This document shows positions 1-64,000 of a stretch of 64,000 nt of DNA, piece after piece. Location of the stretch: contig PLZJ01000002.1 of NCBI GenBank assembly GCA_003152105.1, positions 685,140 to 749,139 of the forward strand. The letters are read 5' to 3'. Under the pieces are notes generated by a model that was not told the origin of the DNA, did not search any database, and saw nothing but the letters and a program-made list of their open reading frames with translations. A program made the position numbers and the translations under genes. Source of the DNA: Candidatus Levyibacteriota bacterium. Its GTDB lineage: Bacteria; Patescibacteriota; Microgenomatia; Levybacterales; UBA12049. Positions within the stretch are counted from its first letter, which is position 1. Each line of letters starts with the position of its first letter.

Positions 1-263
1 AAAACTGATAGTAGGCGCCGATAATAACAATGGCTGTTGCAACTATGCCTTCTCTAAAATTACCGTACCAAGTGCTAAGAACTATTGCGGGAATAAAGAT
101 AATTGGAAAAGAAGATGTACCGAACTTATCAAATAATAGTAAAGAGATGCCAATACTTACAACGCTTATGCTTATTGTAAACCCATAGGTTAAAAAGGCA
201 TTGGGATTTATAAATTTTTTTTGTAATTTTTTTAAGTCACTTATGGTTAAATTAGGTAATTCC
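1..263 (-). CDS. Membrane protein, N-terminal fragment; the gene runs off the window start
   Basis: Minus-strand ATG at 263 with an in-frame upstream stop. The translation MELPNLTISDLKKLQKKFINPNAF... is followed by two hydrophobic helices and stays open to position 1. No family recognised. Confidence 0.35.
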
Positions 264-335
264 ATAGGTAATAGTTGTATTATACCTCAAGATTAATAAA
301 TGAAAAGATGGATTGTTTAGTAAGACTCGACCTAT

Positions 336-1034
336 TTAATAGGAGACAAAGTAAGATATATGTGCATTGCTTTGTAATTTTTGTACAAATTGCTGTGTGA
401 GTGTTTGTTGTTTTTGTTGTGTTAATTGTTGTACTGCTTGAGCTCTTATAGTTGCATCATTTTCTCCCTGTGGAATTTGACTTTTGTTTGCCGCTATATA
501 GCTATCTACTTCACTGTTGCTAACTTGTATTTTACCTACCATTTTATTAACTAGCAATTGTTCTCTAACTTGTGTTTGGAAGTCTTCTTGTGACATACCT
601 TGTGAAGTTAATGCCTGTGTTAACGTTTGTCCTTGGCTTGCGAGATTTTTTTCAATTGAACTAATCTGTTTATTCATCTCATCTTGTGAAACAGAAATAT
701 GTCTTTTGTTCGCTTCTTGCATTATGAGGTTTTGAATAACAATGGAATTTAATATCTGCTTTCCACCCTCTTTTTCTAAGCGAGATATTACTTCAAATCG
801 GCTAATAGGTTGTCCATTTACGACTGCTGCAATAAATAAGCCTTTAAAATAAAAAAGTAGCGCAACTATTATTAATATAACTGCAAGTATTATTATTCTT
901 GTCTGCGAAGGTTTATATGAAATTTTTATTGTTTTATTAAATGAGGTTCCAGACTGTGTTGGTTGGCTTGAAACGAGTTTTTTGTTTTGAATGCTTTTAC
1001 TTTTGACTGTTGTTGATTTTTTTTGCTGAGCCAT
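336..1034 (-). CDS. SurA N-terminal-domain-like membrane-anchored chaperone (PpiD/SurA family)
   Basis: N-terminal TM helix, then AAVVNGQPISRFEVISRLEKEGGKQILNSIVIQNLIMQEANKRHISVSQDEM, typical of the SurA_N chaperone domain. Q-rich C-terminus. Confidence 0.55.
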   Translation of the reverse strand: MAQQKKSTTVKSKSIQNKKLVSSQPTQSGTSFNKTIKISYKPSQTRIIILAVILIIVALLFYFKGLFIAAVVNGQPISRFEVISRLEKEGGKQILNSIVIQNLIMQEANKRHISVSQDEMNKQISSIEKNLASQGQTLTQALTSQGMSQEDFQTQVREQLLVNKMVGKIQVSNSEVDSYIAANKSQIPQGENDATIRAQAVQQLTQQKQQTLTQQFVQKLQSNAHISYFVSY

Positions 1035-1084
1035 GCAAATAGTATAACATAGTTTTTTAAAATGTACACTAGTAAATTATATAT

Positions 1085-1816
1085 TTATTTATCTATATTA
1101 AATAAATTACGTAAATGTTCTACTTCTGATTTTGTCAATTTTCTCCATTTTCCAACAGGTGTATTCCCAAGTTTAATTGGTCCAAATGCAATTCTTTTCA
1201 AATCAATTAAATCTAAAGCTAGTTTTGCGCACATTCTTCTTATTTGTCTATTTCGTCCTTCATAAAGCACAATCTTTAATTGCGTAATATTTTTATGTAA
1301 AGAAATTACAGATACTTTAGCAGGTAAAGTAATTCCATCATCAAGTAATACGCCTGAGCTAAGTTCTGTGAGTTGACTTTTATTTGGTTTATTTTTTGTA
1401 GTTACAATGTAAGTTTTAGGTATGTGATATTTTGGATGTATTAATTTATGTGTCATTTTACCGTCATTAGTTAATAGTAATAAACCATGTGTATCTTTAT
1501 CTAATCTTCCAATGGGATAAATTTTACTATATGTATCTATAAAAGAAGTAACGTCTGTTCTACCCATTTCGTCTGAAGTTGTTGATACGATACCAATTGG
1601 TTTGTTGAGTAGGTAATACTCAAACTCAGTTGGCTTAATTTGATTTTCATCAATTAAAACTTTGTCAATTAATGGGTTACATTTTAATGCAGGGTCTGTT
1701 ATGCGAATGCCATTTAATGTGACGATATTATTTTTGAGAAATTTTCTTATGCCACGTCTTGATGTTATGCCTGTATTGGAAATGAATTTGTCAATTCGAA
1801 CTAATTTTGTATCCAT
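1085..1816 (-). CDS. rRNA pseudouridine synthase, RsuA/RluB family
   Basis: N-terminal S4 domain (RIDKFISNTGITSRRGIRKFL) and catalytic motif GRLDKDTHGLLLLTNDG. Confidence 0.85.
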   Translation of the reverse strand: MDTKLVRIDKFISNTGITSRRGIRKFLKNNIVTLNGIRITDPALKCNPLIDKVLIDENQIKPTEFEYYLLNKPIGIVSTTSDEMGRTDVTSFIDTYSKIYPIGRLDKDTHGLLLLTNDGKMTHKLIHPKYHIPKTYIVTTKNKPNKSQLTELSSGVLLDDGITLPAKVSVISLHKNITQLKIVLYEGRNRQIRRMCAKLALDLIDLKRIAFGPIKLGNTPVGKWRKLTKSEVEHLRNLFNIDK

Positions 1817-1828
1817 ATATGGTTCTTA

Positions 1829-2488
1829 TTATATAGTAATTAAAAAGGAAAGGAGATACATAAGTAGTATTATGCTTATATCGATAATAAGTGGTATTAG
1901 CAAATAGGTTGCTACATGGGTAAAAAGTGGATTTAAAAGAGGAAGTAAGTATAGAAGAAACAGGTTTTTTTCAAAAATAAAAAGAAATACGATACTTAGA
2001 AAAAGAAGCACAAGATAAAACGTAAGACCTTCTAGATCTTTTCGACTTGAAAACATAGAATTTGAAATAGAGAAAATTATAAATCCTAAAATTCCATACC
2101 ATAGGTAGGTATGGAAATATAAATTTGATTCTAATATATATACAAAAAGAGTGATTACTATTGTTCCGATTAAAACAGGAGCAAATCCAATAAGTGTCCT
2201 AAAAAATATATTAGAACGAGCCATTTCCACACTTCCAAGAGTGATTGCATTTCCATTAAATGTAGGAAGTAGAACAATTTTACCTGTTCTAACGAGTAGG
2301 ATTTTTGCGAATACATAATGTGCAAATTCATGAATAATGGTTCCAGGAAAGCATATAATTGATAAGAGTATCACAGTAAGCTTATAATTTTTTGTCAGGT
2401 AATAAAAAAGTTTTGACAATTTTAAAATAACTATTTTTGAAAGTAAGAAAAGTAAAACAAATTCGAAGATTAATACGATAAAGGGCAT
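1829..2488 (-). CDS. Polytopic membrane protein with HExxH motif, putative membrane zinc metalloprotease (M50/DUF3267-like)
   Basis: HEFAHYVFAKIL embedded between TM helices; 5-6 predicted TM segments. Confidence 0.4.
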   Translation of the reverse strand: MPFIVLIFEFVLLFLLSKIVILKLSKLFYYLTKNYKLTVILLSIICFPGTIIHEFAHYVFAKILLVRTGKIVLLPTFNGNAITLGSVEMARSNIFFRTLIGFAPVLIGTIVITLFVYILESNLYFHTYLWYGILGFIIFSISNSMFSSRKDLEGLTFYLVLLFLSIVFLFIFEKNLFLLYLLPLLNPLFTHVATYLLIPLIIDISIILLMYLLSFLITI

Positions 2489-2491
2489 GAA

Positions 2492-2830
2492 TTAACTAAT
2501 ATTAAGTAACTCGACTTCAAAGATTAATGTTGCAAAACCGGGTATTAGTGGATCAACGCCATATTTTCCGTATGCCAAATCGTATGGTATAGTTAATTTT
2601 CTTTTACCACCAACTTGCATGCCCAATACTCCTTCATCCCAACCTTTGATAACATATCCGACGCCAATTTTTGTTTCAAACGGTTCATCGCGATCAAGTG
2701 ATGAATCAAACTTAGTTCCATCAGTTAGCCATCCTGTATAGTGCATGAGCACTGTGTCACCTGATTTAACTTTATCTCCTTTTCCAATCTTTATTTCTTC
2801 AATTTTTAATGTTAATTGTTTGTCTGACAT
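2492..2830 (-). CDS. FKBP-type peptidyl-prolyl cis-trans isomerase
   Basis: [12 protein letters not shown]...[33 protein letters not shown]...LIFEVELL is the canonical FKBP fold signature. It lies 3 nt downstream of the previous gene. Confidence 0.85.
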
Positions 2831-2852
2831 GGTATTAGTATAACAGGTTTTA

Positions 2853-3887
2853 TTATCCAGTTATAGCAGATACTTTAGGTATTTTATGAATGAGGTAAGC
2901 TAAGAGAAAAGATACTAGAGCAATAATAATAAAAATCACTAGCGTAAATAAAAACATTAAAAAAGAACCTTTAATATGAGCAAATAGTAATTTGCCAATA
3001 TATCTCCAAAATAATTCAAGCACCAGTACATGAATAAAAAATACAAAAAAGGATAAATGAGAAATTTGTTTTATTAGTTTAATATTCCAATGTATGTTCA
3101 TACATTTTCTGTATGTGTAAATAAAAAGTAAAATTGTATATAGTAATATACTAGGACGCCATTGTGTGTAAATGGCAAGATAATTATGTGTATGTATATA
3201 AATAAAATATCCCTCAGTTATAACCCAAATTACTGCGAGAATTAAACCTATTAGAATACGTTTATCATTTTTAACAAGTAATAAAGTGTTCGAATTTTTT
3301 GATATATACATCCCAAATACAAACATAAAATAATTAAGAAGTGCAATCGAGATTGGATTATAAAATGGTAAGGGCAGAATATAATATGTGTAAGCAACCA
3401 AAAGTACTTGTACGAACCCTAAAATAATAATTGTATTTCTTGAAAGAAAAAAGCTTTGGTATTTATGAAGTATTGGAAATAGTAAATAAAAAATTATTAT
3501 GCTTGGTATAAAATATAAATGATAGGAGGCATCGCCTGTTAATATTGTATGAGGGAGATTAATAGTATGAATTGTATAAACAAAATAATAATAAATAATA
3601 CTCCAAAAAAGATAAGGTATTACAATTCTACTTACCCTTCTTTTGAGAAATGAAATATAATGATTAGCATGTCTGTAATTTAGTTCGAGTACAAAACCTG
3701 AAATAAGGAAAAATAATGGTACTGCAAATCTAATAGCTTGATTAAATATAAATACGAAAATATATCCTGATATATCAAATTTTACGACTTCTAATATTCT
3801 TGTAGAGGTATGAATTCCAATTACCGCAAGAATTGCTACTATTCTGAGCACATCAATAACAGGATTGTAAACTTTTTGTTTATCCAT
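2853..3887 (-). CDS. Acyltransferase family 3 (membrane O-acyltransferase)
   Basis: Start [18 protein letters not shown] and about 10 TM helices, characteristic of Acyltransferase_3/OatA-like proteins. Confidence 0.6.
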
Positions 3888-3908
3888 ACATTACTTAATT
3901 ACCAAGAT

Positions 3909-4370
3909 TTATTGGAGCTTTTCTATCTTAGTTATGGTGTAAGTGAGTACACCAGAGGGTGTTTTAATAGTAATTAAATTATGTAAAGATTTTCCAAGCA
4001 TTGCTTTACCAAGAGGTGATACATTTGAAATACTATTTTTGCTAGGATTTGCTTCGATATTCCCAACAATAGTAAAAGTTTTTTCTGATTTATCGTTTAT
4101 TATAGTAACTGTATCTCCCATTGTAATATGAGCAGATTGAGAAGGAAGAATGATATGAGCATTTGAGATCATTGTTTTTAGTTGTCGAAGTCTCCTATCA
4201 ATACCTGATAATTTAAATCGTGCGGATTTATAAAATCCGTTTTCAGATAAGTCACCAAGTTCTCTTGCAGTTTTTAGTTCAATTACTGCCTTTTTTCTAT
4301 CTAGAAGTAAGGTTGAGAGTTCCACTTGTAATGTTTCTAGTCCTTTTTGCGTAAAAAAATACTTTTTCAT
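3909..4370 (-). CDS. greA: Transcription elongation factor GreA
   Basis: N-terminal coiled-coil LETLQVELSTLLLDRKKAVIELKTARELGDLSENGFYKSARFKL and C-terminal FKBP-like domain; 153 aa. Confidence 0.85.
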   Translation of the reverse strand: MKKYFFTQKGLETLQVELSTLLLDRKKAVIELKTARELGDLSENGFYKSARFKLSGIDRRLRQLKTMISNAHIILPSQSAHITMGDTVTIINDKSEKTFTIVGNIEANPSKNSISNVSPLGKAMLGKSLHNLITIKTPSGVLTYTITKIEKLQ

Positions 4371-4503
4371 TTTGCATACATAGTACTTGCTATAATACCA
4401 TAAAATGTTTAGTTAAAAAAAATGTCGATATTTTTATAACAATTAAATGGCTGAAAGTAACAATAAATTGTAATATGGAGGAATTGTTCTATAATAGAAT
4501 ACT

Positions 4504-5301
4504 ATGAATCAATTAAGACTTTGTACATGGAATATTAATTTAGGTGAAGATAGAGATCAGCTTATAAAATCTATGCAAGGCCCATCTGATTTTAAAAATT
4601 TAGATGTAATGCTTTTACAGGAAGCATCAGTTAAAAGTATGGACGACGCAAAGTTAATTGCTGAAAAGTTAGGAAAAGATTTTGTGCATCACCAAGTGTA
4701 TGTCCAAACACCCACATTTAAATGGTATTCGACGAAAAGAAAAGTAAAGGGAATACCTCAATCAAGTGCATTTATATGGAATAAAAAGACATTTATAATG
4801 AAATCAATTGATGAGTTTTTACTTCCTCCCTACAATAATAAAAAAATGTCACCATATGGCAAAGCAATATATCATTTATCTTCCACGCAACAACGAAAAT
4901 GTATCGTTATCGAAGGGATGTTTAATGGGAAATCAATTAGAATATATAATGTACACTTTGATGTTTTGGGGCCTGTAACAAAAACTAAACAGCTTGAAGA
5001 AATTCTTCGAGATAGTACTAATAGATCTATCGTAGACACTGAAATTCTTGCAGGAGATTTTAATACATATCGATTTTTAAAAAGACCAACTTGGAAGAAA
5101 TTAAATGCAATAACAAAACGTGATGGATTTATCGAATTAACTAGTGATATTAGATGGACTTTTGCCGATAAGAAAATTCCAATAAAGCAAAAATTGGACG
5201 CAATTTTTATTAAACATAAATTACCGCTTCACTTTAATTCATGGGCACTTGATATTATAGGGTCTGACCACTTACCTGTTTTTGCAAATATAGATTTTTA
5301 A
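4504..5301 (+). CDS. Endonuclease/exonuclease/phosphatase (EEP) family protein
   Basis: LCTWNINLGEDRD at the N-terminus, LLQEASVK, C-terminal GSDHLPVFANIDF (EEP catalytic His/Asp motifs). Confidence 0.75.
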   Translation: MNQLRLCTWNINLGEDRDQLIKSMQGPSDFKNLDVMLLQEASVKSMDDAKLIAEKLGKDFVHHQVYVQTPTFKWYSTKRKVKGIPQSSAFIWNKKTFIMKSIDEFLLPPYNNKKMSPYGKAIYHLSSTQQRKCIVIEGMFNGKSIRIYNVHFDVLGPVTKTKQLEEILRDSTNRSIVDTEILAGDFNTYRFLKRPTWKKLNAITKRDGFIELTSDIRWTFADKKIPIKQKLDAIFIKHKLPLHFNSWALDIIGSDHLPVFANIDF

Positions 5302-5309
5302 TTATATGT

Positions 5310-5717
5310 ATGTTTAAAAAAAAAGATCTTGATCCTCTGTTTGTACCGCTTTATAACGCTTTCGAAGGTAAATTATTGGGAACAAATTGGTTAAAGCAAT
5401 GCGTCTGCGAAACAATCTATAAAATGCCAATTGCAATACAGTCATTTATAACCCAAAACTGTTGGTTTATGGGTTCAATTGATGATGCATGGGCATTTAC
5501 CTTTACAGGAAATGATTTAAAAAACCAACATTTAATTTTTTTAAGTGATGATTTGCTTTTACAAGAAAAAGATCAAATAACATTTACCATTGCACATGAA
5601 ATTGGACATGTAATTTTAAAACATCGTAATTCGACTCTTGTTAAACAATCAAAAAATGAAATTAATAGACAAGAAAAAGAAGCAGATGATTTTGCTAAAG
5701 AATTTGTTTCATTATAG
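5310..5717 (+). CDS. Small HEXXH zinc-metallopeptidase-like protein (ImmA/IrrE / DUF955-like)
   Basis: HEIGHVILKH followed about 25 aa later by EKEADDFAKEF, matching the ImmA/IrrE HExxH...E.EAN.FA pattern. 135 aa. Confidence 0.45.
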   Translation: MFKKKDLDPLFVPLYNAFEGKLLGTNWLKQCVCETIYKMPIAIQSFITQNCWFMGSIDDAWAFTFTGNDLKNQHLIFLSDDLLLQEKDQITFTIAHEIGHVILKHRNSTLVKQSKNEINRQEKEADDFAKEFVSL

Positions 5718-5776
5718 TTGCAGCCTAGGATTTGCTTAGCTTGTAATCTAGCCTCGATTTCTGTACAATAAAAGCT

Positions 5777-8605
5777 ATGCTTAAACCAGTTTCTCCAGAA
5801 ATTAATTTTCCCAAACTTGAAGAAGAAATACTAAGTTATTGGAAAGAAAATAATATATTTGAAAAATCCATTGCAAACCGTTCTGATACAAAAAAATGGA
5901 CTTTTTTAGATGGACCTCCTTTTATTACAGGTATGCCCCATTATGGCACGCTTCTTGCAAGCTTACCTAAGGATTTATTTGGTAGATATTGGACTATGAA
6001 GGGATATAAAGTGCGAAGAGTTTGGGGATGGGATTGCCATGGTCTGCCAGCTGAAAACAAGGTCGAAGTTAAATTAGGTATTAAAAGTAAACGAGAAATC
6101 GAAGAAAAAATAGGAGTTAAAAAATTTATTGAAGAATGTAAGAAATATGTTTCCGAAGTATCTAGTGAATGGGAATGGTATGTAGATCACATCGGAAGAT
6201 GGGTAAATTTTAAAGATGCTTATAAAACAATGGATACTCCTTACATGGAATCAGTTATGTGGGTATTTAAGCAGATGTATGACAAAGGGTATATTTATAA
6301 GGGCTTGCGAGTCTCTTTATACTGTCCGCACTGTGGAACTCCTATTTCTAATTTTGAAGTCGCAATGGATGCCGATAATCATAAAGAAATACAAGACTTT
6401 GCAACAACATATAAGTATCAATTAGAAAACGAAAAAGATACATTTATTTTAGCGTGGTCGACAACCCCTTGGAATAAGATAGTTACACCTGCTCTTGCGA
6501 TAAATCCTTCATTTACATATGTAAAAGTTAAACAAGGAAATGAATATTATATTCTTGCAAAATCAACACTTAAGCACCTAAATAAAGAGCCAAAATATGA
6601 AGTAGTTGAAACAATAAATGGCAAAGATTTATTAGGAAGAAAGTTTGTTCCTCATTATGATTATTATCCTATTGAAAAGGGAGAAAAGAGTTTCGAGATA
6701 GTTGGTGGAGATTTTGTTACTGCTGAAGAGGGAACTGGGGTTGTTACTATTGCTGCTTACGGAGAAGAAGATTTAAAGCTTATGAAAGAACAAAATATTC
6801 ACATCGAAACACATTTAGATGACGAGGGAAACATTAAGGAGAATGTTCCATTGTTCGGTGGCTTATATTATTTAAAGGCTAATAAATTTGTCAACGAAGA
6901 TTTAACTAAAAGAGGTTTAGTCTATAGAGATGAACAATTATTACATACAGTACCGCTTTGTTGGAGATGTCATACCAGATTGTATTTTGCTCCTCAAAAT
7001 GCATGGTTTGTGAATATTCAGGAATTAAAACCAATGCTTAAAGAAACTAACGAATCAATTAACTGGTTTCCAAAGCATTTTAAGTACGGAAGGTTTCTTA
7101 AAAGTTTAGAAAATGCCCCAGACTGGAATATTTCAAGGTCAAGATATTGGGGCTCGCCAGTGCCAGTTTGGGAATGTGAGTGTGGTGAAAATATAGTCCC
7201 TGGTTCAATTAAAGAACTTGAAAAATTATCTGGGAAAAAAATAACTGATCTGCATAAGCCAGGTATTGATGAAATAGTAATCAAGTGCCAAAAATGTGGC
7301 AAGAAAGCACATCGGGTTCCTGAAGTATTAGATAGTTGGATTGAAGCAGGATCTGCATCATTTGCAGAAAGACATTTTCCATTTTCAGGAAAAGATAAAT
7401 TAGAGGATTTTTTCCCACCTGACTTTATTGTTGAATATACTGGTCAAATCAGAGCATGGTTTTATGTACTTCATGTAATAGGTGGAGCTCTTTATACTTC
7501 TAATTCATTTAAGAATGTTGGAGTTACAGGTGTTATCTTAGGTACAGATGGTAGGAAGATGAGTAAAAACTTCGGGAATTATCCTGATCCAAAAGAAATG
7601 CTTGAAAAATTCGGAGGAGATGCTCTCCGTTTATATTTAATGGGTTCGCCTGTGATGCATGGAGAGGATATTATTATTTCTGAAGAGCAGTATAGAAATC
7701 AAGTTAGAGGAACAATGCTTATTTTATGGAATATATATAACTTTTTCATTACCTACGCACAAATGGATAATTGGAACCCAGCAACAATAAAAAGCGATAA
7801 ACAAGTTAGTACAAATGTACTTGATCTTTGGATTTTATCTTTACTTTCGGAACTTGGAGGTTTATTAACAAAGAGCTTAGATAATTATGACACGGTAACA
7901 GCTATTGACCATATTAAAGTATTTATTGACCAATTTTCAACATGGTATATACGACGAAGTAGGGAAAGAACAGGTATATTTGCACAAAACACAAAAGACA
8001 AAACGTTTTTTTATGACACTACCTATACAGTACTTACTTCGCTATGTAAATTATTAGCACCATTTACTCCATTTCTAACGGAAAGTATGTTTAGAAATTT
8101 AACTGATGAAGAATCGGTGCATTTACAAGATTGGCCTGAAATTGATAAAAAGTTTAAAAATGAAGCTTTAGAAACTGAAATGAAGCATGGTATAGAACTT
8201 GCTTCATTATTACTTATGCAAAGAAAACAATTTACTCTACCAGTTAAAATTCCAATCCGTAAAATAACATATAAAGGGCCGATTGCTATTGAAAGAGCAA
8301 TTAGTAGTGTTATACAAGCAGAGGTAAATTGCTATGAACTTACGTATTTGGGAAAGAGCGATAAATACGAATTACCAAATGGAAAGAAAGAGTTTACTGA
8401 TTTGGAAAATCAAGATCAGGTGGCGGGAAATGTAAGAGATATAATTAGAAAAATACAATCTGAAAGAAAAAAATTAGGAACTACTTTCACAGAAAAAATT
8501 AATGTTTCTCTTGAGCAGTGGCCAAAAGAATACGAAGATGAAATAATGAAAAAAGCTAATATATCTACTCTCACAAAAGGTCAGTTTAGTGTGTCTCGTT
8601 TATGA
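5777..8605 (+). CDS. ileS: Isoleucyl-tRNA synthetase
   Basis: Class I aaRS. GWDCHGLPAE is the IleRS-specific motif; KMSKNFGN is the KMSKS motif. The HIGH region reads PHYGT. Internal Cys clusters CPHCG, CWRCH, CECG...CQKCG. 942 aa. Confidence 0.9.
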   Translation: MLKPVSPEINFPKLEEEILSYWKENNIFEKSIANRSDTKKWTFLDGPPFITGMPHYGTLLASLPKDLFGRYWTMKGYKVRRVWGWDCHGLPAENKVEVKLGIKSKREIEEKIGVKKFIEECKKYVSEVSSEWEWYVDHIGRWVNFKDAYKTMDTPYMESVMWVFKQMYDKGYIYKGLRVSLYCPHCGTPISNFEVAMDADNHKEIQDFATTYKYQLENEKDTFILAWSTTPWNKIVTPALAINPSFTYVKVKQGNEYYILAKSTLKHLNKEPKYEVVETINGKDLLGRKFVPHYDYYPIEKGEKSFEIVGGDFVTAEEGTGVVTIAAYGEEDLKLMKEQNIHIETHLDDEGNIKENVPLFGGLYYLKANKFVNEDLTKRGLVYRDEQLLHTVPLCWRCHTRLYFAPQNAWFVNIQELKPMLKETNESINWFPKHFKYGRFLKSLENAPDWNISRSRYWGSPVPVWECECGENIVPGSIKELEKLSGKKITDLHKPGIDEIVIKCQKCGKKAHRVPEVLDSWIEAGSASFAERHFPFSGKDKLEDFFPPDFIVEYTGQIRAWFYVLHVIGGALYTSNSFKNVGVTGVILGTDGRKMSKNFGNYPDPKEMLEKFGGDALRLYLMGSPVMHGEDIIISEEQYRNQVRGTMLILWNIYNFFITYAQMDNWNPATIKSDKQVSTNVLDLWILSLLSELGGLLTKSLDNYDTVTAIDHIKVFIDQFSTWYIRRSRERTGIFAQNTKDKTFFYDTTYTVLTSLCKLLAPFTPFLTESMFRNLTDEESVHLQDWPEIDKKFKNEALETEMKHGIELASLLLMQRKQFTLPVKIPIRKITYKGPIAIERAISSVIQAEVNCYELTYLGKSDKYELPNGKKEFTDLENQDQVAGNVRDIIRKIQSERKKLGTTFTEKINVSLEQWPKEYEDEIMKKANISTLTKGQFSVSRL

Positions 8606-9684
8606 GTAATTCATTATTTTCATTGCGTACTGTTGGCTTGATAATTCCTGCATTGATTTTAATACTTTTTGGTTTAATTGCTCTTTTTTTTATTAACACA
8701 GGGTATTTTAGAAATCAAATTTTTTTTGTTATTATTGCAATTATTGCTTATTTTATAGCCTCACGCTCTAATATTTGGGCAATTAAATTTTATTTATTAC
8801 CAATGTATTTAATTTCCTTATTTTTGCTAGCTTTAGTGTTTTTTCTGGGATTTGAAAGTAGAGGAGCAGTTCGTTGGATAAGTTTACTCGGGGTTAGTGT
8901 ACAGTTTTCAGAAATTCTAAAGCCATTTCTGGGAGTTTCTCTCGCTTTTTTTCTTGCAAGGTGCACATCGCGATCCTTTTTTTCATTTTGCGCACTTATT
9001 GTATTATTACTGCCAATAGTGTTTCTCATTGCAATGCAACCTGATCTAGGAAGCGCGCTCATTTATTTATTTGTTGTATTATTTACACTTTTGGTTTTTG
9101 GTTATCCAATATGGTGGTTTTTGGCAGGTTTATTCTTGCAAGCTCTCCTGTTTCCAATCTTTTGGCATTTCCTACATTCTTACCAACAACAAAGATTACT
9201 AACTTTTATTCATCCTTCAAATGATCCGCTTGGTTCATCATATAATGCAATTCAATCGGTAATTGCTGTTGGGTCTGGTATGTTTGCTGGTAACGGGATA
9301 GGAGAAGGTACTCAATCTACGTTGCGTTTTTTACCAGAACGACATACTGATTTTATATTTGCAACGCTTTCGGAAGGTTTAGGATTTATAGGATCAGTGT
9401 TAATAATTGCAACTTTTTTATTCTTACTTTATAAAGTATATAAAATATTTACATCTGAAAATGAAGGGTTTGCTAAAAACTTGGCAATTATTACATTTGC
9501 AATTCTACTTTTCGAATTTTTTATTAATCTAGGTATGAATATTGGTTTACTGCCTGTAGTTGGTGTTCCTCTTCCTTTTGTTTCTTATGGCGGAAGCGCC
9601 ATGCTTTCAAACTTTATATTACTTGGATTTTTAACATCAGCAACAAATACTGCCAAAACAACACATTCGCTGGAAATTAAGTAG
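8602..9684 (+). CDS. FtsW/RodA/SpoVE (SEDS) family peptidoglycan polymerase
   Basis: About 10 TM helices and PERHTDFIFATLSEGLGFIGS, the SEDS signature. Start overlaps the ileS stop (ATGA). Confidence 0.8.
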   Translation: MSNSLFSLRTVGLIIPALILILFGLIALFFINTGYFRNQIFFVIIAIIAYFIASRSNIWAIKFYLLPMYLISLFLLALVFFLGFESRGAVRWISLLGVSVQFSEILKPFLGVSLAFFLARCTSRSFFSFCALIVLLLPIVFLIAMQPDLGSALIYLFVVLFTLLVFGYPIWWFLAGLFLQALLFPIFWHFLHSYQQQRLLTFIHPSNDPLGSSYNAIQSVIAVGSGMFAGNGIGEGTQSTLRFLPERHTDFIFATLSEGLGFIGSVLIIATFLFLLYKVYKIFTSENEGFAKNLAIITFAILLFEFFINLGMNIGLLPVVGVPLPFVSYGGSAMLSNFILLGFLTSATNTAKTTHSLEIK

Positions 9685-9707
9685 TACATTTGCTATAATA
9701 CCTCAAT

Positions 9708-10118
9708 ATGCAATATGCAATAATTCGAACCGGTGGAAAACAATATAGAGTTTCTCAAGGTGAAACAATAGAAGTTGAAAGACTAAAAGGGAAAGCAAAT
9801 GATACATTAGTTTTTTCAGACGTACTTCTTTATGTTTCTGATGGAGATTTTCAAATAGGTAAGCCTTTATTAACTGGTATTACCGTTTCTGCAACAATTG
9901 TTGATCATGCAAAAGCAGAAAAGATTAGAGTTGCTAAATATAAAGCTAAAGTTAGATTTCGACGTGTTACAGGACATAGACAACATATAACAAGAGTTAA
10001 AATTGATGGGATTGACACCAAGAGTGTTTCAAAAAAAGTTACAACAAATGAAGAGACTAAAATAATCGAGAAAAAACAAGCAACTAAATCAATAACTAAA
10101 AAGTCAATTAAAAAATAA
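9708..10118 (+). CDS. rplU: Ribosomal protein L21 with Lys-rich C-terminal extension
   Basis: MQYAIIRTGGKQYRVSQGETIEVERL is the L21 N-terminus; about 35 extra K/T-rich residues at the C-terminus. Confidence 0.85.
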   Translation: MQYAIIRTGGKQYRVSQGETIEVERLKGKANDTLVFSDVLLYVSDGDFQIGKPLLTGITVSATIVDHAKAEKIRVAKYKAKVRFRRVTGHRQHITRVKIDGIDTKSVSKKVTTNEETKIIEKKQATKSITKKSIKK

Positions 10119-10132
10119 TTGGAATTTAGTGC

Positions 10133-10161
10133 TTGACATGTGTGAAAACCCTAGATACAAT
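10133..10161 (+). promoter_or_regulatory. Sigma70-like promoter TTGACA-N17-TACAAT upstream of rpmA
   Basis: TTGACA at 10133-10138, exact 17 nt spacer, TACAAT at 10156-10161, 24 nt upstream of the rpmA ATG. Confidence 0.45.
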
Positions 10162-10184
10162 ATGATGGATTTTCACGAAACTAT

Positions 10185-10430
10185 ATGGCACATACAAAAT
10201 CACAAGGATCAGTTAAGGGAAATCGAGATTCAATTGCAAAACGCTTAGGTGTAAAGCTTTATGGCGGTCAACAAGCAATTGCTGGTAATATTTTAGTTAG
10301 ACAAAGAGGGACTAAATTTTTCGCAGGAAAAGGAGTCGGAATGGGAAGAGATTATACGTTATTCGCATTACAAGAAGGACAAGTTAGCTTTAAACAAAAA
10401 CTAGGTAAAAAAATTGTAGAGGTAAAATAA
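10185..10430 (+). CDS. rpmA: Ribosomal protein L27
   Basis: [29 protein letters not shown] is the canonical L27, with no N-terminal propeptide. Confidence 0.9.
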
Positions 10431-11260
10431 TGGAAGAAAATCAAGACAAACTTTACGAACTTGACCCACACATGCTTCAAGCAAATCCTCTTCAACCTCG
10501 AGGAATTATTTCACCAGAATCGTTAAATGATTTAGTTGAATCAATCAGAGAACAAGGTATTCTTGAGCCGATCGTAGTAGCTAAAACTCCTGCTGGATAT
10601 CAAATTATTGCTGGAGAAAGAAGATGGAGAGCTGCAAAAATTCTCGGGTTATCAAAAGTTCCTGTAGTCGTTAAAGAAACAACTCCACAAGGCATGCTTG
10701 AAATGTCAATTGTTGAAAACGTTCAAAGAGAAGATTTAAATCCAATCGAAAGGGCACAAGCATACAAAAGATTAATAGATGAATTTGGACTTGGCACAAA
10801 CGAGGTAGCGAAACGAGTAGGAAAAAGCGCCCCAACTGTTTCAAATACAATTCGATTATTAACCCTTCCTGACGCTATTAAAGACGCGTTAGTTGCAGGA
10901 GTAATTACTGAAGGACATGTACGTCCTCTAATATCTTTAGGCGATCCTAAATTAATGCTTGAATTATTTAAGAAAATTTTACGCGATAACGCAACGGTGA
11001 GACAAACAGAAGAATGGGCTAGAAAAGCAAAATCTGAACAAGAAGGACAAAATGATAGACAACCAAAAATAAAAGAACGTTTATATATCCCTGAACAAGA
11101 TGAAATGGCGAAAACCATACAAGATTCTCATCAATTATCAAATGTCAAAATATTTCAATCCAGAAGCCTTGCGAGGATAGAATTGATTTTAAAAGGTGAT
11201 GTCGAGCACACCACTCCAAAAATTAAAGAGCTAGTAGAGTTATTAAAAGGAAACAATTAA
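10430..11260 (+). CDS. parB: ParB/Spo0J-like partition protein
   Basis: ParB N-terminal box IVVAKTPAGYQIIAGERRWRAAKILGL; HTH GTNEVAKRVGKSAPTVSNTIRLL. Start overlaps the rpmA stop (TAATG). Confidence 0.75.
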   Translation: MEENQDKLYELDPHMLQANPLQPRGIISPESLNDLVESIREQGILEPIVVAKTPAGYQIIAGERRWRAAKILGLSKVPVVVKETTPQGMLEMSIVENVQREDLNPIERAQAYKRLIDEFGLGTNEVAKRVGKSAPTVSNTIRLLTLPDAIKDALVAGVITEGHVRPLISLGDPKLMLELFKKILRDNATVRQTEEWARKAKSEQEGQNDRQPKIKERLYIPEQDEMAKTIQDSHQLSNVKIFQSRSLARIELILKGDVEHTTPKIKELVELLKGNN

Positions 11261-11314
11261 TCTTCACGTTAGAAAATAATCTACTTATTTCTCGTAAATT
11301 TTTCAGGTTGACCT

Positions 11315-11875
11315 TTAGTTGTAGGGGTTATGAATTGTTTTTATATCTTTTGGTGGCCAGTAAACAAACATAGATTCTCCAATGACAAAGCTATCTGGTA
11401 CAAAACCCCATTCTCTTGAATCTGAACTTTCTCCTCTGTTATCTCCCATAACAAAATAATACCCTTGAGGAACAGTTTTTTCTTCGCCTTCACCTATAAA
11501 TTGACCAGCTAGCGATTTTATTTGTGGGTTTAGATATGCTGATTCATCAAGTTGTTTATCGTTTAAGTATACGTTCCCGTTTTTTACCATTATTCTATCT
11601 CCTCCCACTCCTATGACTCTTTTAATATAATCTTTGTCTGGCTCAGGTGGGGCCTTGAATACAATGACATCACCTAATTTTGGTTTTTGAAAATGTAAAA
11701 TTATAAGATTTGTGAGTACATATTCTCTATCATCAAAGTTTGGATACATGGATAAACCATTCACTTGAAATGGTCTAAACAGAAATACATAAATAACTAA
11801 AAATACTGAAGCTGCTAGTAAAAGAGTTTGTAAAGAGTCTATAAAAACTAGCCAAATTTTTGATAGTATTCCCAT
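11315..11875 (-). CDS. lepB: Signal peptidase I
   Basis: N-terminal TM, catalytic Ser box GLSMYPNF, VIGVGGDRI, GDNRGESSDSREWGFV. Confidence 0.85.
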   Translation of the reverse strand: MGILSKIWLVFIDSLQTLLLAASVFLVIYVFLFRPFQVNGLSMYPNFDDREYVLTNLIILHFQKPKLGDVIVFKAPPEPDKDYIKRVIGVGGDRIMVKNGNVYLNDKQLDESAYLNPQIKSLAGQFIGEGEEKTVPQGYYFVMGDNRGESSDSREWGFVPDSFVIGESMFVYWPPKDIKTIHNPYN

Positions 11876-11903
11876 TCCCTGATTGTCTAAAATTTATATC
11901 CTT

Positions 11904-11932
11904 TTGTCAACAGAGAAGGTATTTGATACAAT
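11904..11932 (+). promoter_or_regulatory. Sigma70-like promoter TTGTCA-N17-TACAAT for tRNA-Val
   Basis: TTGTCA at 11904-11909, 17 nt spacer, TACAAT at 11927-11932, 8 nt before the mature tRNA 5' end. Confidence 0.4.
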
Positions 11933-11940
11933 TGCAGCAA

Positions 11941-12014
11941 GGATCTGTAGCTCAGATGGTTAGAGCGTTCGATTCACATTCGAAAGGTCAGAGGTTCGAT
12001 CCCTCTCAGGTCCA
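11941..12014 (+). tRNA. tRNA-Val (anticodon CAC), CCA not encoded
   Basis: Hand-folded cloverleaf: acceptor GGATCTG/CAGGTCC, D-arm GCTC-AGATGGTTA-GAGC, anticodon stem TTCGA/TCGAA with loop TTCACAT, T-arm AGAGG-TTCGATC-CCTCT, discriminator A. Confidence 0.75.
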
Positions 12015-12020
12015 CAACGG

Positions 12021-13811
12021 TTATTTAAAGAATTTCTTATATTTTCTACTTCTTCGAAGTGCAAAAACAAGAAGAAGAAAAATTGCAGTTGTTAATGATA
12101 GAAGTTTCCCCAGACTTCTAATAGGTGTGTCTGTAAATGATACAGTAACTTTATATAAACCTTTAGGAAGATTAAAAACTATTTTTCCTACTTCATTTTT
12201 ATTCCAATAAGAAATTGGCAATAAGTTATTATTCTCGCTAACATGCCATCCTGGGAAATATAACGTATTATCTAAGATTTTACTAGATTTTTTTGCATTA
12301 ATTACGTAAATATGATTGACTGGATTTCGAAAAACTTCTGTTATTTGTGCGTTCCCAGAAAGTACCTGTATATGATATTTTGATCTATCAAATCTAAGTG
12401 TTGAAATATGTAACCTTCTTTCTTGAGTAATTTTGAAAAGTGTTGCATTAGATTTATCAGTATATTCTGTATAAAAATCCCAAGCCTGATAATATATGTT
12501 TGGATCAAAAGGTATCATTTTTCTGTTTCCCCAATTTAACCCAGTACTGCCTATCGTAAAGATAATAATGATAATTACAATATACTTTCGATTAAAATTT
12601 GCCAAGACTATACCTGCTATTATCGAACTCAGAAAACTCATAGGAACAAGAAGTCTCCATACAAACAAGAAAGAATCAAGTATATAGATATGATCCCAAA
12701 TGGGTTTGGTAATAGATTGCATCAAAAGAAAATAAATTATGCAAAATATACTAAAAAGTACGGTGATTGCGTACTCCAATTTAGAAAAATATTTATTATT
12801 TCTCCATATCAAGAAAATTGCGGCTATAAACAAGAGCAAATGTGGATACCCAACAATTGTCCGAAGTTCTCCATTATGTCCTTGGAATAAAAAACCATAT
12901 AAAATCGGAGAGAATAAATAATCTTGTATAGGAAAAAATGCACCAGCAGGTCCAACCAAACTATACCATGTATATTTTATTTCAAAAGCTGCTGGTAACC
13001 AATAAAATGACGCAAGCAAAGCACCAATGGTAAGCATTGAAATTAGTTTTATGACAACTCTAAATACTGGTTTTTTTGTAGTCCTTAATTTTACAATGCA
13101 ATAAAAAAACAATATTGGAATTATTGATAGCATGACGCTTGGTTGAGATAAAAATATGCCTGTAAAGCTTAGGCCTCCTAAAACAAAATTAACATAGGTG
13201 TCTTTATCTATACTTCTTTTAACAAACAAGAAAAGTAATGGAATAAAAACAAAAGAAAGGACTTCGCCAACCGAAGACCTAAAATGAAGATCAATTAAAT
13301 GATAAGGTGCGAATAAATAAAAGATACCTGAAAATAGCGCGACTTTTTCATTAAACTCTTCTCGTGTATATATATACATTGTTATGCCTGAAAATATGAA
13401 CGATAGTGCAAGGAGAATTTTTATACTATTTAGATAAGAGAATCCAATAAAATGGAATATGCTTCCAATATAGTAAGGTAAAATATACTGATACATTAAT
13501 GCAGGACATCCATACCCTGCACAAAATTCGTGAGCCCACTGTGGTATTAAAATTCCTGCTTGGAAGTTCTCATAGACACTTCTAAGCAGTATAGTGTGTA
13601 GAGCTAAATCTCCAGCCTGATGTACACCAGGTCGAAATAAGTTAACTACAGCTGGTATAGAAATTACAATTATAAGATACAGAAAATTAATTTTCTTTTT
13701 TGGGTAAATATATGTATAGAACGCAAGTAATACTACTGCTATGAAAGAAAATAAAATTGGTAAAAATACAACTTTAGCAGATGTATTAAGTAATAACGTG
13801 AATAATCCCAT
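12021..13811 (-). CDS. Polytopic membrane protein, putative GT-C glycosyltransferase (YfhO / PTPS-related COG5617-like), paralogue A
   Basis: About 12 TM helices plus a C-terminal soluble domain and final TM. Conserved loop GDLALHT...ILIPQWAHEFCAGYGCPALMYQYILPYYIGSIFHFIGFSYLNSIKILLALSFIFSGITMY. Clear paralogue of 14934-16691. Confidence 0.5.
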   Translation of the reverse strand: MGLFTLLLNTSAKVVFLPILFSFIAVVLLAFYTYIYPKKKINFLYLIIVISIPAVVNLFRPGVHQAGDLALHTILLRSVYENFQAGILIPQWAHEFCAGYGCPALMYQYILPYYIGSIFHFIGFSYLNSIKILLALSFIFSGITMYIYTREEFNEKVALFSGIFYLFAPYHLIDLHFRSSVGEVLSFVFIPLLFLFVKRSIDKDTYVNFVLGGLSFTGIFLSQPSVMLSIIPILFFYCIVKLRTTKKPVFRVVIKLISMLTIGALLASFYWLPAAFEIKYTWYSLVGPAGAFFPIQDYLFSPILYGFLFQGHNGELRTIVGYPHLLLFIAAIFLIWRNNKYFSKLEYAITVLFSIFCIIYFLLMQSITKPIWDHIYILDSFLFVWRLLVPMSFLSSIIAGIVLANFNRKYIVIIIIIFTIGSTGLNWGNRKMIPFDPNIYYQAWDFYTEYTDKSNATLFKITQERRLHISTLRFDRSKYHIQVLSGNAQITEVFRNPVNHIYVINAKKSSKILDNTLYFPGWHVSENNNLLPISYWNKNEVGKIVFNLPKGLYKVTVSFTDTPIRSLGKLLSLTTAIFLLLVFALRRSRKYKKFFK

Positions 13812-13919
13812 TTATCTGCAGAGTATACAATGATTTAAAGTGTAATACAATTTTGCAAGTGAAAGCTTCTTTAGCATAGATTCTTCATAAAATTTATAGT
13901 ACTATATAGCAACTTTTAT

Positions 13920-14972
13920 ATGACTATAGTTTTCTTTTCAAGATATTTTTATCCTCACATAGGTGGCGTGGAAAAACATGTGCTAAACATAAGCAAAGAA
14001 CTAATTAAAAAAAAGCATAAAGTAATTGTTATTACAGAGAAAAGTAATTTCAAAGACAAAGAAATTGAGCAGTATAAAGATATAACAATTTATAGAATTC
14101 CAATAACTACTTCTGAAAAAAGAAAAAAATTTTTAATATGGAAATGGTTATTGCTACACAGAAGTATTATTAGCGATTCAGATATTGTACATGCACATGA
14201 CGTATTTTATTGGTATCTACCATTTAAAATGATATATCCAAGCAAAAAAGTATATATGACAATTCATGGTTATGAGGGTAATAAAATGCCCACCAGAAAA
14301 TCTAAAATTTCTCATAAAATTAATGCAATTCTTTCTTCTGGAAACATTAGTATAGGTTCATTCTTGGAAAAATGGTATGGCATAAAAGCAACATATATTT
14401 CTTATGGTGCGGTAGCAGTACAAGATAAGAAGCCTATCATTTCTTATCCTAAAAAAGGAGTAATAAAAGCATTATTTATTGGAAGATTAGAACCTGAGAC
14501 CGGAATTATGGAATACTTAAAGTTTATCGATTTAATGAGAAAAGATAATATTTCAATTACTATTATTATTGCAGGAGATGGATCATTACGAAATGAAGCA
14601 ATAGAATATGTTAAGGTAAAAAAAATAAAAGCAACATTTTTAGGATTTGTAAATGATCCACAAAAATATTTTAGTAAGGTTGATATTGTGTTTACTTCAC
14701 GATATCTTGGTATATTAGAGTCACTGCTTGGAAAAAAAAGGGTATATGCTTTTTATAATAATGCAATTAAAAAAGATTATCTGCAAATGTCATCGTTTTC
14801 TCAATTTATAAATATCGCCAAATCTATAAAACAAATGAGGTTGTTGCTTTTAAACGATAAAGCAAATGAAAATCTCTATAAAGCATCTATAAATCAAGGA
14901 TATGCATTTGCTTTAGAACAATCATGGCAAAAGTTAACGCTTCTTTATATAAAACTTTGGGGAAAGAAATAA
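13920..14972 (+). CDS. Glycosyltransferase family 4 (GT-B, group 1)
   Basis: N-terminus TIVFFSRYFYPHIGGVEKHVLNISKEL, typical of GT4; 350 aa. Confidence 0.65.
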   Translation: MTIVFFSRYFYPHIGGVEKHVLNISKELIKKKHKVIVITEKSNFKDKEIEQYKDITIYRIPITTSEKRKKFLIWKWLLLHRSIISDSDIVHAHDVFYWYLPFKMIYPSKKVYMTIHGYEGNKMPTRKSKISHKINAILSSGNISIGSFLEKWYGIKATYISYGAVAVQDKKPIISYPKKGVIKALFIGRLEPETGIMEYLKFIDLMRKDNISITIIIAGDGSLRNEAIEYVKVKKIKATFLGFVNDPQKYFSKVDIVFTSRYLGILESLLGKKRVYAFYNNAIKKDYLQMSSFSQFINIAKSIKQMRLLLLNDKANENLYKASINQGYAFALEQSWQKLTLLYIKLWGKK

Positions 14973-16691
14973 ATAGGTATAAAATACAAAAAATAACAAT
15001 ACCGCAATCATACATGTGATGCTAATTATTTGAGAATCTGTTCTGATAAACGTTTGATTATACTCAATACTTACAAGATATAAACCTGCTGGCGCATTAA
15101 AGAATATAATTCCGGGATTCCTATTATTTTGATAACTAATTGGAATTGGTTTGCTATTTATTAGTACTTCCCAATTGGGAAAATAGAGAGTATTTTCTTC
15201 GATATATAAAGGAGTAGCTGCGTTTACTATATACTCATGAATTGTTGAAGTTCGATTTATTTGTTTGATCGTAGCGATACCCTTTAATATATAAAGAGGC
15301 ATTTTAGGGATGTTTTTTTTCCAAACGTTTTTTTGATCAACCCACTTGGGTGCTGATTGAATGTTTCCTTCGCCTTGTATGGTACTAAGTGGAATATTAG
15401 CTCGAAGTGTAGTATCAGTTATTGCTCCAATTGTTCTTCTGTTTCCCCAATTAAATATTGTAATGAGTATGGTAATAACACAAAGAATTACAATAAATGA
15501 TTTGTTTTTATTAACTTTGACTACTATTCCTGCAATTAACGAAGTACAAAGTGTAATTCCTGCTAAGAATCTGTAGGAAAATTGAATATGTTTGAATAAT
15601 GGAAGAATACTATAAATTGGCTGTGAAATAGGGAGCATCATGACAAAAAGTACAAAAAATGAGAGTATCGCAAACAGGTATAAGAGATTTGTTTTTTTGA
15701 TTTTACCTTTAACTAAAAGATATAGTGAATATAAAACAATAAATAATTGAGTATAACCAATAATATAAGAAAGTTGTCCCTTTGGTCCTTGAAATAATAG
15801 TCCATACTTCCAGTTCGAATAAATAAATTCCCAAAAGTTTTGATATGAAACACTAACTACGTTTGATTTTAATGTGAATTGCAATTCATAGAGTAGCGGT
15901 AACCAGTAAAATAATGATAAAAGCAAACCAATTGTTAATGAGAAAAATGCATATGTTAAATATTTTCCATCTCTCTTTTTAGAATATATAAATAATTCAT
16001 ATAGTATCAGTATAGGAAAAACTATTATTGAAACAGCTTGATGAGATAAAATAAGTGCTGCCACTGAGCATGATAAAAATAAGAGATGAATAATACTAGT
16101 TTTTATAGATAATTTTTTCAAAAAATAAAAAACGAAGGGAGATATAGAAAGTGCGGTAACCTCTCCAATATCAACTCTAAAATGCATGTCGACTAAATGA
16201 TAAGGAGCGTACATATAGAATAGAGAGGATGCTATTCCAGACATTTCTCCTAACTCTTCTTTAATCCACAAATACATTCCTATACCAGAGAATATAAAAG
16301 TCATGGCAAGAAGTAGCTTAATGCTTGTAATAAAAGAAAATCCGATCAAATGAAAAAAACTAATCAAATAAAATGGTAAGGGGTATGAAAAATTAAAAAC
16401 TGGATAGCCATATGTAGCATTTAGTAAACCACCCCAAAGTGGAAATATATGTCCTTCTAAAAGTGAAGAATAGAAACTCATTGCCTCATAAACATGCAAA
16501 GAAAGATCTCCACTTTCATATGTTCCAGATCTAAATAAACTTGTAAGTGGCAACAATGATATTACTATCACATAAACTAAAGGATGTATTTTTTTATTTG
16601 GGAGTAATTTTTTAAAAAGAAGGAATCCACTTGCAAGAATAATGACTGAAATGCAACTTACGATAATTAACTTAGTTGATGCTGGAATCAT
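14934..16691 (-). CDS. Polytopic membrane protein, putative GT-C glycosyltransferase (YfhO / COG5617-like), paralogue B
   Basis: GDLSLHVYEAMSFYSSLLEGHIFPLWGGLLNATYGYPVFNFSYPLPFYLISFFHLIGFSFITSIKLLLAMTFIFSGIGMY aligns residue-for-residue with 12021-13811. Same C-terminal architecture. Confidence 0.5.
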   Translation of the reverse strand: MIPASTKLIIVSCISVIILASGFLLFKKLLPNKKIHPLVYVIVISLLPLTSLFRSGTYESGDLSLHVYEAMSFYSSLLEGHIFPLWGGLLNATYGYPVFNFSYPLPFYLISFFHLIGFSFITSIKLLLAMTFIFSGIGMYLWIKEELGEMSGIASSLFYMYAPYHLVDMHFRVDIGEVTALSISPFVFYFLKKLSIKTSIIHLLFLSCSVAALILSHQAVSIIVFPILILYELFIYSKKRDGKYLTYAFFSLTIGLLLSLFYWLPLLYELQFTLKSNVVSVSYQNFWEFIYSNWKYGLLFQGPKGQLSYIIGYTQLFIVLYSLYLLVKGKIKKTNLLYLFAILSFFVLFVMMLPISQPIYSILPLFKHIQFSYRFLAGITLCTSLIAGIVVKVNKNKSFIVILCVITILITIFNWGNRRTIGAITDTTLRANIPLSTIQGEGNIQSAPKWVDQKNVWKKNIPKMPLYILKGIATIKQINRTSTIHEYIVNAATPLYIEENTLYFPNWEVLINSKPIPISYQNNRNPGIIFFNAPAGLYLVSIEYNQTFIRTDSQIISITCMIAVLLFFVFYTYLFLSPKFYIKKR

Positions 16692-16717
16692 GCTGCTATA
16701 ATAACATATAAGAAGTT

Positions 16718-17626
16718 ATGAAAACATCATTTATCGCTACAATTTTTAATGAAGAAAATAATATTAAAGATTTAATAACATCACTTTTAAATCAAACTAA
16801 AAAAATTGATGAAATAATATTTGTTGATAATAATTCTACTGATAAAACGAGAGAGATTATTAAATCTTATAAAAATATTAAGTTACTGAAATATAGTGGA
16901 AATAGATCAAAAGGAAGAAATTTCGGAATTGAGCATGCAAGTGGAGATATAATTTTAGTATCCGATTCAGGATGCATTTTAGATAAGAATTGGGTAAAAA
17001 ACATAACGAGTGGATTTAAAAATGAAGATATTTCAGTAGTATCGGGTTATTATTTGCCGATTTGTAACAGTATTTTTCAAAAATGTCTAGCAACATATAC
17101 CTGTGTTATGCCAGATAAGTTAAATGAGAATACCTATCTTCCATCATCTCGATCCATAGCATTTAAAAAAAGTGCATGGAAAACAATTGGTGGATATCCC
17201 AAAAACCTCTCAACATGTGAAGATTTAATTTTTGCGGTAAGGTTAAAGAAGCATAACTTTCACTTCATTTTAGTAAAAGACGCATTAGTATATTGGCAAC
17301 AAAGGAAAAACTTACTTTCGGCATTTTCACAATTTTTCTCGTATGCAAAGGGAGACGGTAAGGCCAGATATGTAAGAGCTCAAACGCCATATTTATATTT
17401 ACGATATATTGTCGCAGTATTATTGTTTTATTTTTCGTTTAAAGAGCATTTTCTCACTCTATTTATTGTTTTAGGATCACTATATTTTTTTTGGGCAATA
17501 TATAAAAATTATGTCTATATAAAATCTCTATATGCAATTATATATTTACCTTTGCTGCAGTTAACATCAGATATTGCTGTATTGGCAGGGATGACAGTTG
17601 GACTTTTCTTGTCATTTACTAATTAA
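16718..17626 (+). CDS. GT2 glycosyltransferase with C-terminal TM helices (GtrB/ArnC/DPM-synthase-like polyprenyl-phosphate sugar synthase)
   Basis: IATIFNEENNIKDLITSLLNQTKKIDEIIFVDNNSTDKTREI is a GT2 N-terminus. The last roughly 80 aa form 2-3 hydrophobic helices. Confidence 0.65.
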   Translation: MKTSFIATIFNEENNIKDLITSLLNQTKKIDEIIFVDNNSTDKTREIIKSYKNIKLLKYSGNRSKGRNFGIEHASGDIILVSDSGCILDKNWVKNITSGFKNEDISVVSGYYLPICNSIFQKCLATYTCVMPDKLNENTYLPSSRSIAFKKSAWKTIGGYPKNLSTCEDLIFAVRLKKHNFHFILVKDALVYWQQRKNLLSAFSQFFSYAKGDGKARYVRAQTPYLYLRYIVAVLLFYFSFKEHFLTLFIVLGSLYFFWAIYKNYVYIKSLYAIIYLPLLQLTSDIAVLAGMTVGLFLSFTN

Positions 17627-17634
17627 AGCACCTT

Positions 17635-18636
17635 TTATTTAAGTCGCTTTTGTCGGAATTTTTCAATTGGCTTTTCAAAAACAAGATAAATTATAAATGC
17701 AAACATCACTGATACGCATATAAAAAATATGGTAGTTATGCTATTTTGAGATTTAATAACACCAATTTGTATAAAAAAATTAATAAGTAACAAATGACAT
17801 AAATAAATTGGATAAGAAGTTTCACCAATTATTCTGTCTATCGATAACTTATTTGTTAATTTAAATATAAACGGTATTGATACTAAGAAAATTAGTAGAA
17901 AAATCCATTCTTTAAATTTAATAATACTAGTAAAGGTATAATTAAACGGAATATTTGAGTACGAAATCACCAAAGCTAGAATCAATATAAATGTAGATAC
18001 GAGATACTTTTTTGGAAATGTTTTGTGCTTTATAACTTTGTATATTTCATAAGATAACACTCCAAGCAGGAAAAAAATTATTATTTCTGGAAAAAACCAA
18101 TCACCAGCTGGATTGTGATTTAGTCGTAATATTACTTGCACTAAAAAATGAATAAAAAGAGCAATTCCAGTAAGTATGAACAGCATTTTTCTACTTAGTT
18201 TTACAATAAATGGAGCAACAATATAGAAACATAATTCAGAAACTAATGTGTATGCAACTGGTAACGTAAGAAGTTGTCTATTGTCAGTATTTATTTGAAG
18301 GTAATCATTTCTTATAAGTAATGTAACATCACTTAATATATTAAGTGGAGGTTGAGATAATATGTTTTGATGTAGCAATATTATTTCAAAGATATAGGTC
18401 AATAGTAGAATTAACCAATAGGTAGGATATATTCTAAAAAATCTATTTGTGATAAATAATTTATACCCTCCATTCTTTCCTATATATTTTTCATTTAATA
18501 TTAAAGACATGTAAAAACCAGATATAATATAAAAAGCTTTTAATGCGGCATCTCTACCTAAGAATAGTAATCCAAATAGAGGATATGAATGGTGAATAAC
18601 AATCGTAATTGCTAATAAGAATCTGATTAATCCCAT
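17635..18636 (-). CDS. Acyltransferase family 3 (membrane O-acyltransferase)
   Basis: FLLAITIVIHHSYPLFGLLFLGRDAALKAFYIISGFYMS and about 10 TM helices. Confidence 0.55.
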   Translation of the reverse strand: MGLIRFLLAITIVIHHSYPLFGLLFLGRDAALKAFYIISGFYMSLILNEKYIGKNGGYKLFITNRFFRIYPTYWLILLLTYIFEIILLHQNILSQPPLNILSDVTLLIRNDYLQINTDNRQLLTLPVAYTLVSELCFYIVAPFIVKLSRKMLFILTGIALFIHFLVQVILRLNHNPAGDWFFPEIIIFFLLGVLSYEIYKVIKHKTFPKKYLVSTFILILALVISYSNIPFNYTFTSIIKFKEWIFLLIFLVSIPFIFKLTNKLSIDRIIGETSYPIYLCHLLLINFFIQIGVIKSQNSITTIFFICVSVMFAFIIYLVFEKPIEKFRQKRLK

Positions 18637-18648
18637 AAAATGAAAAAG

Positions 18649-19887
18649 CTAAGCATTTGATCTAAATATAGTATAGGTGATGTAGAGAGTATATGTTTGA
18701 GAAATTATATATGAAATGAGTACTGCATACGCAACACCATTAAGATTAAATAATTTTGAAAATGGAAATAATAATATAATCAGCAGTAAGAAATTTATAG
18801 AATCTGTTATGGTCAGTACTTTTGGTTTGCCTAGAGCTAATAAAAAGGGAGCAAATGGACCCATTAGTGATCTAAAGCAACCATAAACTGCTAATATTTG
18901 AAGAATTGGTGCAGCATTTAACCATTTATTACCCAGTACGACTACAATTATTTCTTTTGGAAAGGCTATGAAAATAAAACTTAAAATAATGGTCGGAATA
19001 GATATAAATAGAATATGCTGTTTTAGAGAATTTTTCATTAATAATTTATCATTTTGTATATGTGCATATATTGGGAATGCAATTTTTGAAATATTATCAG
19101 TAATTTCTGAGAATGCTATATTGCCAATCTTAAATGACATATCATAAATTCCAAGGACTCCTGTATTAAAAAACTTTCCAATAAATAGATTGTCAATCTG
19201 AGTCATTAAATAGGAAGAAATTCCTCCTATTGTTAACCATTTACTAAAACCGAGTAGTTTCTTAACTAAACTAAATGAGATTGGATGTGAAAAATCTGAT
19301 TTTATTACTACGTATGATAATAAAGTTTGAAAAATCGTTCCTATGAGAAGACCAAAGACAAGAGATAAGGCGTTGCGATATATAAGAGCAAGCAAGATCG
19401 TAAAAAATGCTGTTATAAAACTTGATATAAATTGATAAAGAAATTCGTTTTTGAATTGAAACTTTTTATAGAAATAGAGTAAATAGGGATTTTGAATGCT
19501 ATTAATAAGAGGAATAAAAGAAGCAATCAAAAGTAAATTAAACAAAACAGGATTGTTAAAAAATGAAGCTAAGAATTTAGCAATTACAATATTAATTAAT
19601 GTTAAGCATACTCCACGGACAAAATTTATAGAAAGTATAGTTTTTGCATATGGATGAAGTTCTTCTTGAAAATGGATAATAGCGTATTCAAGTCCAGTTT
19701 CTGATATAGCTTCTAATAAATTTATTATACTAGTTACGATTGCGAATAGCCCGAAATCTGATTGTGTTAGAATTCTTGCTAAAATTATAATTCTAATAAA
19801 ATCTAATCCTCTAGAACTAAATTGTAAAATTCCCATCCAACTAGTACCCTCAATAAATCTTTTTTTAACATTAATTTTATTTGCCAT
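18649..19887 (-). CDS. Wzx-type oligosaccharide flippase (polysaccharide biosynthesis protein, MOP superfamily)
   Basis: 412 aa, about 12 TM. Start GTSWMGILQFSSRGLDFIRIIILARIL is typical of the Polysacc_synt/Wzx family. Confidence 0.6.
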   Translation of the reverse strand: MANKINVKKRFIEGTSWMGILQFSSRGLDFIRIIILARILTQSDFGLFAIVTSIINLLEAISETGLEYAIIHFQEELHPYAKTILSINFVRGVCLTLINIVIAKFLASFFNNPVLFNLLLIASFIPLINSIQNPYLLYFYKKFQFKNEFLYQFISSFITAFFTILLALIYRNALSLVFGLLIGTIFQTLLSYVVIKSDFSHPISFSLVKKLLGFSKWLTIGGISSYLMTQIDNLFIGKFFNTGVLGIYDMSFKIGNIAFSEITDNISKIAFPIYAHIQNDKLLMKNSLKQHILFISIPTIILSFIFIAFPKEIIVVVLGNKWLNAAPILQILAVYGCFRSLMGPFAPFLLALGKPKVLTITDSINFLLLIILLFPFSKLFNLNGVAYAVLISYIISQTYTLYITYTIFRSNA

Positions 19888-19929
19888 ATATATCTGTGTA
19901 TATTATACTGTGCATTACCTTTTTAGTAT

Positions 19930-21045
19930 ATGTCAAATAAGCTACGAATTGCCTTTTTCCATGAGCTTCCTGAAGGTGGTGCAAGGAGTGCCACAAATAG
20001 TTTTGCTAAAGAATTAAAAAAAAAGCATACTGTAGATTTGTTTTATATTGACGAAAAAAAAGACATTAGTGAACACAGAAACTATAGCAAGGCTTATTTC
20101 TATAAATTTATTCCCTTACAATGGAAAGGAAAAAATTGGAAAATCAGATTTTATAAAGATTCTATCGAATTATATAAAAATTGGAAACTTCATAAACAAA
20201 TAGCACAAACAATTAATAAACAAAAATATGATGTAATTTTTGTTAATGCCTCAAAGTTTATAGAATCACCTTTTTTGCTTAGATACTTAAAAACTAAATC
20301 AGTATTTTATTTGCATGATCCTTATTACCGAATAATTTATGATAAAGCATTAACATTTCCAAGTGACATTTCACAACTACGAAAACTTTACGAAACTGGT
20401 AATAGATTAATTAGAAAATTCATTGATAAAAAAAATATTTCAAAAGCGACATATGTTTTTTCTAATTCAAAATTTGCTAGTAGGCAGTTTTTAAATATTT
20501 ATCATAAAAATAGTGTAGTTAAATATATTGGTATTGATACTAGATTCTTTATTCCTAAAAATATGAAAAGAGATATCGACGTCTTATATATCGGGTCAAG
20601 AAGCAGTATTGATGGGTACGATTTATTAATTCAGATATTAAAATTGTTACCTAAAAATAGTAATGTAAGAATGGTTTTGCATGAAGATGGAATGAAGAGT
20701 CAATCAGAAATACGTACGCTTTATCAGCGATCTAAAATAGTAATTTGTTTAGCAAGAAAGGAACCATTTGGACTTATTCCCTTGGAAGCAATGTCTACTC
20801 AAACACCTGTCATTGCTTTAAAAGAAGGAGGTTATGTTGAAACAATTAAGGATAACGAAACAGGATACTTAGTATCTCCTAACGTCAAGCAAATTGCTAA
20901 TCGGATAACATATCTTTTATCACATAAGGCAAAAAGATTTGAAATGGGTGTTGCTGGTAGAAAATGGGTATTGCAAAATTGGAATAATATTATGCGTGGT
21001 AAGGAACTCGAAAAAGGATTAGTAACTATAGCATATGAAAAATAA
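19930..21045 (+). CDS. Glycosyltransferase family 4 (GT-B)
   Basis: C-terminal EX7E-type motif LARKEPFGLIPLEAMSTQTPVIALKEGGYVETIKDNETGYLV. Confidence 0.7.
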   Translation: MSNKLRIAFFHELPEGGARSATNSFAKELKKKHTVDLFYIDEKKDISEHRNYSKAYFYKFIPLQWKGKNWKIRFYKDSIELYKNWKLHKQIAQTINKQKYDVIFVNASKFIESPFLLRYLKTKSVFYLHDPYYRIIYDKALTFPSDISQLRKLYETGNRLIRKFIDKKNISKATYVFSNSKFASRQFLNIYHKNSVVKYIGIDTRFFIPKNMKRDIDVLYIGSRSSIDGYDLLIQILKLLPKNSNVRMVLHEDGMKSQSEIRTLYQRSKIVICLARKEPFGLIPLEAMSTQTPVIALKEGGYVETIKDNETGYLVSPNVKQIANRITYLLSHKAKRFEMGVAGRKWVLQNWNNIMRGKELEKGLVTIAYEK

Positions 21046-23281
21046 AGAAATTTCAATTATTTACATCTATTACAATACTCCTACTGAAATTAAAAATTCA
21101 CTTGCTTCAATTAAAAATGCAATTGGAAATATAACATATGAAATAATAATTATTGATAATCATTCAAGTGAATTTCTTAAAAATAACAACAAAAACATCC
21201 GTATTATTAGAAATAAATCAAATAAAGGATTTGGAAGAGCAATAAATCAGGCAGGAAAACTAGCTAAGGGCAACTTTTTATTATTAATTAATCCAGATAC
21301 GCTATTTCACAAAAATAGCATATTCTACTTATATCAAAAAATTAAAAACGACGAAAACATTGGAGCAATTGGCCCCATGCAAGTGTCTTTAGATAATAGC
21401 ATGTTACCAAGCATTAATGGATATCCAACTATACTAAAATCAATATTTTCATTTTCTATTCTTAACATACTTTTTAAAAACAATTCCTTTTCGAGAGCAT
21501 ATTGGTTACCAGGTGTACAAGGAACTAAACAACTTGTCGTACCTGTTATTGGTGGGGCATGCATGCTGATTCCCAAAAAGATTTTTAATCAAGTAAATGG
21601 CTTTGATGAAAAGTTTTTTATGTATTTTGAAGAATCAGATTTGTGTAAACGAATTAATCAGTTGGGCTATAAAATTATATATTATCCTAAAGCTAAAATT
21701 ACTCATCTTGTTGGAATGAGTAATAAAGATAAAACAAGTATTGAATCTATCTTTGAAAAAAGTAGGTATTATTACTTGAAAAAAAATTATGGAAATACAA
21801 AAGCTCTGCTAGCCGAAGGATTTATTAGATCTACGAAATCTAACAATATATTACTTGTTCTAATTTTACTTATTTCCTTATTTTTAAATTTATATAAAAT
21901 TTCAACTCAACTGATGTTTTTTGGGGATTTTGGCAGAGATTATTTAGTGGCTAGAGATATGGTTATTAACCATACTATACCATTAATTGGTATTGAATCA
22001 TCTGTTAAGTGGTTACATCAAGGTCCTCTTTCTATTTATTTTATTGCCTTATCTTTTCTGATCGGTAATTTTTCACCAATTGCTCCCGCGATTTTTTATG
22101 GAATAGTTGGCAGTTTGACAACTCTGTTGGTTTATATTCTAGGTAAAAATTTATGCAATAGTAAAGTTGGTTTACTGGCAAGCTTATTTTATGCAACTTC
22201 TCCTTTGATTACCGTAAGTATGAGAATGCCATATCATACTTCTTCAATACCATTTTTTGCATGCCTCTTCTTTATTTCCATGTTTAAAGTCATAAAAGGT
22301 AGCTATAAAGTATTACCAATTGCAAGTTTTTTACTTGGAATCTTATTCTTATTAGAATTATCTAATGGTGTACTTTTTTTACTATTTCTTATATATATTT
22401 ATTGGTATAAATTACGATTCCCTAAAAATATAATAAATAAATCTATTTTTACTTTTATACTTGGAATTTCTCCTTTTATCTTGTATGACCTTATGCATCA
22501 TTTTATTCAAATAGGCGGTTTTATATTATGGGTTATTAACAGAACGCGATTATTCTTCGGTTTAACTACAAACGGCAACGAAACAACATTACATGCAGGA
22601 AGCGCTATACTTACCATATGGCAAGAACTTAATAGGATATTCTTTCCTATAAATCATATCTTGGCAGATGTTTTACTTTTATCAATAATTTTTATTGTCT
22701 TTAAATTAAGGAAAGAGATTTTATTTAAAAAAGATACAATTATCATACCTATTATTTGGCTATTTGTTCCTCTAACTGCCTATGTTATTCATTCTGCTCC
22801 AGGAACCGCATATTTTCCTTTATTATTTCCTTCTATATCTTTACTACTTGGATATTCAATCTATTATTATTCCAAAATCAGTAAAATAGTGATACTATTT
22901 TTTATTACAATTTGTCTTATAAATGGAGTGTATACAATTTACAACCATTATTTTTTAGATTCTTCTTCATTTATTGGCTCTAATGCTCCTGGTTGGAATT
23001 ATGGTATGGGTATTTCAATTGATGAACAAGAAATAATTGCCAATAAAGTTGTAACGGATGCAGATCACAATGCCTTTCAATTCACTGGAGGCAAGGATGT
23101 GGCAACTTTTCCTTCAGACTTAGATAATTATAAATATTTAATAATATATCATCATGGTTTACTTAATAATAACGCAAAATTAACATATACTTTGTACAGA
23201 GCCTCTACAAAAATTAAAACCAATCAACATATAATATTTAAAACTAAATTTTACACCTTAACAAAATATGAAAGAACTTAA
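21035..23281 (+). CDS. Fusion protein: N-terminal GT2 (rhamnosyltransferase-like GT-A) + C-terminal ArnT/PMT_2-like GT-C membrane domain
   Basis: Residues 1-260: ISIIYIYYNTP...IIIIDNHS...GGACMLIPKK...FMYFEESDLCKR, GT2 with ED motif. Residues about 270-748: about 12 TM, FGDFGRDYLVARDM...WLHQGPLSIYF, equivalent to the ArnT DE..Y...KPPL.YW loop. Confidence 0.6.
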   Translation: MKNKEISIIYIYYNTPTEIKNSLASIKNAIGNITYEIIIIDNHSSEFLKNNNKNIRIIRNKSNKGFGRAINQAGKLAKGNFLLLINPDTLFHKNSIFYLYQKIKNDENIGAIGPMQVSLDNSMLPSINGYPTILKSIFSFSILNILFKNNSFSRAYWLPGVQGTKQLVVPVIGGACMLIPKKIFNQVNGFDEKFFMYFEESDLCKRINQLGYKIIYYPKAKITHLVGMSNKDKTSIESIFEKSRYYYLKKNYGNTKALLAEGFIRSTKSNNILLVLILLISLFLNLYKISTQLMFFGDFGRDYLVARDMVINHTIPLIGIESSVKWLHQGPLSIYFIALSFLIGNFSPIAPAIFYGIVGSLTTLLVYILGKNLCNSKVGLLASLFYATSPLITVSMRMPYHTSSIPFFACLFFISMFKVIKGSYKVLPIASFLLGILFLLELSNGVLFLLFLIYIYWYKLRFPKNIINKSIFTFILGISPFILYDLMHHFIQIGGFILWVINRTRLFFGLTTNGNETTLHAGSAILTIWQELNRIFFPINHILADVLLLSIIFIVFKLRKEILFKKDTIIIPIIWLFVPLTAYVIHSAPGTAYFPLLFPSISLLLGYSIYYYSKISKIVILFFITICLINGVYTIYNHYFLDSSSFIGSNAPGWNYGMGISIDEQEIIANKVVTDADHNAFQFTGGKDVATFPSDLDNYKYLIIYHHGLLNNNAKLTYTLYRASTKIKTNQHIIFKTKFYTLTKYERT

Positions 23282-25844
23282 AATTTTTATTGGCATTTTA
23301 TTACTTATAATTATTTTATCTTTTTCTTTGCCAGGTATTTTTCTACCCACAGATATATTAAATAATTATCCAAGTTTTAGCACAACAAAATGGGATAAGC
23401 CCCAAAATTCACTTCTTTCTGATGCAGTATTTCAGTTTGAACCATGGCGTGTATATACAAAATCGCAATTACAAAACGGCACATTTCCTTTATGGAACAA
23501 TTTAAACGGATCCGGTACACCGTTTTTCGCAAATATGATTTCAGCAATCTTATTTCCTTTAAATTTTATTTATTATATTTTGCCCACCGCGCCTTCGTTA
23601 TATTTAATCAGTTTTTTGAAGCTGTATTTTCTTGGACTTTTTAGTTATTTATATTTTAAAAAAGTGCTGAAGAAAGAAAAGTTTGCATTTATGGGAGCAG
23701 TTGCTGTGTCGTTCTCTGGATTTCCTATTCTTTGGTTATTATGGCCTCAAACTAATGTATACATGTTCTTCCCTTTGTTGCTATATATCACCGAAGAAAT
23801 AAGAGAACAACCGAAAAAATATTATAAATGGTATTTATTTCTATCAATAGTATATTTTTTAGCTGTACTTGGTGGACATCCAGAAACACTTTTTGATATT
23901 TTACTGCTACATGTGTCCTACTTACTTTTTAGGTTATGGAATCAAAAAAAACAATTATTTATTTCGATCGGTTTTGTATTTTTAGGAATTATTACTTCTG
24001 CTATTCAAATACTTCCATTTATTGAATATATTTTACATAGCGATATAGTGCAGCAACGAGGATTACAGACTTATACATATTATTTACCTTTAAAAAGCAT
24101 AATAATGCAAATTTTTCCATTTATACTTGGAGCTCCACAACTTAATTTTTATAAACCAATTGCTTCGTTTACTAATTTTCAAGAGGTAATGAGTGGCTAT
24201 GTTGGTGCAATAGTATTAATCTCTGCGATCTATGTTACACGTAAGTATTTTTCAGATAATTTAGTTAAATACTGGACTATTATGATAATACTAATATATG
24301 GAATTGCATATAATATTTATCCATTTAAAATGCTTTCTTATTTGCCTATATTACATAGTAATGCAAACCAACGATTAACAGGATTTGCATCAATTGGATT
24401 TATATTCTTAGCATGTTATGGATTTTCTAAAGTTGATAAAAACAAGATAAATATTCCATTTTCTTTCCAAAAATTATTTTACTTGATCTCAATAGTTGTT
24501 AGTTTACTATTGGTATTTTTACCGAAATATTTTCCAAAACATATAATAGGAAATAGTACCAATATTGCATTTGTATACTTTTTGCAAAATCATATTGCAT
24601 ATATTTTCTTAACAACATTTTTATTTTTACAATTAGTTCTATTTACTAGAAATAAATATATAGTTAAATACAAATTTGAATTAGTTATATTATTAATTTT
24701 ATCTCAGACTTTGTTTCTACTTTGGAATTATAATCCAATTACTGCTAAGAGTGTATATTATCCAAGAACGCCTTTAACTCAGGAGTTGCAACAAATACCA
24801 AGTGGTAAAGTTATTGAAATCGGAAATCCTTCCTTGGCTCCAGATAGCAATTTAGCATATGGAATATCAGGAGCAGAGAGCTATGATGCAATTGACGTTA
24901 AATCATATAAGACGACTTTAAATGCATATTTTCCAATTAGAAACATATGGGATAAAGTAGATGAAACAAATATAAATGCTTTCCAAAAGTTAGGTATTAA
25001 ATATATCTTGAGTGATTTTGATATAAATTTGAAAAGACAAATCTATCAAGGTAGAAGCGATACTATTTTACCTCCTCTTAGTCATTCTAGGCCAGCTTCG
25101 TATTCAGTTATAAATAGTATTCATACATTAAGCGGTATACGGGTGCTTTTTGCCACATTTAATAGATCGAATAATTGTATTGTTACTATTACATTTAAAG
25201 ATGATAAAACTTCACAAACACTACTTCAAAAAAATATTTATTGTTCAAATACTAGAAACTACATGTACTATTTTGTATCAACAAATAATATTACTTTAAA
25301 TCATGATAACTTGAGAATTGTTCTTCAATCTAATAGTGATAATACTCAAAATAATGTAGCGCTTGTTGGAGATAAAGGTGGTTACCCTTATATCGAGTTA
25401 TTTTCTCCTCCATCTAAGCAGGTGTACAAAAAGTTGTGGGAACTAAATGATGAATATATATGGTCAGTGCCAGATGCTAATTTTATAGTATTTGATGGAA
25501 AAAATATTTTGAAACGAGAAAGTTCTAATACCATTCAGATTGCAACTAACTATAACCATAATGCATCGATAACTGCAAAAGTAGTTAACTATCCAGGTTG
25601 GAAAGTTAGTATAGATGGAAAGACCGGTTTAGTAAATAAAAATGACTTATTTCTGTCTACAGAAGTTCCAAAAGGAAAACATGTAATACTATTTTATTAT
25701 GCTCCAATGTCATTCTACATTGGACTAATAGTTACAATAGTAATTTTGGTAAGTATTGGATTTTACATATTAGTTAGAGAAACTTACAGTATTAAAATCC
25801 TATGTTATAATCTCATAAGAACTTTCCAAAAAAAACGAAAATAA
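23268..25844 (+). CDS. YfhO-family polytopic membrane protein (putative GT-C glycosyltransferase)
   Basis: 858 aa. About 14 TM, then a roughly 300 aa extracytoplasmic domain and a final TM. FPLWNNLNGSGTPFFANMISAILFPLNFIYYIL matches the YfhO loop motif, and the architecture matches B. subtilis YfhO (about 860 aa). Confidence 0.5.
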   Translation: MKELKIFIGILLLIIILSFSLPGIFLPTDILNNYPSFSTTKWDKPQNSLLSDAVFQFEPWRVYTKSQLQNGTFPLWNNLNGSGTPFFANMISAILFPLNFIYYILPTAPSLYLISFLKLYFLGLFSYLYFKKVLKKEKFAFMGAVAVSFSGFPILWLLWPQTNVYMFFPLLLYITEEIREQPKKYYKWYLFLSIVYFLAVLGGHPETLFDILLLHVSYLLFRLWNQKKQLFISIGFVFLGIITSAIQILPFIEYILHSDIVQQRGLQTYTYYLPLKSIIMQIFPFILGAPQLNFYKPIASFTNFQEVMSGYVGAIVLISAIYVTRKYFSDNLVKYWTIMIILIYGIAYNIYPFKMLSYLPILHSNANQRLTGFASIGFIFLACYGFSKVDKNKINIPFSFQKLFYLISIVVSLLLVFLPKYFPKHIIGNSTNIAFVYFLQNHIAYIFLTTFLFLQLVLFTRNKYIVKYKFELVILLILSQTLFLLWNYNPITAKSVYYPRTPLTQELQQIPSGKVIEIGNPSLAPDSNLAYGISGAESYDAIDVKSYKTTLNAYFPIRNIWDKVDETNINAFQKLGIKYILSDFDINLKRQIYQGRSDTILPPLSHSRPASYSVINSIHTLSGIRVLFATFNRSNNCIVTITFKDDKTSQTLLQKNIYCSNTRNYMYYFVSTNNITLNHDNLRIVLQSNSDNTQNNVALVGDKGGYPYIELFSPPSKQVYKKLWELNDEYIWSVPDANFIVFDGKNILKRESSNTIQIATNYNHNASITAKVVNYPGWKVSIDGKTGLVNKNDLFLSTEVPKGKHVILFYYAPMSFYIGLIVTIVILVSIGFYILVRETYSIKILCYNLIRTFQKKRK

Positions 25845-25845
25845 A

Positions 25846-26562
25846 ATGAATAAAAATAAGTATGCAGGTACATTAACTTTAGAAGTTTTAGAATGGGCTC
25901 ATAAATACAACAAATGGATTGCCGATGAGATATCTCCACATGTTTCTTTCCCTCTATTAGAACTGGGTGCAGGTATTGGTAATATTTCATATCATTTCAC
26001 GAAGAATATTCCTAAAGGAAGTACTTTCTATATTTCAGAAATAGATACTCATCTCATTTCAATTTTGAGAAAAAAATATAACAAAAAAAATATTAAAGTG
26101 ATCAAATTAGATATTACTAAGGTAAGTAATAAATTATATTTAAATAAATTTAAGGCTGTTTTTGCAATAAATGTACTCGAGCATATTGAAAATGATTTAT
26201 CAGCTTTAAAAAATTCACATAAATTATTACAAAAAAATGGATTACTAATTTTATTAGTACCAGCAAAAATGTATGCATACTCAAACTTAGATAAAGAGTT
26301 AGGACATTACAGAAGGTATGAAAAAGATGAATTGATAAAAAAAATATCAGATGCTAAGTTCACAATCGAAAGTATAAAATATTTTAATATTGTAGGTTTA
26401 TTAAGTTGGATGGTAAGAAATAAGTTTGAACAAGAACATAGGATGCTTAGGCCATATCAAATATGGATTTTTGAGAAAATAGTACCATTCTTAAAAGCTT
26501 TGGAATCATTTATACCTATTCCTGTTGGAATATCATTAATTGTTGTTGCTCGTAAGAAATAA
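25846..26562 (+). CDS. Class I SAM-dependent methyltransferase
   Basis: SAM motif I LELGAGIGNISYHF; motif post I IKLDI; VLEHIEND. Confidence 0.7.
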   Translation: MNKNKYAGTLTLEVLEWAHKYNKWIADEISPHVSFPLLELGAGIGNISYHFTKNIPKGSTFYISEIDTHLISILRKKYNKKNIKVIKLDITKVSNKLYLNKFKAVFAINVLEHIENDLSALKNSHKLLQKNGLLILLVPAKMYAYSNLDKELGHYRRYEKDELIKKISDAKFTIESIKYFNIVGLLSWMVRNKFEQEHRMLRPYQIWIFEKIVPFLKALESFIPIPVGISLIVVARKK

Positions 26563-26568
26563 TAAAAA

Positions 26569-26895
26569 ATGAATACCACTCCTTATTACACAAAAATAAG
26601 ACGTTTGTTTGCAAGCTTTAAAAAAAACCTACGAATTAAAATAAATAAATATAACTGGGAATTTCATTTTTATGTTTTTGTTTTCTCTCTATGTTTCTCA
26701 GTTAGCGTTTTTATAATACTTATGATTAGTTTGCATTTATCTTTTAAGATGCCAAATACTACTGCGATAAATTGGTTTACCGTTCATAAGTATCCAAAAC
26801 AACAAGATATATTTTATTTTATATTCGGATTCCCTTTTATATTAGTACTGTCTATTATTATTTGGATGTTAACATTATGGGTAAAAAAGAGATAA
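26569..26895 (+). CDS. Small membrane protein, hypothetical
   Basis: 108 aa, 2-3 hydrophobic helices, embedded in the glycosylation operon. Confidence 0.35.
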   Translation: MNTTPYYTKIRRLFASFKKNLRIKINKYNWEFHFYVFVFSLCFSVSVFIILMISLHLSFKMPNTTAINWFTVHKYPKQQDIFYFIFGFPFILVLSIIIWMLTLWVKKR

Positions 26896-28430
26896 TACTA
26901 ATTATTGCTATCATCATATTTTCTGTTTTAATTGGTCAATCTACTTCAGGAAATATATTTTTTGGAGATTTAAATATGATAGATGAAGGCCAGTTTGCGG
27001 CTTGGGCTAATCATATGTTGCATGGGAAAATGATGTACAAAGATTTATATATAGTATATGGTCCTTTATACGTCTATCCTCTATATCTATTATTTAAAAT
27101 ATTATCACCTTCAGCTTTTCTGGTTAGATTATATCTTACATTAGGGGGAACTTTTGGAATCATTGCAATATATTTTGTAATGGTAGAACTAAAACTGAAT
27201 AGAATTGTAAAGTCATTATTGCTTATTTTGTTTTTATGTTTGCCAATGTTAAATTTAAGGGAAAGCATGGCCATATGGTGTTTATATTTTTTGTTAAAAA
27301 CAACAACAAAATCTTCGAAACACTCATTTTTAATTCTTGGAATTTTATCATCAATAACATTATTAGTTAGTCAAGATTTTGGTATCTTTATTCTTCTGGT
27401 AAGTGCTTTTCATCTATTTTACAGTAGGTTATTTGCTCACAATACGCTAAATAAACACGGCATCAGAGATTATATAGTAGGATATGTAACTATAATTATT
27501 TGTTTTACTGGCTGGGCTTTTAAAGAAGGGTGGTTACTTGATTATATAAGAGTGGCTACAGGTGTAAGCGTAGATCTATCGAGCATAAATGTTCCTAATG
27601 GGCAAAATTTTCCTAACCCGCTTTCTTATTTTGCTCTTCATACAGTCGGTATGAATGTAAAATATTTCTTCTCTAAAGATGTGCTTCTTTATGTAAGTAT
27701 ACTTGTTTACTTTGCCTCATTTTTCTACTTAACCGTAAATTATGTCAAAAGAAAATTAGTTAACACAAATTATAAGTTATTGTTAGTTACACTCTATGGA
27801 ATACTATTATATTGCATATTGCTAACTCGAAACGGCATCGGTCATTATTATTATACACTCCCTGCGGTTTTACTAATTTGCGGGTATTTTTTAAATCAAC
27901 TATTATTTATTAATAAAAAGATTACTCTTTTGTCTTCAGCATTAACTATAGTAATTTTGTCATTTTTTATACGATTACTTTATTTAAACAATCCAGAATT
28001 AAAACAGTCCTTGAATATCCATAATTATTTACCAATACATACAAATAATCCCTATAGAGTAGGAATTATAAATATTTCAAAATCTCAAGCAACAAAAATT
28101 TCATTATTGCAAACTTTTATTTTCAAAAATACTAAAAAAAGTGATTATGTATTCTTTTTTAATGATGAACCTATGATGTATATGTTAGTTGATAGAGTTA
28201 ATCCAACAGATTATGATTTGCCATTTGCAGGAAATACATTAGATAAAAGAATTAAAATGCTTAATCAAGTTGCTATGAAAAAACCAAAATATATTTTTAT
28301 AGATAATGATGTGTGGGCAGTAGATGGCATAAATAATAAAACACGTTTGCCAGAACTCACAAAATATTTATATTCTCATTATCATTTAATCAAAACTACT
28401 AATAATGTTCAGATATTTCAATTCATTTAA
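26862..28430 (+). CDS. Polytopic membrane protein, ArnT/PMT_2-like GT-C glycosyltransferase
   Basis: DEGQFAAWANHMLHGKMMYKDLYIVYGPLYVY matches the ArnT DEaRYA...KPPL.YW first-loop motif; about 11 TM. The real start is probably the ATG at 26877 (MGKKEIIL). Confidence 0.5.
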   Translation: MDVNIMGKKEIILIIAIIIFSVLIGQSTSGNIFFGDLNMIDEGQFAAWANHMLHGKMMYKDLYIVYGPLYVYPLYLLFKILSPSAFLVRLYLTLGGTFGIIAIYFVMVELKLNRIVKSLLLILFLCLPMLNLRESMAIWCLYFLLKTTTKSSKHSFLILGILSSITLLVSQDFGIFILLVSAFHLFYSRLFAHNTLNKHGIRDYIVGYVTIIICFTGWAFKEGWLLDYIRVATGVSVDLSSINVPNGQNFPNPLSYFALHTVGMNVKYFFSKDVLLYVSILVYFASFFYLTVNYVKRKLVNTNYKLLLVTLYGILLYCILLTRNGIGHYYYTLPAVLLICGYFLNQLLFINKKITLLSSALTIVILSFFIRLLYLNNPELKQSLNIHNYLPIHTNNPYRVGIINISKSQATKISLLQTFIFKNTKKSDYVFFFNDEPMMYMLVDRVNPTDYDLPFAGNTLDKRIKMLNQVAMKKPKYIFIDNDVWAVDGINNKTRLPELTKYLYSHYHLIKTTNNVQIFQFI

Positions 28431-28470
28431 TTTCAGTATGTTATAATGTTTAAATTAATAGCTGGGTTAA

Positions 28471-29364
28471 TTGATTTTTATGAAATGTTTGATATGTAAT
28501 GCTACTTCTTTTCACAATATTGTAAACTCAAAAGACCTCAAAATTTTTTCATGCAACGTTTGTGGATTATACATAGTGCCACAATCAAAATCTAAAATAA
28601 AAAATGTTTCAAAATATTTTAAAAATTATGATCTTGATAAATACATTAATTATTATGAAAAATTTAGAAAAGATATCTATAAAAATAACTGGAAACAAAT
28701 AACCAGGTGGAAGAAAGGTGGCAAATCCTTAGACTTTGGCGCTTCTTTTGGATGGTTTCTAGAATTGGCACCTAAAAAATGGACTTCCTTTGGGGTAGAG
28801 CCATCGCCAGTTGCAGTTGAACGATGCAAATCGAAACATTTAAAGGTTAAATTAGGAACTGAAAATAAAGTGAGCGATTTTCATACAAAATTTGATGTAA
28901 TTACCATGTGGAATGTGATTGAGCATCTCTCTAATCCGGTTAAGACATTAATTAAGTTAAAAAGTAATTTAAATAAGGACGGTATTATTGCCATTGCATT
29001 TCCTAATAGGTATGGTTTTTATAATCAAACAGCATATTTTTTAAATCGAATTTCCTTTGGCTTAATTACTAAGCCACTTTACATTTTATTTCAAGCAGAT
29101 AATCCAGTTCCTCATTTGTACCATTTTAGAATTAGTGATATTGAAAAAATTCTAAATTCTTTAGGATTTAAAATATTACAAATCGATTCTCAAAAAATTG
29201 TGGATACCAACGGATTGTGGCATAGAGAGGAACTTGATAAAGATAGAATGTTAAAATTATTAGCATTTATCGGAATTCCTACTTTAAAGGTGCTTGATGT
29301 CTTATTAGATTTATTACGAATCAATAACGATGAAATTGTTATTTATGCTAAGAAAATTGAATAA
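28471..29364 (+). CDS. Zn-ribbon + class I SAM methyltransferase (Methyltransf_13/23-like)
   Basis: CLICN...CNVCG Cys4 ribbon at the N-terminus; LDFGASFGWFLE (SAM motif I); MWNVIEHL. Confidence 0.65.
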   Translation: MIFMKCLICNATSFHNIVNSKDLKIFSCNVCGLYIVPQSKSKIKNVSKYFKNYDLDKYINYYEKFRKDIYKNNWKQITRWKKGGKSLDFGASFGWFLELAPKKWTSFGVEPSPVAVERCKSKHLKVKLGTENKVSDFHTKFDVITMWNVIEHLSNPVKTLIKLKSNLNKDGIIAIAFPNRYGFYNQTAYFLNRISFGLITKPLYILFQADNPVPHLYHFRISDIEKILNSLGFKILQIDSQKIVDTNGLWHREELDKDRMLKLLAFIGIPTLKVLDVLLDLLRINNDEIVIYAKKIE

Positions 29365-29384
29365 TAATCTACTTCCATTTTCTT

Positions 29385-30158
29385 CTAACGTATAAGTAAT
29401 AATAGCCACGATTTGGGAGTATGGAATAGTCTGTTGTTAAGCAATGCTAGACAAAACCAGGGAGTATAAGAAAAGATTGATTGAAACAACTTAAAATTAG
29501 TTTTACCGTGCTGTCTATCTTTCCAAATTGTTGGGATTTCATATATTTTATATTCTAAGCAGTGGGCTTTAGCAACAATTTCTAACGTAACGCTAAAGCT
29601 AGACACGCTTTTTAATGAAATATTATGTATTAATTCTGAAGAATACATCTTATAGCTATTTGTCGGATCACTAGTATTAATTCCAGTAAATAATTGTAAT
29701 AATCTTCCTGCAAGTTTTGGGAATCCAACTTTTAAAGGTGCATTCAATTCTTGTTTTCCTCCTTTTGAATATCTTGAAGGACAGACTACGTCTGCTGTTT
29801 TAGGAATTAAATTAAGCATTTCTTTAATTTGCGTCAAATCATCACATAGATCAGCCATTGTCACAAGTATTTTAGAGCCTGAGGAGTATTTAAAACCTGT
29901 CCGTATTGCTCCAGATGGGCCTCTATGAATCGAGTTTTTTAAAATTACCAGTTGTGGATATATGCGTTTTAGATTTTTTAATACAGGTAATGTTGTATCG
30001 TTATCCAAATCATAAATAACAAGAATTTGATTTTTAACAGTAATATTTTTATCTAATAACCTAAGGGTTTCTTCTATATTTGCAGCTTCATTATATACGG
30101 GTATAATAACTGATAAGTCATATTTTGAATTTTTAGTAGTTTTCTGTATTTTCTTCAT
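29385..30158 (-). CDS. GT2 glycosyltransferase (Dpm1/polyprenyl-phosphate sugar synthase-like)
   Basis: DLSVIIPVYNEAANIEETLRLL, DLDNDTT and a hydrophobic C-terminal tail. Confidence 0.65.
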   Translation of the reverse strand: MKKIQKTTKNSKYDLSVIIPVYNEAANIEETLRLLDKNITVKNQILVIYDLDNDTTLPVLKNLKRIYPQLVILKNSIHRGPSGAIRTGFKYSSGSKILVTMADLCDDLTQIKEMLNLIPKTADVVCPSRYSKGGKQELNAPLKVGFPKLAGRLLQLFTGINTSDPTNSYKMYSSELIHNISLKSVSSFSVTLEIVAKAHCLEYKIYEIPTIWKDRQHGKTNFKLFQSIFSYTPWFCLALLNNRLFHTPKSWLLLLIR

Positions 30159-31408
30159 GGCAAAATGCGAGGCTTAGGAATAGGGACTAAAAATTTGCCC
30201 TTATTTTTAATATATAAACTTTTAGACAAAAAATAATTTAAATAATTCCAACTTAACAGTAAAGCAAATTTAGGCATAATGGATAGAAATTCTTCTTCGC
30301 TAACAATCGGAATATGCGTACCTGGTGTAACCAATCCTTGCTTTAGCTCGTTTGTCTCTGCAATACATGATATTTCATTACTACTTAGTTCAAAAAAGTT
30401 TAATAATGTATTACCCTTTGCTGGAGCACCATAGCCTCCAAGATTTTCCTTTGATAGTTTATATTTATGAATTAAACTCCAAATAGCTGATTTTGTTTTT
30501 AATACATTATTGGTAAAAGCTAAATAATTTGAAATTTTAGAAATTCCCCATATTTTTTCTTGATTTATTATTTCTTGGACAGATTTACTTATTGTATGCA
30601 TATGCATAAACCCAACAAATACTCTAATAGCAGGTCCGGATGCTCCAAATGGTACTCGATCAACTCTATATATCTCTAAGCCGTATTTATTAAATAACCC
30701 TTCTAAAGGGGTAATGCTTAAGTAGCTTAGGTGTTCATGATAAATTGTATCAAAAAGCGTTTGTTCCATTAAATCAATCAAATATGGTGCTTCGATAATA
30801 AACGTTCCATTTTTTTCTAATATTGTGATTAGGTTGGTTAAAAAGTCTTCAATATCGTCAATATGTGCAAAAACGTTTGTCGCAGTGATTATTTTTGCCT
30901 TTCCGTGAGTTTTCTCAATTTCTTTAGAAACCTGCTTATTGAAGAAATCATTGTATACAATTAAGCCTGATGCAAGTGCAAACTTGGCTACTTTGGAAGG
31001 CTCGATTCCTATTCTTATCATCTTATTCTTTTCAAATTCATTCAATAGAATTCCATCATTGCATCCTATGTCGATAATAATGTCGTCTTTTTTTAAAGAA
31101 TATTTCGTTGTTATATATTTGGCTAATTTTGCATAATGTGCTTTCAGTGCTTTAGAAGTTGATGATAAATATAGGTAATCATCAAAAGTAATTTTTGGAG
31201 ATACAACAGTATCAAGTTGAACAAGAAAGCAGTTTTGACATATACATAGATTTAAAGGATAAAATATTTCATTTTTTATGTCTTTTGCTGAGATAAAACT
31301 ATTTGAAGGGGGTTGGTTACCTAGTTTAAGAAAAGTATATAAATCAGACGATTGACAGTAACGACAATTAACTACGTTTCTAGCATAATCGAATGATTGA
31401 CGTTTCAT
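30155..31408 (-). CDS. NDP-hexose C-methyltransferase-like enzyme (TylCIII family architecture: Zn-binding domain + SAM MTase + C-terminal C-methyltransferase domain)
   Basis: N-terminal CRYCQS...LCICQNC zinc ribbon; DIGCNDGILL SAM motif. 417 aa with about 150 aa after the MTase core, the size and order of sugar 3-C-methyltransferases. Confidence 0.5.
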   Translation of the reverse strand: MKRQSFDYARNVVNCRYCQSSDLYTFLKLGNQPPSNSFISAKDIKNEIFYPLNLCICQNCFLVQLDTVVSPKITFDDYLYLSSTSKALKAHYAKLAKYITTKYSLKKDDIIIDIGCNDGILLNEFEKNKMIRIGIEPSKVAKFALASGLIVYNDFFNKQVSKEIEKTHGKAKIITATNVFAHIDDIEDFLTNLITILEKNGTFIIEAPYLIDLMEQTLFDTIYHEHLSYLSITPLEGLFNKYGLEIYRVDRVPFGASGPAIRVFVGFMHMHTISKSVQEIINQEKIWGISKISNYLAFTNNVLKTKSAIWSLIHKYKLSKENLGGYGAPAKGNTLLNFFELSSNEISCIAETNELKQGLVTPGTHIPIVSEEEFLSIMPKFALLLSWNYLNYFLSKSLYIKNKGKFLVPIPKPRILP

Positions 31409-31432
31409 AAATGGAACAATAAGCTGTAATTA

Positions 31433-32395
31433 TTAGGCGGTAATTTGATTGTCATTATACCACAGAAAAGTCTTTATGAGCCCTTCTTTTAAAGAAATTT
31501 TTGGAGTAAATCCTAAGCTTTTAATTTTATGTACATCAGGTAATCTTCTTGTTACCGATCCATCTGGCGATTTGGTAGATTTAATTGATATAGATGTTTT
31601 TGTAATTTGAGATAATATGGCAATAATTTCCTGAATTGTAACTTCTTTAGAAGTACCAATATTATATATTCCGCGATTTTTAGATTTGCTTAGTAATAAG
31701 TATAAGCAGTCTGTAAAATCATCAATATATATAAAAGATCTCTTACTTAGGCCATCTCCTTGAATGGGCAAGGAAATGGACTTGTTATTTTTAGTTGTTA
31801 ATTTTAGTATTTTAGATATAAGTTCAGGAATAACATGTTCGTACCCCATTTGTGGACCGTATACATTATGGGGTCTAAAAATTACTATTTTTTCAAATAT
31901 TTTAGAGCCGTTATAAAGCGTTAAAAGTTCACTTATAATTTTACCACCTGCATAAGAGTAGCGAGGATTATATAAGTCCGGAATAGATAAAGGCACATTT
32001 TCAGGTGTAGGAAAAACAGGTGGAGTTTGGTACACTTCTGAGCTTGATGCTAGAAATAATTCTTTCACGTGATTCTTTTTACCGGCGTCTAAAACATTAA
32101 TCATTCCTTTAACTCCCACTTCTAATACTAATTCAGGTTTTTCATAAAAATATTTTGTTCCATTAACAAAAGCAAGATGTACAACAGAATCAATATTTTG
32201 ACAAGCTTGATTTACTGTATTTATATTTCTTACATCACCTGCAATAAATTCAAAATGATTGTTATTGGATATTTGTAATCTATTTCCACGAGATTGATCA
32301 TCTAAAACCCTCACAAAATGATTATTTGATAAAAGCTTATTAACTAATGAAGATCCAATAAAACCCGAACCACCAGTAATCAAATATTTTTTCAT
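31433..32395 (-). CDS. NAD-dependent sugar epimerase/dehydratase (extended SDR)
   Basis: ITGGSGFIGSSLVNKL Rossmann motif; YAGGK (YxxxK). Confidence 0.7.
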   Translation of the reverse strand: MKKYLITGGSGFIGSSLVNKLLSNNHFVRVLDDQSRGNRLQISNNNHFEFIAGDVRNINTVNQACQNIDSVVHLAFVNGTKYFYEKPELVLEVGVKGMINVLDAGKKNHVKELFLASSSEVYQTPPVFPTPENVPLSIPDLYNPRYSYAGGKIISELLTLYNGSKIFEKIVIFRPHNVYGPQMGYEHVIPELISKILKLTTKNNKSISLPIQGDGLSKRSFIYIDDFTDCLYLLLSKSKNRGIYNIGTSKEVTIQEIIAILSQITKTSISIKSTKSPDGSVTRRLPDVHKIKSLGFTPKISLKEGLIKTFLWYNDNQITA

Positions 32396-32443
32396 TTGTA
32401 GAAATATTATAACTAGAATTAGTTTGTTTGTATAGCATTTTTG

Positions 32444-32473
32444 AAAATTTAATTTGCAATTATTTACATAACT
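32444..32473 (+). promoter_or_regulatory. Candidate promoter TTGCAA-N18-TATAAT in divergent intergenic region
   Basis: TTGCAA at 32444-32449, TATAAT at 32468-32473, about 60 nt upstream of the dehydrogenase gene. Confidence 0.3.
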
Positions 32474-32534
32474 AGTTTATAATCTGAAAACAATAATATA
32501 CTTATATAAATTTCTAATAATTAATACTTAAATC

Positions 32535-33800
32535 ATGGTGAAAAATAAACAACTTAAAAAAATTGCAGTTATAGGAATTGGTAGAGTTGGACTTCCTTTA
32601 GCTCTTGTTCTTGCAGACCAAAATTATTTTGTATATGGAATTGGAAGAACTAAAGAAAAAATAAATGATATTAATAAAGGGAAAATGCCTTTTCTTGAGA
32701 AAGGTGCTTTAAACCTACTCAAAAAAACTTTACATAAAACATTTATTTGTACAACAGATTATTCGGAAATTAAAAACTGTGATTATATAATCATGACACT
32801 TGGAACTCCAGTTGATGAAAATATGAATCCCTTACTGAATCAAATTAACGAATCATTGGAAAGTGCTATGCCATATTTTAAAACTGGCCAAACTTTAATT
32901 CTAAGAAGTACAGTCTCGCCAAAAACTACATTATATGTAGCTTCTTTATTAGAAGATTCCGGAAAATTAAAAATTGGTAAAAATTTCTTTCTTGCTTTTT
33001 GCCCTGAAAGGATATCAGAGGGTAAGTCAATTGAAGAAATAACAACAATTCCTCAAATAATTGGAGGAGTAGACCCTAAAAGCGCATTAAAAGCAAAAGA
33101 ATTATTTACATCAATTAAAGTAGAAACACTAATAACTGACTCAACAAGTGCTGAGCTCGCGAAATTATTTACTAACATGTATCGATATATTAATTTTGCA
33201 ATTTCAAATGAATTCATGGTTCTGGCAAATAATTATGGTAAGAATATCCATGAAATAGTTAACTTAGTTAACTATAAATATAAAAGAGGTGGATTGTCAT
33301 TACCTGGACTAACTGGAGGACCTTGTTTATTTAAAGATGGTTTCTTTCTAATTGCAGATATACCATATGCTGAACTTATTTCCACAAGTTGGAAGATAAA
33401 TGAATCTATCCCTTTATTTTTAATAAAACTTATTAAAGAAAAAATAGAGCTTAAACATAAAAGGGTGGCTTTACTTGGTATGTCATTTAAATCTGAAATT
33501 GACGATATCCGAGAATCTTTAAGTTTTAAAATTCGCAATTCACTTTTAAGAGAAAGAGCAATTATTAAGATGCATGACCCATATGTCAAAAGCTATAAAA
33601 ACCAGATTATTGAAAATAATGTGTACGAAAGTTTTAAAATGGCAGATTTAATTATCGTTGCAACTAATCATGCCATGTATAGAAAACTAGATATAGCAAA
33701 AATTAAGTTTCTTGCTAAAAAAAATTGTTATGTTTGTGACGTATGGAACAATTTTAATACCAATAAAGTAATATTTAAATTAAAAGATTTATCTTCTTAA
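32535..33800 (+). CDS. Nucleotide-sugar 6-dehydrogenase (UDP-glucose/GDP-mannose dehydrogenase family)
   Basis: IAVIGIGRVGLPLALVLA NAD-binding N-terminus; catalytic Cys context GGPCLFKDG; 421 aa. Confidence 0.75.
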   Translation: MVKNKQLKKIAVIGIGRVGLPLALVLADQNYFVYGIGRTKEKINDINKGKMPFLEKGALNLLKKTLHKTFICTTDYSEIKNCDYIIMTLGTPVDENMNPLLNQINESLESAMPYFKTGQTLILRSTVSPKTTLYVASLLEDSGKLKIGKNFFLAFCPERISEGKSIEEITTIPQIIGGVDPKSALKAKELFTSIKVETLITDSTSAELAKLFTNMYRYINFAISNEFMVLANNYGKNIHEIVNLVNYKYKRGGLSLPGLTGGPCLFKDGFFLIADIPYAELISTSWKINESIPLFLIKLIKEKIELKHKRVALLGMSFKSEIDDIRESLSFKIRNSLLRERAIIKMHDPYVKSYKNQIIENNVYESFKMADLIIVATNHAMYRKLDIAKIKFLAKKNCYVCDVWNNFNTNKVIFKLKDLSS

Positions 33801-33884
33801 CTATAACTTAAAAATATCTGAATAATACCATTTGTTTTTAAGACATAATTGTATATAATATTTAATATTGTAATTTCATTTTAA

Positions 33885-34937
33885 ATGATAAAAAATAAAA
33901 AAACTGCGATTAATAAATTTTGGCATGACAAGAGAATTTTAATAACTGGTGGTGCTTCATTTATCGGATCTAACCTAGTCGATACATTACTCGAAGAACA
34001 TAATCCAAAGTCAATTAGAGTCGTAGATAATTTAAGTAGTGGATTACTTAAGAATATTAATAGTCATATAAAAAATAAAAATATTGAATTTGTAAAAGGA
34101 GATTTACGAGATAGTACGGTTGCAAAATCCGCCACAAAAAAAATTGATGTAATTTTTCATCTAGCTGCTGATCATGGAGGTAGGGGATATGTTGATTTAC
34201 ATCAAGCGGGTCCAGCATCTAACTTTATGTTGGATGGTATGATATTTCGAGAAGCACTTAAACAAAATGTTAAGAAAATTGTATTTGCTTCTTCAGGATG
34301 TGTATATCCAAATTACATACAAACTAATATAAAAAAGAAATTATATTTAACCGAAGAACTAGTAGTCCCTCCATATGATGCAGATAACTTGTATGGTTGG
34401 GCCAAATTAATGGCTGAGTTGACACTAAAGGCATATCATCAAGAATACGGGATGCAAACAGCATCTTGTAGATATTTTACTGTCTACGGTCCAAGAGGAG
34501 TTGAGAATCATGCAGTTATTGCTATGATTGCTCGATCTTTTATAAAACAAAATCCATATCAAATCTGGGGTGATGGACAGCAAATACGAAATTGGACATA
34601 TATTAATGATATTGTATCGGGAACAATTAAAACTGCAGAGAAAATAAATAATGGAACAGCACTGAATTTAGGTACTATGGAAAGAATAAAAGTAATAGAT
34701 GCAGTAAATCAAATTCTCAATTATACAAATTTTCATCCAAAACTAAAATTTCTACCTACTATGCCAACTGGACCAGTTAATCGAGTTGCTGATAATAAAC
34801 TTGCAAAGAGATTACTCAATTGGGAACCAAAAACACTTTTCTCAGAAGGTGTCAAAAAAACAATTGATTGGTATTATTCAAATAAAAAAAGAGATGAAAT
34901 TGAACATAATTTTTCAAAACTAATAATAGAAAGATAA
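33885..34937 (+). CDS. NAD-dependent nucleotide-sugar dehydratase/decarboxylase/epimerase (extended SDR; UXS/ArnA-C-terminal-like)
   Basis: ILITGGASFIGSNLVDTL, VDNLSSG, YGWAK (YxxxK). Confidence 0.65.
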   Translation: MIKNKKTAINKFWHDKRILITGGASFIGSNLVDTLLEEHNPKSIRVVDNLSSGLLKNINSHIKNKNIEFVKGDLRDSTVAKSATKKIDVIFHLAADHGGRGYVDLHQAGPASNFMLDGMIFREALKQNVKKIVFASSGCVYPNYIQTNIKKKLYLTEELVVPPYDADNLYGWAKLMAELTLKAYHQEYGMQTASCRYFTVYGPRGVENHAVIAMIARSFIKQNPYQIWGDGQQIRNWTYINDIVSGTIKTAEKINNGTALNLGTMERIKVIDAVNQILNYTNFHPKLKFLPTMPTGPVNRVADNKLAKRLLNWEPKTLFSEGVKKTIDWYYSNKKRDEIEHNFSKLIIER

Positions 34938-35924
34938 ATGATTTCTTATCCAATAGTTGTAACCACAATATTTCCTCCTTCAAAGGCTATTAAGCTATAC
35001 GTTAAGTACAAACATAAATTAATCGTTATCGGAGATAGTAAAACCCCGTCTAACTGGAAATATAAGAATTGTGATTATTATCCAATAGCTTCTCAACATA
35101 AAATGTTTCCTACATTTTCGAAAATAATTCCATTAAATCACTATGCAAGAAAAAATTTAGGATATTTAATTGCAATGAAGGCATGTAGTAGTTTTATTGA
35201 AACTGATGATGATACATTTCCGTATGATCATTTTCCTAAGTTAATTAATGGAAAAACTATAACTTTGATTAAATCAAAGGAATTATTTTTTAATGCTTAT
35301 AAATATGCAACTTTTGGAAAAACAACTGTTTGGCAAAGGGGATATCCATTGCAACTGATATTAAATAAATCCAATTTTCTTGAAAAAAGCTTGTTATCAA
35401 ATAATTATGAATTTCCGATTCAACAGGGATTAATAAACGGAGACACAGATGTTGATGCAATATATAGATTAGTAAACAATGAAAAAATAACTTTTAAAAG
35501 TAATTGTAATTTTTCAATTGATTCAGGAGTGTATTCTCCAATAAATTCACAGAATACTTTTTGGAAAAGAAATGCCTTCTTATTTATGTATCTGCCTAGT
35601 TTTGTTTCACCACGAGTCACGGACATTTATAGAGGATATATTGCACAAAGAATGTTAAAAGAAATAAATGAATACGTTTCTTTTACTGCACCCTCTACTT
35701 ATCAAATAAGAAATCCGCATAATTATATTAAAGATTTTAAAGACGAAATGGATTTATATCTTTCAATTGAGGAATTTGTAACTTGTTTAGACAAAATGAA
35801 ACTTAATGGATCGATTGAAAATAAATATTTAATGCTATTTAAGCAGTTAAACAAATATGGTTTTATCATTCAGGATGAAATAGATGCAGTTTCTCATTGG
35901 ATTAAGGAAGTTTCTAAGCTTTAA
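34938..35924 (+). CDS. Hypothetical protein, possible GT-A glycosyltransferase (DUF288/STELLO-like)
   Basis: IVVTTIFPPS...LIVIGDSKTP... then ETDDDTF, a DxD-like motif. Soluble, 328 aa. Family assignment from memory only. Confidence 0.3.
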   Translation: MISYPIVVTTIFPPSKAIKLYVKYKHKLIVIGDSKTPSNWKYKNCDYYPIASQHKMFPTFSKIIPLNHYARKNLGYLIAMKACSSFIETDDDTFPYDHFPKLINGKTITLIKSKELFFNAYKYATFGKTTVWQRGYPLQLILNKSNFLEKSLLSNNYEFPIQQGLINGDTDVDAIYRLVNNEKITFKSNCNFSIDSGVYSPINSQNTFWKRNAFLFMYLPSFVSPRVTDIYRGYIAQRMLKEINEYVSFTAPSTYQIRNPHNYIKDFKDEMDLYLSIEEFVTCLDKMKLNGSIENKYLMLFKQLNKYGFIIQDEIDAVSHWIKEVSKL

Positions 35925-36636
35925 CTGGGTAAGTAGATTTATCTAGAATTTCACGAACAAAAGTTTTTAAATTTAAATATCCAGTAGGTATAGATTTAAA
36001 ATTCGTATCTCCAAATAGTCGTTTTCCTTCAATGGAAGGAAATTCATAAAATTTCAATTTATATTTCAATCCTCTTATGACCATTTGGCAATCTATAGTT
36101 CTATCTTCTGTATCAAGATGTAATTTGTCATATGCTAGAATGTTAATTCCCCGAAATCCTTGTACTATTTCTGAAACATATCCGTTTTTATTCCATAAAG
36201 CATTAATGATAATCGCAAAACAAATATTAAACCATTTTCGAGGTTTTAAAAAGGTATCGTCTTCTTCATTCTGACCACCTTTAATCATTCGAGAAGGAAT
36301 TACGAATTCATACCCTAACCGTAATGCATCTGCAATTTTACCAATATCTTCTGGGTTTTCATTACCGTCAGGATGATAAAGTATCATGGCATTTGTGGAG
36401 CAATGTGATCTTGCTTCAAAAACTGCAGCACCTAAGCCACGTTTTTTTTGTGTAAATACCTTGATTCCCTTTTTTTTGTAAAATTCGATTGTTCCATCTG
36501 TAGAATTTCCATCAATTACATATACCTCGTCAACAGATTTTAATGGAATTTTGGGAAACAAAATTTCTGATGCTTTTCTTTCATTCATTGCTAGTATTGC
36601 TAAGCTCACTTTTATTTTTTTTGTAGGTAATTTCAT
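35914..36636 (-). CDS. GT2 glycosyltransferase (Dpm1-like)
   Basis: SLAILAMNERKASEILFPKIPLKSVDEVYVIDGNSTDGT. Confidence 0.65.
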   Translation of the reverse strand: MKLPTKKIKVSLAILAMNERKASEILFPKIPLKSVDEVYVIDGNSTDGTIEFYKKKGIKVFTQKKRGLGAAVFEARSHCSTNAMILYHPDGNENPEDIGKIADALRLGYEFVIPSRMIKGGQNEEDDTFLKPRKWFNICFAIIINALWNKNGYVSEIVQGFRGINILAYDKLHLDTEDRTIDCQMVIRGLKYKLKFYEFPSIEGKRLFGDTNFKSIPTGYLNLKTFVREILDKSTYPVKA

Positions 36637-36701
36637 AGATTTAGATTTTTATATATGTTATTATTGCAAATAGTTTTAGCTTTAATAATGATATTTTATA
36701 A

Positions 36702-38225
36702 ATGAAAAAAATATTCACTAATACTTATACAATTTCCATTTTGCTATTTGTAATAGGTATTTGTACAAGGATACCATTTCTTGAACATTTTCAATCTCAT
36801 TGGGATGGAGCAGAATATAGTATGGCTATATTACATTATTCATTAGTTCAAGATACTCCATCGCCGCCTGGATATCCATTATACATTTTTTTAGGAAAAA
36901 TAATATATCAATTTGTACATAATCCACATACCGCTTTGCTTATCGTGAGTGTGTTGTTTAGTGGATTAACCGCTTATTTATTTTTTATACTGGGAAGTAT
37001 ATTTTTAAATAAAGAAATAGGCATAATTGCATCCCTAATTTATTTATCTTCTCCTGTATTTTATTTTTTAGGAATTACCGCACACGGCTATGGAATTACA
37101 GTCGCACCGTTATTATTACTTATCATTTTAATAGTTAGAGTTATTAAGTATAAAAAGTCGCATCCTATACTACTTGGCATATTATTTTCAATTACAATTG
37201 GAATTAGACCTCAAGATAGTATTTTTACAACTGGCTTATTTTTATATAGTTTATTTATCATAAATAAGCCAGACAAGATTAAAGCTATTATTTCATTTTT
37301 ATTATTTACCACATTATGGTTTATTCCAATATTGTCTTTAGTTGGGGGATTAATCCCATACTTACAAAGTCTTAAGAATGCAACTACTACAAATGCAATT
37401 CCACTACCAACTTTTACAATCATTGAAGGAAATATTTTTCAGGTTATAAGAGGTATATTTCTGACGTTTGGAATAGGTATAATTATTTTTATTTCAACTA
37501 TCAAATTTATACATAAAAAGAATTTTATTAAAGTTAAAAAAAATAAATATTATATTTTATTTTTGGTTTGGATATTACCTGCTTTTCTATTTAATATAAT
37601 AATCAGAAGTGATCAACCTGGTCATCAAGTATCTTATTTAGCTGGGTTAATTGTGGTATTTTCTGTACTTATTTTTGAAAGTTTTAAAGGGTATACAAAG
37701 GTAATGTATGTCATTGTTATGATAATTTGTATATTCAATATTTATAATTTCTTTAGAGATCGTGACCCTGATTACAAACTTGTTTATACTCCTACATCAT
37801 TTCATTATAGCGAAATACAAAAAAATGATATACAGCTTGGGTCAATTATTCCGTATATTGTTAAACATTTTAATCCAAATAAAACAATAATTATTACTAG
37901 TGCGCAGCCTTGGAGACCTTTAACATATCATTTAAATAAATTTGAAGTTATCGATCTAGAAGGTTTATATACAAATGATTCACATTATACTTCGGTTGAG
38001 CAAATTGGAAACTATTTAACTATGCAAGTACAATCAAATAAAAAAATGGAGTTTCAAATACCAAAAAAAGTTTACTCTTTAGTATTTACGGTTGCAAGTA
38101 CCTGCTCATATATTCACCAAGCACATATTAAACTACCTGGGAATACTTGTTTAACTGTTTTAAAAGTAAAACCAAATCAAGTATTTTCTTATAAAATTAA
38201 TAGATTTGCTAATATTTCAAAATGA
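36702..38225 (+). CDS. ArnT/PMT_2-like GT-C glycosyltransferase (polytopic membrane)
   Basis: HWDGAEYSMAILHYSLVQDTPSPPGYPLYIFLGKI matches DEaRY...KPPL.YW of ArnT / GT39 / GT83; about 11 TM. Confidence 0.55.
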   Translation: MKKIFTNTYTISILLFVIGICTRIPFLEHFQSHWDGAEYSMAILHYSLVQDTPSPPGYPLYIFLGKIIYQFVHNPHTALLIVSVLFSGLTAYLFFILGSIFLNKEIGIIASLIYLSSPVFYFLGITAHGYGITVAPLLLLIILIVRVIKYKKSHPILLGILFSITIGIRPQDSIFTTGLFLYSLFIINKPDKIKAIISFLLFTTLWFIPILSLVGGLIPYLQSLKNATTTNAIPLPTFTIIEGNIFQVIRGIFLTFGIGIIIFISTIKFIHKKNFIKVKKNKYYILFLVWILPAFLFNIIIRSDQPGHQVSYLAGLIVVFSVLIFESFKGYTKVMYVIVMIICIFNIYNFFRDRDPDYKLVYTPTSFHYSEIQKNDIQLGSIIPYIVKHFNPNKTIIITSAQPWRPLTYHLNKFEVIDLEGLYTNDSHYTSVEQIGNYLTMQVQSNKKMEFQIPKKVYSLVFTVASTCSYIHQAHIKLPGNTCLTVLKVKPNQVFSYKINRFANISK

Positions 38226-38689
38226 ATCTAAAAAAATATATATATTTATGTTTCTTTGCCTGTATTGGATTATGGTTTCTGCTATCAATCGCAAGAACTG
38301 CATTTGATTTTGTGAGAATTATTCCAGAAGAAAAAGAGTGGCATGGACTGAGTTATGATCAAGAAAGATTTAAGCTGTTTGGAAATGATTATGCACTCAT
38401 TAAATTAATGAAAAAATATATAGCAAATAAATCTTATATTATCTTTATTTCAAAAGATGGGGAAGCATTTTATTTGTCAAGATATTACTTATACCCGTCC
38501 AATATGCTATTTGTCCAGTCACCCATAGATTTAAGAAACATAAATACAAAAAAATATTCAACTATAGTTGAATATCCAAATATAGTTAGTCTAAAGCCAT
38601 ATCTTGGTGCATTAGTGAATAATTATTCAATTGCATATCGTTTACAAGCAAAAGGTAATAGTAAAGAGATATTGAGGTTAAAAAAATGA
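38222..38689 (+). CDS. Small N-terminally anchored extracytoplasmic protein, hypothetical
   Basis: One N-terminal TM plus about 120 aa soluble. Start overlaps the upstream stop (ATGA) and its stop overlaps the next start. Confidence 0.4.
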   Translation: MNLKKYIYLCFFACIGLWFLLSIARTAFDFVRIIPEEKEWHGLSYDQERFKLFGNDYALIKLMKKYIANKSYIIFISKDGEAFYLSRYYLYPSNMLFVQSPIDLRNINTKKYSTIVEYPNIVSLKPYLGALVNNYSIAYRLQAKGNSKEILRLKK

Positions 38690-40005
38690 GTATTCTAAAC
38701 ATTTTATTATCAGCTACGTTACTTTTTGGAGCGGGTTTTAGTTTTCTGCAATTATTTTCAGTATTTAGGAAAAGTAGCATTATTGAAATTCTCTCAATTT
38801 CTTATGGTATAGGAGTAGCATTAATTTCATTTCAGCTTCTAATTTACGATTTACTCGGAATTAAATGGAATATAGCGTGGATTATACTGCCATGGATTTT
38901 AGTTTTCGCTTTTGTTTTATATAAAGTACCTTTTAAGAAGTTATTTAGTTTCTCAATTGTAAAATTTGATGCGTTCGAAAAAATCGTACTTTTATTGATT
39001 ATATTACTGTTGTGTTATGTAGGATTAGAATCAATTTTAAGACCACTATCAGCATGGGATGGATGGGCAACTTGGCTATTTAAATCTACAATATTTTTTA
39101 CCGATGGAAAGATAAATACAAATGCTTTAAATTTTACAGGATCCGAATATCCTTTACTGATAGGTCTTATGGGTACCTTTGGTTATTTAATGTTGGGTCA
39201 TATCGATGATAAGTTAATACTGATATTATTTTACTTATTCTACGTTTGTTTAGCTGGAATTTTTTACTATACCTGTAAAGAATTAACAAATAAGAAAACA
39301 GCTTTGATTAGTACCTTTTTATTACTATCGTTGCAAAATCTAATTAGGCATGGTGGAAGATATGATGCTGGAATGGCAGATTTGGCTCTTGGTTATTATT
39401 ATTTTGTTTGTTGTAGTTTGTTTTTAAAATTTATAAAATTTAAAAATAAAAATTCGTTTGTTTTGTTTATGTTTATGACCGGATTATTAGGTTTAGTAAA
39501 AGATGATGGTATTCCTATGACTCTATTTTTATGTATAGTCGGAGCAGTAAGTCTTTATTCAATTAAAAAATTATCTTATTTATGGATGTTATCATTCCCA
39601 ATCATAATTCTTGGTCAATGGGAATTATTTAAACTGGTATTTCATATGCCTGGAGCTCCAAAGTTTATCCAAAATCCTGAGTTTAATCGCACCATTACAG
39701 TAATACTTGGTATTAGTAAGGAATTTTTAAACCTCGAAAATTGGAATCTATTATGGATAGGATTCTTCTTATCGCTTATAATCCTTTTGATAAAAAAGCA
39801 CAAAATTGGTCTGATTATTTCACTTTTTGTAATATCTCAGCTTTTAGTTTATTACTACGTGTTCTTATCAACCTCACTCGATCCTTTAGCGCATATAAAT
39901 AATGTTATTGATCGCTTATTGCTTCATATTGCACCTGTTGCAATGCTTGTCGTTTCAATCCCATTATATTTATTGAGTAAAAGTTATAAAAACACCAAGT
40001 TATAA
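38686..40005 (+). CDS. Polytopic membrane protein, hypothetical (possible GT-C or polymerase)
   Basis: 439 aa, about 12 TM. No motif recognised. Confidence 0.4.
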   Translation: MSILNILLSATLLFGAGFSFLQLFSVFRKSSIIEILSISYGIGVALISFQLLIYDLLGIKWNIAWIILPWILVFAFVLYKVPFKKLFSFSIVKFDAFEKIVLLLIILLLCYVGLESILRPLSAWDGWATWLFKSTIFFTDGKINTNALNFTGSEYPLLIGLMGTFGYLMLGHIDDKLILILFYLFYVCLAGIFYYTCKELTNKKTALISTFLLLSLQNLIRHGGRYDAGMADLALGYYYFVCCSLFLKFIKFKNKNSFVLFMFMTGLLGLVKDDGIPMTLFLCIVGAVSLYSIKKLSYLWMLSFPIIILGQWELFKLVFHMPGAPKFIQNPEFNRTITVILGISKEFLNLENWNLLWIGFFLSLIILLIKKHKIGLIISLFVISQLLVYYYVFLSTSLDPLAHINNVIDRLLLHIAPVAMLVVSIPLYLLSKSYKNTKL

Positions 40006-41328
40006 CTTTTCTCTAATATAATTCCTAATAAATGTGCCTTGCGAAACATAAGAACCTACATTCGTAATTCCTTTTACAAATAATAGAAAATAAAAAATAG
40101 CCCCTATATTATATAAAACAAACATACACATTAAAGCTATACAAATTTTAACTGAATATTTCTTGATGAGTAATGTAATTATTTGCGATAACCCAATAGC
40201 ATACAGTGGATAGGTACTAATAAACATGCGAATACCAAAGGAAGAGCCTTGTTGCCATCCACTCCAATTCGCTATTAAATACATTTGTAATAATATAAAG
40301 ATGCTAAAAAGTGTTCCTAGGTAAGTTTGTTTTTTTATAAAAAAGAATAATCCAATGAATGCAAGTATTAATAGTGGAGTATATAGTACAAAACCTGTTT
40401 GAGAATTAAATGCTAGTCCAATTACATGAGGATTATTAAAATGAAATTGATTATCAAGCGCGTAAGGGCTTTTAAAGAAAGATCCAGTTATGTTCTTCCA
40501 TATAATCAATTCAGGAATAAATGATACGACAGTGCCAAATATAAGAAGTAAAATAGATATAAAAAATTCGATTATTTTCATTTTTTTAATTGTGATAAGT
40601 CGAGCAATATCAACAAATGGTAGAATTAAAAAAAGCAAATCTTGAGTTCTAATGAGAGCTAATATACCTACTGTAAAGCCAAGAATAAACCATTTAACAT
40701 ATGTTTGTTTTTTATGTGATTTAATAAAATACCAAAGTAAAAATGAGCTTGTTAAAAAAGATAATGGATGCGAGTTCAAAACATCTATTGATCCGTAATA
40801 AAGAAGATTAGTACCTAAAAGTAATGAAATAGATGTAATATACGAAATTGTACTATTTACATACATCTGTAAGGTTTTAATTAAAAAATATATACCTGCG
40901 ATGATAAATAGAATATTTTCTATACCTACAATAAATTGATATAAATCAGAATATCCTGAAAAAGAAAGGCTTTTATTGAATATAGTAAAGAATTTTGTTA
41001 GAAAATCCGCGAAAATAAATCCAAAAACCCAAGTAATTGACGAACCGGGAGGATACTGATACCAAGATATCTTATCAATTTTAAGATGGCTGTTGTTTGT
41101 TGGTTTTAGAGTATTATTATTTTGTGGGCTATAGATGTGTTCTAAGCCGTTGTAGAGATTTAAATCGTGATTAAAGTATAAAGCGTGAGCGTAGCTCCAA
41201 TAATAAATTCCATCTCCATAGATTGCTTGTCCAACAATTCTAAAATGAACATAAAACAATAAAAAAAATACCAAAAACAATGAAATTAACAATTTCTTCA
41301 TGGCTGTATTTATGATAGCATATAACAA
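40000..41328 (-). CDS. Polytopic membrane protein, ArnT/PMT_2-like GT-C glycosyltransferase
   Basis: GDGIYYWSYAHAL ... YPPGSSITWVFGF fits the first-loop motif. The real start may be M10 (MKKLLISLF). Confidence 0.4.
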   Translation of the reverse strand: MLYAIINTAMKKLLISLFLVFFLLFYVHFRIVGQAIYGDGIYYWSYAHALYFNHDLNLYNGLEHIYSPQNNNTLKPTNNSHLKIDKISWYQYPPGSSITWVFGFIFADFLTKFFTIFNKSLSFSGYSDLYQFIVGIENILFIIAGIYFLIKTLQMYVNSTISYITSISLLLGTNLLYYGSIDVLNSHPLSFLTSSFLLWYFIKSHKKQTYVKWFILGFTVGILALIRTQDLLFLILPFVDIARLITIKKMKIIEFFISILLLIFGTVVSFIPELIIWKNITGSFFKSPYALDNQFHFNNPHVIGLAFNSQTGFVLYTPLLILAFIGLFFFIKKQTYLGTLFSIFILLQMYLIANWSGWQQGSSFGIRMFISTYPLYAIGLSQIITLLIKKYSVKICIALMCMFVLYNIGAIFYFLLFVKGITNVGSYVSQGTFIRNYIREKL

Positions 41329-42070
41329 GATGATTTCGGCTATAATTTTATCTCATAATTCAGAGCATTCAATAGAAAAAGCCATTAAAAGCGTTATATG
41401 GTGTGATGAAACTATACTTATTGATGATGATTCAAGTGACAAAACAACAGAAATTGCTAGTAAATATAAAATTATCATACATAAACGTAGATTAAATGAT
41501 AATTTTAGTAACCAAAGAAATTTTGGATTACAAATTGCTAAAGGAGATTGGGTGCTTTTCTTAGATTCAGATGAGATAATTTCTACTAATTTACGAAACG
41601 AAATTGTTACATGCATAAAAGAAGACAAATATAATGGATATTATATTTGTCGAGAAGATTATGTTTGGGATATAAAGTTAAAAAATAATGAAATGGGAAG
41701 AGCTTTTAGTATTAGACTTGCAAAAAGAAACAGAGGACAATGGGAGGGAATAGTTCATGAAAAATGGATAATAAGTGGTAATACTAAAAAACTAAATAAC
41801 CCCATATACCACTATCCGCATAAATCAATTTCTTATTTCATCACAAAGATAAATTATTATACGGAACTTAGATCTAAAGAATTATTTAAACGTAAAAAGA
41901 AAGTTCGTTTTTTAGATATCGCAATTTATCCATTAGTAAAATTTTTTCAAGTATATATCATTAAACATGGTTACGAAGATGGAACAGCAGGTATAATTAT
42001 TTCATTTTTAATGTCATTGCATTCTTTTTTAGTTAGAGCAAAGTTATGGCAATTATGGCAAAACCAATAA
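41300..42070 (+). CDS. GT2 glycosyltransferase (soluble GT-A)
   Basis: ISAIILSHNSEHSIEKAIKSV...DDDSSDKT...FLDSDE (DxD). The likely true start is M11 at 41330. Confidence 0.65.
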   Translation: MAVFMIAYNKMISAIILSHNSEHSIEKAIKSVIWCDETILIDDDSSDKTTEIASKYKIIIHKRRLNDNFSNQRNFGLQIAKGDWVLFLDSDEIISTNLRNEIVTCIKEDKYNGYYICREDYVWDIKLKNNEMGRAFSIRLAKRNRGQWEGIVHEKWIISGNTKKLNNPIYHYPHKSISYFITKINYYTELRSKELFKRKKKVRFLDIAIYPLVKFFQVYIIKHGYEDGTAGIIISFLMSLHSFLVRAKLWQLWQNQ

Positions 42071-43497
42071 AGAATTATTTTATTTATATATCTTTAACAT
42101 TTTTAATATTTATTATAGCCATTGCATTTAATATATCTCCTTACTTACGAGGTCCTGGACCGTACCCACCAGATTGGCGCTGGGCTTATTTGTTTGCTAA
42201 CACTATTTATAAAATTTGGGCTCCATTAATTATATTAGTGGTGATAGGAATTTTGATAAAAATTGTTGAGGAACTTGAATTTAAGACATTAATTAAAAAC
42301 ACTAAAATTATAGTTGTATTATTTATTATTAGTTCATTTTTATTTCAAATTAGCATAGTATATTTCAGTAGATCTGGGATTGGTGTTTTATTACATAGAA
42401 TTATTGATCCAAATTTAAATGGATATTTTACTACTTCTTTGCATATTACAAATATTAATACATTTTTAAGCGGCTATTCTCAAAATGTGTTATCTTTTTC
42501 AATGCACGCACAAGGTCATCCGCCTGGAGCGATATTGCTTTACTATTTACTAAACCAAATTTTTAGCCATTTTACATTATTTAATAAGTTCGTAACTTCA
42601 ATACATATTCAGCACCAAGATGTAAATATAGTATGGTCAAATCTTAATACAAGTCAAAAATCTACTGCAATTTTTAGCATGATATTAATTCCTTTTTTAT
42701 CTTCATTGGTTCTCATACCAATCTATTTAAGCACAAAAGCTCTGTATGATATAAAAACAGCTTTAAGAGCGGTTCAGTTATATATATTTATACCTTCAAT
42801 TGTGTTATTTATTCCAATAAATGATGTATTTTTACCACTGTTTACGATGTTTTCATTCACTTTATTAATTTTTGGATTGAAATCACAAAAGTCCTATTTG
42901 GTTTTTCTGTCTGGAATTATTTTTTCATTAGGATTATTTTTTAGTATTTCTATATTACCTGTATTATTAATAATGTTTCTATTTCTTTATTTGTTTAATT
43001 ATAAAAAAAGTATAGCAGCTGGTCTTGTGTTTTATGTAGCAGGTTTACTAGTTGTTCCATTTATATTACTTTTAAACGCAATAGATCCATTGAAAATGTT
43101 TCTTGTCCTAATGAGCGGGCTTCCTAAAGGGAGAAAGTATAGTACTTGGATTGTTTACAATATATATGATTTTTATATTTTTTCTGGTATTCCAGTTCTT
43201 GTATTATTTTTTATATATTTGTGTAACTCTTGTAAACAATTATTTAAGAAAAAAATTCTAAGAGTAGATCTTTTATTTTTAAGTTTTATATTAATGGTTG
43301 TGCTACTAGATGTTTCAGGTAGTGTTAGAGGAGAGGCTGCAAGAATCTGGATACCATTTTATTCATTTTTAGTAATAATCATATCCAAATTTATAACACA
43401 AGATTTACAAATCAACAAAAAATATTTTATGTTCTTGATTTTACTCCAATGTATTCAAATTATTGTAATGCAAGAATTTTGGGTAACCTTATGGTAA
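42046..43497 (+). CDS. Polytopic membrane protein, hypothetical (GT-C-like?)
   Basis: 483 aa, about 12 TM. PYPPDWRWAY near the N-terminus. Confidence 0.35.
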   Translation: MAIMAKPIKNYFIYISLTFLIFIIAIAFNISPYLRGPGPYPPDWRWAYLFANTIYKIWAPLIILVVIGILIKIVEELEFKTLIKNTKIIVVLFIISSFLFQISIVYFSRSGIGVLLHRIIDPNLNGYFTTSLHITNINTFLSGYSQNVLSFSMHAQGHPPGAILLYYLLNQIFSHFTLFNKFVTSIHIQHQDVNIVWSNLNTSQKSTAIFSMILIPFLSSLVLIPIYLSTKALYDIKTALRAVQLYIFIPSIVLFIPINDVFLPLFTMFSFTLLIFGLKSQKSYLVFLSGIIFSLGLFFSISILPVLLIMFLFLYLFNYKKSIAAGLVFYVAGLLVVPFILLLNAIDPLKMFLVLMSGLPKGRKYSTWIVYNIYDFYIFSGIPVLVLFFIYLCNSCKQLFKKKILRVDLLFLSFILMVVLLDVSGSVRGEAARIWIPFYSFLVIIISKFITQDLQINKKYFMFLILLQCIQIIVMQEFWVTLW

Positions 43498-43588
43498 AGA
43501 AAAGATATATATTACAATTGCTATTTATGCTTTATGCAGTTTTCTTATTAGTATTTTACTTATTTTATTTATACTGCCGTGTAAAAAT

Positions 43589-45142
43589 ATGTATCTATTT
43601 GCCTTAAGTATTGGATTATACTCATATGTCATTTTTGCACTTGGTTTGTTAGGACTAATAAATAAAGTTAGTATTTTTATTGCAACAACACTTTATGTTG
43701 CAGTAGTTCTATATGCCTTAGCTGAGAAAATACACTTTAAAAATTCTTTTCCAATATCTCTAAATAAAAAGAATAATATATACTTATTGCTTTTGAGTTT
43801 GTTAATTTGCGTTAATATAGTTGGTGTATTAGGACCTGAACTTTCTTTTGATTCACTTTGGTATCATTTAGTATTTCCAAAATTATATATTTTCTATCAT
43901 ACAATAACGTATATACCCGGTGGTCTACTTTATTATAGTACTATGCCTAAACTTGGAGAAATGTTATTTATTCCTATTTTGCTTTTTTCAAATGAATTAT
44001 TTGTTAAAGGCATAGAATTTTTATTTGGACTAGCAGTTGTACTATGTCTTTATAAATTTGCGAGGCAATATTTTTCGAGCACCATTTCAATACTTGTTTG
44101 CATAGTTTTTTATAGTAATCTAGTTGTTTCGTGGGAATCTATTACCTCGTATACTGATTTAATTTGGACTTTCTTTAGCATACTTGCTTTTATGTCATTT
44201 ATTTCTTGGAGTAAATCAAAAAATATTAAATTTTTGATATTTTCTTCATTATTAACAGGATTTGCCATAACGACAAAAGTTATTGCGATTGAAGCAATTT
44301 TGCCTTATATTCTCCTTCTTGCAACGCAAAGTAAGTCCTACAAATCTATCTATGTTATTTTATTATATACAGGAGGATGCTTACTTATACCACTACCTTG
44401 GTTTGTATTTTCTTATATGCATACGGGTAATGCATTTTACCCTTTCTTTTCAGAATTATACCCCATTCATATAATTAGGCTTAATTTGTATACAATATTA
44501 AAACTAATACTAACTCCTGCAGATCCTATTTCCCCTATTTATATAATAGTTATTCCATTTATTTTTGCGTATTTTTCAAAATTTAGATCTGAATTTAAAA
44601 TAGCAACAATCTTTGCTTTTACTATATTCTTACTTTGGATTTTTATACCACAAGATGGAGATACTCGCTTCTTAATGCCATATTTACCTGTATTTTCCTT
44701 GATTGTTGGAGAAATACTTTATTTATCGAAAAAAAGTTCATATTTTACCTTGTTAAGTTTTATTATTATTTTAATTTGTATAGTAAGTATTACATATCGT
44801 TCATTAGCAAATATCAAATATATACCATATATTTTAGGAGTTGAGTCTAAAAGTGAATTTTTATTAAACAATTTGAATTTTAAATATGGTGATTTTTATG
44901 ATACTGATGATTACTTTGCAATTCATATACATAAAAATGTTTTGCTATACGGTTTTCATAATTTATATTACATTGATTTTCCTTTTATTGACAATACCTG
45001 GATTAAAAAGGGAGACAAATTTTATTATGTAGCTGTACAACATGGTACAATACCTAGGTTATTCCACAAAGCTACATTAACCTACATAAATAGAGTCACT
45101 GATGTACGGTTATACTTTGTTGGAAAAACAGTTTGGAAATGA
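43589..45142 (+). CDS. Polytopic membrane protein, PMT_2-like GT-C glycosyltransferase
   Basis: LSFDSLWYHLVFPKLYIF ... IPGGLLYYSTMPKLGE first-loop motif; about 13 TM; 517 aa. Confidence 0.4.
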   Translation: MYLFALSIGLYSYVIFALGLLGLINKVSIFIATTLYVAVVLYALAEKIHFKNSFPISLNKKNNIYLLLLSLLICVNIVGVLGPELSFDSLWYHLVFPKLYIFYHTITYIPGGLLYYSTMPKLGEMLFIPILLFSNELFVKGIEFLFGLAVVLCLYKFARQYFSSTISILVCIVFYSNLVVSWESITSYTDLIWTFFSILAFMSFISWSKSKNIKFLIFSSLLTGFAITTKVIAIEAILPYILLLATQSKSYKSIYVILLYTGGCLLIPLPWFVFSYMHTGNAFYPFFSELYPIHIIRLNLYTILKLILTPADPISPIYIIVIPFIFAYFSKFRSEFKIATIFAFTIFLLWIFIPQDGDTRFLMPYLPVFSLIVGEILYLSKKSSYFTLLSFIIILICIVSITYRSLANIKYIPYILGVESKSEFLLNNLNFKYGDFYDTDDYFAIHIHKNVLLYGFHNLYYIDFPFIDNTWIKKGDKFYYVAVQHGTIPRLFHKATLTYINRVTDVRLYFVGKTVWK

Positions 45143-46326
45143 AAAACGTTGCATTCTTATCTTCTTTGTTAGTTCTGACAGTTGCTTTAATTTTAAATCA
45201 ATTTGCTCGAATTCAATTTGGTTCAATTGCTATTTCACTCATAGATATTAGCGTTGTCTTTTTACTCATTAGCAGAGGTAATTTAGTAAAGGAAATTAAA
45301 AAACATCAACTATCTAAATCGATTTTATATTTTGAGGTTGCATGTTTACTATCTTTACTTCTTAATATATTTAATTTTCAATTAGTTTTAATTGTTATTG
45401 GATCATTATATTTTATGCGTTGGATAGTTTATTCGAGTGTTGTTTTCAAAATTAATGCTTATTCTAAACGTCATCAGAGATATCTTGTTAATTCCATGGT
45501 TACTATTGGCGTATTTTTACTTCTCTTAGGATTTTTGCAATATGTTTACTACGATAATTTACAAAATTTGTATTATCTAGGTTGGGATAAACATTTATAC
45601 CGATTATTTACTACTTTTCTAGATCCCAATTTCGCGGGAGCGTTTTTTTCATTATTTAGTGTTTTACTTGCAGAACTCATTTTTGTTAATTTCAATTTAA
45701 AACATACTCTGCGACTTATCGGTTATTCATATTTGTTTACGATTACTTGTTTAGCGCTGTTTCTTACGTACTCCAGAAGTGCATTATTAATGTTTCTCTT
45801 TATTTTTATAATATATTTCTTCTTAAAAAGAAAGCTGCGATTTATTTTTGGCATAGTAATGTTGCTTTTAATTTATTTTATGATTGCATCTACTAAATTT
45901 AGTGTTGAAGGATTTAATTTATTAAGAAGCGTATCTTCAGAAGCACGACTGGCAACAAGTTCCGAAGCTATTACTATATTTTTACACAATCCAATAATTG
46001 GTATAGGATTTAACACATATAGATATGAACAAGTAAAATATGGATATAGGAGTATTAAAGGAGCAAGCATCAGTCACTCTGATGCTGGTGTGGACAATAG
46101 TTTTCTATTCATATTAGCAACAACGGGAATCGTTGGTTTTTTATTTTACTTCAATTTATTGTACGCAATATGCAGTTATTTATATAAGAAAAAAACTTCT
46201 TTCTCAATTATTGCACTTTCTTCATTATTTGGATTATTAATCGATAGCATTTTTATTAATAGTTTATTTTATCCGTTTTTTATGATTTGGTTATGGTGTT
46301 TGATAGGGCTTAGGGATTATATGTAA
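45133..46326 (+). CDS. Wzy_C-domain membrane protein (O-antigen ligase / polymerase / PglL-like O-oligosaccharyltransferase family)
   Basis: LFLTYSRSALLMF and a periplasmic loop between TMs, the Wzy_C signature; about 10 TM. Confidence 0.5.
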   Translation: MEMKNVAFLSSLLVLTVALILNQFARIQFGSIAISLIDISVVFLLISRGNLVKEIKKHQLSKSILYFEVACLLSLLLNIFNFQLVLIVIGSLYFMRWIVYSSVVFKINAYSKRHQRYLVNSMVTIGVFLLLLGFLQYVYYDNLQNLYYLGWDKHLYRLFTTFLDPNFAGAFFSLFSVLLAELIFVNFNLKHTLRLIGYSYLFTITCLALFLTYSRSALLMFLFIFIIYFFLKRKLRFIFGIVMLLLIYFMIASTKFSVEGFNLLRSVSSEARLATSSEAITIFLHNPIIGIGFNTYRYEQVKYGYRSIKGASISHSDAGVDNSFLFILATTGIVGFLFYFNLLYAICSYLYKKKTSFSIIALSSLFGLLIDSIFINSLFYPFFMIWLWCLIGLRDYM

Positions 46327-47035
46327 CTTTAATTTGCTTATCTGTTTTGTTTCCAGCTTGATCAGTGGATTCGATAGTAATATGAGTGTCTCCGCCGTTT
46401 TGTAAGGTAAGTATATAATTATAGTTGCCGTTCTCATCAATAGTTGCTTGATATCCGTTTACTGTTACCGTTGTATTTGGATCAGTAGTACCTTTAATAG
46501 TAATTGGATTTTGATCTTTTGAAAATGTTGAACCATCAGTTGGACTTGAGATGGTTAAGTTAGGAGGTTTGTTTAAGTAAGAAATCGATATTGTATTTGA
46601 ATTATTACTATCATTTAAATTTTTTTCCGCTTTTGCACTAAATTGGTTATTTCCTTGGGTAAGTGAGATATTCGTAAAAGTAAAACTTCCGTCAGTATTT
46701 GTACTTATATTTGTTACAAAATTGTTATTATTGTAGAGTTTTATTGTTTCTCCATTACTTGCGTTACCAGTAATAGTAATAGTATTGTTTTTTGTCGCGT
46801 TTGGAAGAGAATTTAAAGTCGGAGGAGCTATATAAGTTGGGGCAGTCGATTTGCTATTTGTAGAGAATGACGAATTTTGGCTTGAAGAAAATGAGCTAAT
46901 ACCTAGAATTAATGGAATACCAAACTTTACAACTATAATGACAACTATAATTATACCAATTATTGTAAAAATAATGTAGCGTTTGGTTTGATTTTCTAGC
47001 TTTTTTTCTAAACGTGACTCGTATCTTCTGTTCAT
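46310..47035 (-). CDS. Membrane-anchored surface protein with tandem Ig-like (Big) domains
   Basis: N-terminal TM IIFTIIGIIIVVIIVV, S/T/N-rich linker, then two beta-rich repeats (TITITGNASNGETIKLY... and ITIKGTTDPNTTVTVNGYQATIDENGNY...TDQAGN). Confidence 0.55.
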   Translation of the reverse strand: MNRRYESRLEKKLENQTKRYIIFTIIGIIIVVIIVVKFGIPLILGISSFSSSQNSSFSTNSKSTAPTYIAPPTLNSLPNATKNNTITITGNASNGETIKLYNNNNFVTNISTNTDGSFTFTNISLTQGNNQFSAKAEKNLNDSNNSNTISISYLNKPPNLTISSPTDGSTFSKDQNPITIKGTTDPNTTVTVNGYQATIDENGNYNYILTLQNGGDTHITIESTDQAGNKTDKQIKVTYNP

Positions 47036-47036
47036 G

Positions 47037-47107
47037 AGCCGATAAGCAGAATCGAACTGCTATTTAAGCTTTACGAAAGCCTTGTTCTACCATTTAACTA
47101 TATCGGC
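47037..47107 (-). tRNA. tRNA-Thr (anticodon CGU), CCA not encoded
   Basis: Reverse complement folds as acceptor GCCGATA/TATCGGC, anticodon stem AGGCT/AGCTT with loop TTCGTAA, T-arm AGCAG-TTCGATT-CTGCT, discriminator T. Confidence 0.7.
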
Positions 47108-47163
47108 ATTTTGTAGTATTGTATGAAATTTTTAGTTTTATCGCAAATATATTTGCCGATATA

Positions 47164-47571
47164 TTATTTGGGTTTATAATGTCTTGCAACTTTCAACTCT
47201 GCAATTGCACGTACAAATTCTTTTTCAATTTCAGCATAATCTATATCTCCAACCTTCTCACTCATAAGTTTTTCAGCACGTTTTTTTGCTTCTTCAGCTT
47301 TGGTTATATTAATATCTTGTGCGTGAATTGCATAATCTGCGAGAATGGTGAGTTGGTTATTGCTAACTTCTATAAAACCTCCTGTTACCGCTAAGTGCTG
47401 CGATTGCCCTTTTGTTTTAATTTCAAGTTCTCCTGGAACTAATTTAGAAAGGAGAGGAGTGTGTTCCGGTAAAACTCCTATAATACCTTCTTCTGTTGGA
47501 ATAATCACTTCATCTACCTCACCTTGGTAAATTACTTGTGATGGAGTGATGATGGATAAATGTAGTTTCAT
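47164..47571 (-). CDS. atpC: ATP synthase F1 epsilon subunit
   Basis: LSIITPSQVIYQGEVDEVIIPTEEGIIGVLPEHTPLL; operon position after beta. Confidence 0.85.
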   Translation of the reverse strand: MKLHLSIITPSQVIYQGEVDEVIIPTEEGIIGVLPEHTPLLSKLVPGELEIKTKGQSQHLAVTGGFIEVSNNQLTILADYAIHAQDINITKAEEAKKRAEKLMSEKVGDIDYAEIEKEFVRAIAELKVARHYKPK

Positions 47572-47574
47572 AGC

Positions 47575-49861
<2,287 letters not shown>

Positions 49862-49870
49862 ACGTATACG

Positions 49871-51403
49871 TTAATCTTTAAATCCTTTTTTAAATTCTTT
49901 GCTTGCTTTGTCTAACTCTTTTTTAGTATCTTCGTTAATTTTATTTCCTTCAGCGAGTGTCTTTGCAATTGATTTATAATTTTTATCAATAAAACGAATA
50001 AATTCATGAATAAATCTCACACAATTTTCAACTTTAACATCGTCTAGATAGCCCTTTGTTACAGCCCAAATACTTAGTACTTCATTATTTTCTGCTAATG
50101 GTTGATATTGCGCTTGCTTGAGTATTTCCGTAGTTCTCTGACCCCTATCAAGAAGTTTTTTAGTTGCATTATCAAGTTCACTACCAAATTGCGAAAATGC
50201 AGCCAATTCTCTATACTGCGCTAAATCTAATTTCATGCTACCAGCAACTGATTTCATTGTTCCAGTCTGCGCAGCTCCTCCGACTCTTGATACTGATATA
50301 CCAACGTTTATAGCTGGTCTAATACCTGAATTAAATAAATCAGCTTCTAAAAAGATTTGTCCATCAGTAATAGATATAACATTAGTTGGAATATAAGCTG
50401 ATACATCTCCTGCTTGTGTTTCAATGATTGGTAGAGCCGTGATAGAACCACTTCCGTTTTTCTTGTTTAACCTAACAGCTCTTTCTAAAAGTCTACTGTG
50501 TAAATAAAATACGTCTCCAGGATAAGCTTCTCGGCCCGCAGGTCTTTTTAAAACCAATGTTAGCTGTCTATATGCCCACGCGTGTTTAGTTAAATCATCA
50601 TATACAATTAACACATCTTCACCTTTTTCCATAAAATATTCAGCGATTGCAACTCCTGAATATGGTGCTAAATACTGAAGTGCTGCAGGATCAGAAGCAC
50701 TTGCTATAACGACTATTGAATATTTAATTGCTTCCGTTTCCTTTAATTTGTTTATTACTTGAGCTACCGATGTTAATTTTTGACCAATTGCGACATAAAT
50801 ACATATTACTTGCTTTAAGTTTCTTTCTTGTTTTTTTTGATTTAGGATCGTATCGATTGCGATTGCAGTTTTTCCAAGACCTCTATCTCCAATAATAAGT
50901 TCTCTTTGTCCTCTTCCAATAGGAAACATTGCATCTATTGAAGTAATACCGGTTTTTAATGGTGTATCGACTCCTTGTCTATCCACAACTCCAGCTGCAA
51001 TTTTTTCCAAAGGCATGTCTTTGCCTTTTTTAATTGATGTCTTCCCATCAAGGGGTAGTCCAAGAGGATTGACAATTCTACCCAATAATTCTTCCGAAAC
51101 TTTTATGCTTAAGATTTTTCCTGTTCTTTTTGCAATTTGCCCTTCAACGATTGATGATCCAGGACCAAGCAGTACAACTGATACATAATCTTCATCCAGT
51201 CCAAGTACTAATCCGTTTATATTTCCTTCAAATTCTATTATTTCTCCTATTTCTGCTTTTGATAACCCTGAAATGGTAATAACGCCGTCAGTATTTTTTT
51301 CTACTTTTCCAATATTTTGTACTTTGGGATCAGATGAAAATGTCTGAAGGTTTTTTTCTAATTCTTTAATAATTTCGTTATCGTTAATCATAGCTTTGTT
51401 CAA
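49871..51403 (-). CDS. atpA: ATP synthase F1 alpha subunit
   Basis: Walker A GDRGLGKTAIAIDTILNQ; 510 aa. Confidence 0.95.
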   Translation of the reverse strand: MNKAMINDNEIIKELEKNLQTFSSDPKVQNIGKVEKNTDGVITISGLSKAEIGEIIEFEGNINGLVLGLDEDYVSVVLLGPGSSIVEGQIAKRTGKILSIKVSEELLGRIVNPLGLPLDGKTSIKKGKDMPLEKIAAGVVDRQGVDTPLKTGITSIDAMFPIGRGQRELIIGDRGLGKTAIAIDTILNQKKQERNLKQVICIYVAIGQKLTSVAQVINKLKETEAIKYSIVVIASASDPAALQYLAPYSGVAIAEYFMEKGEDVLIVYDDLTKHAWAYRQLTLVLKRPAGREAYPGDVFYLHSRLLERAVRLNKKNGSGSITALPIIETQAGDVSAYIPTNVISITDGQIFLEADLFNSGIRPAINVGISVSRVGGAAQTGTMKSVAGSMKLDLAQYRELAAFSQFGSELDNATKKLLDRGQRTTEILKQAQYQPLAENNEVLSIWAVTKGYLDDVKVENCVRFIHEFIRFIDKNYKSIAKTLAEGNKINEDTKKELDKASKEFKKGFKD

Positions 51404-51740
51404 TATAGGTTATTATCTTTTGTATTCTATCACGTAAACTGACTTCATATAATAAATCGCCTACAGTAATTCGAATTCCAGGGTTTATTGATGGATTTAT
51501 ATCATAAAGTACTTTTTTATTTGGAAAAAGCGAGTGAATATTATCGCTGAAATTAGTGTCTGGCTTACTTGGTAGTGTAACATACACATTATTTGCATTT
51601 TCATTTAAACGCAATGCTTTAATAAACTGCTTTAATTCACTTCGTTTAAGTTGTCCTGCTATTAATGATGTTTTATTTCTATCAAGAACAGCATTTGAGT
51701 AACTTTGAGACAATAATTTTTGTAATTGTTTTTTTGTCAT
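51384..51740 (-). CDS. atpH: ATP synthase delta (OSCP) subunit, unusually short
   Basis: C-terminal INPSINPGIRITVGDLLYEVSLRDRIQKI matches the delta C-terminal signature. Only 118 aa (usually about 175); positioned between b and alpha. Confidence 0.65.
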   Translation of the reverse strand: MTKKQLQKLLSQSYSNAVLDRNKTSLIAGQLKRSELKQFIKALRLNENANNVYVTLPSKPDTNFSDNIHSLFPNKKVLYDINPSINPGIRITVGDLLYEVSLRDRIQKIITYIEQSYD

Positions 51741-51743
51741 ATA

Positions 51744-52250
51744 TTAATTATATTCTGATTTAAATTTTTTAAGCGCAATGCTAACTAGGTTCTTTTGCAT
51801 TTTATCATCAAACAAATCATTAGTAGATTTTTCTAAAAAGTCTTGCATTACGGAGCTAAGTTTTAAAAATAATTTCTTTTCAACTGTTTTACGCTCAAGT
51901 TCTATTAATGCTTTAGCTTCATCAAGTTCTATGCTTGCTTGTTTTTTTGCCTGTGCTTGAGAATTTTGAATGATTTCAAAAGCTTCATTTTTAGCATCAC
52001 TTATTATTTTTTGTGCTTTTTTATTTGCTTCTTTTAAAATCTCATCTTCATTCTCTTTTGCTTTTTCTAGTAGTTTTTTGCTTTCTTCAGCTTGTATTAA
52101 ACCTTGAATAATCGCATCCTTGCGTTTTTGAAGCATGTTAAAAACAGGCTTATATAAGAACCGCTTTAATAAATAGAGTACTATTAAAAAATTAACGATT
52201 TCCGCTACTAAAAGATATAAATTTATTCCAAATGTTTGAAAAATACTCAT
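51744..52250 (-). CDS. atpF: ATP synthase Fo subunit b
   Basis: N-terminal TM plus a long charged coiled-coil; operon position. Confidence 0.8.
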   Translation of the reverse strand: MSIFQTFGINLYLLVAEIVNFLIVLYLLKRFLYKPVFNMLQKRKDAIIQGLIQAEESKKLLEKAKENEDEILKEANKKAQKIISDAKNEAFEIIQNSQAQAKKQASIELDEAKALIELERKTVEKKLFLKLSSVMQDFLEKSTNDLFDDKMQKNLVSIALKKFKSEYN

Positions 52251-52314
52251 ATGTTTTTACCACAGTTATAAATTGTTTTTAAGGTAGAAAAAGAATAATA
52301 TCTTTGTACCTATT

Positions 52315-52524
<210 letters not shown>

Positions 52525-53256
52525 TTACGCTTCACCTCCTTCATGTTGTGGTGTAATCAGAATTGACATAAACGCCATTGTAAGCATACCAAATACTGCA
52601 GCTTGCACAAGACCTACAAATGACTCATACAGCATCAATGGCACAGGAAGGATAAAAGCAAATACAGATGTCAATTGTGATAATAGTACTTCTCCCGCAT
52701 AAATATTTCCAAATAATCGAAAAGAAAAAGAAATAATTTTTGTAAATTCTGAAATAAGCTCCAAAAGTCCAATTGGCAACATGTAGGGATTATTAAAAGT
52801 TATAAATCGAGAAATATATTCCTTAAATCCTAAAGATCTGTAGCTCATTATATGAGTTGCGGCAAGAGAAATCAGAGCCAGTGCTGCGGTTACATTAAGA
52901 TCTGTAGATGCACTGCGAAGTAGAGGAATAAACCCTTTCTTTGTATAAAAGCCTATCGCTCCTATTCCAGGGAGTAATCCACTGTAGTTTGAAACGAGAA
53001 TAAAGAGCGTAAATGTAATAACCCATGGATAAATCTTCTTGGCATTTTCACCCGCTAATGTTTCTGTAAGTCCATACACATATTCTGTAATAACTTCAAA
53101 AATATTTTGAAAAGTTCCCGGAATTAAGGTTAGATGTTTGTAAATAAATAAAGTGGATAGTAATAAAAAAAAATCTACGAAAAGCGTGTCAATGAATGTG
53201 TTTGTTATTGGAAATTTAAATAAAGTTAGAACCGGTTCTGATGCTATTGGAATCAT
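52525..53256 (-). CDS. atpB: ATP synthase Fo subunit a
   Basis: RLFGNIYAGEVLL conserved Arg helix; 243 aa, 5-6 TM. Confidence 0.9.
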   Translation of the reverse strand: MIPIASEPVLTLFKFPITNTFIDTLFVDFFLLLSTLFIYKHLTLIPGTFQNIFEVITEYVYGLTETLAGENAKKIYPWVITFTLFILVSNYSGLLPGIGAIGFYTKKGFIPLLRSASTDLNVTAALALISLAATHIMSYRSLGFKEYISRFITFNNPYMLPIGLLELISEFTKIISFSFRLFGNIYAGEVLLSQLTSVFAFILPVPLMLYESFVGLVQAAVFGMLTMAFMSILITPQHEGGEA

Positions 53257-53295
53257 AAAAAGAACCTTTAAACAAGGTTCTGCTTAATTATAAAA

Positions 53296-56200
53296 TTAAT
53301 TTTTAGGTAAGTCAAGAAGTGTACGATCGATTGGAATTATCTTTTCAACGATAATTGCAGGTCTGTCATTTTTTGCATCAATAAATCCTTCAATTAAAAC
53401 GACCTTATCTTCAAATATATGTTGACGATATTCTGCATAAATTTTAGGAAATACAATACATTCTATGCTTGCTCCAGTTTGATCGGTAATTGTAATAAAT
53501 GCCATTTCTGCATTGGATTTTTTTGTGTATATTTTCTTGGCAGATTCGATAATGCCTCCAACTCTTACTTTGCTTTTTTCTTTTTCATCTTCTATTAATG
53601 AAAGTTCATGGGTTATGTGAATTTTTAAATATTCGAGCACATCGCTATGGGGATGAGACGTTAAATATATGCCCAAAAATTCTTTTTCAAAAGCTAGTTT
53701 TTCGATTTGTGTAAAATCCTCAACATCAGAAGATGCAGTTTTCATCTGCATATCATCAAGGGAATCTCCAAAGAGTGATTTTTGTTTCTCTTCTTTTTTC
53801 TTCTTACCAATTTGATTAACTATTTCCGGATAAATTAGTAATAATTTTGCACGATTTCCAAATTTATCTAAAGCGCCAGCTTTTATAAGGCTTTCCATTG
53901 TTTTTTTGTTAACCGTGCCTAAGTCAATCCGCTTACAAAAATCTTCTAAAGTAGAAAATGTTTTTTCTTTGCGCGCCGAGAGTATATTTGTTATTGCAGC
54001 AGTGCCCACATTTTTAATTGCGGATAGACCAAATCTAATCTTAGTATCATCTTCTATAATAAATTCTTCATCTGATTTATTTATATCTGGTGGTAACACT
54101 TCAATTCCTAGTCTCTTGCATTCTAGTACTCCCTGAGATATTTTTTCATTTTTAGTAGGTCCAGTTGTAGCTCTGGATTCTGCGGTTAGTAAAGCAGTCA
54201 TAAATTCAACGGAATAATGTGCTTTTAAATATGCAGTACGAAATGCAATTGTTGCATAACAGGCTGCATGTGCTTTATTAAATCCATATCCTGCAAATGG
54301 CGCAATGAGCTCAAAAAGCTCTTCTGCTTTTTTTTGAGATAACCCTTTTTTAACAGCTCCTGAAATAAATTGTTCTTGTTGTTTTTTCATCTCAGAAGGG
54401 ATTTTCTTTCCCATAGCTTTCCTAAATTTATCAGCTTCTAGCCAATCATAGCCTGCGATTTCAATTGTAGTAAGTAGAACATCATCTTGATATGTTAAAA
54501 TCCCATATGAGTTTTCTAAAATATCTTTTAGTCTTGGGTCAGGATAGGTAATAAGTGATGGATTATGTTTTCTATTAATAAAATCTGGTATATTTTGCAT
54601 TGGACCTGGTCTATATAGAGAAACCATTGCCATTAAATCAAATATGGTAGTTGGTTTTAGGTCTTTTATATATCTTCTCATGCCTGAAGATTCTAGCTGA
54701 AAAATACCAGTAGTCTCAGCTTTGGAAAGTAATTCGTATGTATCTTTATCATCAAGTGGAACGGTTGAAAAATCAATATCTATATTTTTTGTAATTTTAA
54801 TAAATCGTAAACTCTCTTCAATAATTGTTAAGTTTCGAAGACCCAAAAAGTCCATTTTTAATAGCCCTACACCGTCTTCGCCAACCGTGTACATGTCATA
54901 TTGTGTAACAATTTTATCGCCGTTAGATTCTTTTTGAAGAGGAACATATTCTGTTAATGGTTTATCAGCAATTACTACTCCTGCAGCATGTGTGGAGGCA
55001 TGTCTCGCAACGCCTTCTAATTTTTTAGCTACATCAATTAGTCTTTTTGTTTCAGGTTCTGTTGTGTAAGCTCTATGAAGATCCGGACTCTGTTTTAATG
55101 CTGAATCCAATGTCATTGCATGTCCTTGCCAACCAGGAGGAATCATTTTTGATATTCTGTCAGGAGCAGAATAGGGCATTCCAAGTGCTCTTCCGGCATC
55201 TCGAACAGCTCCTCGTGCTTCCATAGTTCCAAAAGTAATGATTTGCGCTACTTTGTCTAAGCCATATTTATCAGTAACATAGCGAATTACATCATCTCGT
55301 CTCGTATCTGCAAAATCTAAGTCAATATCAGGAGCTGAAGGACGTAATGGATTTAAAAATCTCTCAAATGGTAGTGAGAAATAAAATGGGTCAATATCTG
55401 TGATTCGCAGGGCATAAGAAACTACAGATCCCGCAGCAGAACCTCGTCCAGGACCAACGGAAATACCATTATCTTTGGCCCAATTAACAAAATCTGCAAC
55501 CACTAAAAAATAAGTCTCGTACCCTTTACTCAGAATTATCGATAACTCATAGTCAACTCTTTTTTCTATTTCAGAAGTTATCGTTCCATACCTTCTTTTT
55601 AATCCCTTATTTACGAGATCTTTTAAATATTCAGAAGTTTTTTTATTATTTGGTACATCATATTTTGGAATTATCCACTTTCCAAGAGTAATTTCAAGAT
55701 TACACTGATCAGAAATAAATGAAGAGTTAGTAACCGCGTCCGGTATATCTAAAAATAATTGTTCCATTTCTTCCCCTGATTTGATATAGAAATCGGGAGA
55801 ATCAATCATTGATAGTTTTCTATTTGGCGTATCAATTGTTGTTTGCGTTTGAATACAAAGTAATATTTCTTGCGCTTCAGCATCTTCTTTGAATGTATAA
55901 TGATTATCGTTAGTTGCTACTAAAGGAATTCCAAGTTTTTTAGATAAGGAAATTAATTTTTTATTAACCTTTTCTTGAATAGGAATATTTAGGTGTCTTT
56001 GAATCTCAAGATATAAATTTTCATTCCCATAAATTTCCAAAAGTTTAAGAGCCCTTTTTTCAGCCTCTTCATCTCTGTCTTCCGTTATGGGTGAGGAAAC
56101 ATATCCGTTAACACAAGCTGTTAAACATATTAATCCTTCATTATGTTTTGAAAGAAGTTCTAGATCTACCCGTGGTTTATAGTAAAAACCTTCTAGATTA

Positions 56201-56526
56201 GCAGTTGAGACTATTTTTATTAAATTTTTATAGCCAGTGGTATTTTTTGCAAGTAAAATTAAGTGATTGTAATCATTATCAATTCCCGCTTCTTTATCAA
56301 GTAATCTTCTTTTTGCTACGTAAATTTCGCAACCAATGATTGGTTTTATGCCTGCTGCTAAACATGCACTATAAAAACGTATTGTTCCATACATATTTCC
56401 ATGATCAGTTATTGCCAAAGATTTCATACCTAGTTCCTTGGCGCGCTTTACCATAGGTTCTATTTTTGATAAACCGTCTAATAACGAATATTCGCTATGA
56501 TTATGGAGATGTACAAAGCTATTCAT
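53296..56526 (-). CDS. dnaE: DNA polymerase III alpha subunit
   Basis: PHP domain FVHLHNHSEYSLLDG; LITDHGNMYG; polymerase core; 1076 aa. Confidence 0.95.
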   Translation of the reverse strand: MNSFVHLHNHSEYSLLDGLSKIEPMVKRAKELGMKSLAITDHGNMYGTIRFYSACLAAGIKPIIGCEIYVAKRRLLDKEAGIDNDYNHLILLAKNTTGYKNLIKIVSTANLEGFYYKPRVDLELLSKHNEGLICLTACVNGYVSSPITEDRDEEAEKRALKLLEIYGNENLYLEIQRHLNIPIQEKVNKKLISLSKKLGIPLVATNDNHYTFKEDAEAQEILLCIQTQTTIDTPNRKLSMIDSPDFYIKSGEEMEQLFLDIPDAVTNSSFISDQCNLEITLGKWIIPKYDVPNNKKTSEYLKDLVNKGLKRRYGTITSEIEKRVDYELSIILSKGYETYFLVVADFVNWAKDNGISVGPGRGSAAGSVVSYALRITDIDPFYFSLPFERFLNPLRPSAPDIDLDFADTRRDDVIRYVTDKYGLDKVAQIITFGTMEARGAVRDAGRALGMPYSAPDRISKMIPPGWQGHAMTLDSALKQSPDLHRAYTTEPETKRLIDVAKKLEGVARHASTHAAGVVIADKPLTEYVPLQKESNGDKIVTQYDMYTVGEDGVGLLKMDFLGLRNLTIIEESLRFIKITKNIDIDFSTVPLDDKDTYELLSKAETTGIFQLESSGMRRYIKDLKPTTIFDLMAMVSLYRPGPMQNIPDFINRKHNPSLITYPDPRLKDILENSYGILTYQDDVLLTTIEIAGYDWLEADKFRKAMGKKIPSEMKKQQEQFISGAVKKGLSQKKAEELFELIAPFAGYGFNKAHAACYATIAFRTAYLKAHYSVEFMTALLTAESRATTGPTKNEKISQGVLECKRLGIEVLPPDINKSDEEFIIEDDTKIRFGLSAIKNVGTAAITNILSARKEKTFSTLEDFCKRIDLGTVNKKTMESLIKAGALDKFGNRAKLLLIYPEIVNQIGKKKKEEKQKSLFGDSLDDMQMKTASSDVEDFTQIEKLAFEKEFLGIYLTSHPHSDVLEYLKIHITHELSLIEDEKEKSKVRVGGIIESAKKIYTKKSNAEMAFITITDQTGASIECIVFPKIYAEYRQHIFEDKVVLIEGFIDAKNDRPAIIVEKIIPIDRTLLDLPKN

Positions 56527-56529
56527 AAG

Positions 56530-57309
56530 TTACGCTGCTTTAGAAAGTGTTCGGTATGATATTGCATTTTGGTCATTTCGTTCAGCGATTATATTTGATC
56601 CACGATTTTCTTTTGCAACTGATAAGGCTAGCCCAGCTTGAGCAATTAAATCTTCTGCAGATTGTGTGCCATCGTATTTTGCAAATCCAAAAGTTAAGCT
56701 AATTTTTCTTGTTGCATCTTTTGTGTAAGTGGGAAGTACTGATGCTTTTGCAAATAATTCACTACTCATATCACCAATATTTTTTTGATGTCTGTTTGTT
56801 AATTCAAGTAATGACGCTTCATTTAATGTATGTGGATCACCTTCAATAACCTGAATAAATTCGTCTCCACCGTCATTCTTTCGAGCTAACAAGTCTCCAG
56901 GCCTTACTGGTAAATGGGCCATAAGCTTGATTGCTTGATCTCCGCCTTCATGAGGACCAAATGCACTATTAAAATCTTTAAAATTATTAATGTCCATAAA
57001 TAACACGTATAAATTAGGAGCACTTCTTCTATCGCCTTTTTCTATATCTAATTCTTGTCTATTAATTGTTTGAATTCTCGATTTTAGGTCTTGTAATAGT
57101 TGTCTTCCATTTGGTAAACCTGTTAACGCATCAATATTAGATAAGCCTTTATATTCATCTCTTTCTGCAATAAGTGATTTCTGCTTTTCTTCTGCCTCTC
57201 TTCTTTGAAGATGATTTTTTACAGTACCTAACGCATCATGAAGAAATGTTTTTCTTACTTGTTCGTATGGAATGCTAACTTCTGATTCAGGAACAGATTT
57301 TTCTGACAT
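56530..57309 (-). CDS. GGDEF-domain protein (putative diguanylate cyclase) with N-terminal coiled coil
   Basis: DALTGLPNGRQLL ... FMDINNFKDFNSAFGPHEGGDQAIKLMA ... ARKNDGGDEFIQV carries the GGDEF A-site and surrounding conserved positions. Confidence 0.65.
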   Translation of the reverse strand: MSEKSVPESEVSIPYEQVRKTFLHDALGTVKNHLQRREAEEKQKSLIAERDEYKGLSNIDALTGLPNGRQLLQDLKSRIQTINRQELDIEKGDRRSAPNLYVLFMDINNFKDFNSAFGPHEGGDQAIKLMAHLPVRPGDLLARKNDGGDEFIQVIEGDPHTLNEASLLELTNRHQKNIGDMSSELFAKASVLPTYTKDATRKISLTFGFAKYDGTQSAEDLIAQAGLALSVAKENRGSNIIAERNDQNAISYRTLSKAA

Positions 57310-57310
57310 A

Positions 57311-58633
57311 TTAGTTGTTATTTAAATATTTTTCAAGGTTTTCTTTTACAAGTTTCGGATCAATTTTCTCATCATACAATCGCAGTACCTGTCCTAGTAA
57401 ATACATAATAACATTAGTTTTACCATTCTTATAATCATTGATGGCGTTTTTATTCTCTTGTAGTACTTTTTCAATAACACTAGTAAGTTTCTGTTCGTCT
57501 ATAGTATTACTTTTTGAAGAAGATAGAATGGTTTTTATAATTTCTGAAGGAACAGATTTTTCAATATCTGGTTTTTTGTTAATAATATAATTTGCAATTT
57601 GTTTTGGTGTAACTGAAAAAGATTTTCCATCTAAAACCGCTTTATCAAAAAAATCTGCGGTATTTTTGTCTCTTGTAAGAATTTCAATATCGTAACTTGA
57701 TAAGTCATACGAACTCTTAAACCTTTTTGCCTTAATGTTAGGAAGTTCAGGTATAAATTTAGTTAATTTTTCAATTATCTCATTCGTAAGTTGAATTGGT
57801 GGTATATCTGGTTCAGGAAAATATCTATAGTCATTTGCTTCTTCTTTTACTCTTTGGAGGATAGTTTCATTTTTTGTTTCATTCCATCCTCTTGTTTCTT
57901 GAGGTGGAGTTATTCCATCGGATAATAAAATTTCTTGTCGTTTAATTTCAAAATTTATTGCTTTTTCAACAAATTTAAATGAATTAATATTTTTAACTTC
58001 CACTTTATAAGGTGGCAGCACACCCTTTTTTACTGTCAGTGATATATTTGGTTCAAGTCTCATTTCGCCACGTTCCATGTTTGCATCTGAAACTTCCAAA
58101 TAGCGAACTATTTGTTGTAATGCTTGCAAATATTCCTTTACTTCTTCCGCATTCTCAAAATCCGGTTCTGTAACTATTTCAACAAGTGGAACTCCTGATC
58201 GGTTAAAATCAATTAAACTCACAGATTCTCCATTAATTTTTTCATGCATTAATTTGCCTGTATCTTCTTCCATATGCACTCTTCTAATTCGAATTTTCTT
58301 ACCATTTTGAAGTATTAGGTAGCCATTTTTAGCAAAGGGCATATCGTACTGAGAAATTTGATATCCTTTTGCCAGATCTGGATAAAAATAATTTTTACGG
58401 TCAAATTTTGAATGTAGCGCTATTTTTCCGTTTAATGCTATGCCGATTAGTATGCACCATTCAATAGCTTTTTTATTAGGTACTGGAAGGCCACCAGGCA
58501 TGCCTAGACATACCGCACATGTTTGTGAGTTAGGAGCTTTACCAAAATACTGCGTTGAACATCCGCAAAACATTTTGCTTTTTGTTTTTAACTCAACGTG
58601 CACCTCTAAGCCAATAACAGGTAAATATTTCAT
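57311..58633 (-). CDS. gatB: Asp/Glu-tRNA(Asn/Gln) amidotransferase subunit B
   Basis: MKYLPVIGLEVHVELKTKSKMFCGCS canonical GatB N-terminus. Confidence 0.9.
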   Translation of the reverse strand: MKYLPVIGLEVHVELKTKSKMFCGCSTQYFGKAPNSQTCAVCLGMPGGLPVPNKKAIEWCILIGIALNGKIALHSKFDRKNYFYPDLAKGYQISQYDMPFAKNGYLILQNGKKIRIRRVHMEEDTGKLMHEKINGESVSLIDFNRSGVPLVEIVTEPDFENAEEVKEYLQALQQIVRYLEVSDANMERGEMRLEPNISLTVKKGVLPPYKVEVKNINSFKFVEKAINFEIKRQEILLSDGITPPQETRGWNETKNETILQRVKEEANDYRYFPEPDIPPIQLTNEIIEKLTKFIPELPNIKAKRFKSSYDLSSYDIEILTRDKNTADFFDKAVLDGKSFSVTPKQIANYIINKKPDIEKSVPSEIIKTILSSSKSNTIDEQKLTSVIEKVLQENKNAINDYKNGKTNVIMYLLGQVLRLYDEKIDPKLVKENLEKYLNNN

Positions 58634-60030
58634 AGTTTCGCTTGTTGTTTGTGAAACAACGTGTTTTGTTCAAAAAGGTGTGCTAGTTGTAAAACTACTT
58701 CTTCTTTGAATTGTGGGCCAATTATTTGCATGCCAATTGGTAGTCCTAAACTCGTAAAGCCACAAGTTACATTTATTCCTGAAAGTCCTGCAATAGATGA
58801 GGGTTCAACTAGTACATCTGCTAATTCTCCAAACATCGAGTTCTCTTTAGTAGCACCTAAAGGAAGAGCTGCAGTTGGTGCAGTAGGGGCTACTATAGCG
58901 TCTACTTCTGAAAATGCTTTGTTAAAATCGTTAATAATTTCAGTTCGTACTTTAACTGCTTTATTGTAATATGCATCATAATAGCCGCTCGAAAGTGTAA
59001 AAGTACCAAGCATTATCCTTCTTTTTGCTTCTTCGCCAAACATATCTCTGCCATTGCCATATCGTATTCCATCATATCTTGCTAAATTTGAAGAGACTTC
59101 TGCTCGTTGAATAATAGTATAATCTGAAATCGCATATTTAGGATCAAATAATTTTATTTTTTTTATAAGCATACCCTTTTTTTCAAATTCCTCAATTGCT
59201 TTATAAACCGCATTTGCAACTTGACTATCTACACTGTTAAAGTAGTCTTCAGAAACTCCAATAGTCATTTTCTTCTTATTTTGTAAATTGTTTGCATAGT
59301 CAGGAACCAAAAGGGGTGAGCTTGTTGCATCTTTTGGGTCATGTCCAGCAATTACTTTAAGTACTAGTGCGGCATCTTTAACAGTTTTAGTAAGTGGTCC
59401 TGGACTATCTAATGAAGAAGCCATTGCTACAACTCCAAATCTGCTTACTCTGCCATATGTTGGCTTTAGTCCAACAACTCCACACCAAGAAGCAGGCTGT
59501 CTAATCGATCCTGCAGTTTCACTACCAATGGCAAATATAGCCTGATTTGCCGCAATACTTGCCGCAGAGCCTCCAGATGAACCTCCAGGTAAATAACCCA
59601 CATTCCATGGATTTTTTGTAGGCCCAAAATCAGATGTTTCTGTTGATGAGCCATGAGCCCATGCATCTAAATTTGTTTTGCCAATTAAAATTGCACCTGC
59701 GTCTTCTAATTTTTGCACAACCGTTGCATTATACGGTGGTATAAAGTTAGCAAGCACATTTGACGATGCAGTTGTTCTTATGTTTTGTGTTGAAAAATTA
59801 TCTTTTAATACATACGGTATTCCAAGAAGAGGAAGGTCGATTCCTTTGCTTCTTTTAACATCAGATTTTTCAGCATTTTCAATTGCCTGCTCTTTTATAA
59901 GAGTAATAACTGCATTAAGCTTACTATCAGTGTTTTGAATGCGAGAGATACATGCATTTGTTAATTCAACTGATGAGAAAGATTTATTTTTTAAATTTTC
60001 AATGGCTTCTGTCAGTGTTAATGTATTCAT
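58630..60030 (-). CDS. gatA: Asp/Glu-tRNA amidotransferase subunit A (amidase family)
   Basis: Amidase signature GGSSGGSAASIAA; 466 aa. Confidence 0.9.
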   Translation of the reverse strand: MNTLTLTEAIENLKNKSFSSVELTNACISRIQNTDSKLNAVITLIKEQAIENAEKSDVKRSKGIDLPLLGIPYVLKDNFSTQNIRTTASSNVLANFIPPYNATVVQKLEDAGAILIGKTNLDAWAHGSSTETSDFGPTKNPWNVGYLPGGSSGGSAASIAANQAIFAIGSETAGSIRQPASWCGVVGLKPTYGRVSRFGVVAMASSLDSPGPLTKTVKDAALVLKVIAGHDPKDATSSPLLVPDYANNLQNKKKMTIGVSEDYFNSVDSQVANAVYKAIEEFEKKGMLIKKIKLFDPKYAISDYTIIQRAEVSSNLARYDGIRYGNGRDMFGEEAKRRIMLGTFTLSSGYYDAYYNKAVKVRTEIINDFNKAFSEVDAIVAPTAPTAALPLGATKENSMFGELADVLVEPSSIAGLSGINVTCGFTSLGLPIGMQIIGPQFKEEVVLQLAHLFEQNTLFHKQQAKL

Positions 60031-60032
60031 AA

Positions 60033-60317
60033 TTATTCGTTTTCTAATATACCTTTAACTTTAAAAAATCCTTTGTAGCTGTCTTTTGCGTTTAGTAAAG
60101 CCTCCTCTTGTGTAAAAGAAGAGGTAACAATATCATCTCTGACAACATTTTTAAGTCCAGTAACTTGATCTGTGTTAGGTGTGTTTTCAGTATTAATATC
60201 TTTTAGGATATTAATATATGTGAGTGTTTTGGTAAGTTGTGAAGAAAGAAGTTCTAGCTCATTCTTATCAATGTGTAAATTGGCGAGTTTTGCTATGTGT
60301 GATACATTAAATTTCAT
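60033..60317 (-). CDS. gatC: Asp/Glu-tRNA amidotransferase subunit C
   Basis: 94 aa; VSHIAKLANLHIDKNE...; immediately upstream of gatA. Confidence 0.8.
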   Translation of the reverse strand: MKFNVSHIAKLANLHIDKNELELLSSQLTKTLTYINILKDINTENTPNTDQVTGLKNVVRDDIVTSSFTQEEALLNAKDSYKGFFKVKGILENE

Positions 60318-60355
60318 CTATTACTTGAAATAACTGGGATTTCGTTATGCAGTAA

Positions 60356-61117
60356 TTATAACGCAGTACCAAGCTTATTAGCAATTGCTTTTTGTGCTTT
60401 ACTTTCTAAGAAATCATCTAGCTCATCCAGAGTAATTTTTTTATTGTATTTAACTTCTAACGCTTTTTTTAGTAAAAAATCTGCAATTTTAGGATTTTTA
60501 GGAAGTAACGGTCCATGAAAGTAACAGCCAATTGCATTTTTGTATATCATTCCCTCTGTTTTATCATGTCCATTGTTTCCAAATCCTTTGATTACTTTTG
60601 CAAAAGGAAGAGTAGAGTCTTTAAGATAAGATCTGCCTCCGTGATTTTCAAAACCTACTACTAATTCATTTTTTAATTCTGGAATTTGTATTTTACCTAT
60701 TATATTACCGATTAGTCTATGGTTTTCATTTTCAGGATGTATTGTGTCAACATTAAAAATACCAAGACCTTTAATTCTTTTTCCAACTGCAGGTTCATAA
60801 AAATTGCCCATCAACTGTGGAGATCCACATACAAAAAGTGAGGGGATATTTTTTTCAATAAGATTCTTAATAGTAGTACCTTTTTTGTCGCGTAAATCAG
60901 AAATCAGGATTTCTTGTTCTTTATCTTGTGCTCCACCACCAAAAAGAAGATCAATTTTATTTATACTTGAAAGCGGTGTTGTAAACGAAATTGGAAGAAT
61001 TTTGACTTCAATTCCGCGCCACTGTGCTCTTTTTTGCAAAACAAGTATATTGCCTCGATCGCCATATGTGCTCATTAATTCAGGGTATAACCAGCCTATT
61101 GTGATGTTATATTTCAT
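60356..61117 (-). CDS. gatD: Lipid II isoglutaminyl synthase, glutamine amidotransferase subunit GatD (CobB/CobQ-like GATase)
   Basis: STYGDRGNILVLQKRAQWRGIEV and LFGGGAQDKEQ parallel S. aureus GatD. 253 aa. 4 nt overlap with the upstream murT. Confidence 0.7.
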   Translation of the reverse strand: MKYNITIGWLYPELMSTYGDRGNILVLQKRAQWRGIEVKILPISFTTPLSSINKIDLLFGGGAQDKEQEILISDLRDKKGTTIKNLIEKNIPSLFVCGSPQLMGNFYEPAVGKRIKGLGIFNVDTIHPENENHRLIGNIIGKIQIPELKNELVVGFENHGGRSYLKDSTLPFAKVIKGFGNNGHDKTEGMIYKNAIGCYFHGPLLPKNPKIADFLLKKALEVKYNKKITLDELDDFLESKAQKAIANKLGTAL

Positions 61118-62394
61118 AATATTTTTTTGCCAAGAATTATTTTTCTAATTTCTAGCATTGCAGTGTATGTAGGGAGTATGTATAGAGTTTCATTATCTGG
61201 TAATGATTTTAAAACTTCTGTTAGCTCGATTTCTATATTTTGTACTATCGTAACATCTTTAATTCCTTCATATTTAATACGAAGAGCCATATCATATACT
61301 CTGTCACCTGACACATAAATATGAGGGCACGTATTAAGCAAAGAAAGATCTGTATCCCAAATCCATGATATATCTCTGCCATCTGGAATTCTATCATTTA
61401 AACAAAATAAAATATGTTTTGCGTTTAGTTTTTGAATAGTTTGCAAGGATTGATTAAAGCTTGTTGGATTTTTTGATAAAAATATCTGAACTTTTTTATT
61501 GCCAATTTGTATTATTTCTTGTCTTCCAAAAGCGGGTTTAAATGATTTTAGTCCGTTTTCAATATTCTCATTTGGGATGCCAATGGATTTTGCGGTAAGT
61601 TCTGATGCGAGAATATTGTACTCATTGTAAGTTCCCGGTAGTGGATAAAAAATCGCATTAGTTAGATCTACCTTTGGTCTTTTAAAACTACAGTGTTTAC
61701 AGTAATATTTTCCCAAATGCGAAAAATAAGTTACAGAGTAAGTTAACTTGTGAAAACATTTAGGGCAAAATAGAGAATCTGATGAAAAACTATCAGAAGG
61801 TAAAGATTCTGCTTTGTCTAAACCAAAATATTTTACTACATGATTACTGTTACTACCAAGATAGGCAATTTGTGGATCGTCTCCATTACAAATTAAAATA
61901 ACCTCTTGAGGAAGTGATGATACTGTTTTTTTCCATTTTTCAATTATCGTTCGAACCTCTCCATATCTATCTAACTGATCTCTAAATAAATTAAGTAAGA
62001 CTATGTAGGAAGGTGTTATTTCTTTTACAATTAATGGAAATATGTTTTCATCTATTTCAAATAATGCAAAGTCAGCAGTAATTTTGCCATTTACGTTAGC
62101 ATTTGAAATCAGAGCTGAAGCAATTCCGTTCATTAGGTTGGCACCAGAGGTGTTTTGTATTACGGTAAAATTGTTTTTTTTGAGTATTGTTTTTAGCAGT
62201 TTACTTGTTGTGGTTTTGCCGTTAGTTCCAATAATAAATATGACTTTTGTTTTAGAAAAAGCAAGTTCTGAAGAAATAAAATGAGGCTGTAGAAAAAGCA
62301 TCAAATGTCCAGGCCATGTAGAGCCATTACCTAAATTAAGTGTTCTTATGCTCCTGCTTATTATTTTTAATAGAAAGATGAGAAGTACGTTCAT
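61114..62394 (-). CDS. murT: Lipid II isoglutaminyl synthase, Mur-ligase-like subunit MurT
   Basis: Mur ligase P-loop IIGTNGKTTTSKLL; Cys4 ribbon CPKCFHKL...CKHCSF; C-terminal DUF1727-like region; 426 aa. Confidence 0.7.
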   Translation of the reverse strand: MNVLLIFLLKIISRSIRTLNLGNGSTWPGHLMLFLQPHFISSELAFSKTKVIFIIGTNGKTTTSKLLKTILKKNNFTVIQNTSGANLMNGIASALISNANVNGKITADFALFEIDENIFPLIVKEITPSYIVLLNLFRDQLDRYGEVRTIIEKWKKTVSSLPQEVILICNGDDPQIAYLGSNSNHVVKYFGLDKAESLPSDSFSSDSLFCPKCFHKLTYSVTYFSHLGKYYCKHCSFKRPKVDLTNAIFYPLPGTYNEYNILASELTAKSIGIPNENIENGLKSFKPAFGRQEIIQIGNKKVQIFLSKNPTSFNQSLQTIQKLNAKHILFCLNDRIPDGRDISWIWDTDLSLLNTCPHIYVSGDRVYDMALRIKYEGIKDVTIVQNIEIELTEVLKSLPDNETLYILPTYTAMLEIRKIILGKKIL

Positions 62395-62445
62395 AATTTT
62401 GTAAAGAATATGCAGTAATTGTATTATTGCATATATAATTTTAAC

Positions 62446-63345
62446 CTACATGGAGCGTAAAATTTTAATTCTTTCTTCAATTGGTGGATGTGTATCAAAT
62501 AAAGATGAAAACCAGACTGATGCGCTTTTACCTTTAAATGGATTAACAATAAATAAATGAGCGGTTGCGTTTGATGCTGAATTTAATGGTCTAGTATCAC
62601 TGGAAATTTTCTCTAGCGCACTCGCTAAGCCTTCTGGATATCTTGTTAGTAGTGCTCCTGAGGCATCTGCTAAAAATTCTCTTTTTCTAGATATTGCCAG
62701 TTGAATAATAGTTGCAATAATAGGAGAAAGTATGGCAAATAAAATGCCCAGTACTAAAAAAACAGTGCCTAAACTATTGTTTCTATCATCGTTTTCTCGA
62801 ATATTTCCAAACCATAAATTATTCATAAATAAATTAGCAATTAAGGCTACAAATCCGACTAGTATGGCTACAATTCCCATAAGTCTGGTGTCATAGTTTT
62901 TAACATGAGATAATTCGTGGGCAATTACTCCTTCTAGCTCTACTTTATCTAGTTTTTGTAGAATTCCAGATGTTAAACAAACGACTGCATGACTCGGATC
63001 GCGTCCAGTAGCAAAGGCATTAGGTGATAAATCATCGATCATATAAATCTTAGGTTTCGGAAGTCCATCACCAATGCAAAGGTTTTCAACTAAATGATAT
63101 ATCTGTGGATTATCTTTTTCATCAATTAATTTTGCACCTGAAGTGGCAAGAACTATTTTATCAGAGTAGTAATAACTACCAATAGACATTACTCCGCTTA
63201 GAATTAGTCCAATTGCTACGTAACCTACGACATTACCTGTTGCTTTTCCAAACACAAATAAAATGGTAGTAATAAATACCACAAAAAGCACCATTATTAG
63301 TATGGTTTTCCACTTATTTTGAGAAATATTCGAATAAATATTCAT
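62446..63345 (-). CDS. htpX: Zinc metalloprotease HtpX (M48 family)
   Basis: HELSHVKNYD HExxH in a 4-TM scaffold; 299 aa. Confidence 0.85.
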   Translation of the reverse strand: MNIYSNISQNKWKTILIMVLFVVFITTILFVFGKATGNVVGYVAIGLILSGVMSIGSYYYSDKIVLATSGAKLIDEKDNPQIYHLVENLCIGDGLPKPKIYMIDDLSPNAFATGRDPSHAVVCLTSGILQKLDKVELEGVIAHELSHVKNYDTRLMGIVAILVGFVALIANLFMNNLWFGNIRENDDRNNSLGTVFLVLGILFAILSPIIATIIQLAISRKREFLADASGALLTRYPEGLASALEKISSDTRPLNSASNATAHLFIVNPFKGKSASVWFSSLFDTHPPIEERIKILRSM

Positions 63346-63384
63346 ACAAAAAATGCTTATAAACTATATGCACACAGAACGTAG

Positions 63385-63933
63385 TTAGAATTTAACAGCT
63401 ATTTCCTTTTTTTCAGAATCTGTAGCTGCAAAAAATTCCATTGGTACAAAATGAAGCATATTTGCAATAACAACATTTGGAAATACTTTAATTTTTGTGT
63501 TGTAATTCATTACGTTACTGTTATAAAACTGTCTTGCGTAGGCAATTTTATTTTCAGTGTCTTCTAATTCATCCTGTAGCTGTTTAAAGTTTTCATTTGC
63601 CTTTAGCGTTGGGTAGTTTTCAGCAACGGCAAATAAGCTTTTTAATGTTTGTGTCATTTGATTATTTGCTTGTGCTTTATCTTCAATTCCTTTTGCAGAA
63701 AGCATATTAGCGCGAGCTTTTGTAACATCCTCAAAAATTGCTTTTTCGTGTTTAGCATATCCTTTTACCGTTTCAACTAAGTTAGGTATCAAGTCAGCTC
63801 TTCTTTTAAGTTGAACATCTATCTGGGAAAATGCTTCAGAAATTCTTACTTTTGCAGTAACTAATCCATTATAGGTAACCCATAAATAGATAACTGCTAC
63901 CGCTAAAATACCAAGTAAAATATACATTGTCAT
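63385..63933 (-). CDS. lemA: LemA family protein
   Basis: N-terminal TM then [41 protein letters not shown], LemA signature. Paired with htpX, as is common. Confidence 0.8.
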
Positions 63934-64000
63934 ATTATTTTCACCTCCTTAGTTACGAATCCACTCTATAAGCTTATTATACGGCAAAGTATTTAAAATG

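Follow-up and report, generated by a model that had tools for sequence, protein, structure and literature searches.

A conserved, GT-C-rich locus probably devoted to cell-envelope glycan synthesis in a Levybacteria-like bacterium

Glycosylation across the membrane is organized in several ways. The Gram-positive GacI/GacJ/GacK/GacL variant of multi-component glycosylation comprises a soluble GT-A, a small transmembrane (TM) protein, a Wzx-type flippase, and a GT-C (PMC8035078). In the synthesis of mycobacterial lipomannan and lipoarabinomannan, many GT-Cs share polyprenyl-phosphate-mannose (PMC3485146). The locus described here lies closer to the mycobacterial lipoglycan logic than to an iterated 1:1 module of donor synthase and GT-C.

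The window, a 64,000-nucleotide stretch of DNA, comes from a metagenome scaffold of 1.139 Mb (ENA) or 1.150 Mb (NCBI), and the host is a Levybacteria-like bacterium of the Microgenomates (CPR/Patescibacteria). Between tRNA-Val and tRNA-Thr, 29 ORFs of at least 108 aa fill 35,015 bp at a coding density of 98.1%, and a profile search found no match to housekeeping families among them, much as an earlier note on this DNA had described (about 30 genes, none of them housekeeping). The same note stressed how much of a small genome is committed here, and the locus indeed accounts for 3.05-3.07% of the scaffold (35 kb, or about 3% of the DNA, in a genome of ~1.15 Mb). No GT-C occurs in the 29 flank genes that were scanned or identified via synteny; beyond tRNA-Thr lies the ATP synthase operon, with the epsilon gene starting at 47164. 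The features are as follows, each protein being referred to below by its first coordinate.

11941-12015 (+): tRNA-Val(CAC), left locus boundary (ARAGORN and Rfam)
12021-13811 (-): GT-C, PTPS_related/PMT_2 type (PTPS_related 29 bits, cut-off 26.4; PMT_2 27.3, cut-off 26.1)
13920-14972 (+): cytoplasmic GT4 (GT-B) (Pfam Glyco_transf_4, Glycos_transf_1; no TM helix)
14934-16691 (-): GT-C, PTPS_related family, conserved core gene (Pfam PTPS_related 59.4 bits)
16718-17626 (+): GT2 (GT-A) with two C-terminal TM helices, 244-262 and 282-300 (Glycos_transf_2 91.5 bits)
17635-18636 (-): membrane O-acyltransferase, ~9 TM helices (Acyl_transf_3 75 bits)
18649-19887 (-): Wzx-type (MOP family) lipid-linked glycan flippase (Polysacc_synt_3 211 bits)
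19930-21045 (+): cytoplasmic GT4 (GT-B) (Glycos_transf_1 89 bits)
21035-23281 (+): bifunctional GT2::GT-C fusion (Glycos_transf_2 62 bits, PMT_2 36 bits)
23268-25844 (+): YfhO-like GT-C, 858 aa (YfhO 33 bits, cut-off 28.5, C-terminal part only; DUF6541)
25846-26562 (+): SAM-dependent methyltransferase with C-terminal TM anchor, 216-234 (Methyltransf_11, 12, 23)
26569-26895 (+): small 2-TM membrane protein with a conserved INWFTV..YP loop
26877-28430 (+): GT-C of a family unknown to Pfam (clear GT-C fold)
28471-29364 (+): SAM-dependent methyltransferase (Methyltransf_23 65 bits)
29385-30158 (-): soluble GT2 of the polyprenyl-phosphate-sugar synthase type, DPMS/GtrB/ArnC-like (PDB and NCBIfam matches)
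30155-31408 (-): NDP-sugar C-methyltransferase-type enzyme (Methyltransf_13 with Zn ribbon, Methyltransf_23, Methyltransf_14)
31433-32395 (-): SDR, NDP-sugar 4,6-dehydratase/epimerase family (Pfam Epimerase 150 bits)
32535-33800 (+): nucleotide-sugar 6-dehydrogenase (TIGR03026 327 bits, cut-off 189.8; all three UDPG_MGDP_dh domains)
33885-34937 (+): SDR, NDP-sugar dehydratase/epimerase/decarboxylase family (Pfam Epimerase 154 bits)
34938-35924 (+): soluble protein with STELLO-like C-terminal 100 aa (Pfam STELLO 42.7 bits)
35914-36636 (-): soluble GT2 of the polyprenyl-phosphate-sugar synthase type, DPMS/AglJ-like (PDB and NCBIfam matches)
36702-38225 (+): GT-C, PMT_2/TMEM260-like (PMT_2 25.6 bits, cut-off 26.1, E 1.6e-5; TMEM260-like 22.4 bits)
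38222-38689 (+): protein with one TM helix and a ~120-aa extracytoplasmic domain (orthologues in relatives)
38686-40005 (+): compact, TM-only GT-C, 439 aa, of a further family unknown to Pfam (clear GT-C fold)
40000-41328 (-): probable GT-C (hhalign; NCBIfam LA_3751/LA_3752)
41300-42070 (+): soluble GT2 (GT-A), ordinary Leloir type (Glycos_transf_2 75 bits)
42046-43497 (+): probable GT-C, PMT_2-related (own PMT_2 match 17 bits, E 0.007)
43589-45142 (+): GT-C, PMT_2 family (PMT_2 27.5 bits, cut-off 26.1; NCBIfam LIC_10190 family, E 4e-8)
45133-46326 (+): Wzy_C-domain protein, O-antigen ligase/polymerase superfamily (Wzy_C 66.7 bits)
46310-47035 (-): surface protein with Ig-like domains and an N-terminal anchor, TM 25-43 (Glucodextran_B, Big_6, Big_13)
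47036-47107 (-): tRNA-Thr(CGT), right locus boundary (ARAGORN)

GC3 is 0.196 both within the locus and outside it, which argues that the locus is native. Comparison with relatives at protein identities of 35-57%, a check that the earlier note had proposed, finds the locus at the same chromosomal position with its core gene order kept, evidence from sequence that it is native and positionally conserved. Relatives share the flanks, with FtsW, L21, L27, ParB, and LepB to the left of the locus and tRNA-Thr plus the atp operon to its right; tRNA-Val sits at the same locus edge in L086, as does tRNA-Thr in L085 and L087. Module A (26569, 26877, and 29385), module B (35914, 36702, 38222, and 38686), and the right arm (41300, 43589, the Wzy_C protein, and the Ig-like protein) recur in 4-5 relatives at amino-acid identities of 22-57%. 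The nucleotide-sugar cassette is variable among relatives.

By fold or family, ten polytopic proteins are assigned to GT-C, at the top of the eight to ten expected earlier, and enzymes feeding them are encoded alongside. Five score above the gathering thresholds of Pfam (12021, 14934, the C-terminal half of 21035, 23268, and 43589). 26877-28430 and 38686-40005 have no Pfam match, yet display a clear GT-C fold, and the three weaker assignments (36702, 40000, and 42046) draw on sub-threshold or transitive evidence. Profile searches place 7-8 of the ten in GT-C families. The flavours present comprise two PTPS_related proteins, one YfhO-like protein, four or five PMT_2-like proteins, and two or three families unknown to Pfam, a wider range than the two flavours first proposed. 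The motif cited for one of those flavours, DE..Y...PPL.YW, is found nowhere in its literal form; its sole look-alike is the first-loop motif of 36702, DGAEY...PPGYPLY. In all ten proteins a K/R-rich segment precedes one TM helix and then the acidic motif, an order that predicts an outside location for the conserved acidic loop, whose conserved residues are D36/E37 in 26877, D125 in 38686, and D298 in the fusion 21035. The possibility that the polytopic proteins are transporters was rejected, given their placement in GT-C families and their outside-facing loops.

Individual GT-Cs differ in how they are recognized. 14934 (~10 TM helices) has its GD..H loop after a KK-rich loop and a TM helix, and its orthologues in L082, L083, L086, and L091 are 41-48% identical. 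12021 (~11 TM helices) shares 36% identity with it over 556 aa and is, on this likeness, an extra paralogue; relatives have only one copy at this place. Orthologues of 23268 are found in L082 (919 aa) and L091 (942 aa, matching YfhO), and those of 43589 in L085 and L087 are about 41% identical. The matches of 36702 (507 aa, ~9 TM helices) fall slightly under the Pfam cut-offs; its L091 orthologue matches PMT_2. Transitive support makes 40000 a probable GT-C: its family (A3) aligns with that of 38686 in hhalign (probability 89.5%, E 2e-6, 237 columns), it matches the NCBIfam LA_3751/LA_3752 "putative glycosyltransferase" over its full length (E 2e-4), and the GDGIYYW loop past TM1 is invariant in this protein of ~7 or more TM helices. 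42046 (~11 TM helices) is likewise probably a GT-C by transitive support. Its family numbers 1545 representatives at 50% identity, and 18 of 51 aligned homologues match PMT_2 (best 2.8e-9) and one matches STT3; relative to L085 and L087, the gene is an insertion at this place.

The 748-aa protein 21035 is a conserved GT2::GT-C fusion that brings a fifth GT2 domain to the locus. A cytoplasmic GT-A (residues 1-265) leads into a PMT_2-type GT-C from ~270, with one TM helix between the GT2 and the GD..RD loop. Full-length homologues number at least 120, at identities of 32-49%, and alignment indicates that both halves are conserved, their catalytic signatures (N86, D88, E199, E200, D202, and D298) being invariant in 38 sequences.

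Pfam confirms four short GT2s, as first listed, and only 29385 and 35914 are of the proposed polyprenyl-phosphate-sugar synthase type, to judge from their DPMS/GtrB/ArnC-like matches. 29385 matches PfDPMS (5mlz, 3.2e-18) across the entire catalytic domain, GtrB (5ekp, 4.8e-10), and ArnC in the PDB, and PgfS, Dol-P-hexose transferase, ArnC, and PpgS in NCBIfam, all under cut-off; its orthologues adjoin the 26877-type GT-C in L083, L087, and L091. The sole PDB match of 35914 is PfDPMS (8.2e-10, residues 6-214), with AglJ (75 bits) and Dol-P-hexose transferase under the NCBIfam cut-offs, and a divergent GT2 upstream of the 507-aa GT-C also occurs in L083, L087, and L091. GtrB, CsbB, and ArnC carry C-terminal membrane helices, whereas no TM helix is predicted in 29385 or 35914. 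The other two look like ordinary Leloir GT-As of the TarS/TarP/GmaR/heparosan-synthase type. The best PDB matches of 16718 are TarS, TarP, and GalT1, not DPMS, and 41300 matches GmaR (1.7e-12), heparosan synthase, TarP, and TarS; in L085 and L087 the 43589-type GT-C is preceded by an orthologue of 41300, and probably so in L083, whose copy extends past the end of the locus. Sequence does not indicate a lipid-phosphate glycosyltransferase identity for 16718, 41300, or the GT2 half of 21035. 16718 may also load sugar onto a lipid phosphate and is a possible third synthase, given that its orthologue forms a fusion with Wzx in L082 and with a PMT_2 GT-C in L086. With about 2-3 donor synthases for ten GT-Cs, the locus therefore fits "few donors, many transferases" and not the 1:1 two-step module, iterated many times, that had been proposed.

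Two small membrane proteins are candidate partners of the GT-Cs. 26569, with orthologues in L083 and L087, is always encoded upstream of 26877; it has no Pfam or NCBIfam match and no sequence similarity to GacJ, and is a candidate accessory subunit. 38222, with no Pfam match, always lies between the 507-aa and 439-aa GT-Cs (orthologues in L082, L083, L086, L087, and L091) and is a candidate accessory or acceptor-binding subunit. These two proteins and the STELLO-like 34938 were absent from the earlier list.

Pfam also bears out the two GT4s, the Wzx and Wzy_C proteins, the nucleotide-sugar dehydrogenase, the two SDRs, and the three SAM methyltransferases listed earlier. 13920 has orthologues at the corresponding position in L082, L083, and L086; L082 and L083 carry that of 19930 directly upstream of the fusion gene, and L086 and L091 carry it at other places in the locus. 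In NCBIfam, the flippase 18649 matches the MOP flippase (186 bits) and TuaB (130 bits) under their cut-offs, and it has orthologues in L082 (fused), L083, L085, and L086. Within the sugar cassette, 32535 is closest to the UDP-ManNAc dehydrogenase equivalog (under cut-off), 31433 matches dTDP-glucose 4,6-dehydratase at 136 bits (under cut-off), 33885 has only generic NCBIfam matches, and 30155 has orthologues in L085 and L091. Since every NCBIfam equivalog match is far under cut-off, the sugar or linkage cannot be named. Residues 226-325 of 34938 align to positions 1-102 of the 387 in the STELLO profile, the start of its glycosyltransferase domain, and no NCBIfam match was found for this protein. 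Methyltransferase 25846 has orthologues of 49-53% identity in L082, L083, and L087. One of the two Acyltransferase_3 proteins previously counted is 17635-18636; the other, at 2853-3887, lies outside the locus amid housekeeping genes. Among the window proteins scanned there were no priming phosphoglycosyltransferases (WecA/TagO/MraY-like or WbaP-like), LCP ligases, chain-length regulators, or GtrA- or ArnE/F-type flippases.

The preferred reading, to which we give a probability of about 0.62, is a native cell-envelope glycan locus in which a Wzx/Wzy_C-type pathway is joined by several multi-component transmembrane glycosylation systems. It most likely makes and decorates a cell-surface sugar polymer on the external face of the membrane. 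The cassette (32535, 31433, 33885, and 30155) would supply activated sugars of unusual kinds, for example a uronic acid and a C-methyl deoxy sugar. At the cytoplasmic side of the membrane, the GT4s 13920 and 19930 and the Leloir GT2s (41300, the GT2 half of 21035, and perhaps 16718) would build a lipid-linked primer to be flipped by Wzx 18649, and 29385 and 35914, possibly with 16718, would load sugars onto undecaprenyl phosphate. Once flipped, these few lipid-linked sugars could be used by up to ten GT-Cs, with 26569 and 38222 as accessory subunits, to lengthen the glycan and add its branches outside the membrane. The Wzy_C protein 45133 would polymerise or ligate the product, and methyltransferases 25846 and 28471 and acyltransferase 17635 would decorate it. 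Possible acceptors are wall polysaccharide, lipoglycan, and protein. From the genes present it is reasonable to propose a methylated and acylated glycan of several sugars; alternatively, the 29 genes may serve several products rather than one.

At the right end, 45133 has ~9 TM helices, no PDB sequence match, and orthologues in L085 and L087, where the Ig-like protein 46310 also keeps its place, always paired with Wzy_C. Since the Ig-like and Wzy_C genes stay together in relatives, the conserved unit reaches 47035, whereas the earlier note had ended the locus at 46326.

Between the tRNA-Val and tRNA-Thr genes, which bound the locus (ARAGORN and Rfam), 29 ORFs of 108-858 aa fill 98.1% of 35,015 bp. 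Pfam scans place none of the 29 proteins in a housekeeping family, in agreement with the earlier note, which had described a block free of housekeeping interruption. Rfam and tandem-repeat scans of the locus return only the two tRNAs and two trivial repeats. Both flanks are housekeeping throughout: on the left a class I tRNA synthetase (presumably valyl-tRNA synthetase), FtsW/RodA, L21, L27, ParB, and signal peptidase, and on the right the ATP synthase operon, DnaE, GatA/B, and MurT/GatD. The genome-sized scaffold measures 1,139,039 bp (ENA, metagenome) or 1,149,594 bp (NCBI contig), of which the locus occupies 3.05-3.07%. A further ORF, 11860-12210 (+; 116 aa, TTG start), overlaps tRNA-Val and the 3' end of the gene at 12021-13811 and is almost certainly not a gene. 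Genes are named below by their start coordinates.

11941-12015 (+), tRNA-Val(CAC)
12021-13811 (-), GT-C protein, PTPS_related
13920, GT4 glycosyltransferase
14934-16691 (-), GT-C protein, PTPS_related
16718, short GT2 glycosyltransferase
17635, Acyltransferase_3 protein
18649, Wzx/MOP flippase
19930, GT4 glycosyltransferase
21035-23281 (+), GT2::GT-C fusion
23268-25844, YfhO-like GT-C protein
25846-26562 (+), SAM methyltransferase
26569, small protein with two TM helices
26877-28430, GT-C protein
28471-29364 (+), SAM methyltransferase
29385, short GT2 glycosyltransferase
30155, SAM methyltransferase
31433, SDR
32535, nucleotide-sugar dehydrogenase
33885, SDR
34938-35924 (+), STELLO-like protein
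35914, short GT2 glycosyltransferase
36702, GT-C-like protein
38222, small protein with one TM helix
38686-40005, GT-C protein
40000, GT-C-like protein
41300, short GT2 glycosyltransferase
42046-43497 (+), GT-C-like protein
43589, GT-C protein
45133, Wzy_C protein
46310-47035 (-), Ig-like anchored protein
47036-47107 (-), tRNA-Thr(CGT)

Ten of these proteins are GT-C-like (seven firm, one borderline, and two probable). The earlier view of the polytopic proteins as GT-C enzymes is thereby upheld by Pfam families, predicted folds, and transitive family support. Five exceed a Pfam gathering cut-off: 12021 (PTPS_related and PMT_2), 14934 (PTPS_related, 59 bits), the C-terminal half of fusion 21035 (PMT_2, 36 bits), 23268 (YfhO, 33 bits against a cut-off of 28.5), and 43589 (PMT_2, 27.5 bits). 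The YfhO match is partial, pairing residues 632-823 with the last 185 of 835 profile positions. Just under the cut-offs lies 36702, with 25.6 bits for PMT_2 (26.1 needed) and 22.4 for a TMEM260-like family (24.2 needed). A hydropathy scan, whose crude threshold misses some helices, finds 7-11 TM helices in each of the ten.

Two families were resolved by fold comparison alone. Homologues were collected for 26877-28430 (72) and 38686-40005 (53); few carry a source name, and those that do come from Levybacteria, Parcubacteria, or Patescibacteria. AlphaFold2 models built from the alignments are all-helical bundles of high confidence (pLDDT 91.0 and 91.3, pTM 0.91 and 0.93, respectively) that fold as GT-C, with structural matches including PimE, AftA, AftB, AftD, and EmbA and with ArnT among the top three for both. 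A comparison of PDB sequences with the two family profiles gave nothing meaningful, and 26877-28430 and 38686-40005 thus represent sequence-orphan GT-C families. For 36702, 40000, and 42046, single-sequence hhalign against the 38686 family was uninformative and family alignments were required. A five-sequence alignment of the 40000 family matches the 38686 family with 89.5% probability (E 2e-6, 237 columns), and 40000 aligns over its full length with the NCBIfam LA_3751/LA_3752 "putative glycosyltransferase" model (E 2e-4). An exhaustive search found 1545 representative relatives of 42046 at 50% identity; 18 of 51 aligned homologues match PMT_2 (best 2.8e-9) and one matches STT3, and the similarity to the 38686 family is weak (hhalign 17.6% probability). 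No locus GT-C matches the Mpt, Emb, or Aft families in Pfam or NCBIfam. The DE..Y...PPL.YW motif formerly ascribed to the first loop does not occur in its literal form; 36702 alone has a look-alike, DGAEY...PPGYPLY.

The orientation of the conserved loops was predicted from the sequence around them. All ten GT-Cs carry a K/R-rich segment, then a hydrophobic helix, and within a few residues a conserved Asp/Glu, which by the positive-inside rule would place the acidic loops outside. Invariant or near-invariant acidic residues include D36/E37 in the 26877 family, D125 in the 38686 family, D30 in the 40000 family, and D298 in the fusion; the 42046 family has a conserved E/D in a PEW loop. In the fusion, the GT2 domain uses a nucleotide sugar and must lie in the cytoplasm; between this domain and the GD..RD loop there is exactly one TM helix, and the loop is therefore predicted to lie outside. 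Conserved loops were not predicted to be cytoplasmic in any of the ten, consistent with the outward-facing chemistry that had been proposed.

The donor side of the pathway is smaller than had been supposed. All four short GT2 genes are present as claimed, but only 29385 and 35914 fit the role of donor synthase that the earlier note gave to the four. Over its whole catalytic domain 29385 aligns with P. furiosus Dol-P-Man synthase (3.2e-18), Synechocystis GtrB (4.8e-10), and three ArnC structures in the PDB, and its NCBIfam matches, below the equivalog cut-offs, are PgfS, Dol-P-hexose transferase, ArnC, and PpgS. The sole PDB match of 35914 is DPMS (8.2e-10), again across the whole catalytic domain, with AglJ its NCBIfam match, likewise below cut-off. 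These matches suggest that 29385 and 35914, neither of which has a TM helix, are of the polyprenyl-phosphate-sugar synthase type. The best matches of the other two are non-lipid GT-A enzymes (GmaR, heparosan synthase, TarP, TarS, and SunS for 41300; TarS, TarP, and GalT1 for 16718), and both are likely to be ordinary Leloir GT-A enzymes, although 16718 has two C-terminal TM helices, as do GtrB and CsbB. The GT2 half of the fusion belongs to a WbbL/MftF-like group. With two, at most three, candidate donor synthases for ten GT-Cs, the idea of a one-to-one module iterated many times falls away. The adjacency of DPMS-like GT2 genes to GT-C genes supports the use of polyprenyl-phosphate or -diphosphate sugars as GT-C donors, which remains a prediction from gene order.

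The remaining families named in the earlier note (two GT4s, the Wzx flippase, the Wzy_C protein, the dehydrogenase, and two SDRs) are present, and 32535 scores above the TIGR03026 cut-off (327 bits). Three SAM methyltransferases are likewise confirmed, one of which, 30155, is of the C-methyltransferase type (Methyltransf_13/14). The other two, the generic 25846 and 28471, have a predicted C-terminal TM helix (residues 216-234 and 264-282, respectively), so they may act at the membrane on lipid-linked intermediates. One of two Acyltransferase_3 proteins claimed for the locus, 17635, lies inside it; the other is probably the Acyl_transf_3 protein (128 bits) at 2853-3887 (-), ∼8 kb outside among housekeeping genes, between an FKBP isomerase and GreA. 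Flippase 18649 matches Polysacc_synt_3 in Pfam (211 bits). The Wzy_C domain of 45133 scores 66.7 bits, with an RfaL match at only E 1e-3 and no match in a PDB sequence search; this domain does not tell a polymerase from a ligase or an O-oligosaccharyltransferase. In the STELLO-like protein, the last 100 residues align to the first 102 of 387 profile positions, and the N-terminal 225 residues have no Pfam or NCBIfam match. The Ig-like protein has a low-complexity Ser/Asn/Thr-rich linker and a faint N-terminal match to the NCBIfam "CPR pilus system RbmA-like protein PamR" (34 bits, cut-off 300).

Small membrane proteins 26569 and 38222 are conserved and belong to the locus. With two and one TM helices, respectively, and no match to any family, they were rejected as GtrA-type flippases; 26569 is a candidate small TM partner for the GT2s that have no TM helix of their own. 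No scanned window protein matches the GtrA family, Wzz/PCP chain-length regulators, or LytR_cpsA_psr (LCP ligase). An initiating phosphoglycosyltransferase (Glycos_transf_4 of the MraY/WecA kind, or Bac_transf) was not found among the 29 locus proteins and scanned flank proteins, and a priming enzyme may be encoded elsewhere in the 1.15 Mb genome. Together with equivalog matches that all fall far below NCBIfam cut-offs, these absences argue against a complete pathway in the window.

Relatives show which parts of the locus travel together. Full-length homologues of the fusion number at least 120, at 32-49% identity. Those with a name, on which the taxonomic placement rests, come from Candidatus Levybacteria, Parcubacteria, and the "Patescibacteria group," and the GT2 and GT-C catalytic signatures of the fusion are both invariant across 38 homologues. 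The surroundings of several homologues were fetched (loci L082, L083, L085, L086, L087, and L091), and their ORFs were matched back to the window. These loci sit between the same chromosomal anchors. On the left are FtsW/RodA, L21, L27, ParB, and signal peptidase, joined in L086 by tRNA-Val; on the right, L085 and L087 have Wzy_C and the Ig-like protein, followed by tRNA-Thr(CGT) and the atp operon. The shared left arm runs GT4, PTPS_related (-), 16718-type GT2, Wzx, GT4, fusion, and sometimes a YfhO-like gene. The middle comprises the small 2-TM protein, a 26877-type GT-C, and a 29385-type GT2, followed by a DPMS-like GT2 (-), a 36702-type GT-C, the 1-TM protein, a 38686-type GT-C, and a methyltransferase. 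On the right, sometimes after a 40000-type gene, come a 41300-type GT2, a 43589-type GT-C, Wzy_C, and the Ig-like protein, which always pairs with Wzy_C. The neighbor pairs 26877/29385 and 35914/36702 are kept in L083, L087, and L091. As a control, at most three locus proteins were found by tblastn in each of 80 loci from other phyla; these loci came from a contig scan with the fusion protein, which almost all matched through the generic GT2 domain only.

Other parts vary. The YfhO-like gene is missing from L083, and its orthologue in L091 likewise matches YfhO. Paralogues 12021 and 14934 share 36% identity over 556 aa; with only one such gene at this edge in L082, L083, L086, and L091, 12021 looks like a lineage-specific duplication beside tRNA-Val. 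In L085 and L087, 42046 is missing and no gene separates the 41300-type GT2 from the 43589-type GT-C that follows it. This absence, and a family much larger than those of the other orphan GT-Cs, suggests that 42046 is a later insertion. L087 and L091 are two views of one contig, JADMIO011429210.1 (GCA_016307145.1), whose locus is of a similar scale, spanning at least 30 kb with nine GT-C-like genes, and has a different sugar cassette (DegT aminotransferase, GFO/IDH/MocA oxidoreductases, cupin, and C-methyltransferase). The L085 cassette differs again and includes an acetyltransferase, DegT, and an RmlD-like gene. Conserved transferases combined with a varying supply of sugars are the pattern of O-antigen and capsule loci. 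Natural fusions add functional links: at L082:6703-8880 a single 725-aa protein joins a 16718 orthologue (49% identity, TM helices included) to a Wzx orthologue, and at L086:15038-17581 an 847-aa protein joins a 16718-type GT2 to a PMT_2-type GT-C, a domain that has no BLAST match among the window GT-Cs. The two connect the 16718-type GT2 functionally with a flippase and with a transferase that faces outward.

The most likely product of the locus is one cell-surface glycan, or a small number of them, made along a hybrid route. The nucleotide-sugar cassette would supply modified sugars, from which GT4 and Leloir GT2 enzymes would make a lipid-linked primer inside the cell, to be flipped by Wzx. 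The DPMS-like GT2s, perhaps with 16718, would provide C55-P-sugars, and the ten GT-Cs would lengthen the glycan and add its branches on the outside of the membrane. The product would then be polymerized or ligated by Wzy_C, with decoration by the methyltransferases and acyltransferase. What the analysis shows are gene families, folds, signals of topology, and linkages kept in relatives; all catalytic steps and their order, the donors used, and the acceptor are inferred. Of the earlier proposal, the observation itself stands with minor corrections, as do GT-C identity and outward-facing chemistry; one-to-one iteration and four donor synthases do not.

Four other explanations were considered. 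The 35 kb could be shared by several independent glycan systems in one "glycan island," for example a Wzx/Wzy polymer, a teichoic-acid-like decoration, and protein glycosylation, a reading less likely than the hybrid route. The strand layout (∼14 same-strand runs and 13 strand switches among 29 genes) would suit such a patchwork, as would modules that are separable, shuffled, or missing in relatives (the YfhO-like gene, 42046, and the NDP-sugar cassette in L091 and L085), and L. lactis has three GT-A/GT-C pairs acting on three different polymers (PMC8035078). However, the same two anchors and the core order persist across relatives at 35-57% identity, and all modules have a single Wzx and a single Wzy_C between them. 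It is unlikely that the locus is mainly a protein O-glycosylation machine, in which PMT_2/TMEM260-like GT-Cs would put single sugars from polyprenyl-phosphate donors on Ser/Thr of the neighboring Ig-like protein, pili, or an S-layer and Wzy_C would be a PglL-type oligosaccharyltransferase. Several GT-Cs do fall in PMT_2, 36702 also resembles TMEM260-like protein O-mannosyltransferases, Wzx weakly matches the NCBIfam "O-glycosylation flippase" (116 bits, cut-off 720), and the Ser/Thr/Asn-rich Ig-like protein with its faint PamR match always sits beside Wzy_C. Yet PMT_2 is broad and includes ArnT-like transferases for lipids and polysaccharides as well; of the PMT-type families the locus proteins match only this generic one, with no Pfam match to PMT (PF02366) or MIR and no canonical DE loop motif; and ten GT-Cs, two GT4s, and a polymerase/ligase-like protein far exceed what Ppm1 and Pmt require.

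A membrane-anchored lipoglycan resembling mycobacterial PIM/LM/LAM, in which a GT4-primed glycolipid would be modified by an acyltransferase, flipped, and then polymerized and branched by GT-Cs alone, is similarly improbable. The gene set (two GT4s, one Acyl_transf_3, two DPMS-like GT2s, and ten GT-Cs) parallels PimA/PimB', an acyltransferase, Ppm1, and PimE/MptA-C/Emb/Aft, and the priming phosphoglycosyltransferase needed by an Und-PP-linked route was not found in the window. On the other hand, Wzx and Wzy_C point to an Und-PP-linked repeat-unit route, and both GT4s (13920 and 19930) miss the PimA, PimB, and MshA equivalog cut-offs, matching generic NCBIfam models only. It is highly improbable that the polytopic proteins act as transporters or permeases, or that this stretch is a recent foreign island or an assembly chimera. 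One 26877 homologue is labeled "MFS family permease" (JGI) and another "DUF3488" (NCBI), but the 26877 and 38686 models fold as GT-C with no transporter among their top fold matches. The locus (12021-47035) has tRNA genes at both ends and a raw GC of 0.280 against 0.324 in the flanks, but GC3 is 0.196 both inside and outside; the gap is confined to codon positions 1 and 2 (GC1 0.345 against 0.447) and so reflects amino acid composition rather than foreign origin. Identical GC3 and conserved synteny indicate a native locus, and the same locus with the same flanks in independent assemblies, along with an identical scaffold in ENA and NCBI, contradicts a chimera.

A stronger form of the hybrid route is more speculative, and we put it forward tentatively as rather unlikely: Levybacteria-like CPR would assemble their main surface glycan almost wholly on the outward side of the membrane, through an assembly line of ∼10 GT-Cs. 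It would include at least two GT-C families new to current databases and a GT2::GT-C enzyme that makes or extends a lipid-linked intermediate inside and transfers outside, and it would amount to an independent, compact, one-locus analogue of mycobacterial LM/LAM/arabinogalactan biosynthesis. If so, the variable sugar cassette would give these episymbionts a strain-specific surface identity governing host attachment and phage recognition.

In mechanism, the closest known systems are the Gram-positive multi-component transmembrane glycosylation systems (PMC8035078; PMC11127046). Multi-component systems include GtrA/GtrB/GtrC of Shigella and Salmonella phages, CsbB/GtcA/YfhO and GtlA/GtlB of Bacillus, Staphylococcus, and Listeria, CsdAB/CD/EF of Lactococcus, and GacI/GacJ/GacK/GacL of S. 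pyogenes (PMC8035078, PMC11127046). In S. pyogenes, the GT-A enzyme GacI, aided by the small membrane protein GacJ, makes C55-P-GlcNAc, which the Wzx-type GacK exports and the GT-C GacL transfers (PMC8035078). The locus shares with these systems a DPMS/GtrB-type GT2 gene beside a polytopic GT-C (29385-26877; 35914-36702/38686), predicted outward catalytic loops, and a gene for a Wzx-type flippase. A soluble GT2 encoded with a small membrane protein recalls GacIJKL, and the L082 and L086 fusions recall GacI/GacK/GacL. A review suggests that compact GT-Cs may require separate acceptor-binding partners (PMC8035078); 38222, with one TM helix and a ∼120-aa outside domain, always adjoins the compact GT-C 38686 and could by analogy be such a partner. 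Unlike those systems, this locus sets two or three candidate donor synthases against ten GT-Cs, one of which is permanently fused to a GT2; no GtrA-type flippase was found in the window, and the small proteins are unrelated in sequence to GacJ. Known bacteria carry one to three GT-A/GT-C pairs, usually dispersed.

Mycobacteria and corynebacteria build PIM/LM/LAM and arabinogalactan with Ppm1 and the GT-Cs PimE, MptA/B/C, EmbA/B/C, and AftA-D. The overall plan of the locus, few donors for many GT-Cs, most resembles that of LM/LAM and arabinogalactan assembly in mycobacteria (PMC3485146). By analogy, very few polyprenyl-phosphate sugars would feed many GT-Cs that polymerize and branch the glycan outside, after GT4s and an acyltransferase have acted at the inner face, and several mycobacterial GT-Cs are among the structural matches of the 26877 and 38686 models. 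The phyla are unrelated, however, and no family-level orthology was detected; this is a likeness of logic rather than membership. The mycobacterial genes are spread genome-wide, in contrast to a contiguous 35 kb here with Wzx and Wzy_C, and no decaprenyl-phosphate-arabinose genes (DprE1/2 and UbiA) were seen.

Other systems also share features with the locus. As in Wzx/Wzy O-antigen, capsule, and secondary wall loci, Wzx, Wzy_C, GT4/GT2, and NDP-sugar genes are clustered, and the cluster is fixed between housekeeping flanks while its sugar cassette varies between relatives. Unlike such loci, it has no priming phosphoglycosyltransferase, Wzz/PCP, or LCP ligase found in the window, and its GT-Cs outnumber its Leloir transferases, the reverse of the typical O-antigen or capsule locus. 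ArnC/ArnT modify lipid A with L-Ara4N, and Ppm1/Pmt carry out actinobacterial protein O-mannosylation. The ArnC alignment of 29385, the ArnT fold matches, and PMT_2 membership recall these pairs; however, ArnA, ArnB, and ArnD are absent, the organism appears to lack lipid A, there is no MIR domain, and all equivalog scores are far below cut-off. Lacking PMT/MIR architecture, Mpt/Emb/Aft orthology, GtrA, and GacJ, and with only a partial YfhO match, the locus is not a member of any specific characterized family. Its distinctive features are the concentration of ten GT-Cs in a single contiguous and conserved stretch of a 1.15 Mb genome, at least two GT-C families that Pfam and NCBIfam do not know, a family of fixed GT2::GT-C fusions, and soluble DPMS-like synthases. 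A literature search of incomplete coverage found no relevant paper on CPR/Patescibacteria GT-C clusters or GT2-GT-C fusions; the Lipocone and Lake Biwa papers among its results do not bear on them.

CPR/Patescibacteria are ultra-small and mostly uncultured, and for many of them a life attached to host cells is assumed. To our knowledge, their surface covering is essentially unknown. A conserved locus that takes up 3% of a 1.15 Mb genome and is rich in outward-facing glycosyltransferases is a strong candidate surface determinant, which by extension may set host recognition, phage susceptibility, and immune-like interactions. Its building blocks are all of known kinds, and the glycan chemistry is read from gene families. 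For enzymology, the locus offers two sequence-orphan GT-C families with confident structural models (26877-28430 and 38686-40005), a widespread GT2::GT-C fusion, and natural GT2-Wzx and GT2-GT-C fusions that link specific partners. The mycobacterial design of few lipid-linked donors and many GT-Cs may have arisen or persisted in a very different, reduced-genome lineage.

Three observations concern nearby genes. A GatD-like (CobB/CobQ-type glutamine amidotransferase) and MurT-like pair lies at 60356-62394 (-); GatD/MurT is a lipid II amidation system typical of Gram-positive-type peptidoglycan. A stand-alone GGDEF protein (diguanylate cyclase) is encoded in this reduced genome at 56530-57309 (-), between DnaE and GatB. 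In L086, the interval from tRNA-Val to the first glycosyltransferase gene holds an insertion (L086:4626-6669) that encodes a sigma-54-activator-type AAA+ protein and an uncharacterized 260-aa protein.

Follow-up and report, generated by a model that had tools for sequence, protein, structure and literature searches.

What do two related membrane-protein genes, separated by a single glycosyltransferase gene, contribute to the envelope of a Levybacteria-type bacterium, and how did they come to lie side by side? The window analysed here comprises 64,000 nucleotides of a Candidatus Levyibacteriota contig (PLZJ01000002.1, assembly GCA_003152105.1, positions 685,140 to 749,139 of the forward strand). 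The envelope biology of Patescibacteria is almost unknown, and three results described below offer concrete hypotheses for it. The PF10131 family, to which both proteins belong, shares its whole architecture with the YfhO enzymes; in Levybacteria-type genomes, it is found in a fixed three-glycosyltransferase module near core housekeeping genes; and it is split into two long-lived subtypes that differ at predicted outer-loop residues.

Two full-length members of the PF10131 family

Protein A (12021..13811, minus strand; 596 aa) and protein B (14934..16691, minus strand; 585 aa) are encoded on one strand; about 1.1 kb separates their genes, and only a GT4 gene intervenes. A sequence-only reading had proposed that they are paralogous GT-C-like membrane proteins that align over roughly their first 150 residues. 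The peptides quoted in its favour are present in the translations of A and B, and the relationship extends considerably further. In a pairwise BLASTP comparison, 556 columns align with 36% identity and 55% positives (E 4e-102), and the alignment includes the family-invariant polar and aromatic residues. The two proteins are thus paralogues along their full length, rather than being similar only in their N-terminal 150 residues or in generic hydrophobic segments.

Both proteins score above the PF10131 gathering threshold of 26.4 bits (A 29.0 bits, B 59.4 bits; profile positions approximately 5-305 of 621), which bears out their assignment as GT-C-type membrane glycosyltransferases and places them in COG5617/PTPS_related. 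A PF10131 match is also precomputed for nearly all of their homologues. This family comprises 5,436 clusters (50% identity, E <= 1e-30) and is listed as 'function unknown' within the GT-C clan (PMC7801869); our literature searches found no functional study of PF10131, PTPS_related or COG5617. A and B are further members of a large, known and unstudied enzyme family, from which nothing sets them apart, and because this family is without an assigned function, membership gives them neither a donor nor an acceptor. No NCBIfam model matched A, B or the YfhO-like protein discussed below, and the clusters that contain distant relatives and fusion proteins bore no informative names.

Fold comparison of an AF2 model of B identifies the membrane core as a GT-C fold. 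The model contains about 13 core helices, a beta-sandwich (residues 466-544) and a terminal helix (548-575), and the architecture previously read from the sequence, that is, a transmembrane core, a soluble domain and a last transmembrane helix, accordingly holds for B. No chain in the PDB matched B or the family profile at the sequence level, even at E 10. Invariant positions in the family (B numbering) include W86, K125, R374, N414-W415-x-x-R418 and W507, and all 14 family-invariant residues are kept in both A and B. D62 of B, equivalent to D68 of A, is 98% conserved across the family. GT-C glycosyltransferases in general carry a conserved acidic residue, as DxD or a modified form of it, in an extracytoplasmic loop early in the core. 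The residue in A and B, a single Asp (not a DxD), is part of the sequence R-x-G-x-Y-x-S-G-D directly after the second helix; it marks the start of the first loop past helix 2 and is followed by the P-x-W...G-x-P loop. [quoted passage not shown]

Kinship with the YfhO family

The same P-x-W...G-x-P loop had been noticed in a YfhO-family GT-C protein elsewhere in the window (23268..25844, plus strand; 858 aa), which scores 33 bits against PF09586 (cut-off 28.5) and whose homologues are named YfhO family. Does this recurrence reflect common descent? Compared pairwise by BLASTP, A and B show only a marginal match to the YfhO-like protein (E 0.14-0.4), and profiles are needed to show the relationship. 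When the two families were compared by hhalign, their membrane cores matched over 349 columns (E 7e-24, probability 99.6%), with the FPLW and GxP loops aligned inside the match and D62 of B paired with D29, a near-invariant position in the YfhO-like family. The C-terminal 160 residues, which comprise the beta-sandwich and the last helix, matched as well (E 1.3e-15, probability 98.6%). The common loop is thus homologous, as had been suspected, and, given both matches, it reflects homology of the whole architecture. Judging from these profile comparisons, PF10131 is a sister of the YfhO family, with homologous core and C-terminal domain. The YfhO-like protein consists of the A/B core and C-terminal domain plus a middle insert of ~270 residues; A and B are without this region and 250-300 residues shorter. 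The PF09586 model itself matched neither A nor B at E <= 0.01. Weak precomputed PF09586 matches are present in a few A/B homologues.

Across the YfhO family (PF09586: B. subtilis and S. aureus YfhO, Listeria YfhO, and streptococcal PgtC2, PgfM1 and PgfM2), the core is homologous to that of A and B, including the Asp at the loop start, as are the (Y/F)PGW motif in the C-terminal beta-sandwich and the terminal membrane helix. Solved enzymes of the GT-C_A type (AglB/STT3/PglB, PMT, ArnT and AftD) show only 7-13% sequence identity and differ in their soluble domains, and no sequence match to them was detectable even with the family profile. Further membrane proteins of the island that lack annotation (26862, 38686, 42046 and others) were compared as single sequences with both profiles by hhalign, which gave nothing informative; the best matches were 36702 and 40000 (E ~5e-5 to 8e-5, probability 60-68%).

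An old pair of subtypes

Adjacent paralogues make it tempting to invoke a recent local duplication, and this had indeed been the sequence-only reading of the locus. Here, the data point the other way. A and B are 33-36% identical to one another, whereas each is 40-48% identical to proteins of other Levybacteria-type genomes; compared between genomes, A shows 40-46% and B 37-43% identity, whereas pairs within one genome show 32-40%. In an NJ tree, A and the copies at six other loci form one clade (59 of 60 bootstraps); five of these loci, in five genomes, also carry a second, B-like copy alongside. Together, the identity pattern and the A clade with its paired loci imply that the duplication is older than the divergence of these genomes. 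By these measures, A and B diverged long ago and have been retained as a pair in several related uncultured bacteria; neither is a recent local copy of the other. The partner clade on the B side is poorly resolved (15 of 60 bootstraps), and we therefore claim only the subtype signature, not orthology, as common to the window's B and those partners.

Could the pair nevertheless have arisen by a recent duplication in the source genome, followed by fast divergence towards a new specificity? The close spacing on one strand, with a single intervening gene, would fit such a history, and more similar tandem pairs elsewhere (57% identity within the pair at locus L002, 48% at L013) indicate that duplication recurs in the family. 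Set against the low mutual identity of A and B, the well-supported A clade with its B-like neighbours and the occurrence of common subtype signatures across genomes, however, this scenario is highly improbable. A corollary is that adjacent paralogues need not imply recent local duplication.

The two subtypes are distinguished by residues in predicted outer loops. A belongs to a 'Cys-pair' subtype (loop IPQWAHEFCAGYGCP) and B to an 'N-A-T' subtype (loop FPLWGGLLNATYGYP), with the outer-loop residues LCGxYGCP versus LNATYGYP and FQGHxGExR versus W(R/K)YGLLFQGPKGELS. A Cys-pair copy is paired with an N-A-T copy in the window and in seven other loci. The consistency of these differences suggests that the subtypes may have different donor or acceptor specificities or may catalyse successive steps, the latter possibility being reminiscent of PgfM1 and PgfM2 of Streptococcus mutans. 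Copy number in relatives, to which the sequence-only reading had also drawn attention, is informative in this regard: 67 of 81 related loci contain a single copy within 10 kb, and the second enzyme is thus not required for the core function. B occupies the canonical slot, and A is an extra copy of a different subtype.

A conserved three-glycosyltransferase module

Gene neighbourhoods were counted in the 81 related loci, with an orthologue considered linked when found within 10 kb. The gene between A and B encodes a cytoplasmic, PglH/PimA-like GT4 of the GT-B fold (13920..14972, plus strand; Pfam Glyco_transf_4 and Glycos_transf_1). It is divergent from A at a distance of 108 bp, and the last 39 bp at its 3' end are shared with the 3' end of B. 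The best solved matches of its family profile are WlaC/PglH (6eji, 8.8e-10) and PimA (~1e-7). A GT4 orthologue is present in 72 of the 81 loci, more than for any other neighbour of the GT-C gene, and is convergent at less than 100 bp from the GT-C 3' end in 32 of them. On the other side, a GT2 of the GT-A fold with C-terminal membrane helices (16718..17626, plus strand; PF00535, E 7.7e-26; hydrophobic segments 231-300) is divergent from B across a 26-bp spacer; its orthologue is linked in 57 loci and is divergent within 150 bp in 27.

To the left, the flank begins with a tRNA-Val(CAC) gene (11941..12015, plus strand; ARAGORN), 5 bp away from A's stop codon. Of 28 related loci scanned, 22 have this tRNA gene next to signal peptidase I, and it constitutes a conserved left boundary of the glycan locus. 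Signal peptidase I (11315..11875, minus strand; PF10502, 3.3e-48) and ParB (10430-11260) serve as synteny anchors and are linked in 57 and 55 of the 81 loci, respectively. The B slot is thereby defined by a divergent GT2 upstream and a convergent, overlapping GT4 downstream, followed by tRNA-Val, signal peptidase and ParB; A is located between GT4 and tRNA-Val. Divergent GT2, GT-C and convergent GT4, beside these three housekeeping genes, form a conserved module.

How does this arrangement compare with known systems? As in the case of PgfM1 and PgfM2, two paralogous GT-C proteins are encoded in one locus with a GT-A enzyme. The partner GT2 at 16718, however, is not CsbB- or GtrB-like by sequence, and no GtrA/GtcA-type flippase was seen. 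Multi-component transmembrane glycosylation systems of the CsbB/GtcA/YfhO or GtrABC type combine a membrane-linked GT-A enzyme producing the C55-P-sugar, a flippase of the GtrA type or, in some systems, of the Wzx type, and a GT-C enzyme that passes the sugar to a surface polymer or protein; the candidates for the first two parts are described below. The mycobacterial PIM/LM pathway combines the GT4 PimA and the GT2 Ppm1 with GT-C mannosyltransferases, and PpgS/Rv3779 is a further point of comparison. The linkage of a PimA-like GT4, a membrane GT2 and a GT-C protein resembles this pathway at the level of enzyme class, not of orthology, and serves as a lead only; the window's locus provides no evidence of phosphatidylinositol or mannose.

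A proposed role in extracytoplasmic sugar transfer

How might A and B act? We consider it reasonably probable that they are anciently diverged PF10131 (PTPS_related, COG5617) GT-C membrane glycosyltransferases of a Levybacteria-type (Patescibacteria/CPR) host, belonging to a sister family of YfhO and working in the manner outlined here. Their most likely function would be extracytoplasmic sugar transfer from polyprenyl-phosphate-linked donors, with specificities that differ between A and B. We envision a scenario, modelled on characterised GT-C enzymes and on YfhO systems, whereby a polyprenyl-phosphate-linked sugar is made on the cytoplasmic face by the linked GT2 and/or by DPMS-like GT2s and is then flipped outward, possibly by the Wzx-type protein. 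On the outer face, A and B would each pass the sugar on to a surface acceptor, with glycopolymers, glycolipids and Ser/Thr-rich stretches of proteins all conceivable, and the beta-sandwich may help to bind that acceptor; the subtypes would divide donor or acceptor specificities, or successive steps, between them. Precedents are found in multi-component transmembrane glycosylation systems (PMC8035078) and in the YfhO-family proteins PgtC2, PgfM1 and PgfM2, which act on Ser/Thr-rich regions (bioRxiv 10.1101/2024.05.05.592596).

Alternatively, A and B may be the two halves of an obligate heterodimer rather than independent enzymes. Solved GT-C enzymes include heterodimers (Pmt1-Pmt2, 6p2r; EmbA-EmbB, 7bvf), a Cys-pair copy accompanies an N-A-T copy both in the window and at seven further loci, and distant relatives harbour two complete modules in one polypeptide (P0380, 1093 aa, represented by three near-identical sequences from different sources; P0404, 1116 aa). 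The predominance of single-copy loci, however, implies that in most genomes the enzyme does its work with no paralogue at its side, and because all invariant residues are kept in both A and B, neither looks like a non-catalytic subunit; an obligate heterodimer is thus unlikely. The two proteins might also be involved in moving a short lipid-linked oligosaccharide en bloc, the GT-C protein then being an oligosaccharyltransferase or ligase instead of adding single sugars: the GT2 would attach the first sugar to polyprenyl phosphate, further sugars would be added by the PglH/PimA-like GT4, and the product would cross the membrane by way of the Wzx-type protein. We regard this order of events as distinctly unlikely. 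That a GT-C fold here has no glycosyltransferase activity at all, and serves as a scaffold like PIG-U or as a transporter, is barely credible in view of the near-invariant Asp in the predicted first outer loop and the many invariant charged residues, the tight linkage to GT2 and GT4 genes, and the homology to YfhO enzymes with genetic evidence of transferase function.

Proceeding from the preferred reading of A and B as sugar transferases on the outer face, one might ask whether the GT2/PF10131 GT-C/GT4 triad represents the core pathway of a lineage-wide envelope glycoconjugate, for example a PIM/LM-like lipoglycan or secreted-protein glycosylation, with the Cys-pair and N-A-T enzymes either forming a heterodimer or necessarily acting one after the other. 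This extension is doubtful; if true, it would for the first time place a GT-C family of more than 5,000 sequence clusters in a functional context.

Candidates for donor synthesis and export

Which enzyme might supply the lipid-linked donor? The GT2 at 16718 is a candidate. In favour of this role are its linkage to the GT-C family (57 of 81 loci), its C-terminal membrane helices and the fusion of an orthologue to a PMT_2 GT-C: over its full length, it shares 54% identity with the N-terminal portion of GT2-PMT_2 fusion proteins (854 aa) from other genomes. Against it count its nearest solved relatives, which are of the TarS type (3.7e-17) rather than DPMS (3e-8), GtrB (1.7e-5) or ArnC, and the presence in the island of two clearer DPMS/GtrB/AglJ-type GT2s. 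A single-sequence AF2 model of the GT2 at 16718 was unusable (pLDDT 42).

Of these two, the DPMS/GtrB/ArnC-type GT2 at 29385..30158 (minus strand; 257 aa) is, by sequence, the island's clearest candidate for a polyprenyl-phosphate sugar synthase, with matches to DPMS (5mlz, 3.2e-18), GtrB (5ekp, 4.8e-10) and ArnC (7e-6) in the PDB and to PgfS, Dol-P hexose transferase, ArnC and PpgS in NCBIfam. An AglJ/Dol-P hexose transferase-like GT2 at 35914..36636 (minus strand; 240 aa; NCBIfam TIGR04182 AglJ 5.2e-21, Dol-P hexose transferase 2.8e-9) is a second lipid-sugar synthase candidate. Neither is a conserved neighbour of the GT-C gene, the former being linked to the family in 6 of 81 loci. No small flippase of the GtrA type was recognised among the scanned ORFs. 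The Wzx-type (Polysacc_synt_3) flippase candidate (18649..19887, minus strand; PF13440, E 2.9e-62) has an orthologue within 10 kb in 32-40 of the 81 loci.

Two paralogues of one GT-C family

The proteins encoded at 12021-13811 (minus strand, 596 aa; A) and 14934-16691 (minus strand, 585 aa; B) align in BLASTP over 556 columns with 36% identity (E 4e-102). The relatedness that a sequence-only reading of the locus had seen in their N-terminal parts thus extends well past the first 150 residues, over the full length, and lies far above chance. Nor is it confined to generic hydrophobic segments: an alignment of 210 family members contains 14 invariant columns and about 55 further columns with 90% conservation or more, polar and aromatic residues being frequent among them (R54, D62, W86, K125, H165, H170, R172, E177, R374, N414, W415, R418 and W507; B numbering here and below), and every invariant residue is kept in both A and B. 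Named homologues come nearly all from Candidatus Levybacteria or other Microgenomates/Patescibacteria, and a 1.14-Mb metagenomic scaffold (ENA ERZ28653421, WOOD18-1 scaffold_5) encodes a protein identical to B. The G+C content of the window is about 28%.

Both proteins exceed the gathering cut-off (26.4 bits) of PF10131 (PTPS_related), A with 29 and B with 59 bits, and match PMT_2 more weakly (A 27.3 bits, just over the cut-off of 26.1; B 17.8 bits, under it). PF10131 is a member of the GT-C clan, of unknown function (PMC7801869). NCBIfam holds no model matching A or B, and PDB sequences gave no match to B or to the family profile. Fold comparison of an AF2 model of B with solved GT-C enzymes gave scores of 20.8 for AglB, 19.7 for STT3B, 19.0 for Pmt4, 18.8 for ArnT, 18.7 for AftD, 18.6 for AftA, 18.4 for ALG12 and 15.6 for PglB, with the same outcome in Foldseek; the GT-C assignment proposed earlier therefore holds for both family and fold. 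In the model, an N-terminal helix, a Lys-rich loop and a second helix are predicted to precede an R-x-G-x-Y-x-S-G-D motif and a loop with a helix and a P-x-W...G-x-P segment; the remaining helical core reaches about residue 410, and a beta-sandwich (466-544) and a last membrane helix (548-575) follow, matching the proposed order of core helices, soluble domain and terminal helix.

The same reading had noted that the loop recurs in the 858-aa protein at 23268, a YfhO-family member (PF09586, 33 bits) whose homologues bear that name. By pairwise BLASTP its similarity to B is marginal (E 0.14), and the highest-scoring stretch coincides precisely with the FPLW loop. A 90-sequence A/B profile nevertheless matches a 45-sequence profile of the YfhO-like family over 349 columns (probability 99.6%, E 7e-24), pairing the loop-start Asp (D62 with D29), the P-x-W motif and the G-x-P motif. 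The C-terminal 160 residues alone also match (probability 98.6%, E 1.3e-15), aligning ENTxYFPGW with YYPGW as well as the terminal helix. Because both core and C terminus match, the recurrent loop is homologous and one visible part of a homology of the whole architecture. The YfhO-like protein contains about 270 additional residues in its middle part.

An old duplication with distinct subtypes

The two proteins had been taken for a local duplication, a timing that proved wrong. A and B share only 33-36% identity, whereas their best homologues in other genomes reach 43-47% (A) and 44-48% (B). Between genomes, A is 40-46% identical to A-type copies and B 37-43% to B-type copies; cross-type identities are 29-39%, and partners inside one genome share 32-40%. 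In a neighbour-joining tree, A and copies from six other loci form a clade in 59 of 60 bootstraps, and five of the A-clade loci (L012, L016, L017, L019, L026) hold a second copy placed elsewhere in the tree.

The subtypes differ in the loop residues beside the conserved Asp (D62 in B, D68 in A) and in the FQG loop. A-type loops carry P-x-W-A-x-x-L-C-G-x-Y-G-C-P, with two cysteines, and FQGHxGExR; B-type loops carry L-N-A-T-Y-G-Y-P and W(R/K)YGLLFQGPKGELS. The Cys pair and N-A-T occur together in the window and seven other loci (L019 has N-A-G). At residues 89-97, the conserved N-A-T is an N-glycosylation-type sequon lying where A-type proteins have the Cys-x(4)-Cys pair; 42 of 95 related proteins have N-A-T at that position.

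Taken together, the tree, the identity pattern, the subtype signatures and the pairing across loci lead us to conclude that the duplication is old and that the pair has been retained. Retention of two copies is the less common state: when one genome from each species was scanned (377 relatives; 80 loci fetched, 81 related loci analysed), the copy-number check suggested earlier found one copy within 10 kb in 67 of 81 loci and two in 13. An apparent pair in L007 was rejected as a single frameshifted gene. Other genomes have separate, younger duplications, such as the L002 pair (57% identity).

A conserved module within a glycan locus

Between A and B lies a GT4 gene (13920-14972, plus strand), divergent from A and overlapping B by 39 bp at their 3' ends; a GT2 gene whose product has C-terminal hydrophobic segments (16718-17626, plus strand) diverges from B across a 26-bp spacer. 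Orthologues of these and other window genes recur within 10 kb in the 81 loci: GT4 in 72, GT2 in 57, signal peptidase I in 57, ParB in 55 and a Wzx-type flippase in 32-40. In 32 loci GT4 converges on the GT-C gene to within 100 bp of its 3' end, mostly overlapping it; in 27, GT2 diverges from the GT-C gene no more than 150 bp from its 5' end; and in 14 both arrangements coincide. tRNA-Val(CAC) adjoins signal peptidase I in 22 of 28 loci scanned, a conserved boundary. The neighbours of B are exactly canonical, and A occupies the gap between GT4 and tRNA-Val, an interval whose gene content differs among genomes.

The region from 12 to 46 kb is a glycan locus with further GT2, GT4, PMT_2-type, Wzy_C, methyltransferase and sugar-nucleotide genes, flanked by housekeeping genes. 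It spans about 34 kb and is bounded by tRNA-Val(CAC) (11941-12015, plus strand) and tRNA-Thr(CGT) (47036-47107, minus strand). Large polytopic membrane proteins are unusually numerous at 12000-46300, some with GT-C-type Pfam matches (21035, 23268, 43589 and 36702, the PMT_2 match of the last falling just under the cut-off at 25.6 versus 26.1 bits) and others without (26862, 38686, 40000, 42046). The locus also encodes a Wzy_C protein (45133), a STELLO-like protein (34938) and a sugar C-methyltransferase (30155) with an orthologue near the GT-C gene in 30 of 81 loci. To its right, a GGDEF-domain protein and a MurT-type ligase (56530-57309 and 61114-62394, both minus strand) sit among housekeeping genes (ATP synthase, DnaE, GatAB); MurT is typical of Gram-positive-type peptidoglycan amidation.

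Which enzyme might supply the donor? The GT2 at 16718 had been named the natural lipid-sugar supplier and is a plausible candidate for that role. In about 15 related loci (L047:5541-8105, minus; L004:3680-6205, minus; L077:12726-15290, plus; and about 12 more), its orthologue makes up the N-terminal third of a fusion protein of 840-855 aa, with 54% identity over the full length, membrane helices included. Since the remainder of the fusion is a PMT_2-type GT-C domain, this type of GT2 is arguably coupled functionally to a GT-C enzyme. In the window it stands alone, and a different GT2-PMT_2 fusion lies at 21035-23281. The family profile of the GT2 at 16718, on the other hand, finds its nearest relatives in TarS (3.7e-17) and the chondroitin and heparosan synthases; matches to DPMS (3e-8), GtrB (1.7e-5) and ArnC (1e-3) are weaker. 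Two short GT2s look like true polyprenyl-phosphate sugar synthases of the DPMS/GtrB/ArnC/AglJ type and, judged by sequence, are better candidate makers of lipid-linked donors: 29385-30158 (minus strand; DPMS, PDB 5mlz, 3.2e-18; GtrB 4.8e-10; NCBIfam PgfS, Dol-P hexose transferase, ArnC and PpgS) and 35914-36636 (minus strand; AglJ 5e-21). Elsewhere they are seldom near the GT-C family (6 and 1 of 81 loci, respectively). The GT4 family is nearest to PglH (WlaC, 8.8e-10) and PimA (about 1e-7), two enzymes whose lipid-linked acceptors lie at the inner membrane face.

Possible roles of the pair

A and B are paralogues that have been kept as a pair, and the GT-C family to which they belong is known but uncharacterised. 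In characterised GT-C systems, C55-P-sugar made by a membrane GT-A enzyme is carried outward by a flippase, and the GT-C enzyme then adds the sugar to LTA, WTA, polysaccharide or protein (PMC8035078); Ser/Thr-rich regions are the targets of the YfhO-family proteins PgtC2, PgfM1 and PgfM2 (bioRxiv 10.1101/2024.05.05.592596). By analogy with these systems, A and B most likely use a polyprenyl-phosphate-linked donor and pass its sugar to an outer-face acceptor. We envision that D62/D68 would serve as a catalytic or donor-binding acid and that the beta-sandwich might aid acceptor binding. Because the subtype differences sit beside this Asp and in the FQG loop, they would fit different donor or acceptor specificities, or successive steps.

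Alternatively, A and B might form an obligate heterodimer, an unlikely arrangement that is favoured somewhat by putative natural fusions of two modules. Some distant relatives carry at least two complete modules in tandem on one chain, as putative fusions (P0380, 1093 aa, found three times in different sources; P0404, 1116 aa; P0414, 1670 aa; P0375, 3329 aa). Less probable still, in our view, is that the GT2 and GT4 assemble a short oligosaccharide that is then transferred en bloc, and a non-catalytic role is very improbable. Sugar transfer by A and B remains our preferred reading, and the value of the pair lies mainly in the access it gives to envelope glycosylation in Patescibacteria.

Many TPA_asm MAG records among the related loci (L003-L082) are titled 'uncultured Gammaproteobacteria bacterium', yet have Levybacteria-type gene order and 40-47% identical proteins; the titles are apparently placeholders or taxonomic misassignments.

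Follow-up and report, generated by a model that had tools for sequence, protein, structure and literature searches.

GT2 and GT-C glycosyltransferases are both textbook enzyme kinds. To our knowledge, the envelopes of Patescibacteria are almost unstudied. In the mycobacterial arabinogalactan pathway, the cytoplasmic GT2 enzymes GlfT1 and GlfT2 act first and the GT-Cs AftA and AftB then act outside, all of them being separate proteins, and in M. tuberculosis Ppm1 a synthase is joined to a membrane domain. PMC10821137 describes systems in which a GT2 and a GT-C are co-encoded, as they are here (GtrA/GtrB/GtrC, CsbB/GtcA/YfhO, GacI/J/K/L and PgfS/PgfM). The same paper describes GacJ-GacI fusions. 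In these co-encoded systems the GT2 is a polyprenyl-phosphate-sugar synthase and a separate protein.

The window (the whole 64,000-nucleotide stretch of a Candidatus Levyibacteriota genome that was analysed) encodes a protein with three parts: an N-terminal GT2/GT-A domain, a GT-C membrane domain of the PMT_2 type and a small domain at the C terminus (Table 1). The first-pass annotation had read this gene as a single polypeptide joining a GT2 to a GT-C, and the Pfam annotation by which it proposed to check this agrees, both PF00535 and PF13231 being above their cut-offs. The four motifs that it quoted were all located in the protein: GGACMLIPKK (aa 173-182), FMYFEESDLCKR (aa 195-206), GDFGRDYLVARDM (aa 297-309) and HQGPLSIYF (aa 328-336). 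The frame overlaps the upstream GT4 gene by 11 nt and the downstream YfhO-like gene by 14 nt. Its AlphaFold model has a pLDDT of 89.5 and a pTM of 0.87; a cluster look-up of the protein returned no name.

Table 1. Features of the fusion gene and its surroundings (window coordinates; aa numbers refer to the encoded protein)
Feature	Coordinates	Strand	Basis
Wzx-type flippase (Polysacc_synt_3)	18649..19887	-	Pfam E 2.9e-62
Upstream GT4 (GT-B) gene	19930..21045	+	Pfam; 11-nt overlap with fusion ORF
GT2 (GT-A)::GT-C fusion protein	21035..23281	+	ATG start, 748 aa, without internal stop
GT2/GT-A catalytic domain, predicted cytoplasmic, aa 1-232	21035..21730	+	
Two conserved helices, aa 233-252 and 254-266, GT2-to-TM1 linker	21731..21838	+	DSSP of model, alignment
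GT-C membrane module, aa 269-636, ~13 helices	21839..22942	+	
First loop after TM1, aa 290-331	21902..22027	+	Invariant columns, 41-sequence alignment
C-terminal alpha/beta domain, aa 655-748	22997..23278	+	DSSP of model, per-segment identity
Downstream YfhO-like polytopic membrane protein, 858 aa	23268..25844	+	PF09586
Stand-alone GT2, candidate donor maker for GT-Cs	29385..30158	-	NCBIfam matches, aa 14-228
Second stand-alone GT2, AglJ / Dol-P-hexose-transferase type	35914..36636	-	NCBIfam TIGR04182

An A7 homopolymer (21780-21786) lies inside the junction DNA, where an assembly error or a frameshift could have fused two genes. Our results refute this explanation and leave it next to no probability. 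Along aa 240-300, 41 relatives of 32-49% identity align with 61 columns per 61 residues and a one-residue indel only. Because these diverged sequences are collinear through the junction, the frameshift around 21780-21900 against which the first-pass annotation had cautioned is excluded, and the identical protein (P0001) is present on three contigs. Both complete domains, collinear across the junction, were found in 210 of the 262 relatives retrieved, and the family numbers at least 210 sequences when clustered at 90% and over 100 clusters at 50%. The GT2::GT-C fusion is no artefact and has been conserved across hundreds of ultra-small (CPR) bacteria. Its earlier description as an uncommon architecture holds for the studied systems, no GT-A::GT-C fusion being described in the literature searched, but not for this GT-C subfamily, where it is dominant (210/262). 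Longer matches beyond Patescibacteria, in Roseiflexus (L065), Chloroflexota (L066), Bryobacterales (L052) and PVC (L068), were rejected as fusions; they are stand-alone GT2s of 294-350 aa or tandem GT2 genes.

The N-terminal domain is a complete GT2 with an ED motif, as first proposed. PF00535 (Glycos_transf_2) matches aa 7-121 (E 9e-17, 61.9 bits against a cut-off of 23.3), PF13641 matches aa 53-227 (35.9 bits against 27) and PF02709 (Glyco_transf_7C) matches aa 173-224. The domain has a GT-A fold with a DXD-type metal/nucleotide motif and a catalytic acid, and its invariant residues are N42, N63, G65, N71, N86-(P87)-D88, G174, D191, E200, D202 and H224. N86-(P87)-D88 is the DXD equivalent and E200/D202 the ED-type motif. 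In the alignment of 41 sequences, GT2 and linker together (aa 1-268) contain 17 invariant residues, and the GT2 part has a mean identity of 41%. The linker is collinear, with 39% mean identity and invariant S243 and K250; its two segments are probable membrane-interface helices, and could act like the interface helices of DPMS and GtrB.

The membrane module has a polytopic GT-C fold. PF13231 (PMT_2) matches aa 329-483 (E 1e-8, 36.0 bits against a cut-off of 26.1), and nearly all relatives carry a precomputed PF13231 annotation. The first-pass annotation had predicted a C-terminal 12-TM domain resembling ArnT/PMT_2. The PMT_2 match and the loop motifs support the resemblance, but the AlphaFold secondary structure suggests about 13 helices, and beyond them the C-terminal portion holds an additional alpha/beta domain of about 95 aa. 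This last domain, presumably extracytoplasmic, is the least conserved segment (26% mean identity). In the 41 sequences the GT-C half has 18 invariant residues, including D298, the WLHQGP and PYHT motifs and E441, and its mean identity is 42%, compared with 41% for GT2. Given these 17 and 18 invariant residues and the level of identity, both domains are, on sequence grounds, real and under selection. The first loop after TM1 contains invariant D298, 12 residues past TM1, together with A306, P316, S323 and W326-L327-(H328-Q329)-G330-P331. Since GT-Cs of the ArnT/PMT/OST type have an N-in topology, this is presumed to be the extracytoplasmic catalytic loop. Orthology of the GT-C half to ArnT (GT83) was considered and rejected: no ArnT-specific model is among the NCBIfam matches of the fusion protein and its 41 family members, and neither ArnT nor any other PDB GT-C chain matches this half at the sequence level. 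The top 50 Foldseek matches in the PDB are all GT-A, none of them for the membrane half.

The fusion state varies among relatives. The studied locus has GT4 + GT2::GT-C; L084/P0146 and P0187 have GT2 + GT4::GT-C, as given by Pfam for P0146 and P0187; L015 has a GT4, a GDSL-like protein and a lone GT-C. In P0146 and P0187 an orthologue of our upstream GT4 is fused to the same GT-C (45% identity to aa 1-348 of P0146). In L001 a GT2 is fused to Wzx, which shows that these genomes commonly join proteins of one pathway. All four related loci have a GT4 upstream of the fusion, and three of them share Wzx (GT2-fused in L001), methyltransferases and Wzy_C; in L002-L004 and L084 the Wzx gene is kept beside GT4 and the fusion.

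Of the claim that a YfhO-like gene comes next, the overlap and a PF09586 match above cut-off (33.0 bits against 28.5) stand, but that match covers only the C-terminal part of the model (positions 651-835 of 835). This protein also has a weak DUF6541 match and no NCBIfam match, and a protein of 861-919 aa comes next in L001 and L015. Two DPMS-like stand-alone GT2 genes lie 6-13 kb downstream of the fusion. Both resemble polyprenyl-phosphate-sugar synthases along the full domain. The nearer one resembles PgfS, ArnC, PpgS and Dol-P-hexose transferase, with all matches below curated cut-offs, and the farther one matches TIGR04182 over aa 10-225 (E 5e-21). A GT2 of about 250 aa is found directly 3' of the fusion in L002-L004; its orthologue in the window (41300-42070, 42% identity), checked as a donor synthase, matches SunS and MftF-like families in its N-terminal half only. 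A Pfam scan of 29 ORFs in the island (12-47 kb) detected no GtrA (PF04138) flippase, and the scanned ORFs yielded no initiating phosphoglycosyltransferase.

We think that the protein is probably a bifunctional glycosyltransferase acting on both faces of the membrane, encoded in a large surface-glycan island of the Wzx/Wzy type, since GT4, GT2 and GT-C occur in different states of fusion with one another, two stand-alone synthase-like GT2s are present in the window and the context is conserved (GT4 upstream, Wzx, methyltransferases and Wzy_C). In the cytoplasm, the GT2 would lengthen a glycan, most probably one attached to a polyprenyl-diphosphate lipid, with a nucleotide sugar as its substrate, in the way of WbbL/GlfT-type rhamnosyl- or galactofuranosyl-transferases. 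The two conserved helices would tether it to the first helix of the GT-C module, whose conserved loop with D298 is predicted to face outwards. There, the GT-C could take a sugar or a whole glycan off a donor linked to lipid phosphate and place it on the exported polymer or another surface acceptor, this donor coming probably from the separate DPMS-like GT2s encoded nearby and not from the fused GT2. We hypothesize that the main role of the fusion is to provide a membrane anchor for an otherwise soluble transferase, and that it would also keep members of one pathway side by side in a fixed ratio.

In the model of the first-pass annotation, the product of the fused GT2 is a polyprenyl-phosphate monosaccharide, like that of ArnC, GtrB or Dpm1; the GT-C half of the same chain would take it as donor after flipping, so that the protein supplies itself. 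This is unlikely. The GT2 lacks whole-domain similarity to such synthases: its matches to the DPMS/GtrB/ArnC type cover positions 3-125 only, in the generic N-terminal half, and hhalign aligns it with the DPMS-like GT2 of the window over aa 3-152 only. Glycan-elongating GT2s score clearly above DPMS, GtrB and ArnC, and the closest structural neighbours are not polyprenyl-phosphate-sugar synthases. None of the 41 family members matches the ArnC, PpgS and Dol-P-hexose models, and the PgfS model matches weakly in three. Moreover, the orthologous GT-C exists without this GT2, alone or GT4-fused, and dedicated DPMS-like GT2 genes are present in the window. The covalent link would offer no direct channel, since the product would in any case have to pass through the bilayer. 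The fused GT2 looks like an ordinary glycan-chain builder and not like a maker of the GT-C donor, a class assignment based on relative similarity; for this reason, and because every NCBIfam match of the domain is far below its curated cut-off, it may instead be a divergent polyprenyl-phosphate-sugar synthase.

Both halves could also act on one lipid-linked intermediate, the GT2 helping to build a polyprenyl-diphosphate-linked oligosaccharide and the GT-C transferring it en bloc, after Wzx flipping, to protein or cell wall like an oligosaccharyltransferase. We find this improbable: the protein lacks a WW pair and with it any WWDYG-type motif, and its C-terminal domain of ~95 aa is small beside the far larger soluble domains at the C terminus of oligosaccharyltransferases. 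Pfam assigns the module to PMT_2 and not to STT3, and ALG12, Pmt4 and ArnT, all users of monophosphate-sugar donors, score equal or higher. There is a slim chance that the protein is a trans-bilayer assembly unit, the GT2 handing its lipid-linked product directly to its own membrane module, which would help to carry it across and use it once outside. Such a unit would free part of the pathway from the need for a separate flippase. The high whole-chain pTM is a hint that the two domains are fixed relative to each other. Slimmer still is the chance that the GT-C half has lost catalysis and is a mere membrane anchor or scaffold for the GT2; fusion to either GT2 or GT4 would suit anchoring, but its 18 invariant residues, its conservation equal to that of the GT2 and the persistence of stand-alone versions of ~480-500 aa argue against it.

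As a two-sided enzyme, the protein would unite in one conserved chain an inner transferase that uses nucleotide sugars and an outer one that uses lipid donors, an arrangement undescribed in the literature that we found. This uncharacterised family offers a concrete handle on surface-glycan assembly in genome-reduced Patescibacteria, and the GT2::GT-C, GT4::GT-C and GT2::Wzx fusions may serve as Rosetta-stone evidence for one membrane complex. For annotation, a GT2 adjoining or fused to a GT-C should not automatically be called a lipid-sugar donor synthase.

The fusion shares PMT_2 (PF13231, clan GT-C) with ArnT/PMT/ALG12-type GT-Cs, at about 10% sequence identity, but none of these enzymes has its N-terminal GT2. 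That domain shows whole-domain sequence and structural likeness to rhamnosyltransferase (TIGR01556), GlfT1/GlfT2, MftF, K4CP and WrtF, with the NPD (DXD-like) and EExD acid motifs, the C-terminal His and the Glyco_transf_7C region in common. However, it is no orthologue of any of them, all matches being far below family cut-offs, and unlike these elongating GT2s it is covalently tied to a GT-C module. With mycobacterial arabinogalactan the likeness is one of pathway logic only. Like the GtrA/GtrB/GtrC group of systems, the island has an adjacent YfhO-like gene and DPMS-like GT2 genes, but the fused GT2 is not GtrB-like, and a GT-C and a Wzx-type flippase are present. In GacJ-GacI and Ppm1 a cytoplasmic GT2 is likewise membrane-bound through a polytopic fusion partner; there, however, the GT2 is a lipid-sugar synthase, and it is joined to a small activator or Lnt-like domain instead of a GT-C.

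The open reading frame at 21035-23281 (+) starts with ATG and runs for 748 codons in which internal stops are absent, within a window of 26-36% G+C. Pfam finds a glycosyltransferase family 2 domain and a PMT_2 domain in this one frame, both above cut-off (see table), confirming the single ORF joining a GT2 to a GT-C that the first-pass annotation had described; the peptide motifs quoted there are all present in the protein. The upstream GT4 gene (19930-21045) shares 11 nt with the fusion ORF and the YfhO-like gene that follows (23268-25844, 858 aa) shares 14 nt, the latter overlap being as annotated. From these overlaps, the three genes appear to form a single translationally coupled unit.

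The fusion recurs in relatives. A word-indexed search over 5.8 billion proteins (E <= 1e-5) gave 251 matches, the best 120 of which were almost all 730-766 aa long, showed 32-49% identity and carried both PF00535 and PF13231. An exhaustive HMMER scan (E <= 1e-30), run against 1.84 billion representatives clustered at 50% identity, returned 1040 proteins, and most of the best 150 aligned in a single stretch over both halves. When 262 retrieved relatives were sorted using separate profiles for each half, 210 had complete GT2 and GT-C domains together, about 25 were fragments compatible with the fusion, 17 had the GT-C without this GT2 and 2 had the GT2 only. Public databases name these proteins generically ('glycosyltransferase', 'GT2 family glycosyltransferase'). 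Full-length matches among GTDB species representatives belong to Levybacteria/Levyibacteriota, Microgenomates, Gottesmanbacteria, Chisholmbacteria and unclassified Patescibacteria. Further ones come from MAGs (TPA assemblies) titled 'uncultured Gammaproteobacteria bacterium' (e.g. L005, L007-L012) with Levybacteria-type fusion loci, a title that is probably a placeholder or error. Outside the Patescibacteria-type group the searches turned up no fusion; the relatives there were GT2s of 294-350 aa standing alone. Some retrieved proteins are longer: in P0135 (1092 aa) the GT2 precedes two stretches that match the GT-C profile, and the giant proteins P0231, P0240, P0241, P0246, P0247 and P0256 (1206-2840 aa) contain 3-7 tandem matches to the fused-GT2 profile, some partial.

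An AlphaFold2 model of the fusion protein, obtained from a 41-sequence alignment, is confident (mean pLDDT 89.5, pTM 0.87). Residues invariant in this alignment are spread evenly along the protein, with 17 in the GT2 and linker (N42, N63, G65, N71, N86, D88, G174, F184, D191, F198, E200, D202, G211, H224, S229, S243, K250) and 18 in the GT-C half (D298, A306, P316, S323, W326, L327, G330, P331, P390, P399, Y400, H401, T402, E441, L442, W499, A592, N630). ArnT, PMT and OST-type GT-Cs have a cytoplasmic N-terminus and their first loop outside. By analogy, the N-terminally fused GT2 would therefore lie in the cytoplasm, with the nucleotide sugars, while D298 and the C-terminal domain would face outside.

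The GT2 half resembles glycan-elongating GT-A enzymes. Its scores are higher against WrtF (22.4), K4CP (22.2), B4GALNT1 (21.9), PcManGT (21.9), GlfT2 (21.4, 260 residues aligned), GalNAc-T1 (21.1), TarP (20.0) and RmlT (20.0) than against the polyprenyl-phosphate-sugar synthases DPMS (16.5), GtrB (15.4) and ArnC (14.7), and no such synthase appears in the Foldseek top 50. Across its whole domain the family profile matches K4CP, a chondroitin synthase (E 2.7e-20, positions 6-216), as well as many ppGalNAc-transferases (7-229). With DPMS (3-114), GtrB (3-109) and ArnC (4-125) the match is limited to the generic nucleotide-binding half, also in a single-sequence search. Among NCBIfam models, MftF and rhamnosyltransferase TIGR01556 are matched by 41/41 family members, HpsN and EpsD by 40/41, GlfT1 by 13/41 and PgfS weakly by 3/41, and ArnC, PpgS, Dol-P-hexose transferase and AglJ by 0/41; all these matches fall far under curated cut-offs and speak to type, not orthology. 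In hhalign the fused-GT2 profile aligns with the stand-alone GT2 of locus L049 over the whole domain (E 9e-87) and with that of L084 over aa 2-255 (E 7e-31), and with the window's DPMS-like GT2 only over aa 3-152. Two stand-alone GT2s of the window give whole-domain matches to synthase models: 29385-30158 (-) to PgfS, ArnC, PpgS and Dol-P-hexose transferase, and 35914-36636 (-) to AglJ (E 5e-21). Judging from these comparisons, the GT2 half does not appear to be of the lipid-sugar-synthase type, on which the mechanism in the first-pass annotation hinges, and the earlier proposal of a donor synthase with channelling is not supported. A 302-aa GT2 at 16718-17626 (+), with hydrophobic peaks at aa 234 and 271, has a topology typical of GtrB/ArnC-type enzymes and MftF- and EpsD-like family matches; it is a possible third lipid-sugar synthase candidate.

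The assignment of the C-terminal half to GT-C held up. It scores against ALG12 (26.0, 398 residues aligned), Pmt4 (24.7), ArnT (24.1, 401 residues), AglB (23.9), STT3B (21.5), Pmt2 (20.8), ALG9 (19.4), AftB (18.9), AftA (18.4) and PglB (17.4), and therefore has the GT-C fold. No two tryptophans (WW) are adjacent in the fusion protein, which therefore lacks a WWDYG-type motif. Among the other polytopic ORFs of the window only 36702-38225 matches its GT-C profile, weakly (E 2e-6). This GT-C is a distinct subfamily.

The same activities are also joined differently. In P0146 (878 aa; L084:3393-6029) and P0187 (859 aa) an orthologue of the GT-C half, 38% identical over aa 250-747, is joined to a GT4 of GT-B fold; the window's orthologue of that GT4 is the gene upstream of the fusion (45% identity). 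The gene directly upstream of P0146 encodes a free-standing GT2 that is of the fused GT2's subtype and has the FFIYFEESDFCMR motif. Locus L015 has a GT4, a GDSL-lipase-like protein, a 489-aa GT-C alone and an 861-aa membrane protein. Three arrangements thus exist: [GT4][GT2::GT-C], [GT2][GT4::GT-C] and [GT4][other][GT-C]. This would be expected for partners in one membrane-bound complex, any soluble member of which can be tethered, and would not be expected of an obligate donor-maker/donor-user pair. We know of no polyprenyl-phosphate-sugar synthase that is a GT4. Locus L001 (GCA_964425075.1) encodes a 725-aa fusion of GT2 and Wzx-type flippase (Polysacc_synt; 4703-6880) in the corresponding island. 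Joining partners of one pathway thus seems to be common among these small genomes.

The fusion gene lies in a glycan island of about 35 kb (12021-47035). Polytopic GT-C-like or Wzy-like proteins are unusually dense there (at least 10, plus the Wzy_C protein); at least 9 are additional to the fusion, several matching PMT_2, PTPS_related, YfhO or TMEM260-like, and those at 26862, 38686, 40000 and 42046 have no Pfam match. The STELLO family is known mainly from plants and other eukaryotes. A GT4 precedes the fusion in 4/4 related loci (L001-L004). In L002-L004 a stand-alone Wzx lies before it, a small GT2 (~250 aa) and a PMT_2 protein directly after it, then Wzy_C and a Glucodextran_B-type gene (unannotated in L004). 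In L001 a 919-aa membrane protein follows and Wzx is itself the one fused to GT2. Relative to L002-L004, some 18 kb of additional glycan genes separate the window's fusion/YfhO pair from its small GT2 and PMT_2 pair (41300-42070, 42046-43497), suggesting insertion or expansion; the small GT2 shares 42% identity with the gene in L003. Upstream of the island, the window (10430-11260, 13920-16691) and L001:1-3863 share the gene order ParB, GT4, PTPS_related membrane protein.

Domains of the fusion protein (aa) and genes of the glycan island (window nt)
Feature	Position	Strand	Remarks
Glycos_transf_2	aa 7-121		Pfam, 61.9 bits (cut-off 23.3)
Glyco_tranf_2_3	aa 53-227		Pfam
Glyco_transf_7C	aa 173-224		Pfam
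PMT_2	aa 329-483		Pfam, 36.0 bits (cut-off 26.1)
GT-A domain	aa 1-232		AlphaFold2 model
Two conserved helices	aa 233-266		AlphaFold2 model
First membrane helix	aa 269-286		AlphaFold2 model
Loop with invariant D298 and WLHQGP motif	aa 290-331		AlphaFold2 model
About 12 more membrane helices	up to aa 636		AlphaFold2 model
Small alpha/beta domain	aa 655-748		AlphaFold2 model
GT4 genes	13920, 19930
GT2 genes	16718, 29385, 35914, 41300		16718: two C-terminal hydrophobic peaks
Acyltransferase_3	17635
Wzx-type flippase	18649
Methyltransferases	25846, 28471
C-methyltransferase	30155
NDP-sugar epimerases/dehydratases	31433, 33885
UDP-glucose dehydrogenase	32535
STELLO-like GT	34938-35924	+	328 aa, PF03385, E 4e-11
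Polytopic GT-C-like/Wzy-like proteins	12021(-), 14934(-), 21035, 23268, 26862, 36702, 38686, 40000(-), 42046, 43589
Wzy_C protein	45133
Glucodextran_B/Ig-domain protein	46310

We think that the fusion protein is probably a two-sided bifunctional glycosyltransferase. The cytoplasmic GT2 would extend a lipid-linked glycan from a nucleotide sugar and the GT-C would work on the outer face with a lipid-phosphate-linked donor, for which separate DPMS-like GT2s are the most likely source; the role of the fusion would be membrane anchoring and co-assembly. That the fused GT2 instead makes the donor for its own GT-C half as a self-supplying unit, as the first-pass annotation had it, we consider unlikely. 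Even then the product would still need flipping over the bilayer, and therefore the covalent link by itself would create no channel. There is also a small chance that the protein is a builder plus en-bloc transferase, both halves acting on the same lipid-linked oligosaccharide. The enzymes matched by the membrane half include users of monophosphate-sugar and of diphosphate-oligosaccharide donors alike, so neither donor nor acceptor of the GT-C is readable from them.

A catalytically dead GT-C, serving as anchor only, seems very improbable. Identity to the query averages 41% in the GT2 and 42% in the membrane module (39% in the linker, 26% in the C-terminal domain), and purifying selection is thus comparable on both catalytic halves. 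An artefactual fusion has a negligible probability. The DNA for the inter-domain linker contains an A7 homopolymer (21780-21786), which is harmless because the junction is collinear in relatives and the exact 748-aa protein is present on three contigs, one a 1.14-Mb ENA scaffold. The frameshift or missed stop that the first-pass annotation had considered was not found: the frame is open, and residues 240-300 form 61 columns with an indel of one residue only in the 41-sequence alignment.

Both halves are of well-known kinds, a GT2 of GT-A fold and a GT-C of PMT_2 type, and neither half is orthologous to any enzyme that has been characterised. The literature searched, of incomplete coverage, yielded no description of a GT-A::GT-C fusion, which is absence of evidence only. 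We conclude that this architecture is real, conserved and uncharacterised, in bacteria that are themselves poorly understood. Of its two nearest functional analogies, one is mycobacterial arabinogalactan synthesis, where GlfT is followed by Aft, as in the inside-GT2/outside-GT-C logic proposed here. The other is the three- and four-component glycosylation systems, whose component proteins are separate (PMC10821137).

Follow-up and report, generated by a model that had tools for sequence, protein, structure and literature searches.

A conserved four-gene cassette built around a TylC3/TcaB9-type sugar C-methyltransferase in an envelope glycan locus of Candidatus Levyibacteriota

Gene Content of the Locus

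The window, that is, the whole stretch of 64,000 nucleotides of Candidatus Levyibacteriota DNA analysed here, carries three genes on the same (minus) strand: an extended SDR (320 aa, 31433–32395), which is the first gene of the operon, a sugar C-methyltransferase or C-MT (417 aa, 30155–31408), which follows after a gap of 24 bp, and a glycosyltransferase, GT2 (257 aa, 29385–30158), whose ATG overlaps the C-MT stop codon by 4 bp (ccATGA). Divergent from this operon and separated from it by a 139-bp spacer, an NDP-sugar 6-dehydrogenase (421 aa, 32535–33800, plus strand) scores 327 bits against TIGR03026 (cutoff 190) and matches Cap5O (5e-55) and CalS8 (7e-40) in the PDB. Downstream of the dehydrogenase and on its strand lies SDR2 (350 aa, 33885–34937), a second extended SDR that is epimerase-like, with the motif ASSGCVYP, and that may be a 4-ketoreductase or epimerase of the pathway, or else unrelated to it.

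Convergent with GT2, the plus strand carries MT2 (28471–29364), a Zn-ribbon class I methyltransferase with a Methyltransf_23 core (9e-18); the public gene call gives it 294 aa from an ATG at 28480 instead of the TTG at 28471, and 28480 is its probable start. Directly upstream of MT2 on the same strand is a polytopic membrane protein (522 aa, 26862–28430) with no Pfam match, which is kept together with MT2 in relatives at 40–52% identity. Three more plus-strand genes precede it. The third methyltransferase that the preliminary description placed at 25846 is indeed there as MT3, a plain class I SAM methyltransferase (238 aa, 25846–26562), lying outside the conserved block; the syntenic loci L165 and L166 lack it. 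A YfhO-like GT-C membrane protein (858 aa, 23268–25844; PF09586, 33 bits vs. a cutoff of 28.5) and a fusion of GT2 and PMT_2 domains, i.e., GT-A/GT-C, recognised by Pfam (748 aa, 21035–23281), are both conserved in L165 and L166; the former is a candidate user of a polyprenyl-phosphate sugar, and fusions analogous to the latter adjoin the dehydrogenase in L082–L084. Several GT-C proteins stand in the same block as the cassette. Farther away lie a Wzx-like flippase (18649–19887) and a Wzy_C/O-antigen-ligase-like protein (45133–46326), and no nucleotidyltransferase gene was found within the window. GT4 enzymes also occur in the locus. The host does have a small genome, as had been proposed, with a contig of 1.15 Mb and an IleRS whose closest database relatives (66–72% identity), where named, are Candidatus Levybacteria/Patescibacteria.

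The C-Methyltransferase and Its Zn-Ribbon Relative

The three-part architecture that the preliminary description gave to the 417-aa protein was recovered with Pfam, with matches well above chance: the PF08421 zinc domain at residues 15–75 (E 1.9e-20, 73 bits vs. a cutoff of 31), the PF13489 SAM fold at residues 101–247 (E 5e-19, 69 bits), and PF08484 (Methyltransf_14) at residues 259–411 (E 4e-38, 131 bits vs. a cutoff of 23.5), the last match spanning profile positions 5–160 of 160. The CRYC...CQNC ribbon supplies the Cys4 zinc site (C15, C18, C57, and C60), and the SAM motif D113-I-G-C-N-D-G119 has EIGCNDG as its counterpart in TcaB9 in the phmmer alignment. Against the PDB, phmmer returned MtmC (7e-79), TcaB9 (2e-65), and KijD1 (9e-62), with 32–35% identity along the full length. 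The proposed TylCIII/TcaB9-type assignment holds at the level of the C-terminal domain and also at the active site, where Y78, H182, Y223, E225, and H226 align with TcaB9 Y76, H181, Y222, E224, and H225 (PDB chain numbering is that of the paper plus 2, as the Y76F entry 4e31 shows), so that all five TcaB9 residues probed by mutagenesis (4e31, 4e2w, 4e2x, 4e2y, and 4e2z) are kept. All 24 members of clade A1 have the same five residues and four Cys. In parallel, the AF2 model of C-MT (pLDDT 89) gave a Foldseek TM of 0.93 to 4rv9, with MtmC at 0.93, KijD1 at 0.92, and TcaB9 at 0.91; these three were the only full-length matches, the next reaching a TM of at most 0.35, and no further protein of this fold has been solved; all three are C-3 methyltransferases. 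Judged by sequence and model together, the 417-aa protein is a genuine NDP-4-keto-sugar C-methyltransferase of the TylC3/TcaB9/KijD1/MtmC family, predicted to be SAM-dependent, and both its family membership and its intact active site are shown here.

MT2 had been described as carrying the same kind of Zn ribbon. By hmmscan, PF08421 gave no match to MT2 at E ≤ 0.01; its N-terminal motif is CxxC-18-CxxC, 16 homologues, the most distant at 23% identity, all keep the four Cys, and hhalign of MT2 against the C-MT family gave a probability of 99.1% (E 1.3e-18), with the ribbon, the methyltransferase core, a conserved His, and the Cys pairs all aligned. The description is therefore justified by the invariant Cys4 and by this profile–profile match, and MT2 is a truncated relative of the C-MT family without PF08484, the NDP-sugar-binding C-terminal domain.

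The Extended SDR

The partner generating the 4-keto sugar had been taken to be missing, and the best candidate for it proved to be encoded within the very same operon, in the extended SDR, with the NDP-sugar dehydrogenase beside it. The SDR has GGSGFIG at residue 8, S117-S118-S119-E120, Y148xxxK152, N177, and R284, and in the alignment S118-S119-E120/Y148/K152/N177/R284 correspond to hUXS1 T118/S119/E120/Y147/K151/N176/R277. The ASSSEVY motif is invariant in 14 of 14 cassette SDR orthologues, and YxxxK, N177, and R284 do not vary among the orthologues either. A TSE triad, an Asn, and an Arg are the hallmarks of the decarboxylases, of which ArnA, CalS9, AtmS9, RsU4kpxs, and EvdS6 release the 4-keto-pentose for downstream enzymes (PMC10338323). 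Against a decarboxylase reading, the SDR has Ser where these enzymes usually have Thr. Among dehydratases, the dTDP-, UDP-, and CDP-hexose 4,6-dehydratases have a [ST]-D-E or [ST]-D-K acid/base pair and only the GMD type has [ST]SE (PMC8987622), and since GMD shares it, [ST]-S-E is not exclusive to decarboxylases.

None of the curated NCBIfam families reached its cutoff with the SDR. The top scores, of about 135 bits, were for dTDP-glucose 4,6-dehydratase (1.6e-39) and LegB (4.5e-39), TIGR01181 standing at 136 bits vs. a cutoff of 365; the UDP-4-keto-pentose synthase model PRK11908 scored lower than these (76 bits vs. 294), ArnA gave 52 bits vs. 777, i.e., distant kinship only, and the GMD model a weak 32 bits. 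In the PDB, the best match was the GDP-sugar 4-epimerase PhGal4E_1 (8rdg), with 129 bits for the sequence alone and 176 with a profile, while UXS1 (102 and 154 bits, respectively) came third among distinct proteins, after this epimerase and 8vr2; no GMD appeared down to 1e-25. We regard the SDR as a candidate NDP-hexuronate 4-oxidase/decarboxylase that would supply the 4-keto sugar.

The Glycosyltransferase GT2

GT2 matches PF00535 in Pfam (75 bits), and its five PDB matches at E < 1e-5 are all polyprenyl-phosphate glycosyltransferases: PfDPMS (3e-18), three sequence variants of GtrB (5e-10), and ArnC (7e-6). Its NCBIfam neighbours, all below their cutoffs, are mostly of the same kind (PgfS, DPM-type, ArnC, AglJ, and PpgS). 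At the DXD position, the window protein and all 18 orthologues have MAD, the first Asp being absent, and a conserved hydrophobic helix at the C-terminus is the only one, compared with two to four TM helices in GtrB and PfDPMS. GT2 is a candidate DPMS/GtrB/ArnC-like polyprenyl-phosphate glycosyltransferase.

Conservation and Spread of the Cassette

We compared the loci whose C-MT is at least 45% identical to that of the window (n = 15) with those of more distant C-MTs. An adjacent GT2 homologue was found in all but one of the former, and in 8 of 14 it was at least 40% identical and directly downstream of C-MT. The dehydrogenase lay within 5 kb in 9 of 11 such loci vs. 1 of 75 with distant C-MTs, and the SDR orthologue within 5 kb in 8 of 11, while GT2 and SDR were both missing from the distant loci (0/126 and 0/75). 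The orthologues number 13 for the SDR, 13 for the dehydrogenase, and 18 for GT2, from loci with 24–68% GC, and 15 loci (13 plus L166 and L167) pair the cassette with a dehydrogenase orthologue of 33–67% identity. The synteny is identical in L165, L166, and L167, including the position of MT2. The operon structure and this conservation show that dehydrogenase, SDR, C-MT, and GT2 form a conserved, uncharacterised four-gene cassette.

Its carriers are CPR bacteria, Chlamydiales, Planctomycetes, Actinobacteria MAGs, and Magnetospirillum, for instance Magnetospirillum moscoviense BB-1. At least 597 GTDB species have a relative of C-MT itself, among them Gottesman-, Harrison-, Davies-, Levyi-, Magasanik-, Uhr-, and Doudnabacteria and Saccharibacteria, as well as the DPANN Woese-, Nano-, and Aenigmarchaeota. 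Many of the lineages being CPR or DPANN, a C-MT in a tiny-genome host is not surprising, contrary to what the preliminary description held of this inventory. Nor do the partners fit the antibiotic-deoxysugar or O-antigen setting offered there, since C-MT is accompanied by a dehydrogenase, by a decarboxylase-like SDR, and by a GT2 of the polyprenyl-phosphate type, and not by a set of the RmlA/RmlB type. The earlier observation is confirmed, and its interpretation partly supported.

Proposed Pathway and Its Alternatives

The probable product of the cassette is a methyl-branched sugar, assembled on a lipid carrier and used to decorate the cell surface. For its chemistry, we favour an Arn-like course from NDP-hexuronate through 4-keto-pentose, C-methylation, and polyprenyl-phosphate sugar to GT-C transfer, which we think stands an even chance of being right. 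The divergent dehydrogenase would oxidise an NDP-hexose to the uronic acid, UDP-GlcNAc or UDP-Glc being economical candidate substrates in a peptidoglycan-making minimal genome. The SDR would then oxidise C-4, decarboxylate in the manner of UXS, ArnA, CalS9, and EvdS6, and release an NDP-4-keto-pentose, from which C-MT would take the proton alpha to the ketone and place the SAM methyl group onto the same carbon, most likely C-3 by analogy, with C-5 as the alternative. The ketone could be reduced by the NADH-charged SDR, by a second C-MT activity such as that of the bifunctional MtmC (PMC10269268), or by an accessory reductase, for which the RmlD-like genes of some relatives and SDR2 in the window are candidates. 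The translationally coupled GT2 would move the sugar to polyprenyl phosphate, and after flipping, a YfhO-like or PMT_2-type GT-C protein would attach it to a polymer or protein at the surface; a further methyl group might come from MT2. Several facts count against this course: all characterised C-MT family members act on 4-keto-6-deoxyhexoses and not on pentoses, the dehydrogenase of the window is co-transcribed with SDR2 and not with the cassette SDR, and in L002 and L082 the SDR orthologue adjoins a paralogous C-MT and an RmlD-like reductase instead of a window-type C-MT.

The first of these facts would suit a classical deoxysugar route, in which the SDR is a 4,6-dehydratase, C-MT methylates C-3, yielding a sugar of the evalose, virenose, or mycarose type, and the uronic acid made by the dehydrogenase is merely another component of that glycan. 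MtmC, TcaB9, and KijD1 all act on dTDP-4-keto-6-deoxyhexoses, the SDR has its top NCBIfam scores with two 4,6-dehydratases and a motif shared with GMD, and RmlD-like reductases stand beside the cassette in L002, L003, L005, L082, L083, and L167. We nevertheless consider this route unlikely: the Asp-Glu/Asp-Lys pair of the dTDP-, UDP-, and CDP-sugar dehydratases is replaced by S-S-E in every SDR orthologue, the NCBIfam scores remain far under their cutoffs, the likeness to GMD is poor in both searches, and the association with the dehydrogenase is specific to the cassette. Its top PDB match, to a promiscuous 4-epimerase, would rather make the SDR a 4-epimerase or a 4-ketoreductase acting after methylation, with the keto sugar made by an enzyme whose gene lies elsewhere in the genome, and C-MT pathways do normally need a dedicated 4-ketoreductase, of which the window cassette holds no other obvious one. 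This role is rather improbable to us, given that this epimerase has S-S-S-T where the SDR has its invariant Glu, that across phyla the cassette keeps no other enzyme that would form a 4-keto sugar, and that several relatives have separate RmlD-like reductases besides the SDR.

The last steps of the Arn-like course depend on GT2, which might instead be an ordinary cytoplasmic glycosyltransferase passing the sugar from the NDP donor directly to a lipid-linked oligosaccharide of the Wzx/Wzy pathway, with no polyprenyl-phosphate monosaccharide involved. The Wzx-like flippase, the Wzy_C/O-antigen-ligase-like protein, and the GT4 enzymes of the locus agree with this, and so do the MAD motif and the single C-terminal helix. 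However, some DPM1-type enzymes are known to have a single membrane helix or none, the PDB relatives and most NCBIfam neighbours of GT2 are polyprenyl-phosphate enzymes, and the conserved block holds many GT-C proteins, which depend on polyprenyl-phosphate donors, all of which makes an ordinary GT2 rather improbable as well.

Returning to the Arn-like reading, we tentatively propose, as possible but somewhat short of probable, that the cassette is an undescribed, widely transferred pathway whose product, a pentose with a C-methyl branch or else a related decarboxylated sugar, would be made on polyprenyl phosphate and decorate the surface outside the cytoplasm. Against the pentose, no C-methyl pentose of a bacterial envelope glycan was found in the literature searched. 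Regio- or stereochemistry may differ between two exchangeable subtypes of C-MT.

Comparison with Known Systems

With TylC3, TcaB9, KijD1, and MtmC, C-MT shares the three-domain architecture, the Cys4 site, the SAM fold, and the catalytic Tyr/His/Tyr-x-Glu-His set. Those enzymes belong to actinomycete antibiotic sugar pathways, whereas C-MT resides in an envelope glycan locus of a CPR host; where those pathways have RmlA/RmlB, 2,3-dehydratases, and a natural-product glycosyltransferase, C-MT is partnered by a sugar dehydrogenase, an S-S-E SDR, and a DPMS-like GT2, and its substrate would probably be a 4-keto-pentose instead of a dTDP-4-keto-2,6-dideoxyhexose. Another parallel is the LPS of Coxiella burnetii, for which a TylCIII-like C-methyltransferase has been proposed to make virenose (PMC3539893), likewise a C-methyl-branched sugar of a bacterial envelope glycan and not of an antibiotic. 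Virenose, however, is a 6-deoxyhexose for which the proposed precursor is a nucleotide-activated 4-keto-6-deoxyhexose, with no dehydrogenase/decarboxylase or lipid-carrier GT2 coupling described (PMC3539893).

The GtrA/GtrB/GtrX, CsbB/GtcA/YfhO, and PgfS systems resemble the locus in having a small GtrB/DPMS-type GT2 beside YfhO- or PMT_2-type GT-C proteins. Such three-component systems use Glc or GlcNAc directly from UDP donors, whereas the GT2 of the window is tied to a dedicated sugar-remodelling operon, and no GtrA-family flippase was recognised at the locus. In the CalS8/CalS9, AtmS9, and EvdS6 systems, in whose CalS8 branch the window dehydrogenase falls, the 4-keto-pentose is released to a tailoring enzyme and one product, eurekanate, is branched-chain (PMC10338323). 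The next step in these systems falls to aminotransferases or to a proposed ThDP-dependent acyl-transfer enzyme, and not to SAM C-methyltransferases, and their products go into antibiotics.

The same inferred logic and the same protein classes are found in the Arn pathway of lipid A L-Ara4N (Ugd, ArnA, ArnB, ArnC, and ArnT), which would have in common with the cassette a 6-dehydrogenase, an SDR decarboxylase, a keto-sugar modifier, an undecaprenyl-phosphate-loading GT2, and external GT-C transfer. The cassette SDR differs in being a stand-alone protein only distantly related to ArnA, and a C-methyltransferase takes the place of the aminotransferase and formyltransferase steps. If our proposal is right, the cassette is, in effect, an Arn pathway in which a C-methyltransferase has replaced the aminotransferase.

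The C-methyltransferase and a truncated relative

All three open reading frames of the preliminary description are present in the window, and the sugar C-methyltransferase among them, C-MT (30155-31408, minus strand; 417 aa), was found by hmmscan to contain PF08421 (residues 15-75, 1.9e-20), PF13489 (residues 101-247, 5e-19) and PF08484 (residues 259-411, 4e-38), each well over its curated cutoff. It has end-to-end matches in the PDB with MtmC (4rv9, 7e-79; 35% identity), TcaB9 (3ndi, 2e-65; 32% identity) and KijD1 (5t64, 9e-62), and an AlphaFold model made with 24 clade members as input (pLDDT 89, pTM 0.89) superposes on these three structures with TM 0.91-0.93, the next PDB matches being generic methyltransferase cores with TM of at most 0.35. 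The catalytic residues were located by means of the TcaB9 mutants named in PDB titles (Y76F, H181N, Y222F, E224Q and H225N), with the TcaB9 chain numbering taken from the Y76F entry as the published numbering plus 2. Their counterparts in C-MT are Y78, H182, Y223, E225 and H226, and all five, together with the zinc ligands C15, C18, C57 and C60, are invariant in the 24-sequence alignment, so the active site is intact. Since the C-terminal domain does match Methyltransf_14 (PF08484) and the TcaB9 residues are kept, neither of the two points on which the preliminary family assignment could have failed overturns it, and C-MT is, by its sequence, an additional member of the known TylC3/TcaB9-type enzyme family.

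The second methyltransferase, MT2 (28471-29364, plus strand; 294 aa from the ATG at 28480 in public gene calls), has a Methyltransf_23 core and an N-terminal CxxC-18-CxxC, and although hmmscan made no PF08421 call in it, the earlier suggestion that it carries a zinc ribbon like that of C-MT is borne out. Its four cysteines do not vary among 16 homologues with identity down to 23%, and hhalign pairs it with the C-MT family alignment at 99.1% probability (E 1.3e-18) along the ribbon and the SAM fold, also placing an MT2 histidine opposite the catalytic H226. Thus, as judged by alignment, MT2 is related to the C-MT family but truncated, with no PF08484 domain. The third protein (25846-26562), a class I methyltransferase of the plain kind, is absent from two syntenic contigs, L165 and L166.

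A conserved cassette around the C-methyltransferase

SDR, C-MT and GT2 form an operon on the minus strand, in which 24 bp separate the end of the extended SDR (31433-32395) from the start of C-MT, and the ATG of GT2, a 257-aa glycosyltransferase (29385-30158), overlaps the C-MT stop ('ccATGA'). Divergent from SDR, at 139 bp, lies DH (32535-33800), an NDP-sugar 6-dehydrogenase (TIGR03026, 327 bits vs a cutoff of 190). Scanning for promoters and terminators gave no useful signal in DNA so rich in AT, with 32 promoter-like sites vs 28±6 expected.

To see how far the cassette of DH, SDR, C-MT and GT2 is conserved, we compared 163 loci that the C-MT profile had retrieved, divided by C-MT identity to the window into those of at least 45% (n=15) and those below. 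A GT2 at least 40% identical stands directly downstream in 8 of 14 loci of the first group vs 0 of 126 of the second, a dehydrogenase lies within 5 kb in 9 of 11 vs 1 of 75, and an SDR orthologue (at least 45% identical) lies within 5 kb in 8 of 11 vs 0 of 75; only loci with sufficient flanking sequence entered each test, hence the different denominators. The other loci of the first group, with a single exception, have a weaker or displaced GT2 homologue. The orthologues pulled out directly comprise 13 SDRs, 13 dehydrogenases and 18 GT2s, in loci of 24-68% GC whose labels include Chlamydiales, Planctomycetales, Acidimicrobiia and Magnetospirillum moscoviense BB-1. Moreover, three contigs found through MT2 (L165, L166 and L167) have the same order as the window, that is, GT4, GT2-PMT_2, a YfhO-like protein, a 516-526-aa membrane protein and MT2, followed by GT2, C-MT and SDR convergent with MT2, and then by DH divergent. 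Therefore, with SDR and DH beside C-MT and their order repeated in these contigs, the 4-keto-sugar partner previously described as missing is adjacent, in the form of a candidate SDR that is conserved in the cassette loci. L002 and L082-L084 also encode, upstream of their cassette, a membrane protein of 600-700 aa without a Pfam match (e.g., L083 4124-6019), these proteins being 46-70% identical to one another; neither blastp nor HMM searches gave a homologue in the window, and therefore it is not a universal cassette member.

The C-MT slot itself varies. L165 and L167 share 55-65% identity with the window in the flanking genes, whereas the C-MT between SDR and GT2 (L165 8660-9928; L167 2831-4093) is only 36-38% identical and represents a paralogous subtype, in which the full catalytic set is retained. 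The cassette is thus conserved and its C-MT subtype exchangeable. More than one C-MT paralogue per locus occurs in L002, L082 and L083. The second copy in L002 (4138-5406) and L082 (2681-3946) is of this paralogous subtype and stands beside an RmlD-like reductase, with the SDR orthologue adjoining both, and the one in L083 (12884-14098) is more divergent, at 32% identity, and has no equivalents of His182 and Tyr223. Regio- or stereochemistry might not be the same in the different subtypes.

Predicted pathway and its alternatives

The most economical reading, to which we give an even chance of being right, is that the cassette follows an Arn-like logic. DH would form an NDP-hexuronate, and SDR would oxidize it at C-4 and decarboxylate it to a 4-keto-pentose, the predicted substrate of C-MT, whose putative regiochemistry would be methylation of the enolate carbon. 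The ketone could then be reduced by SDR with its bound NADH, by an MtmC-like NADPH activity of C-MT, or by an accessory reductase, possible candidates being the RmlD-like genes of L002, L003, L005, L082, L083 and L167 and, in the window, SDR2; MtmC is a bifunctional 4-ketoreductase/3-C-methyltransferase (PMC10269268). GT2 would load the sugar onto polyprenyl phosphate as the presumed lipid carrier, and a GT-C enzyme, for which the YfhO-like, PMT_2 and PTPS_related membrane proteins of the window block are candidates, would transfer it to an acceptor outside the membrane. There is no nucleotidyltransferase gene in the 64-kb window, and MurT/GatD-type peptidoglycan genes are present; therefore, the route could do without an activating enzyme of its own if it began with a housekeeping UDP-sugar. 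SDR2 (33885-34937, plus strand), downstream of DH, contains 'ASSGCVYP', which we take to resemble the catalytic-Cys motif of GDP-mannose 3,5-epimerase, an enzyme found among its PDB matches, and it may be a 5- or 3,5-epimerase on the uronic acid.

The role of SDR is where this reading has to be weighed most carefully. Its motifs (GxxGxxG, S117-S118-S119-E120, Y148xxxK152, N177 and R284) line up with T118/S119/E120/Y147/K151/N176/R277 of hUXS1, and the aligned residues are invariant in SDR orthologues; glucuronate decarboxylases have the TSE triad, Asn and Arg in common, and ArnA, CalS9, AtmS9, RsU4kpxs and EvdS6 release a 4-keto-pentose to downstream enzymes (EvdS6 paper, PMC10338323). DH falls within the Cap5O/WecC/CalS8 branch. 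It is unlikely that SDR is a classical 4,6-dehydratase with DH serving a different sugar: the 4,6-dehydratase motif for dTDP-, UDP- and CDP-sugars is [ST]DE or [ST]DK, with [ST]SE only in GMD (PMC8987622), and the NCBIfam score of SDR against GMD is negligible (32 bits), GMD being absent from its profile-search matches in the PDB down to 1e-25. Less probable still is that SDR works as an epimerase or ketoreductase on a keto sugar produced elsewhere, which is favored by its best PDB match, the GDP-sugar 4-epimerase 8rdg, but 8rdg has a Thr where SDR has its invariant Glu. The second-best PDB match, 8vr2, carries T-S-E. That a 4-epimerase heads these matches and that no curated model was passed (C-MT, SDR, GT2 and MT2 all lack an NCBIfam assignment above cutoff) count against the decarboxylase reading, and the SDR profile does not decisively separate the epimerase, decarboxylase and dehydratase classes in the PDB.

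For GT2, the PDB matches are polyprenyl-phosphate glycosyltransferases only (PfDPMS 3e-18, GtrB 5e-10, ArnC 7e-6), and its NCBIfam neighbors include PgfS, ArnC, AglJ and PpgS. The family has 235-298 aa with one C-terminal hydrophobic helix, and a metal motif M-A-D is strictly conserved in the window GT2 and 18 orthologues, this being Asp-Ala-Asp in DPMS, GtrB and ArnC. A Wzx/Wzy pathway is also encoded in the glycan locus of the window, and there is a slim chance, smaller than for either alternative role of SDR, that GT2 is an ordinary cytoplasmic glycosyltransferase of that pathway.

The surrounding locus, its host and the spread of the family

The cassette lies in a ~35-kb glycan locus (12021-47035) that is bracketed exactly by tRNA-Val (11941-12015) and tRNA-Thr (47036-47107), has a GC of 0.26-0.30 vs 0.30-0.36 in the housekeeping flanks, and looks like a variable island. 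Large polytopic membrane proteins are unusually dense between 12021 and 46326 (12021-13811, 14934-16691, 21035-23281, 23268-25844, 26862-28430, 36702-38225, 38686-40005, 40000-41328, 42046-43497, 43589-45142 and 45133-46326); many have no Pfam match, and those with a family match are PMT_2, PTPS_related, YfhO or Wzy_C. At the locus edge, 46310-47035 encodes a small protein, anchored in the membrane, that has a linker rich in Ser/Thr/Asn as well as Ig-like/Glucodextran_B domains and is conceivably a glycosylation acceptor. Reduced as this genome is, it also encodes a GGDEF-domain protein (56530-57309, 259 aa), located between DnaE and GatB.

The source of the window is a metagenomic scaffold of 1.14-1.15 Mb with a GC of ~28-34%, and the closest database relatives of its IleRS are 66-72% identical, the named ones being mostly Candidatus Levybacteria/Levyibacteriota and Patescibacteria; therefore, it was correct to speak of a minimal-genome organism. 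The preliminary view that this inventory is unexpected in a small genome is not supported, given how widespread the C-MT family is: of 8,000 candidates that were scored, 7,989 have E<=1e-10, the GTDB species with a relative number at least 597 and the metagenome contigs at least 587, and many CPR and DPANN lineages are among the matches listed, at 35-43% identity. We also rejected a recent acquisition of C-MT from actinomycetes, since the loci that hold its closest homologues (55-60% identity) are syntenic and belong to related low-GC genomes. L002 (CAZILC010000004.1) is one of these loci, and the MAG containing it is labeled 'uncultured Gammaproteobacteria', yet this locus has a GC of 32%; it also shows wide synteny with the window (homologues of GT2b, PMT_2, w38222, w38686, Wzx and GT4), and the taxonomic label is probably wrong.

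Significance

CPR bacteria are episymbionts, and to our knowledge almost nothing has been established about their surface chemistry, while at this locus ~35 kb of a 1.15 Mb genome is given to glycan assembly. We found no description of the cassette in searches on 3-C-methyl sugars in LPS, UDP-4-keto-pentose with methyltransferase, C-methyl pentoses and the Pfam accessions, a weak negative given the limited literature coverage. Although the original reason for surprise fails, the cassette is a concrete, testable lead on CPR surface chemistry, and since Magnetospirillum moscoviense BB-1, which also has it, is in culture, the prediction is directly testable. Should a classical deoxysugar route hold, C-MT would simply add one more member to a known family. 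If, on the other hand, the Arn-like reading is true, the cassette would make an envelope sugar of a new class, C-methyl-branched and carried on lipid, and would give a function to thousands of metagenome proteins that are unnamed or labeled 'class I SAM-dependent methyltransferase'. The system we infer would join a TylC3-type C-methyltransferase with a 4-keto-pentose supply of the uronate-decarboxylase kind and a three-component lipid-carrier glycosylation, thereby widening the substrates of TylC3/TcaB9 enzymes from the 6-deoxyhexoses of antibiotics to uronate-derived 4-keto-pentoses.
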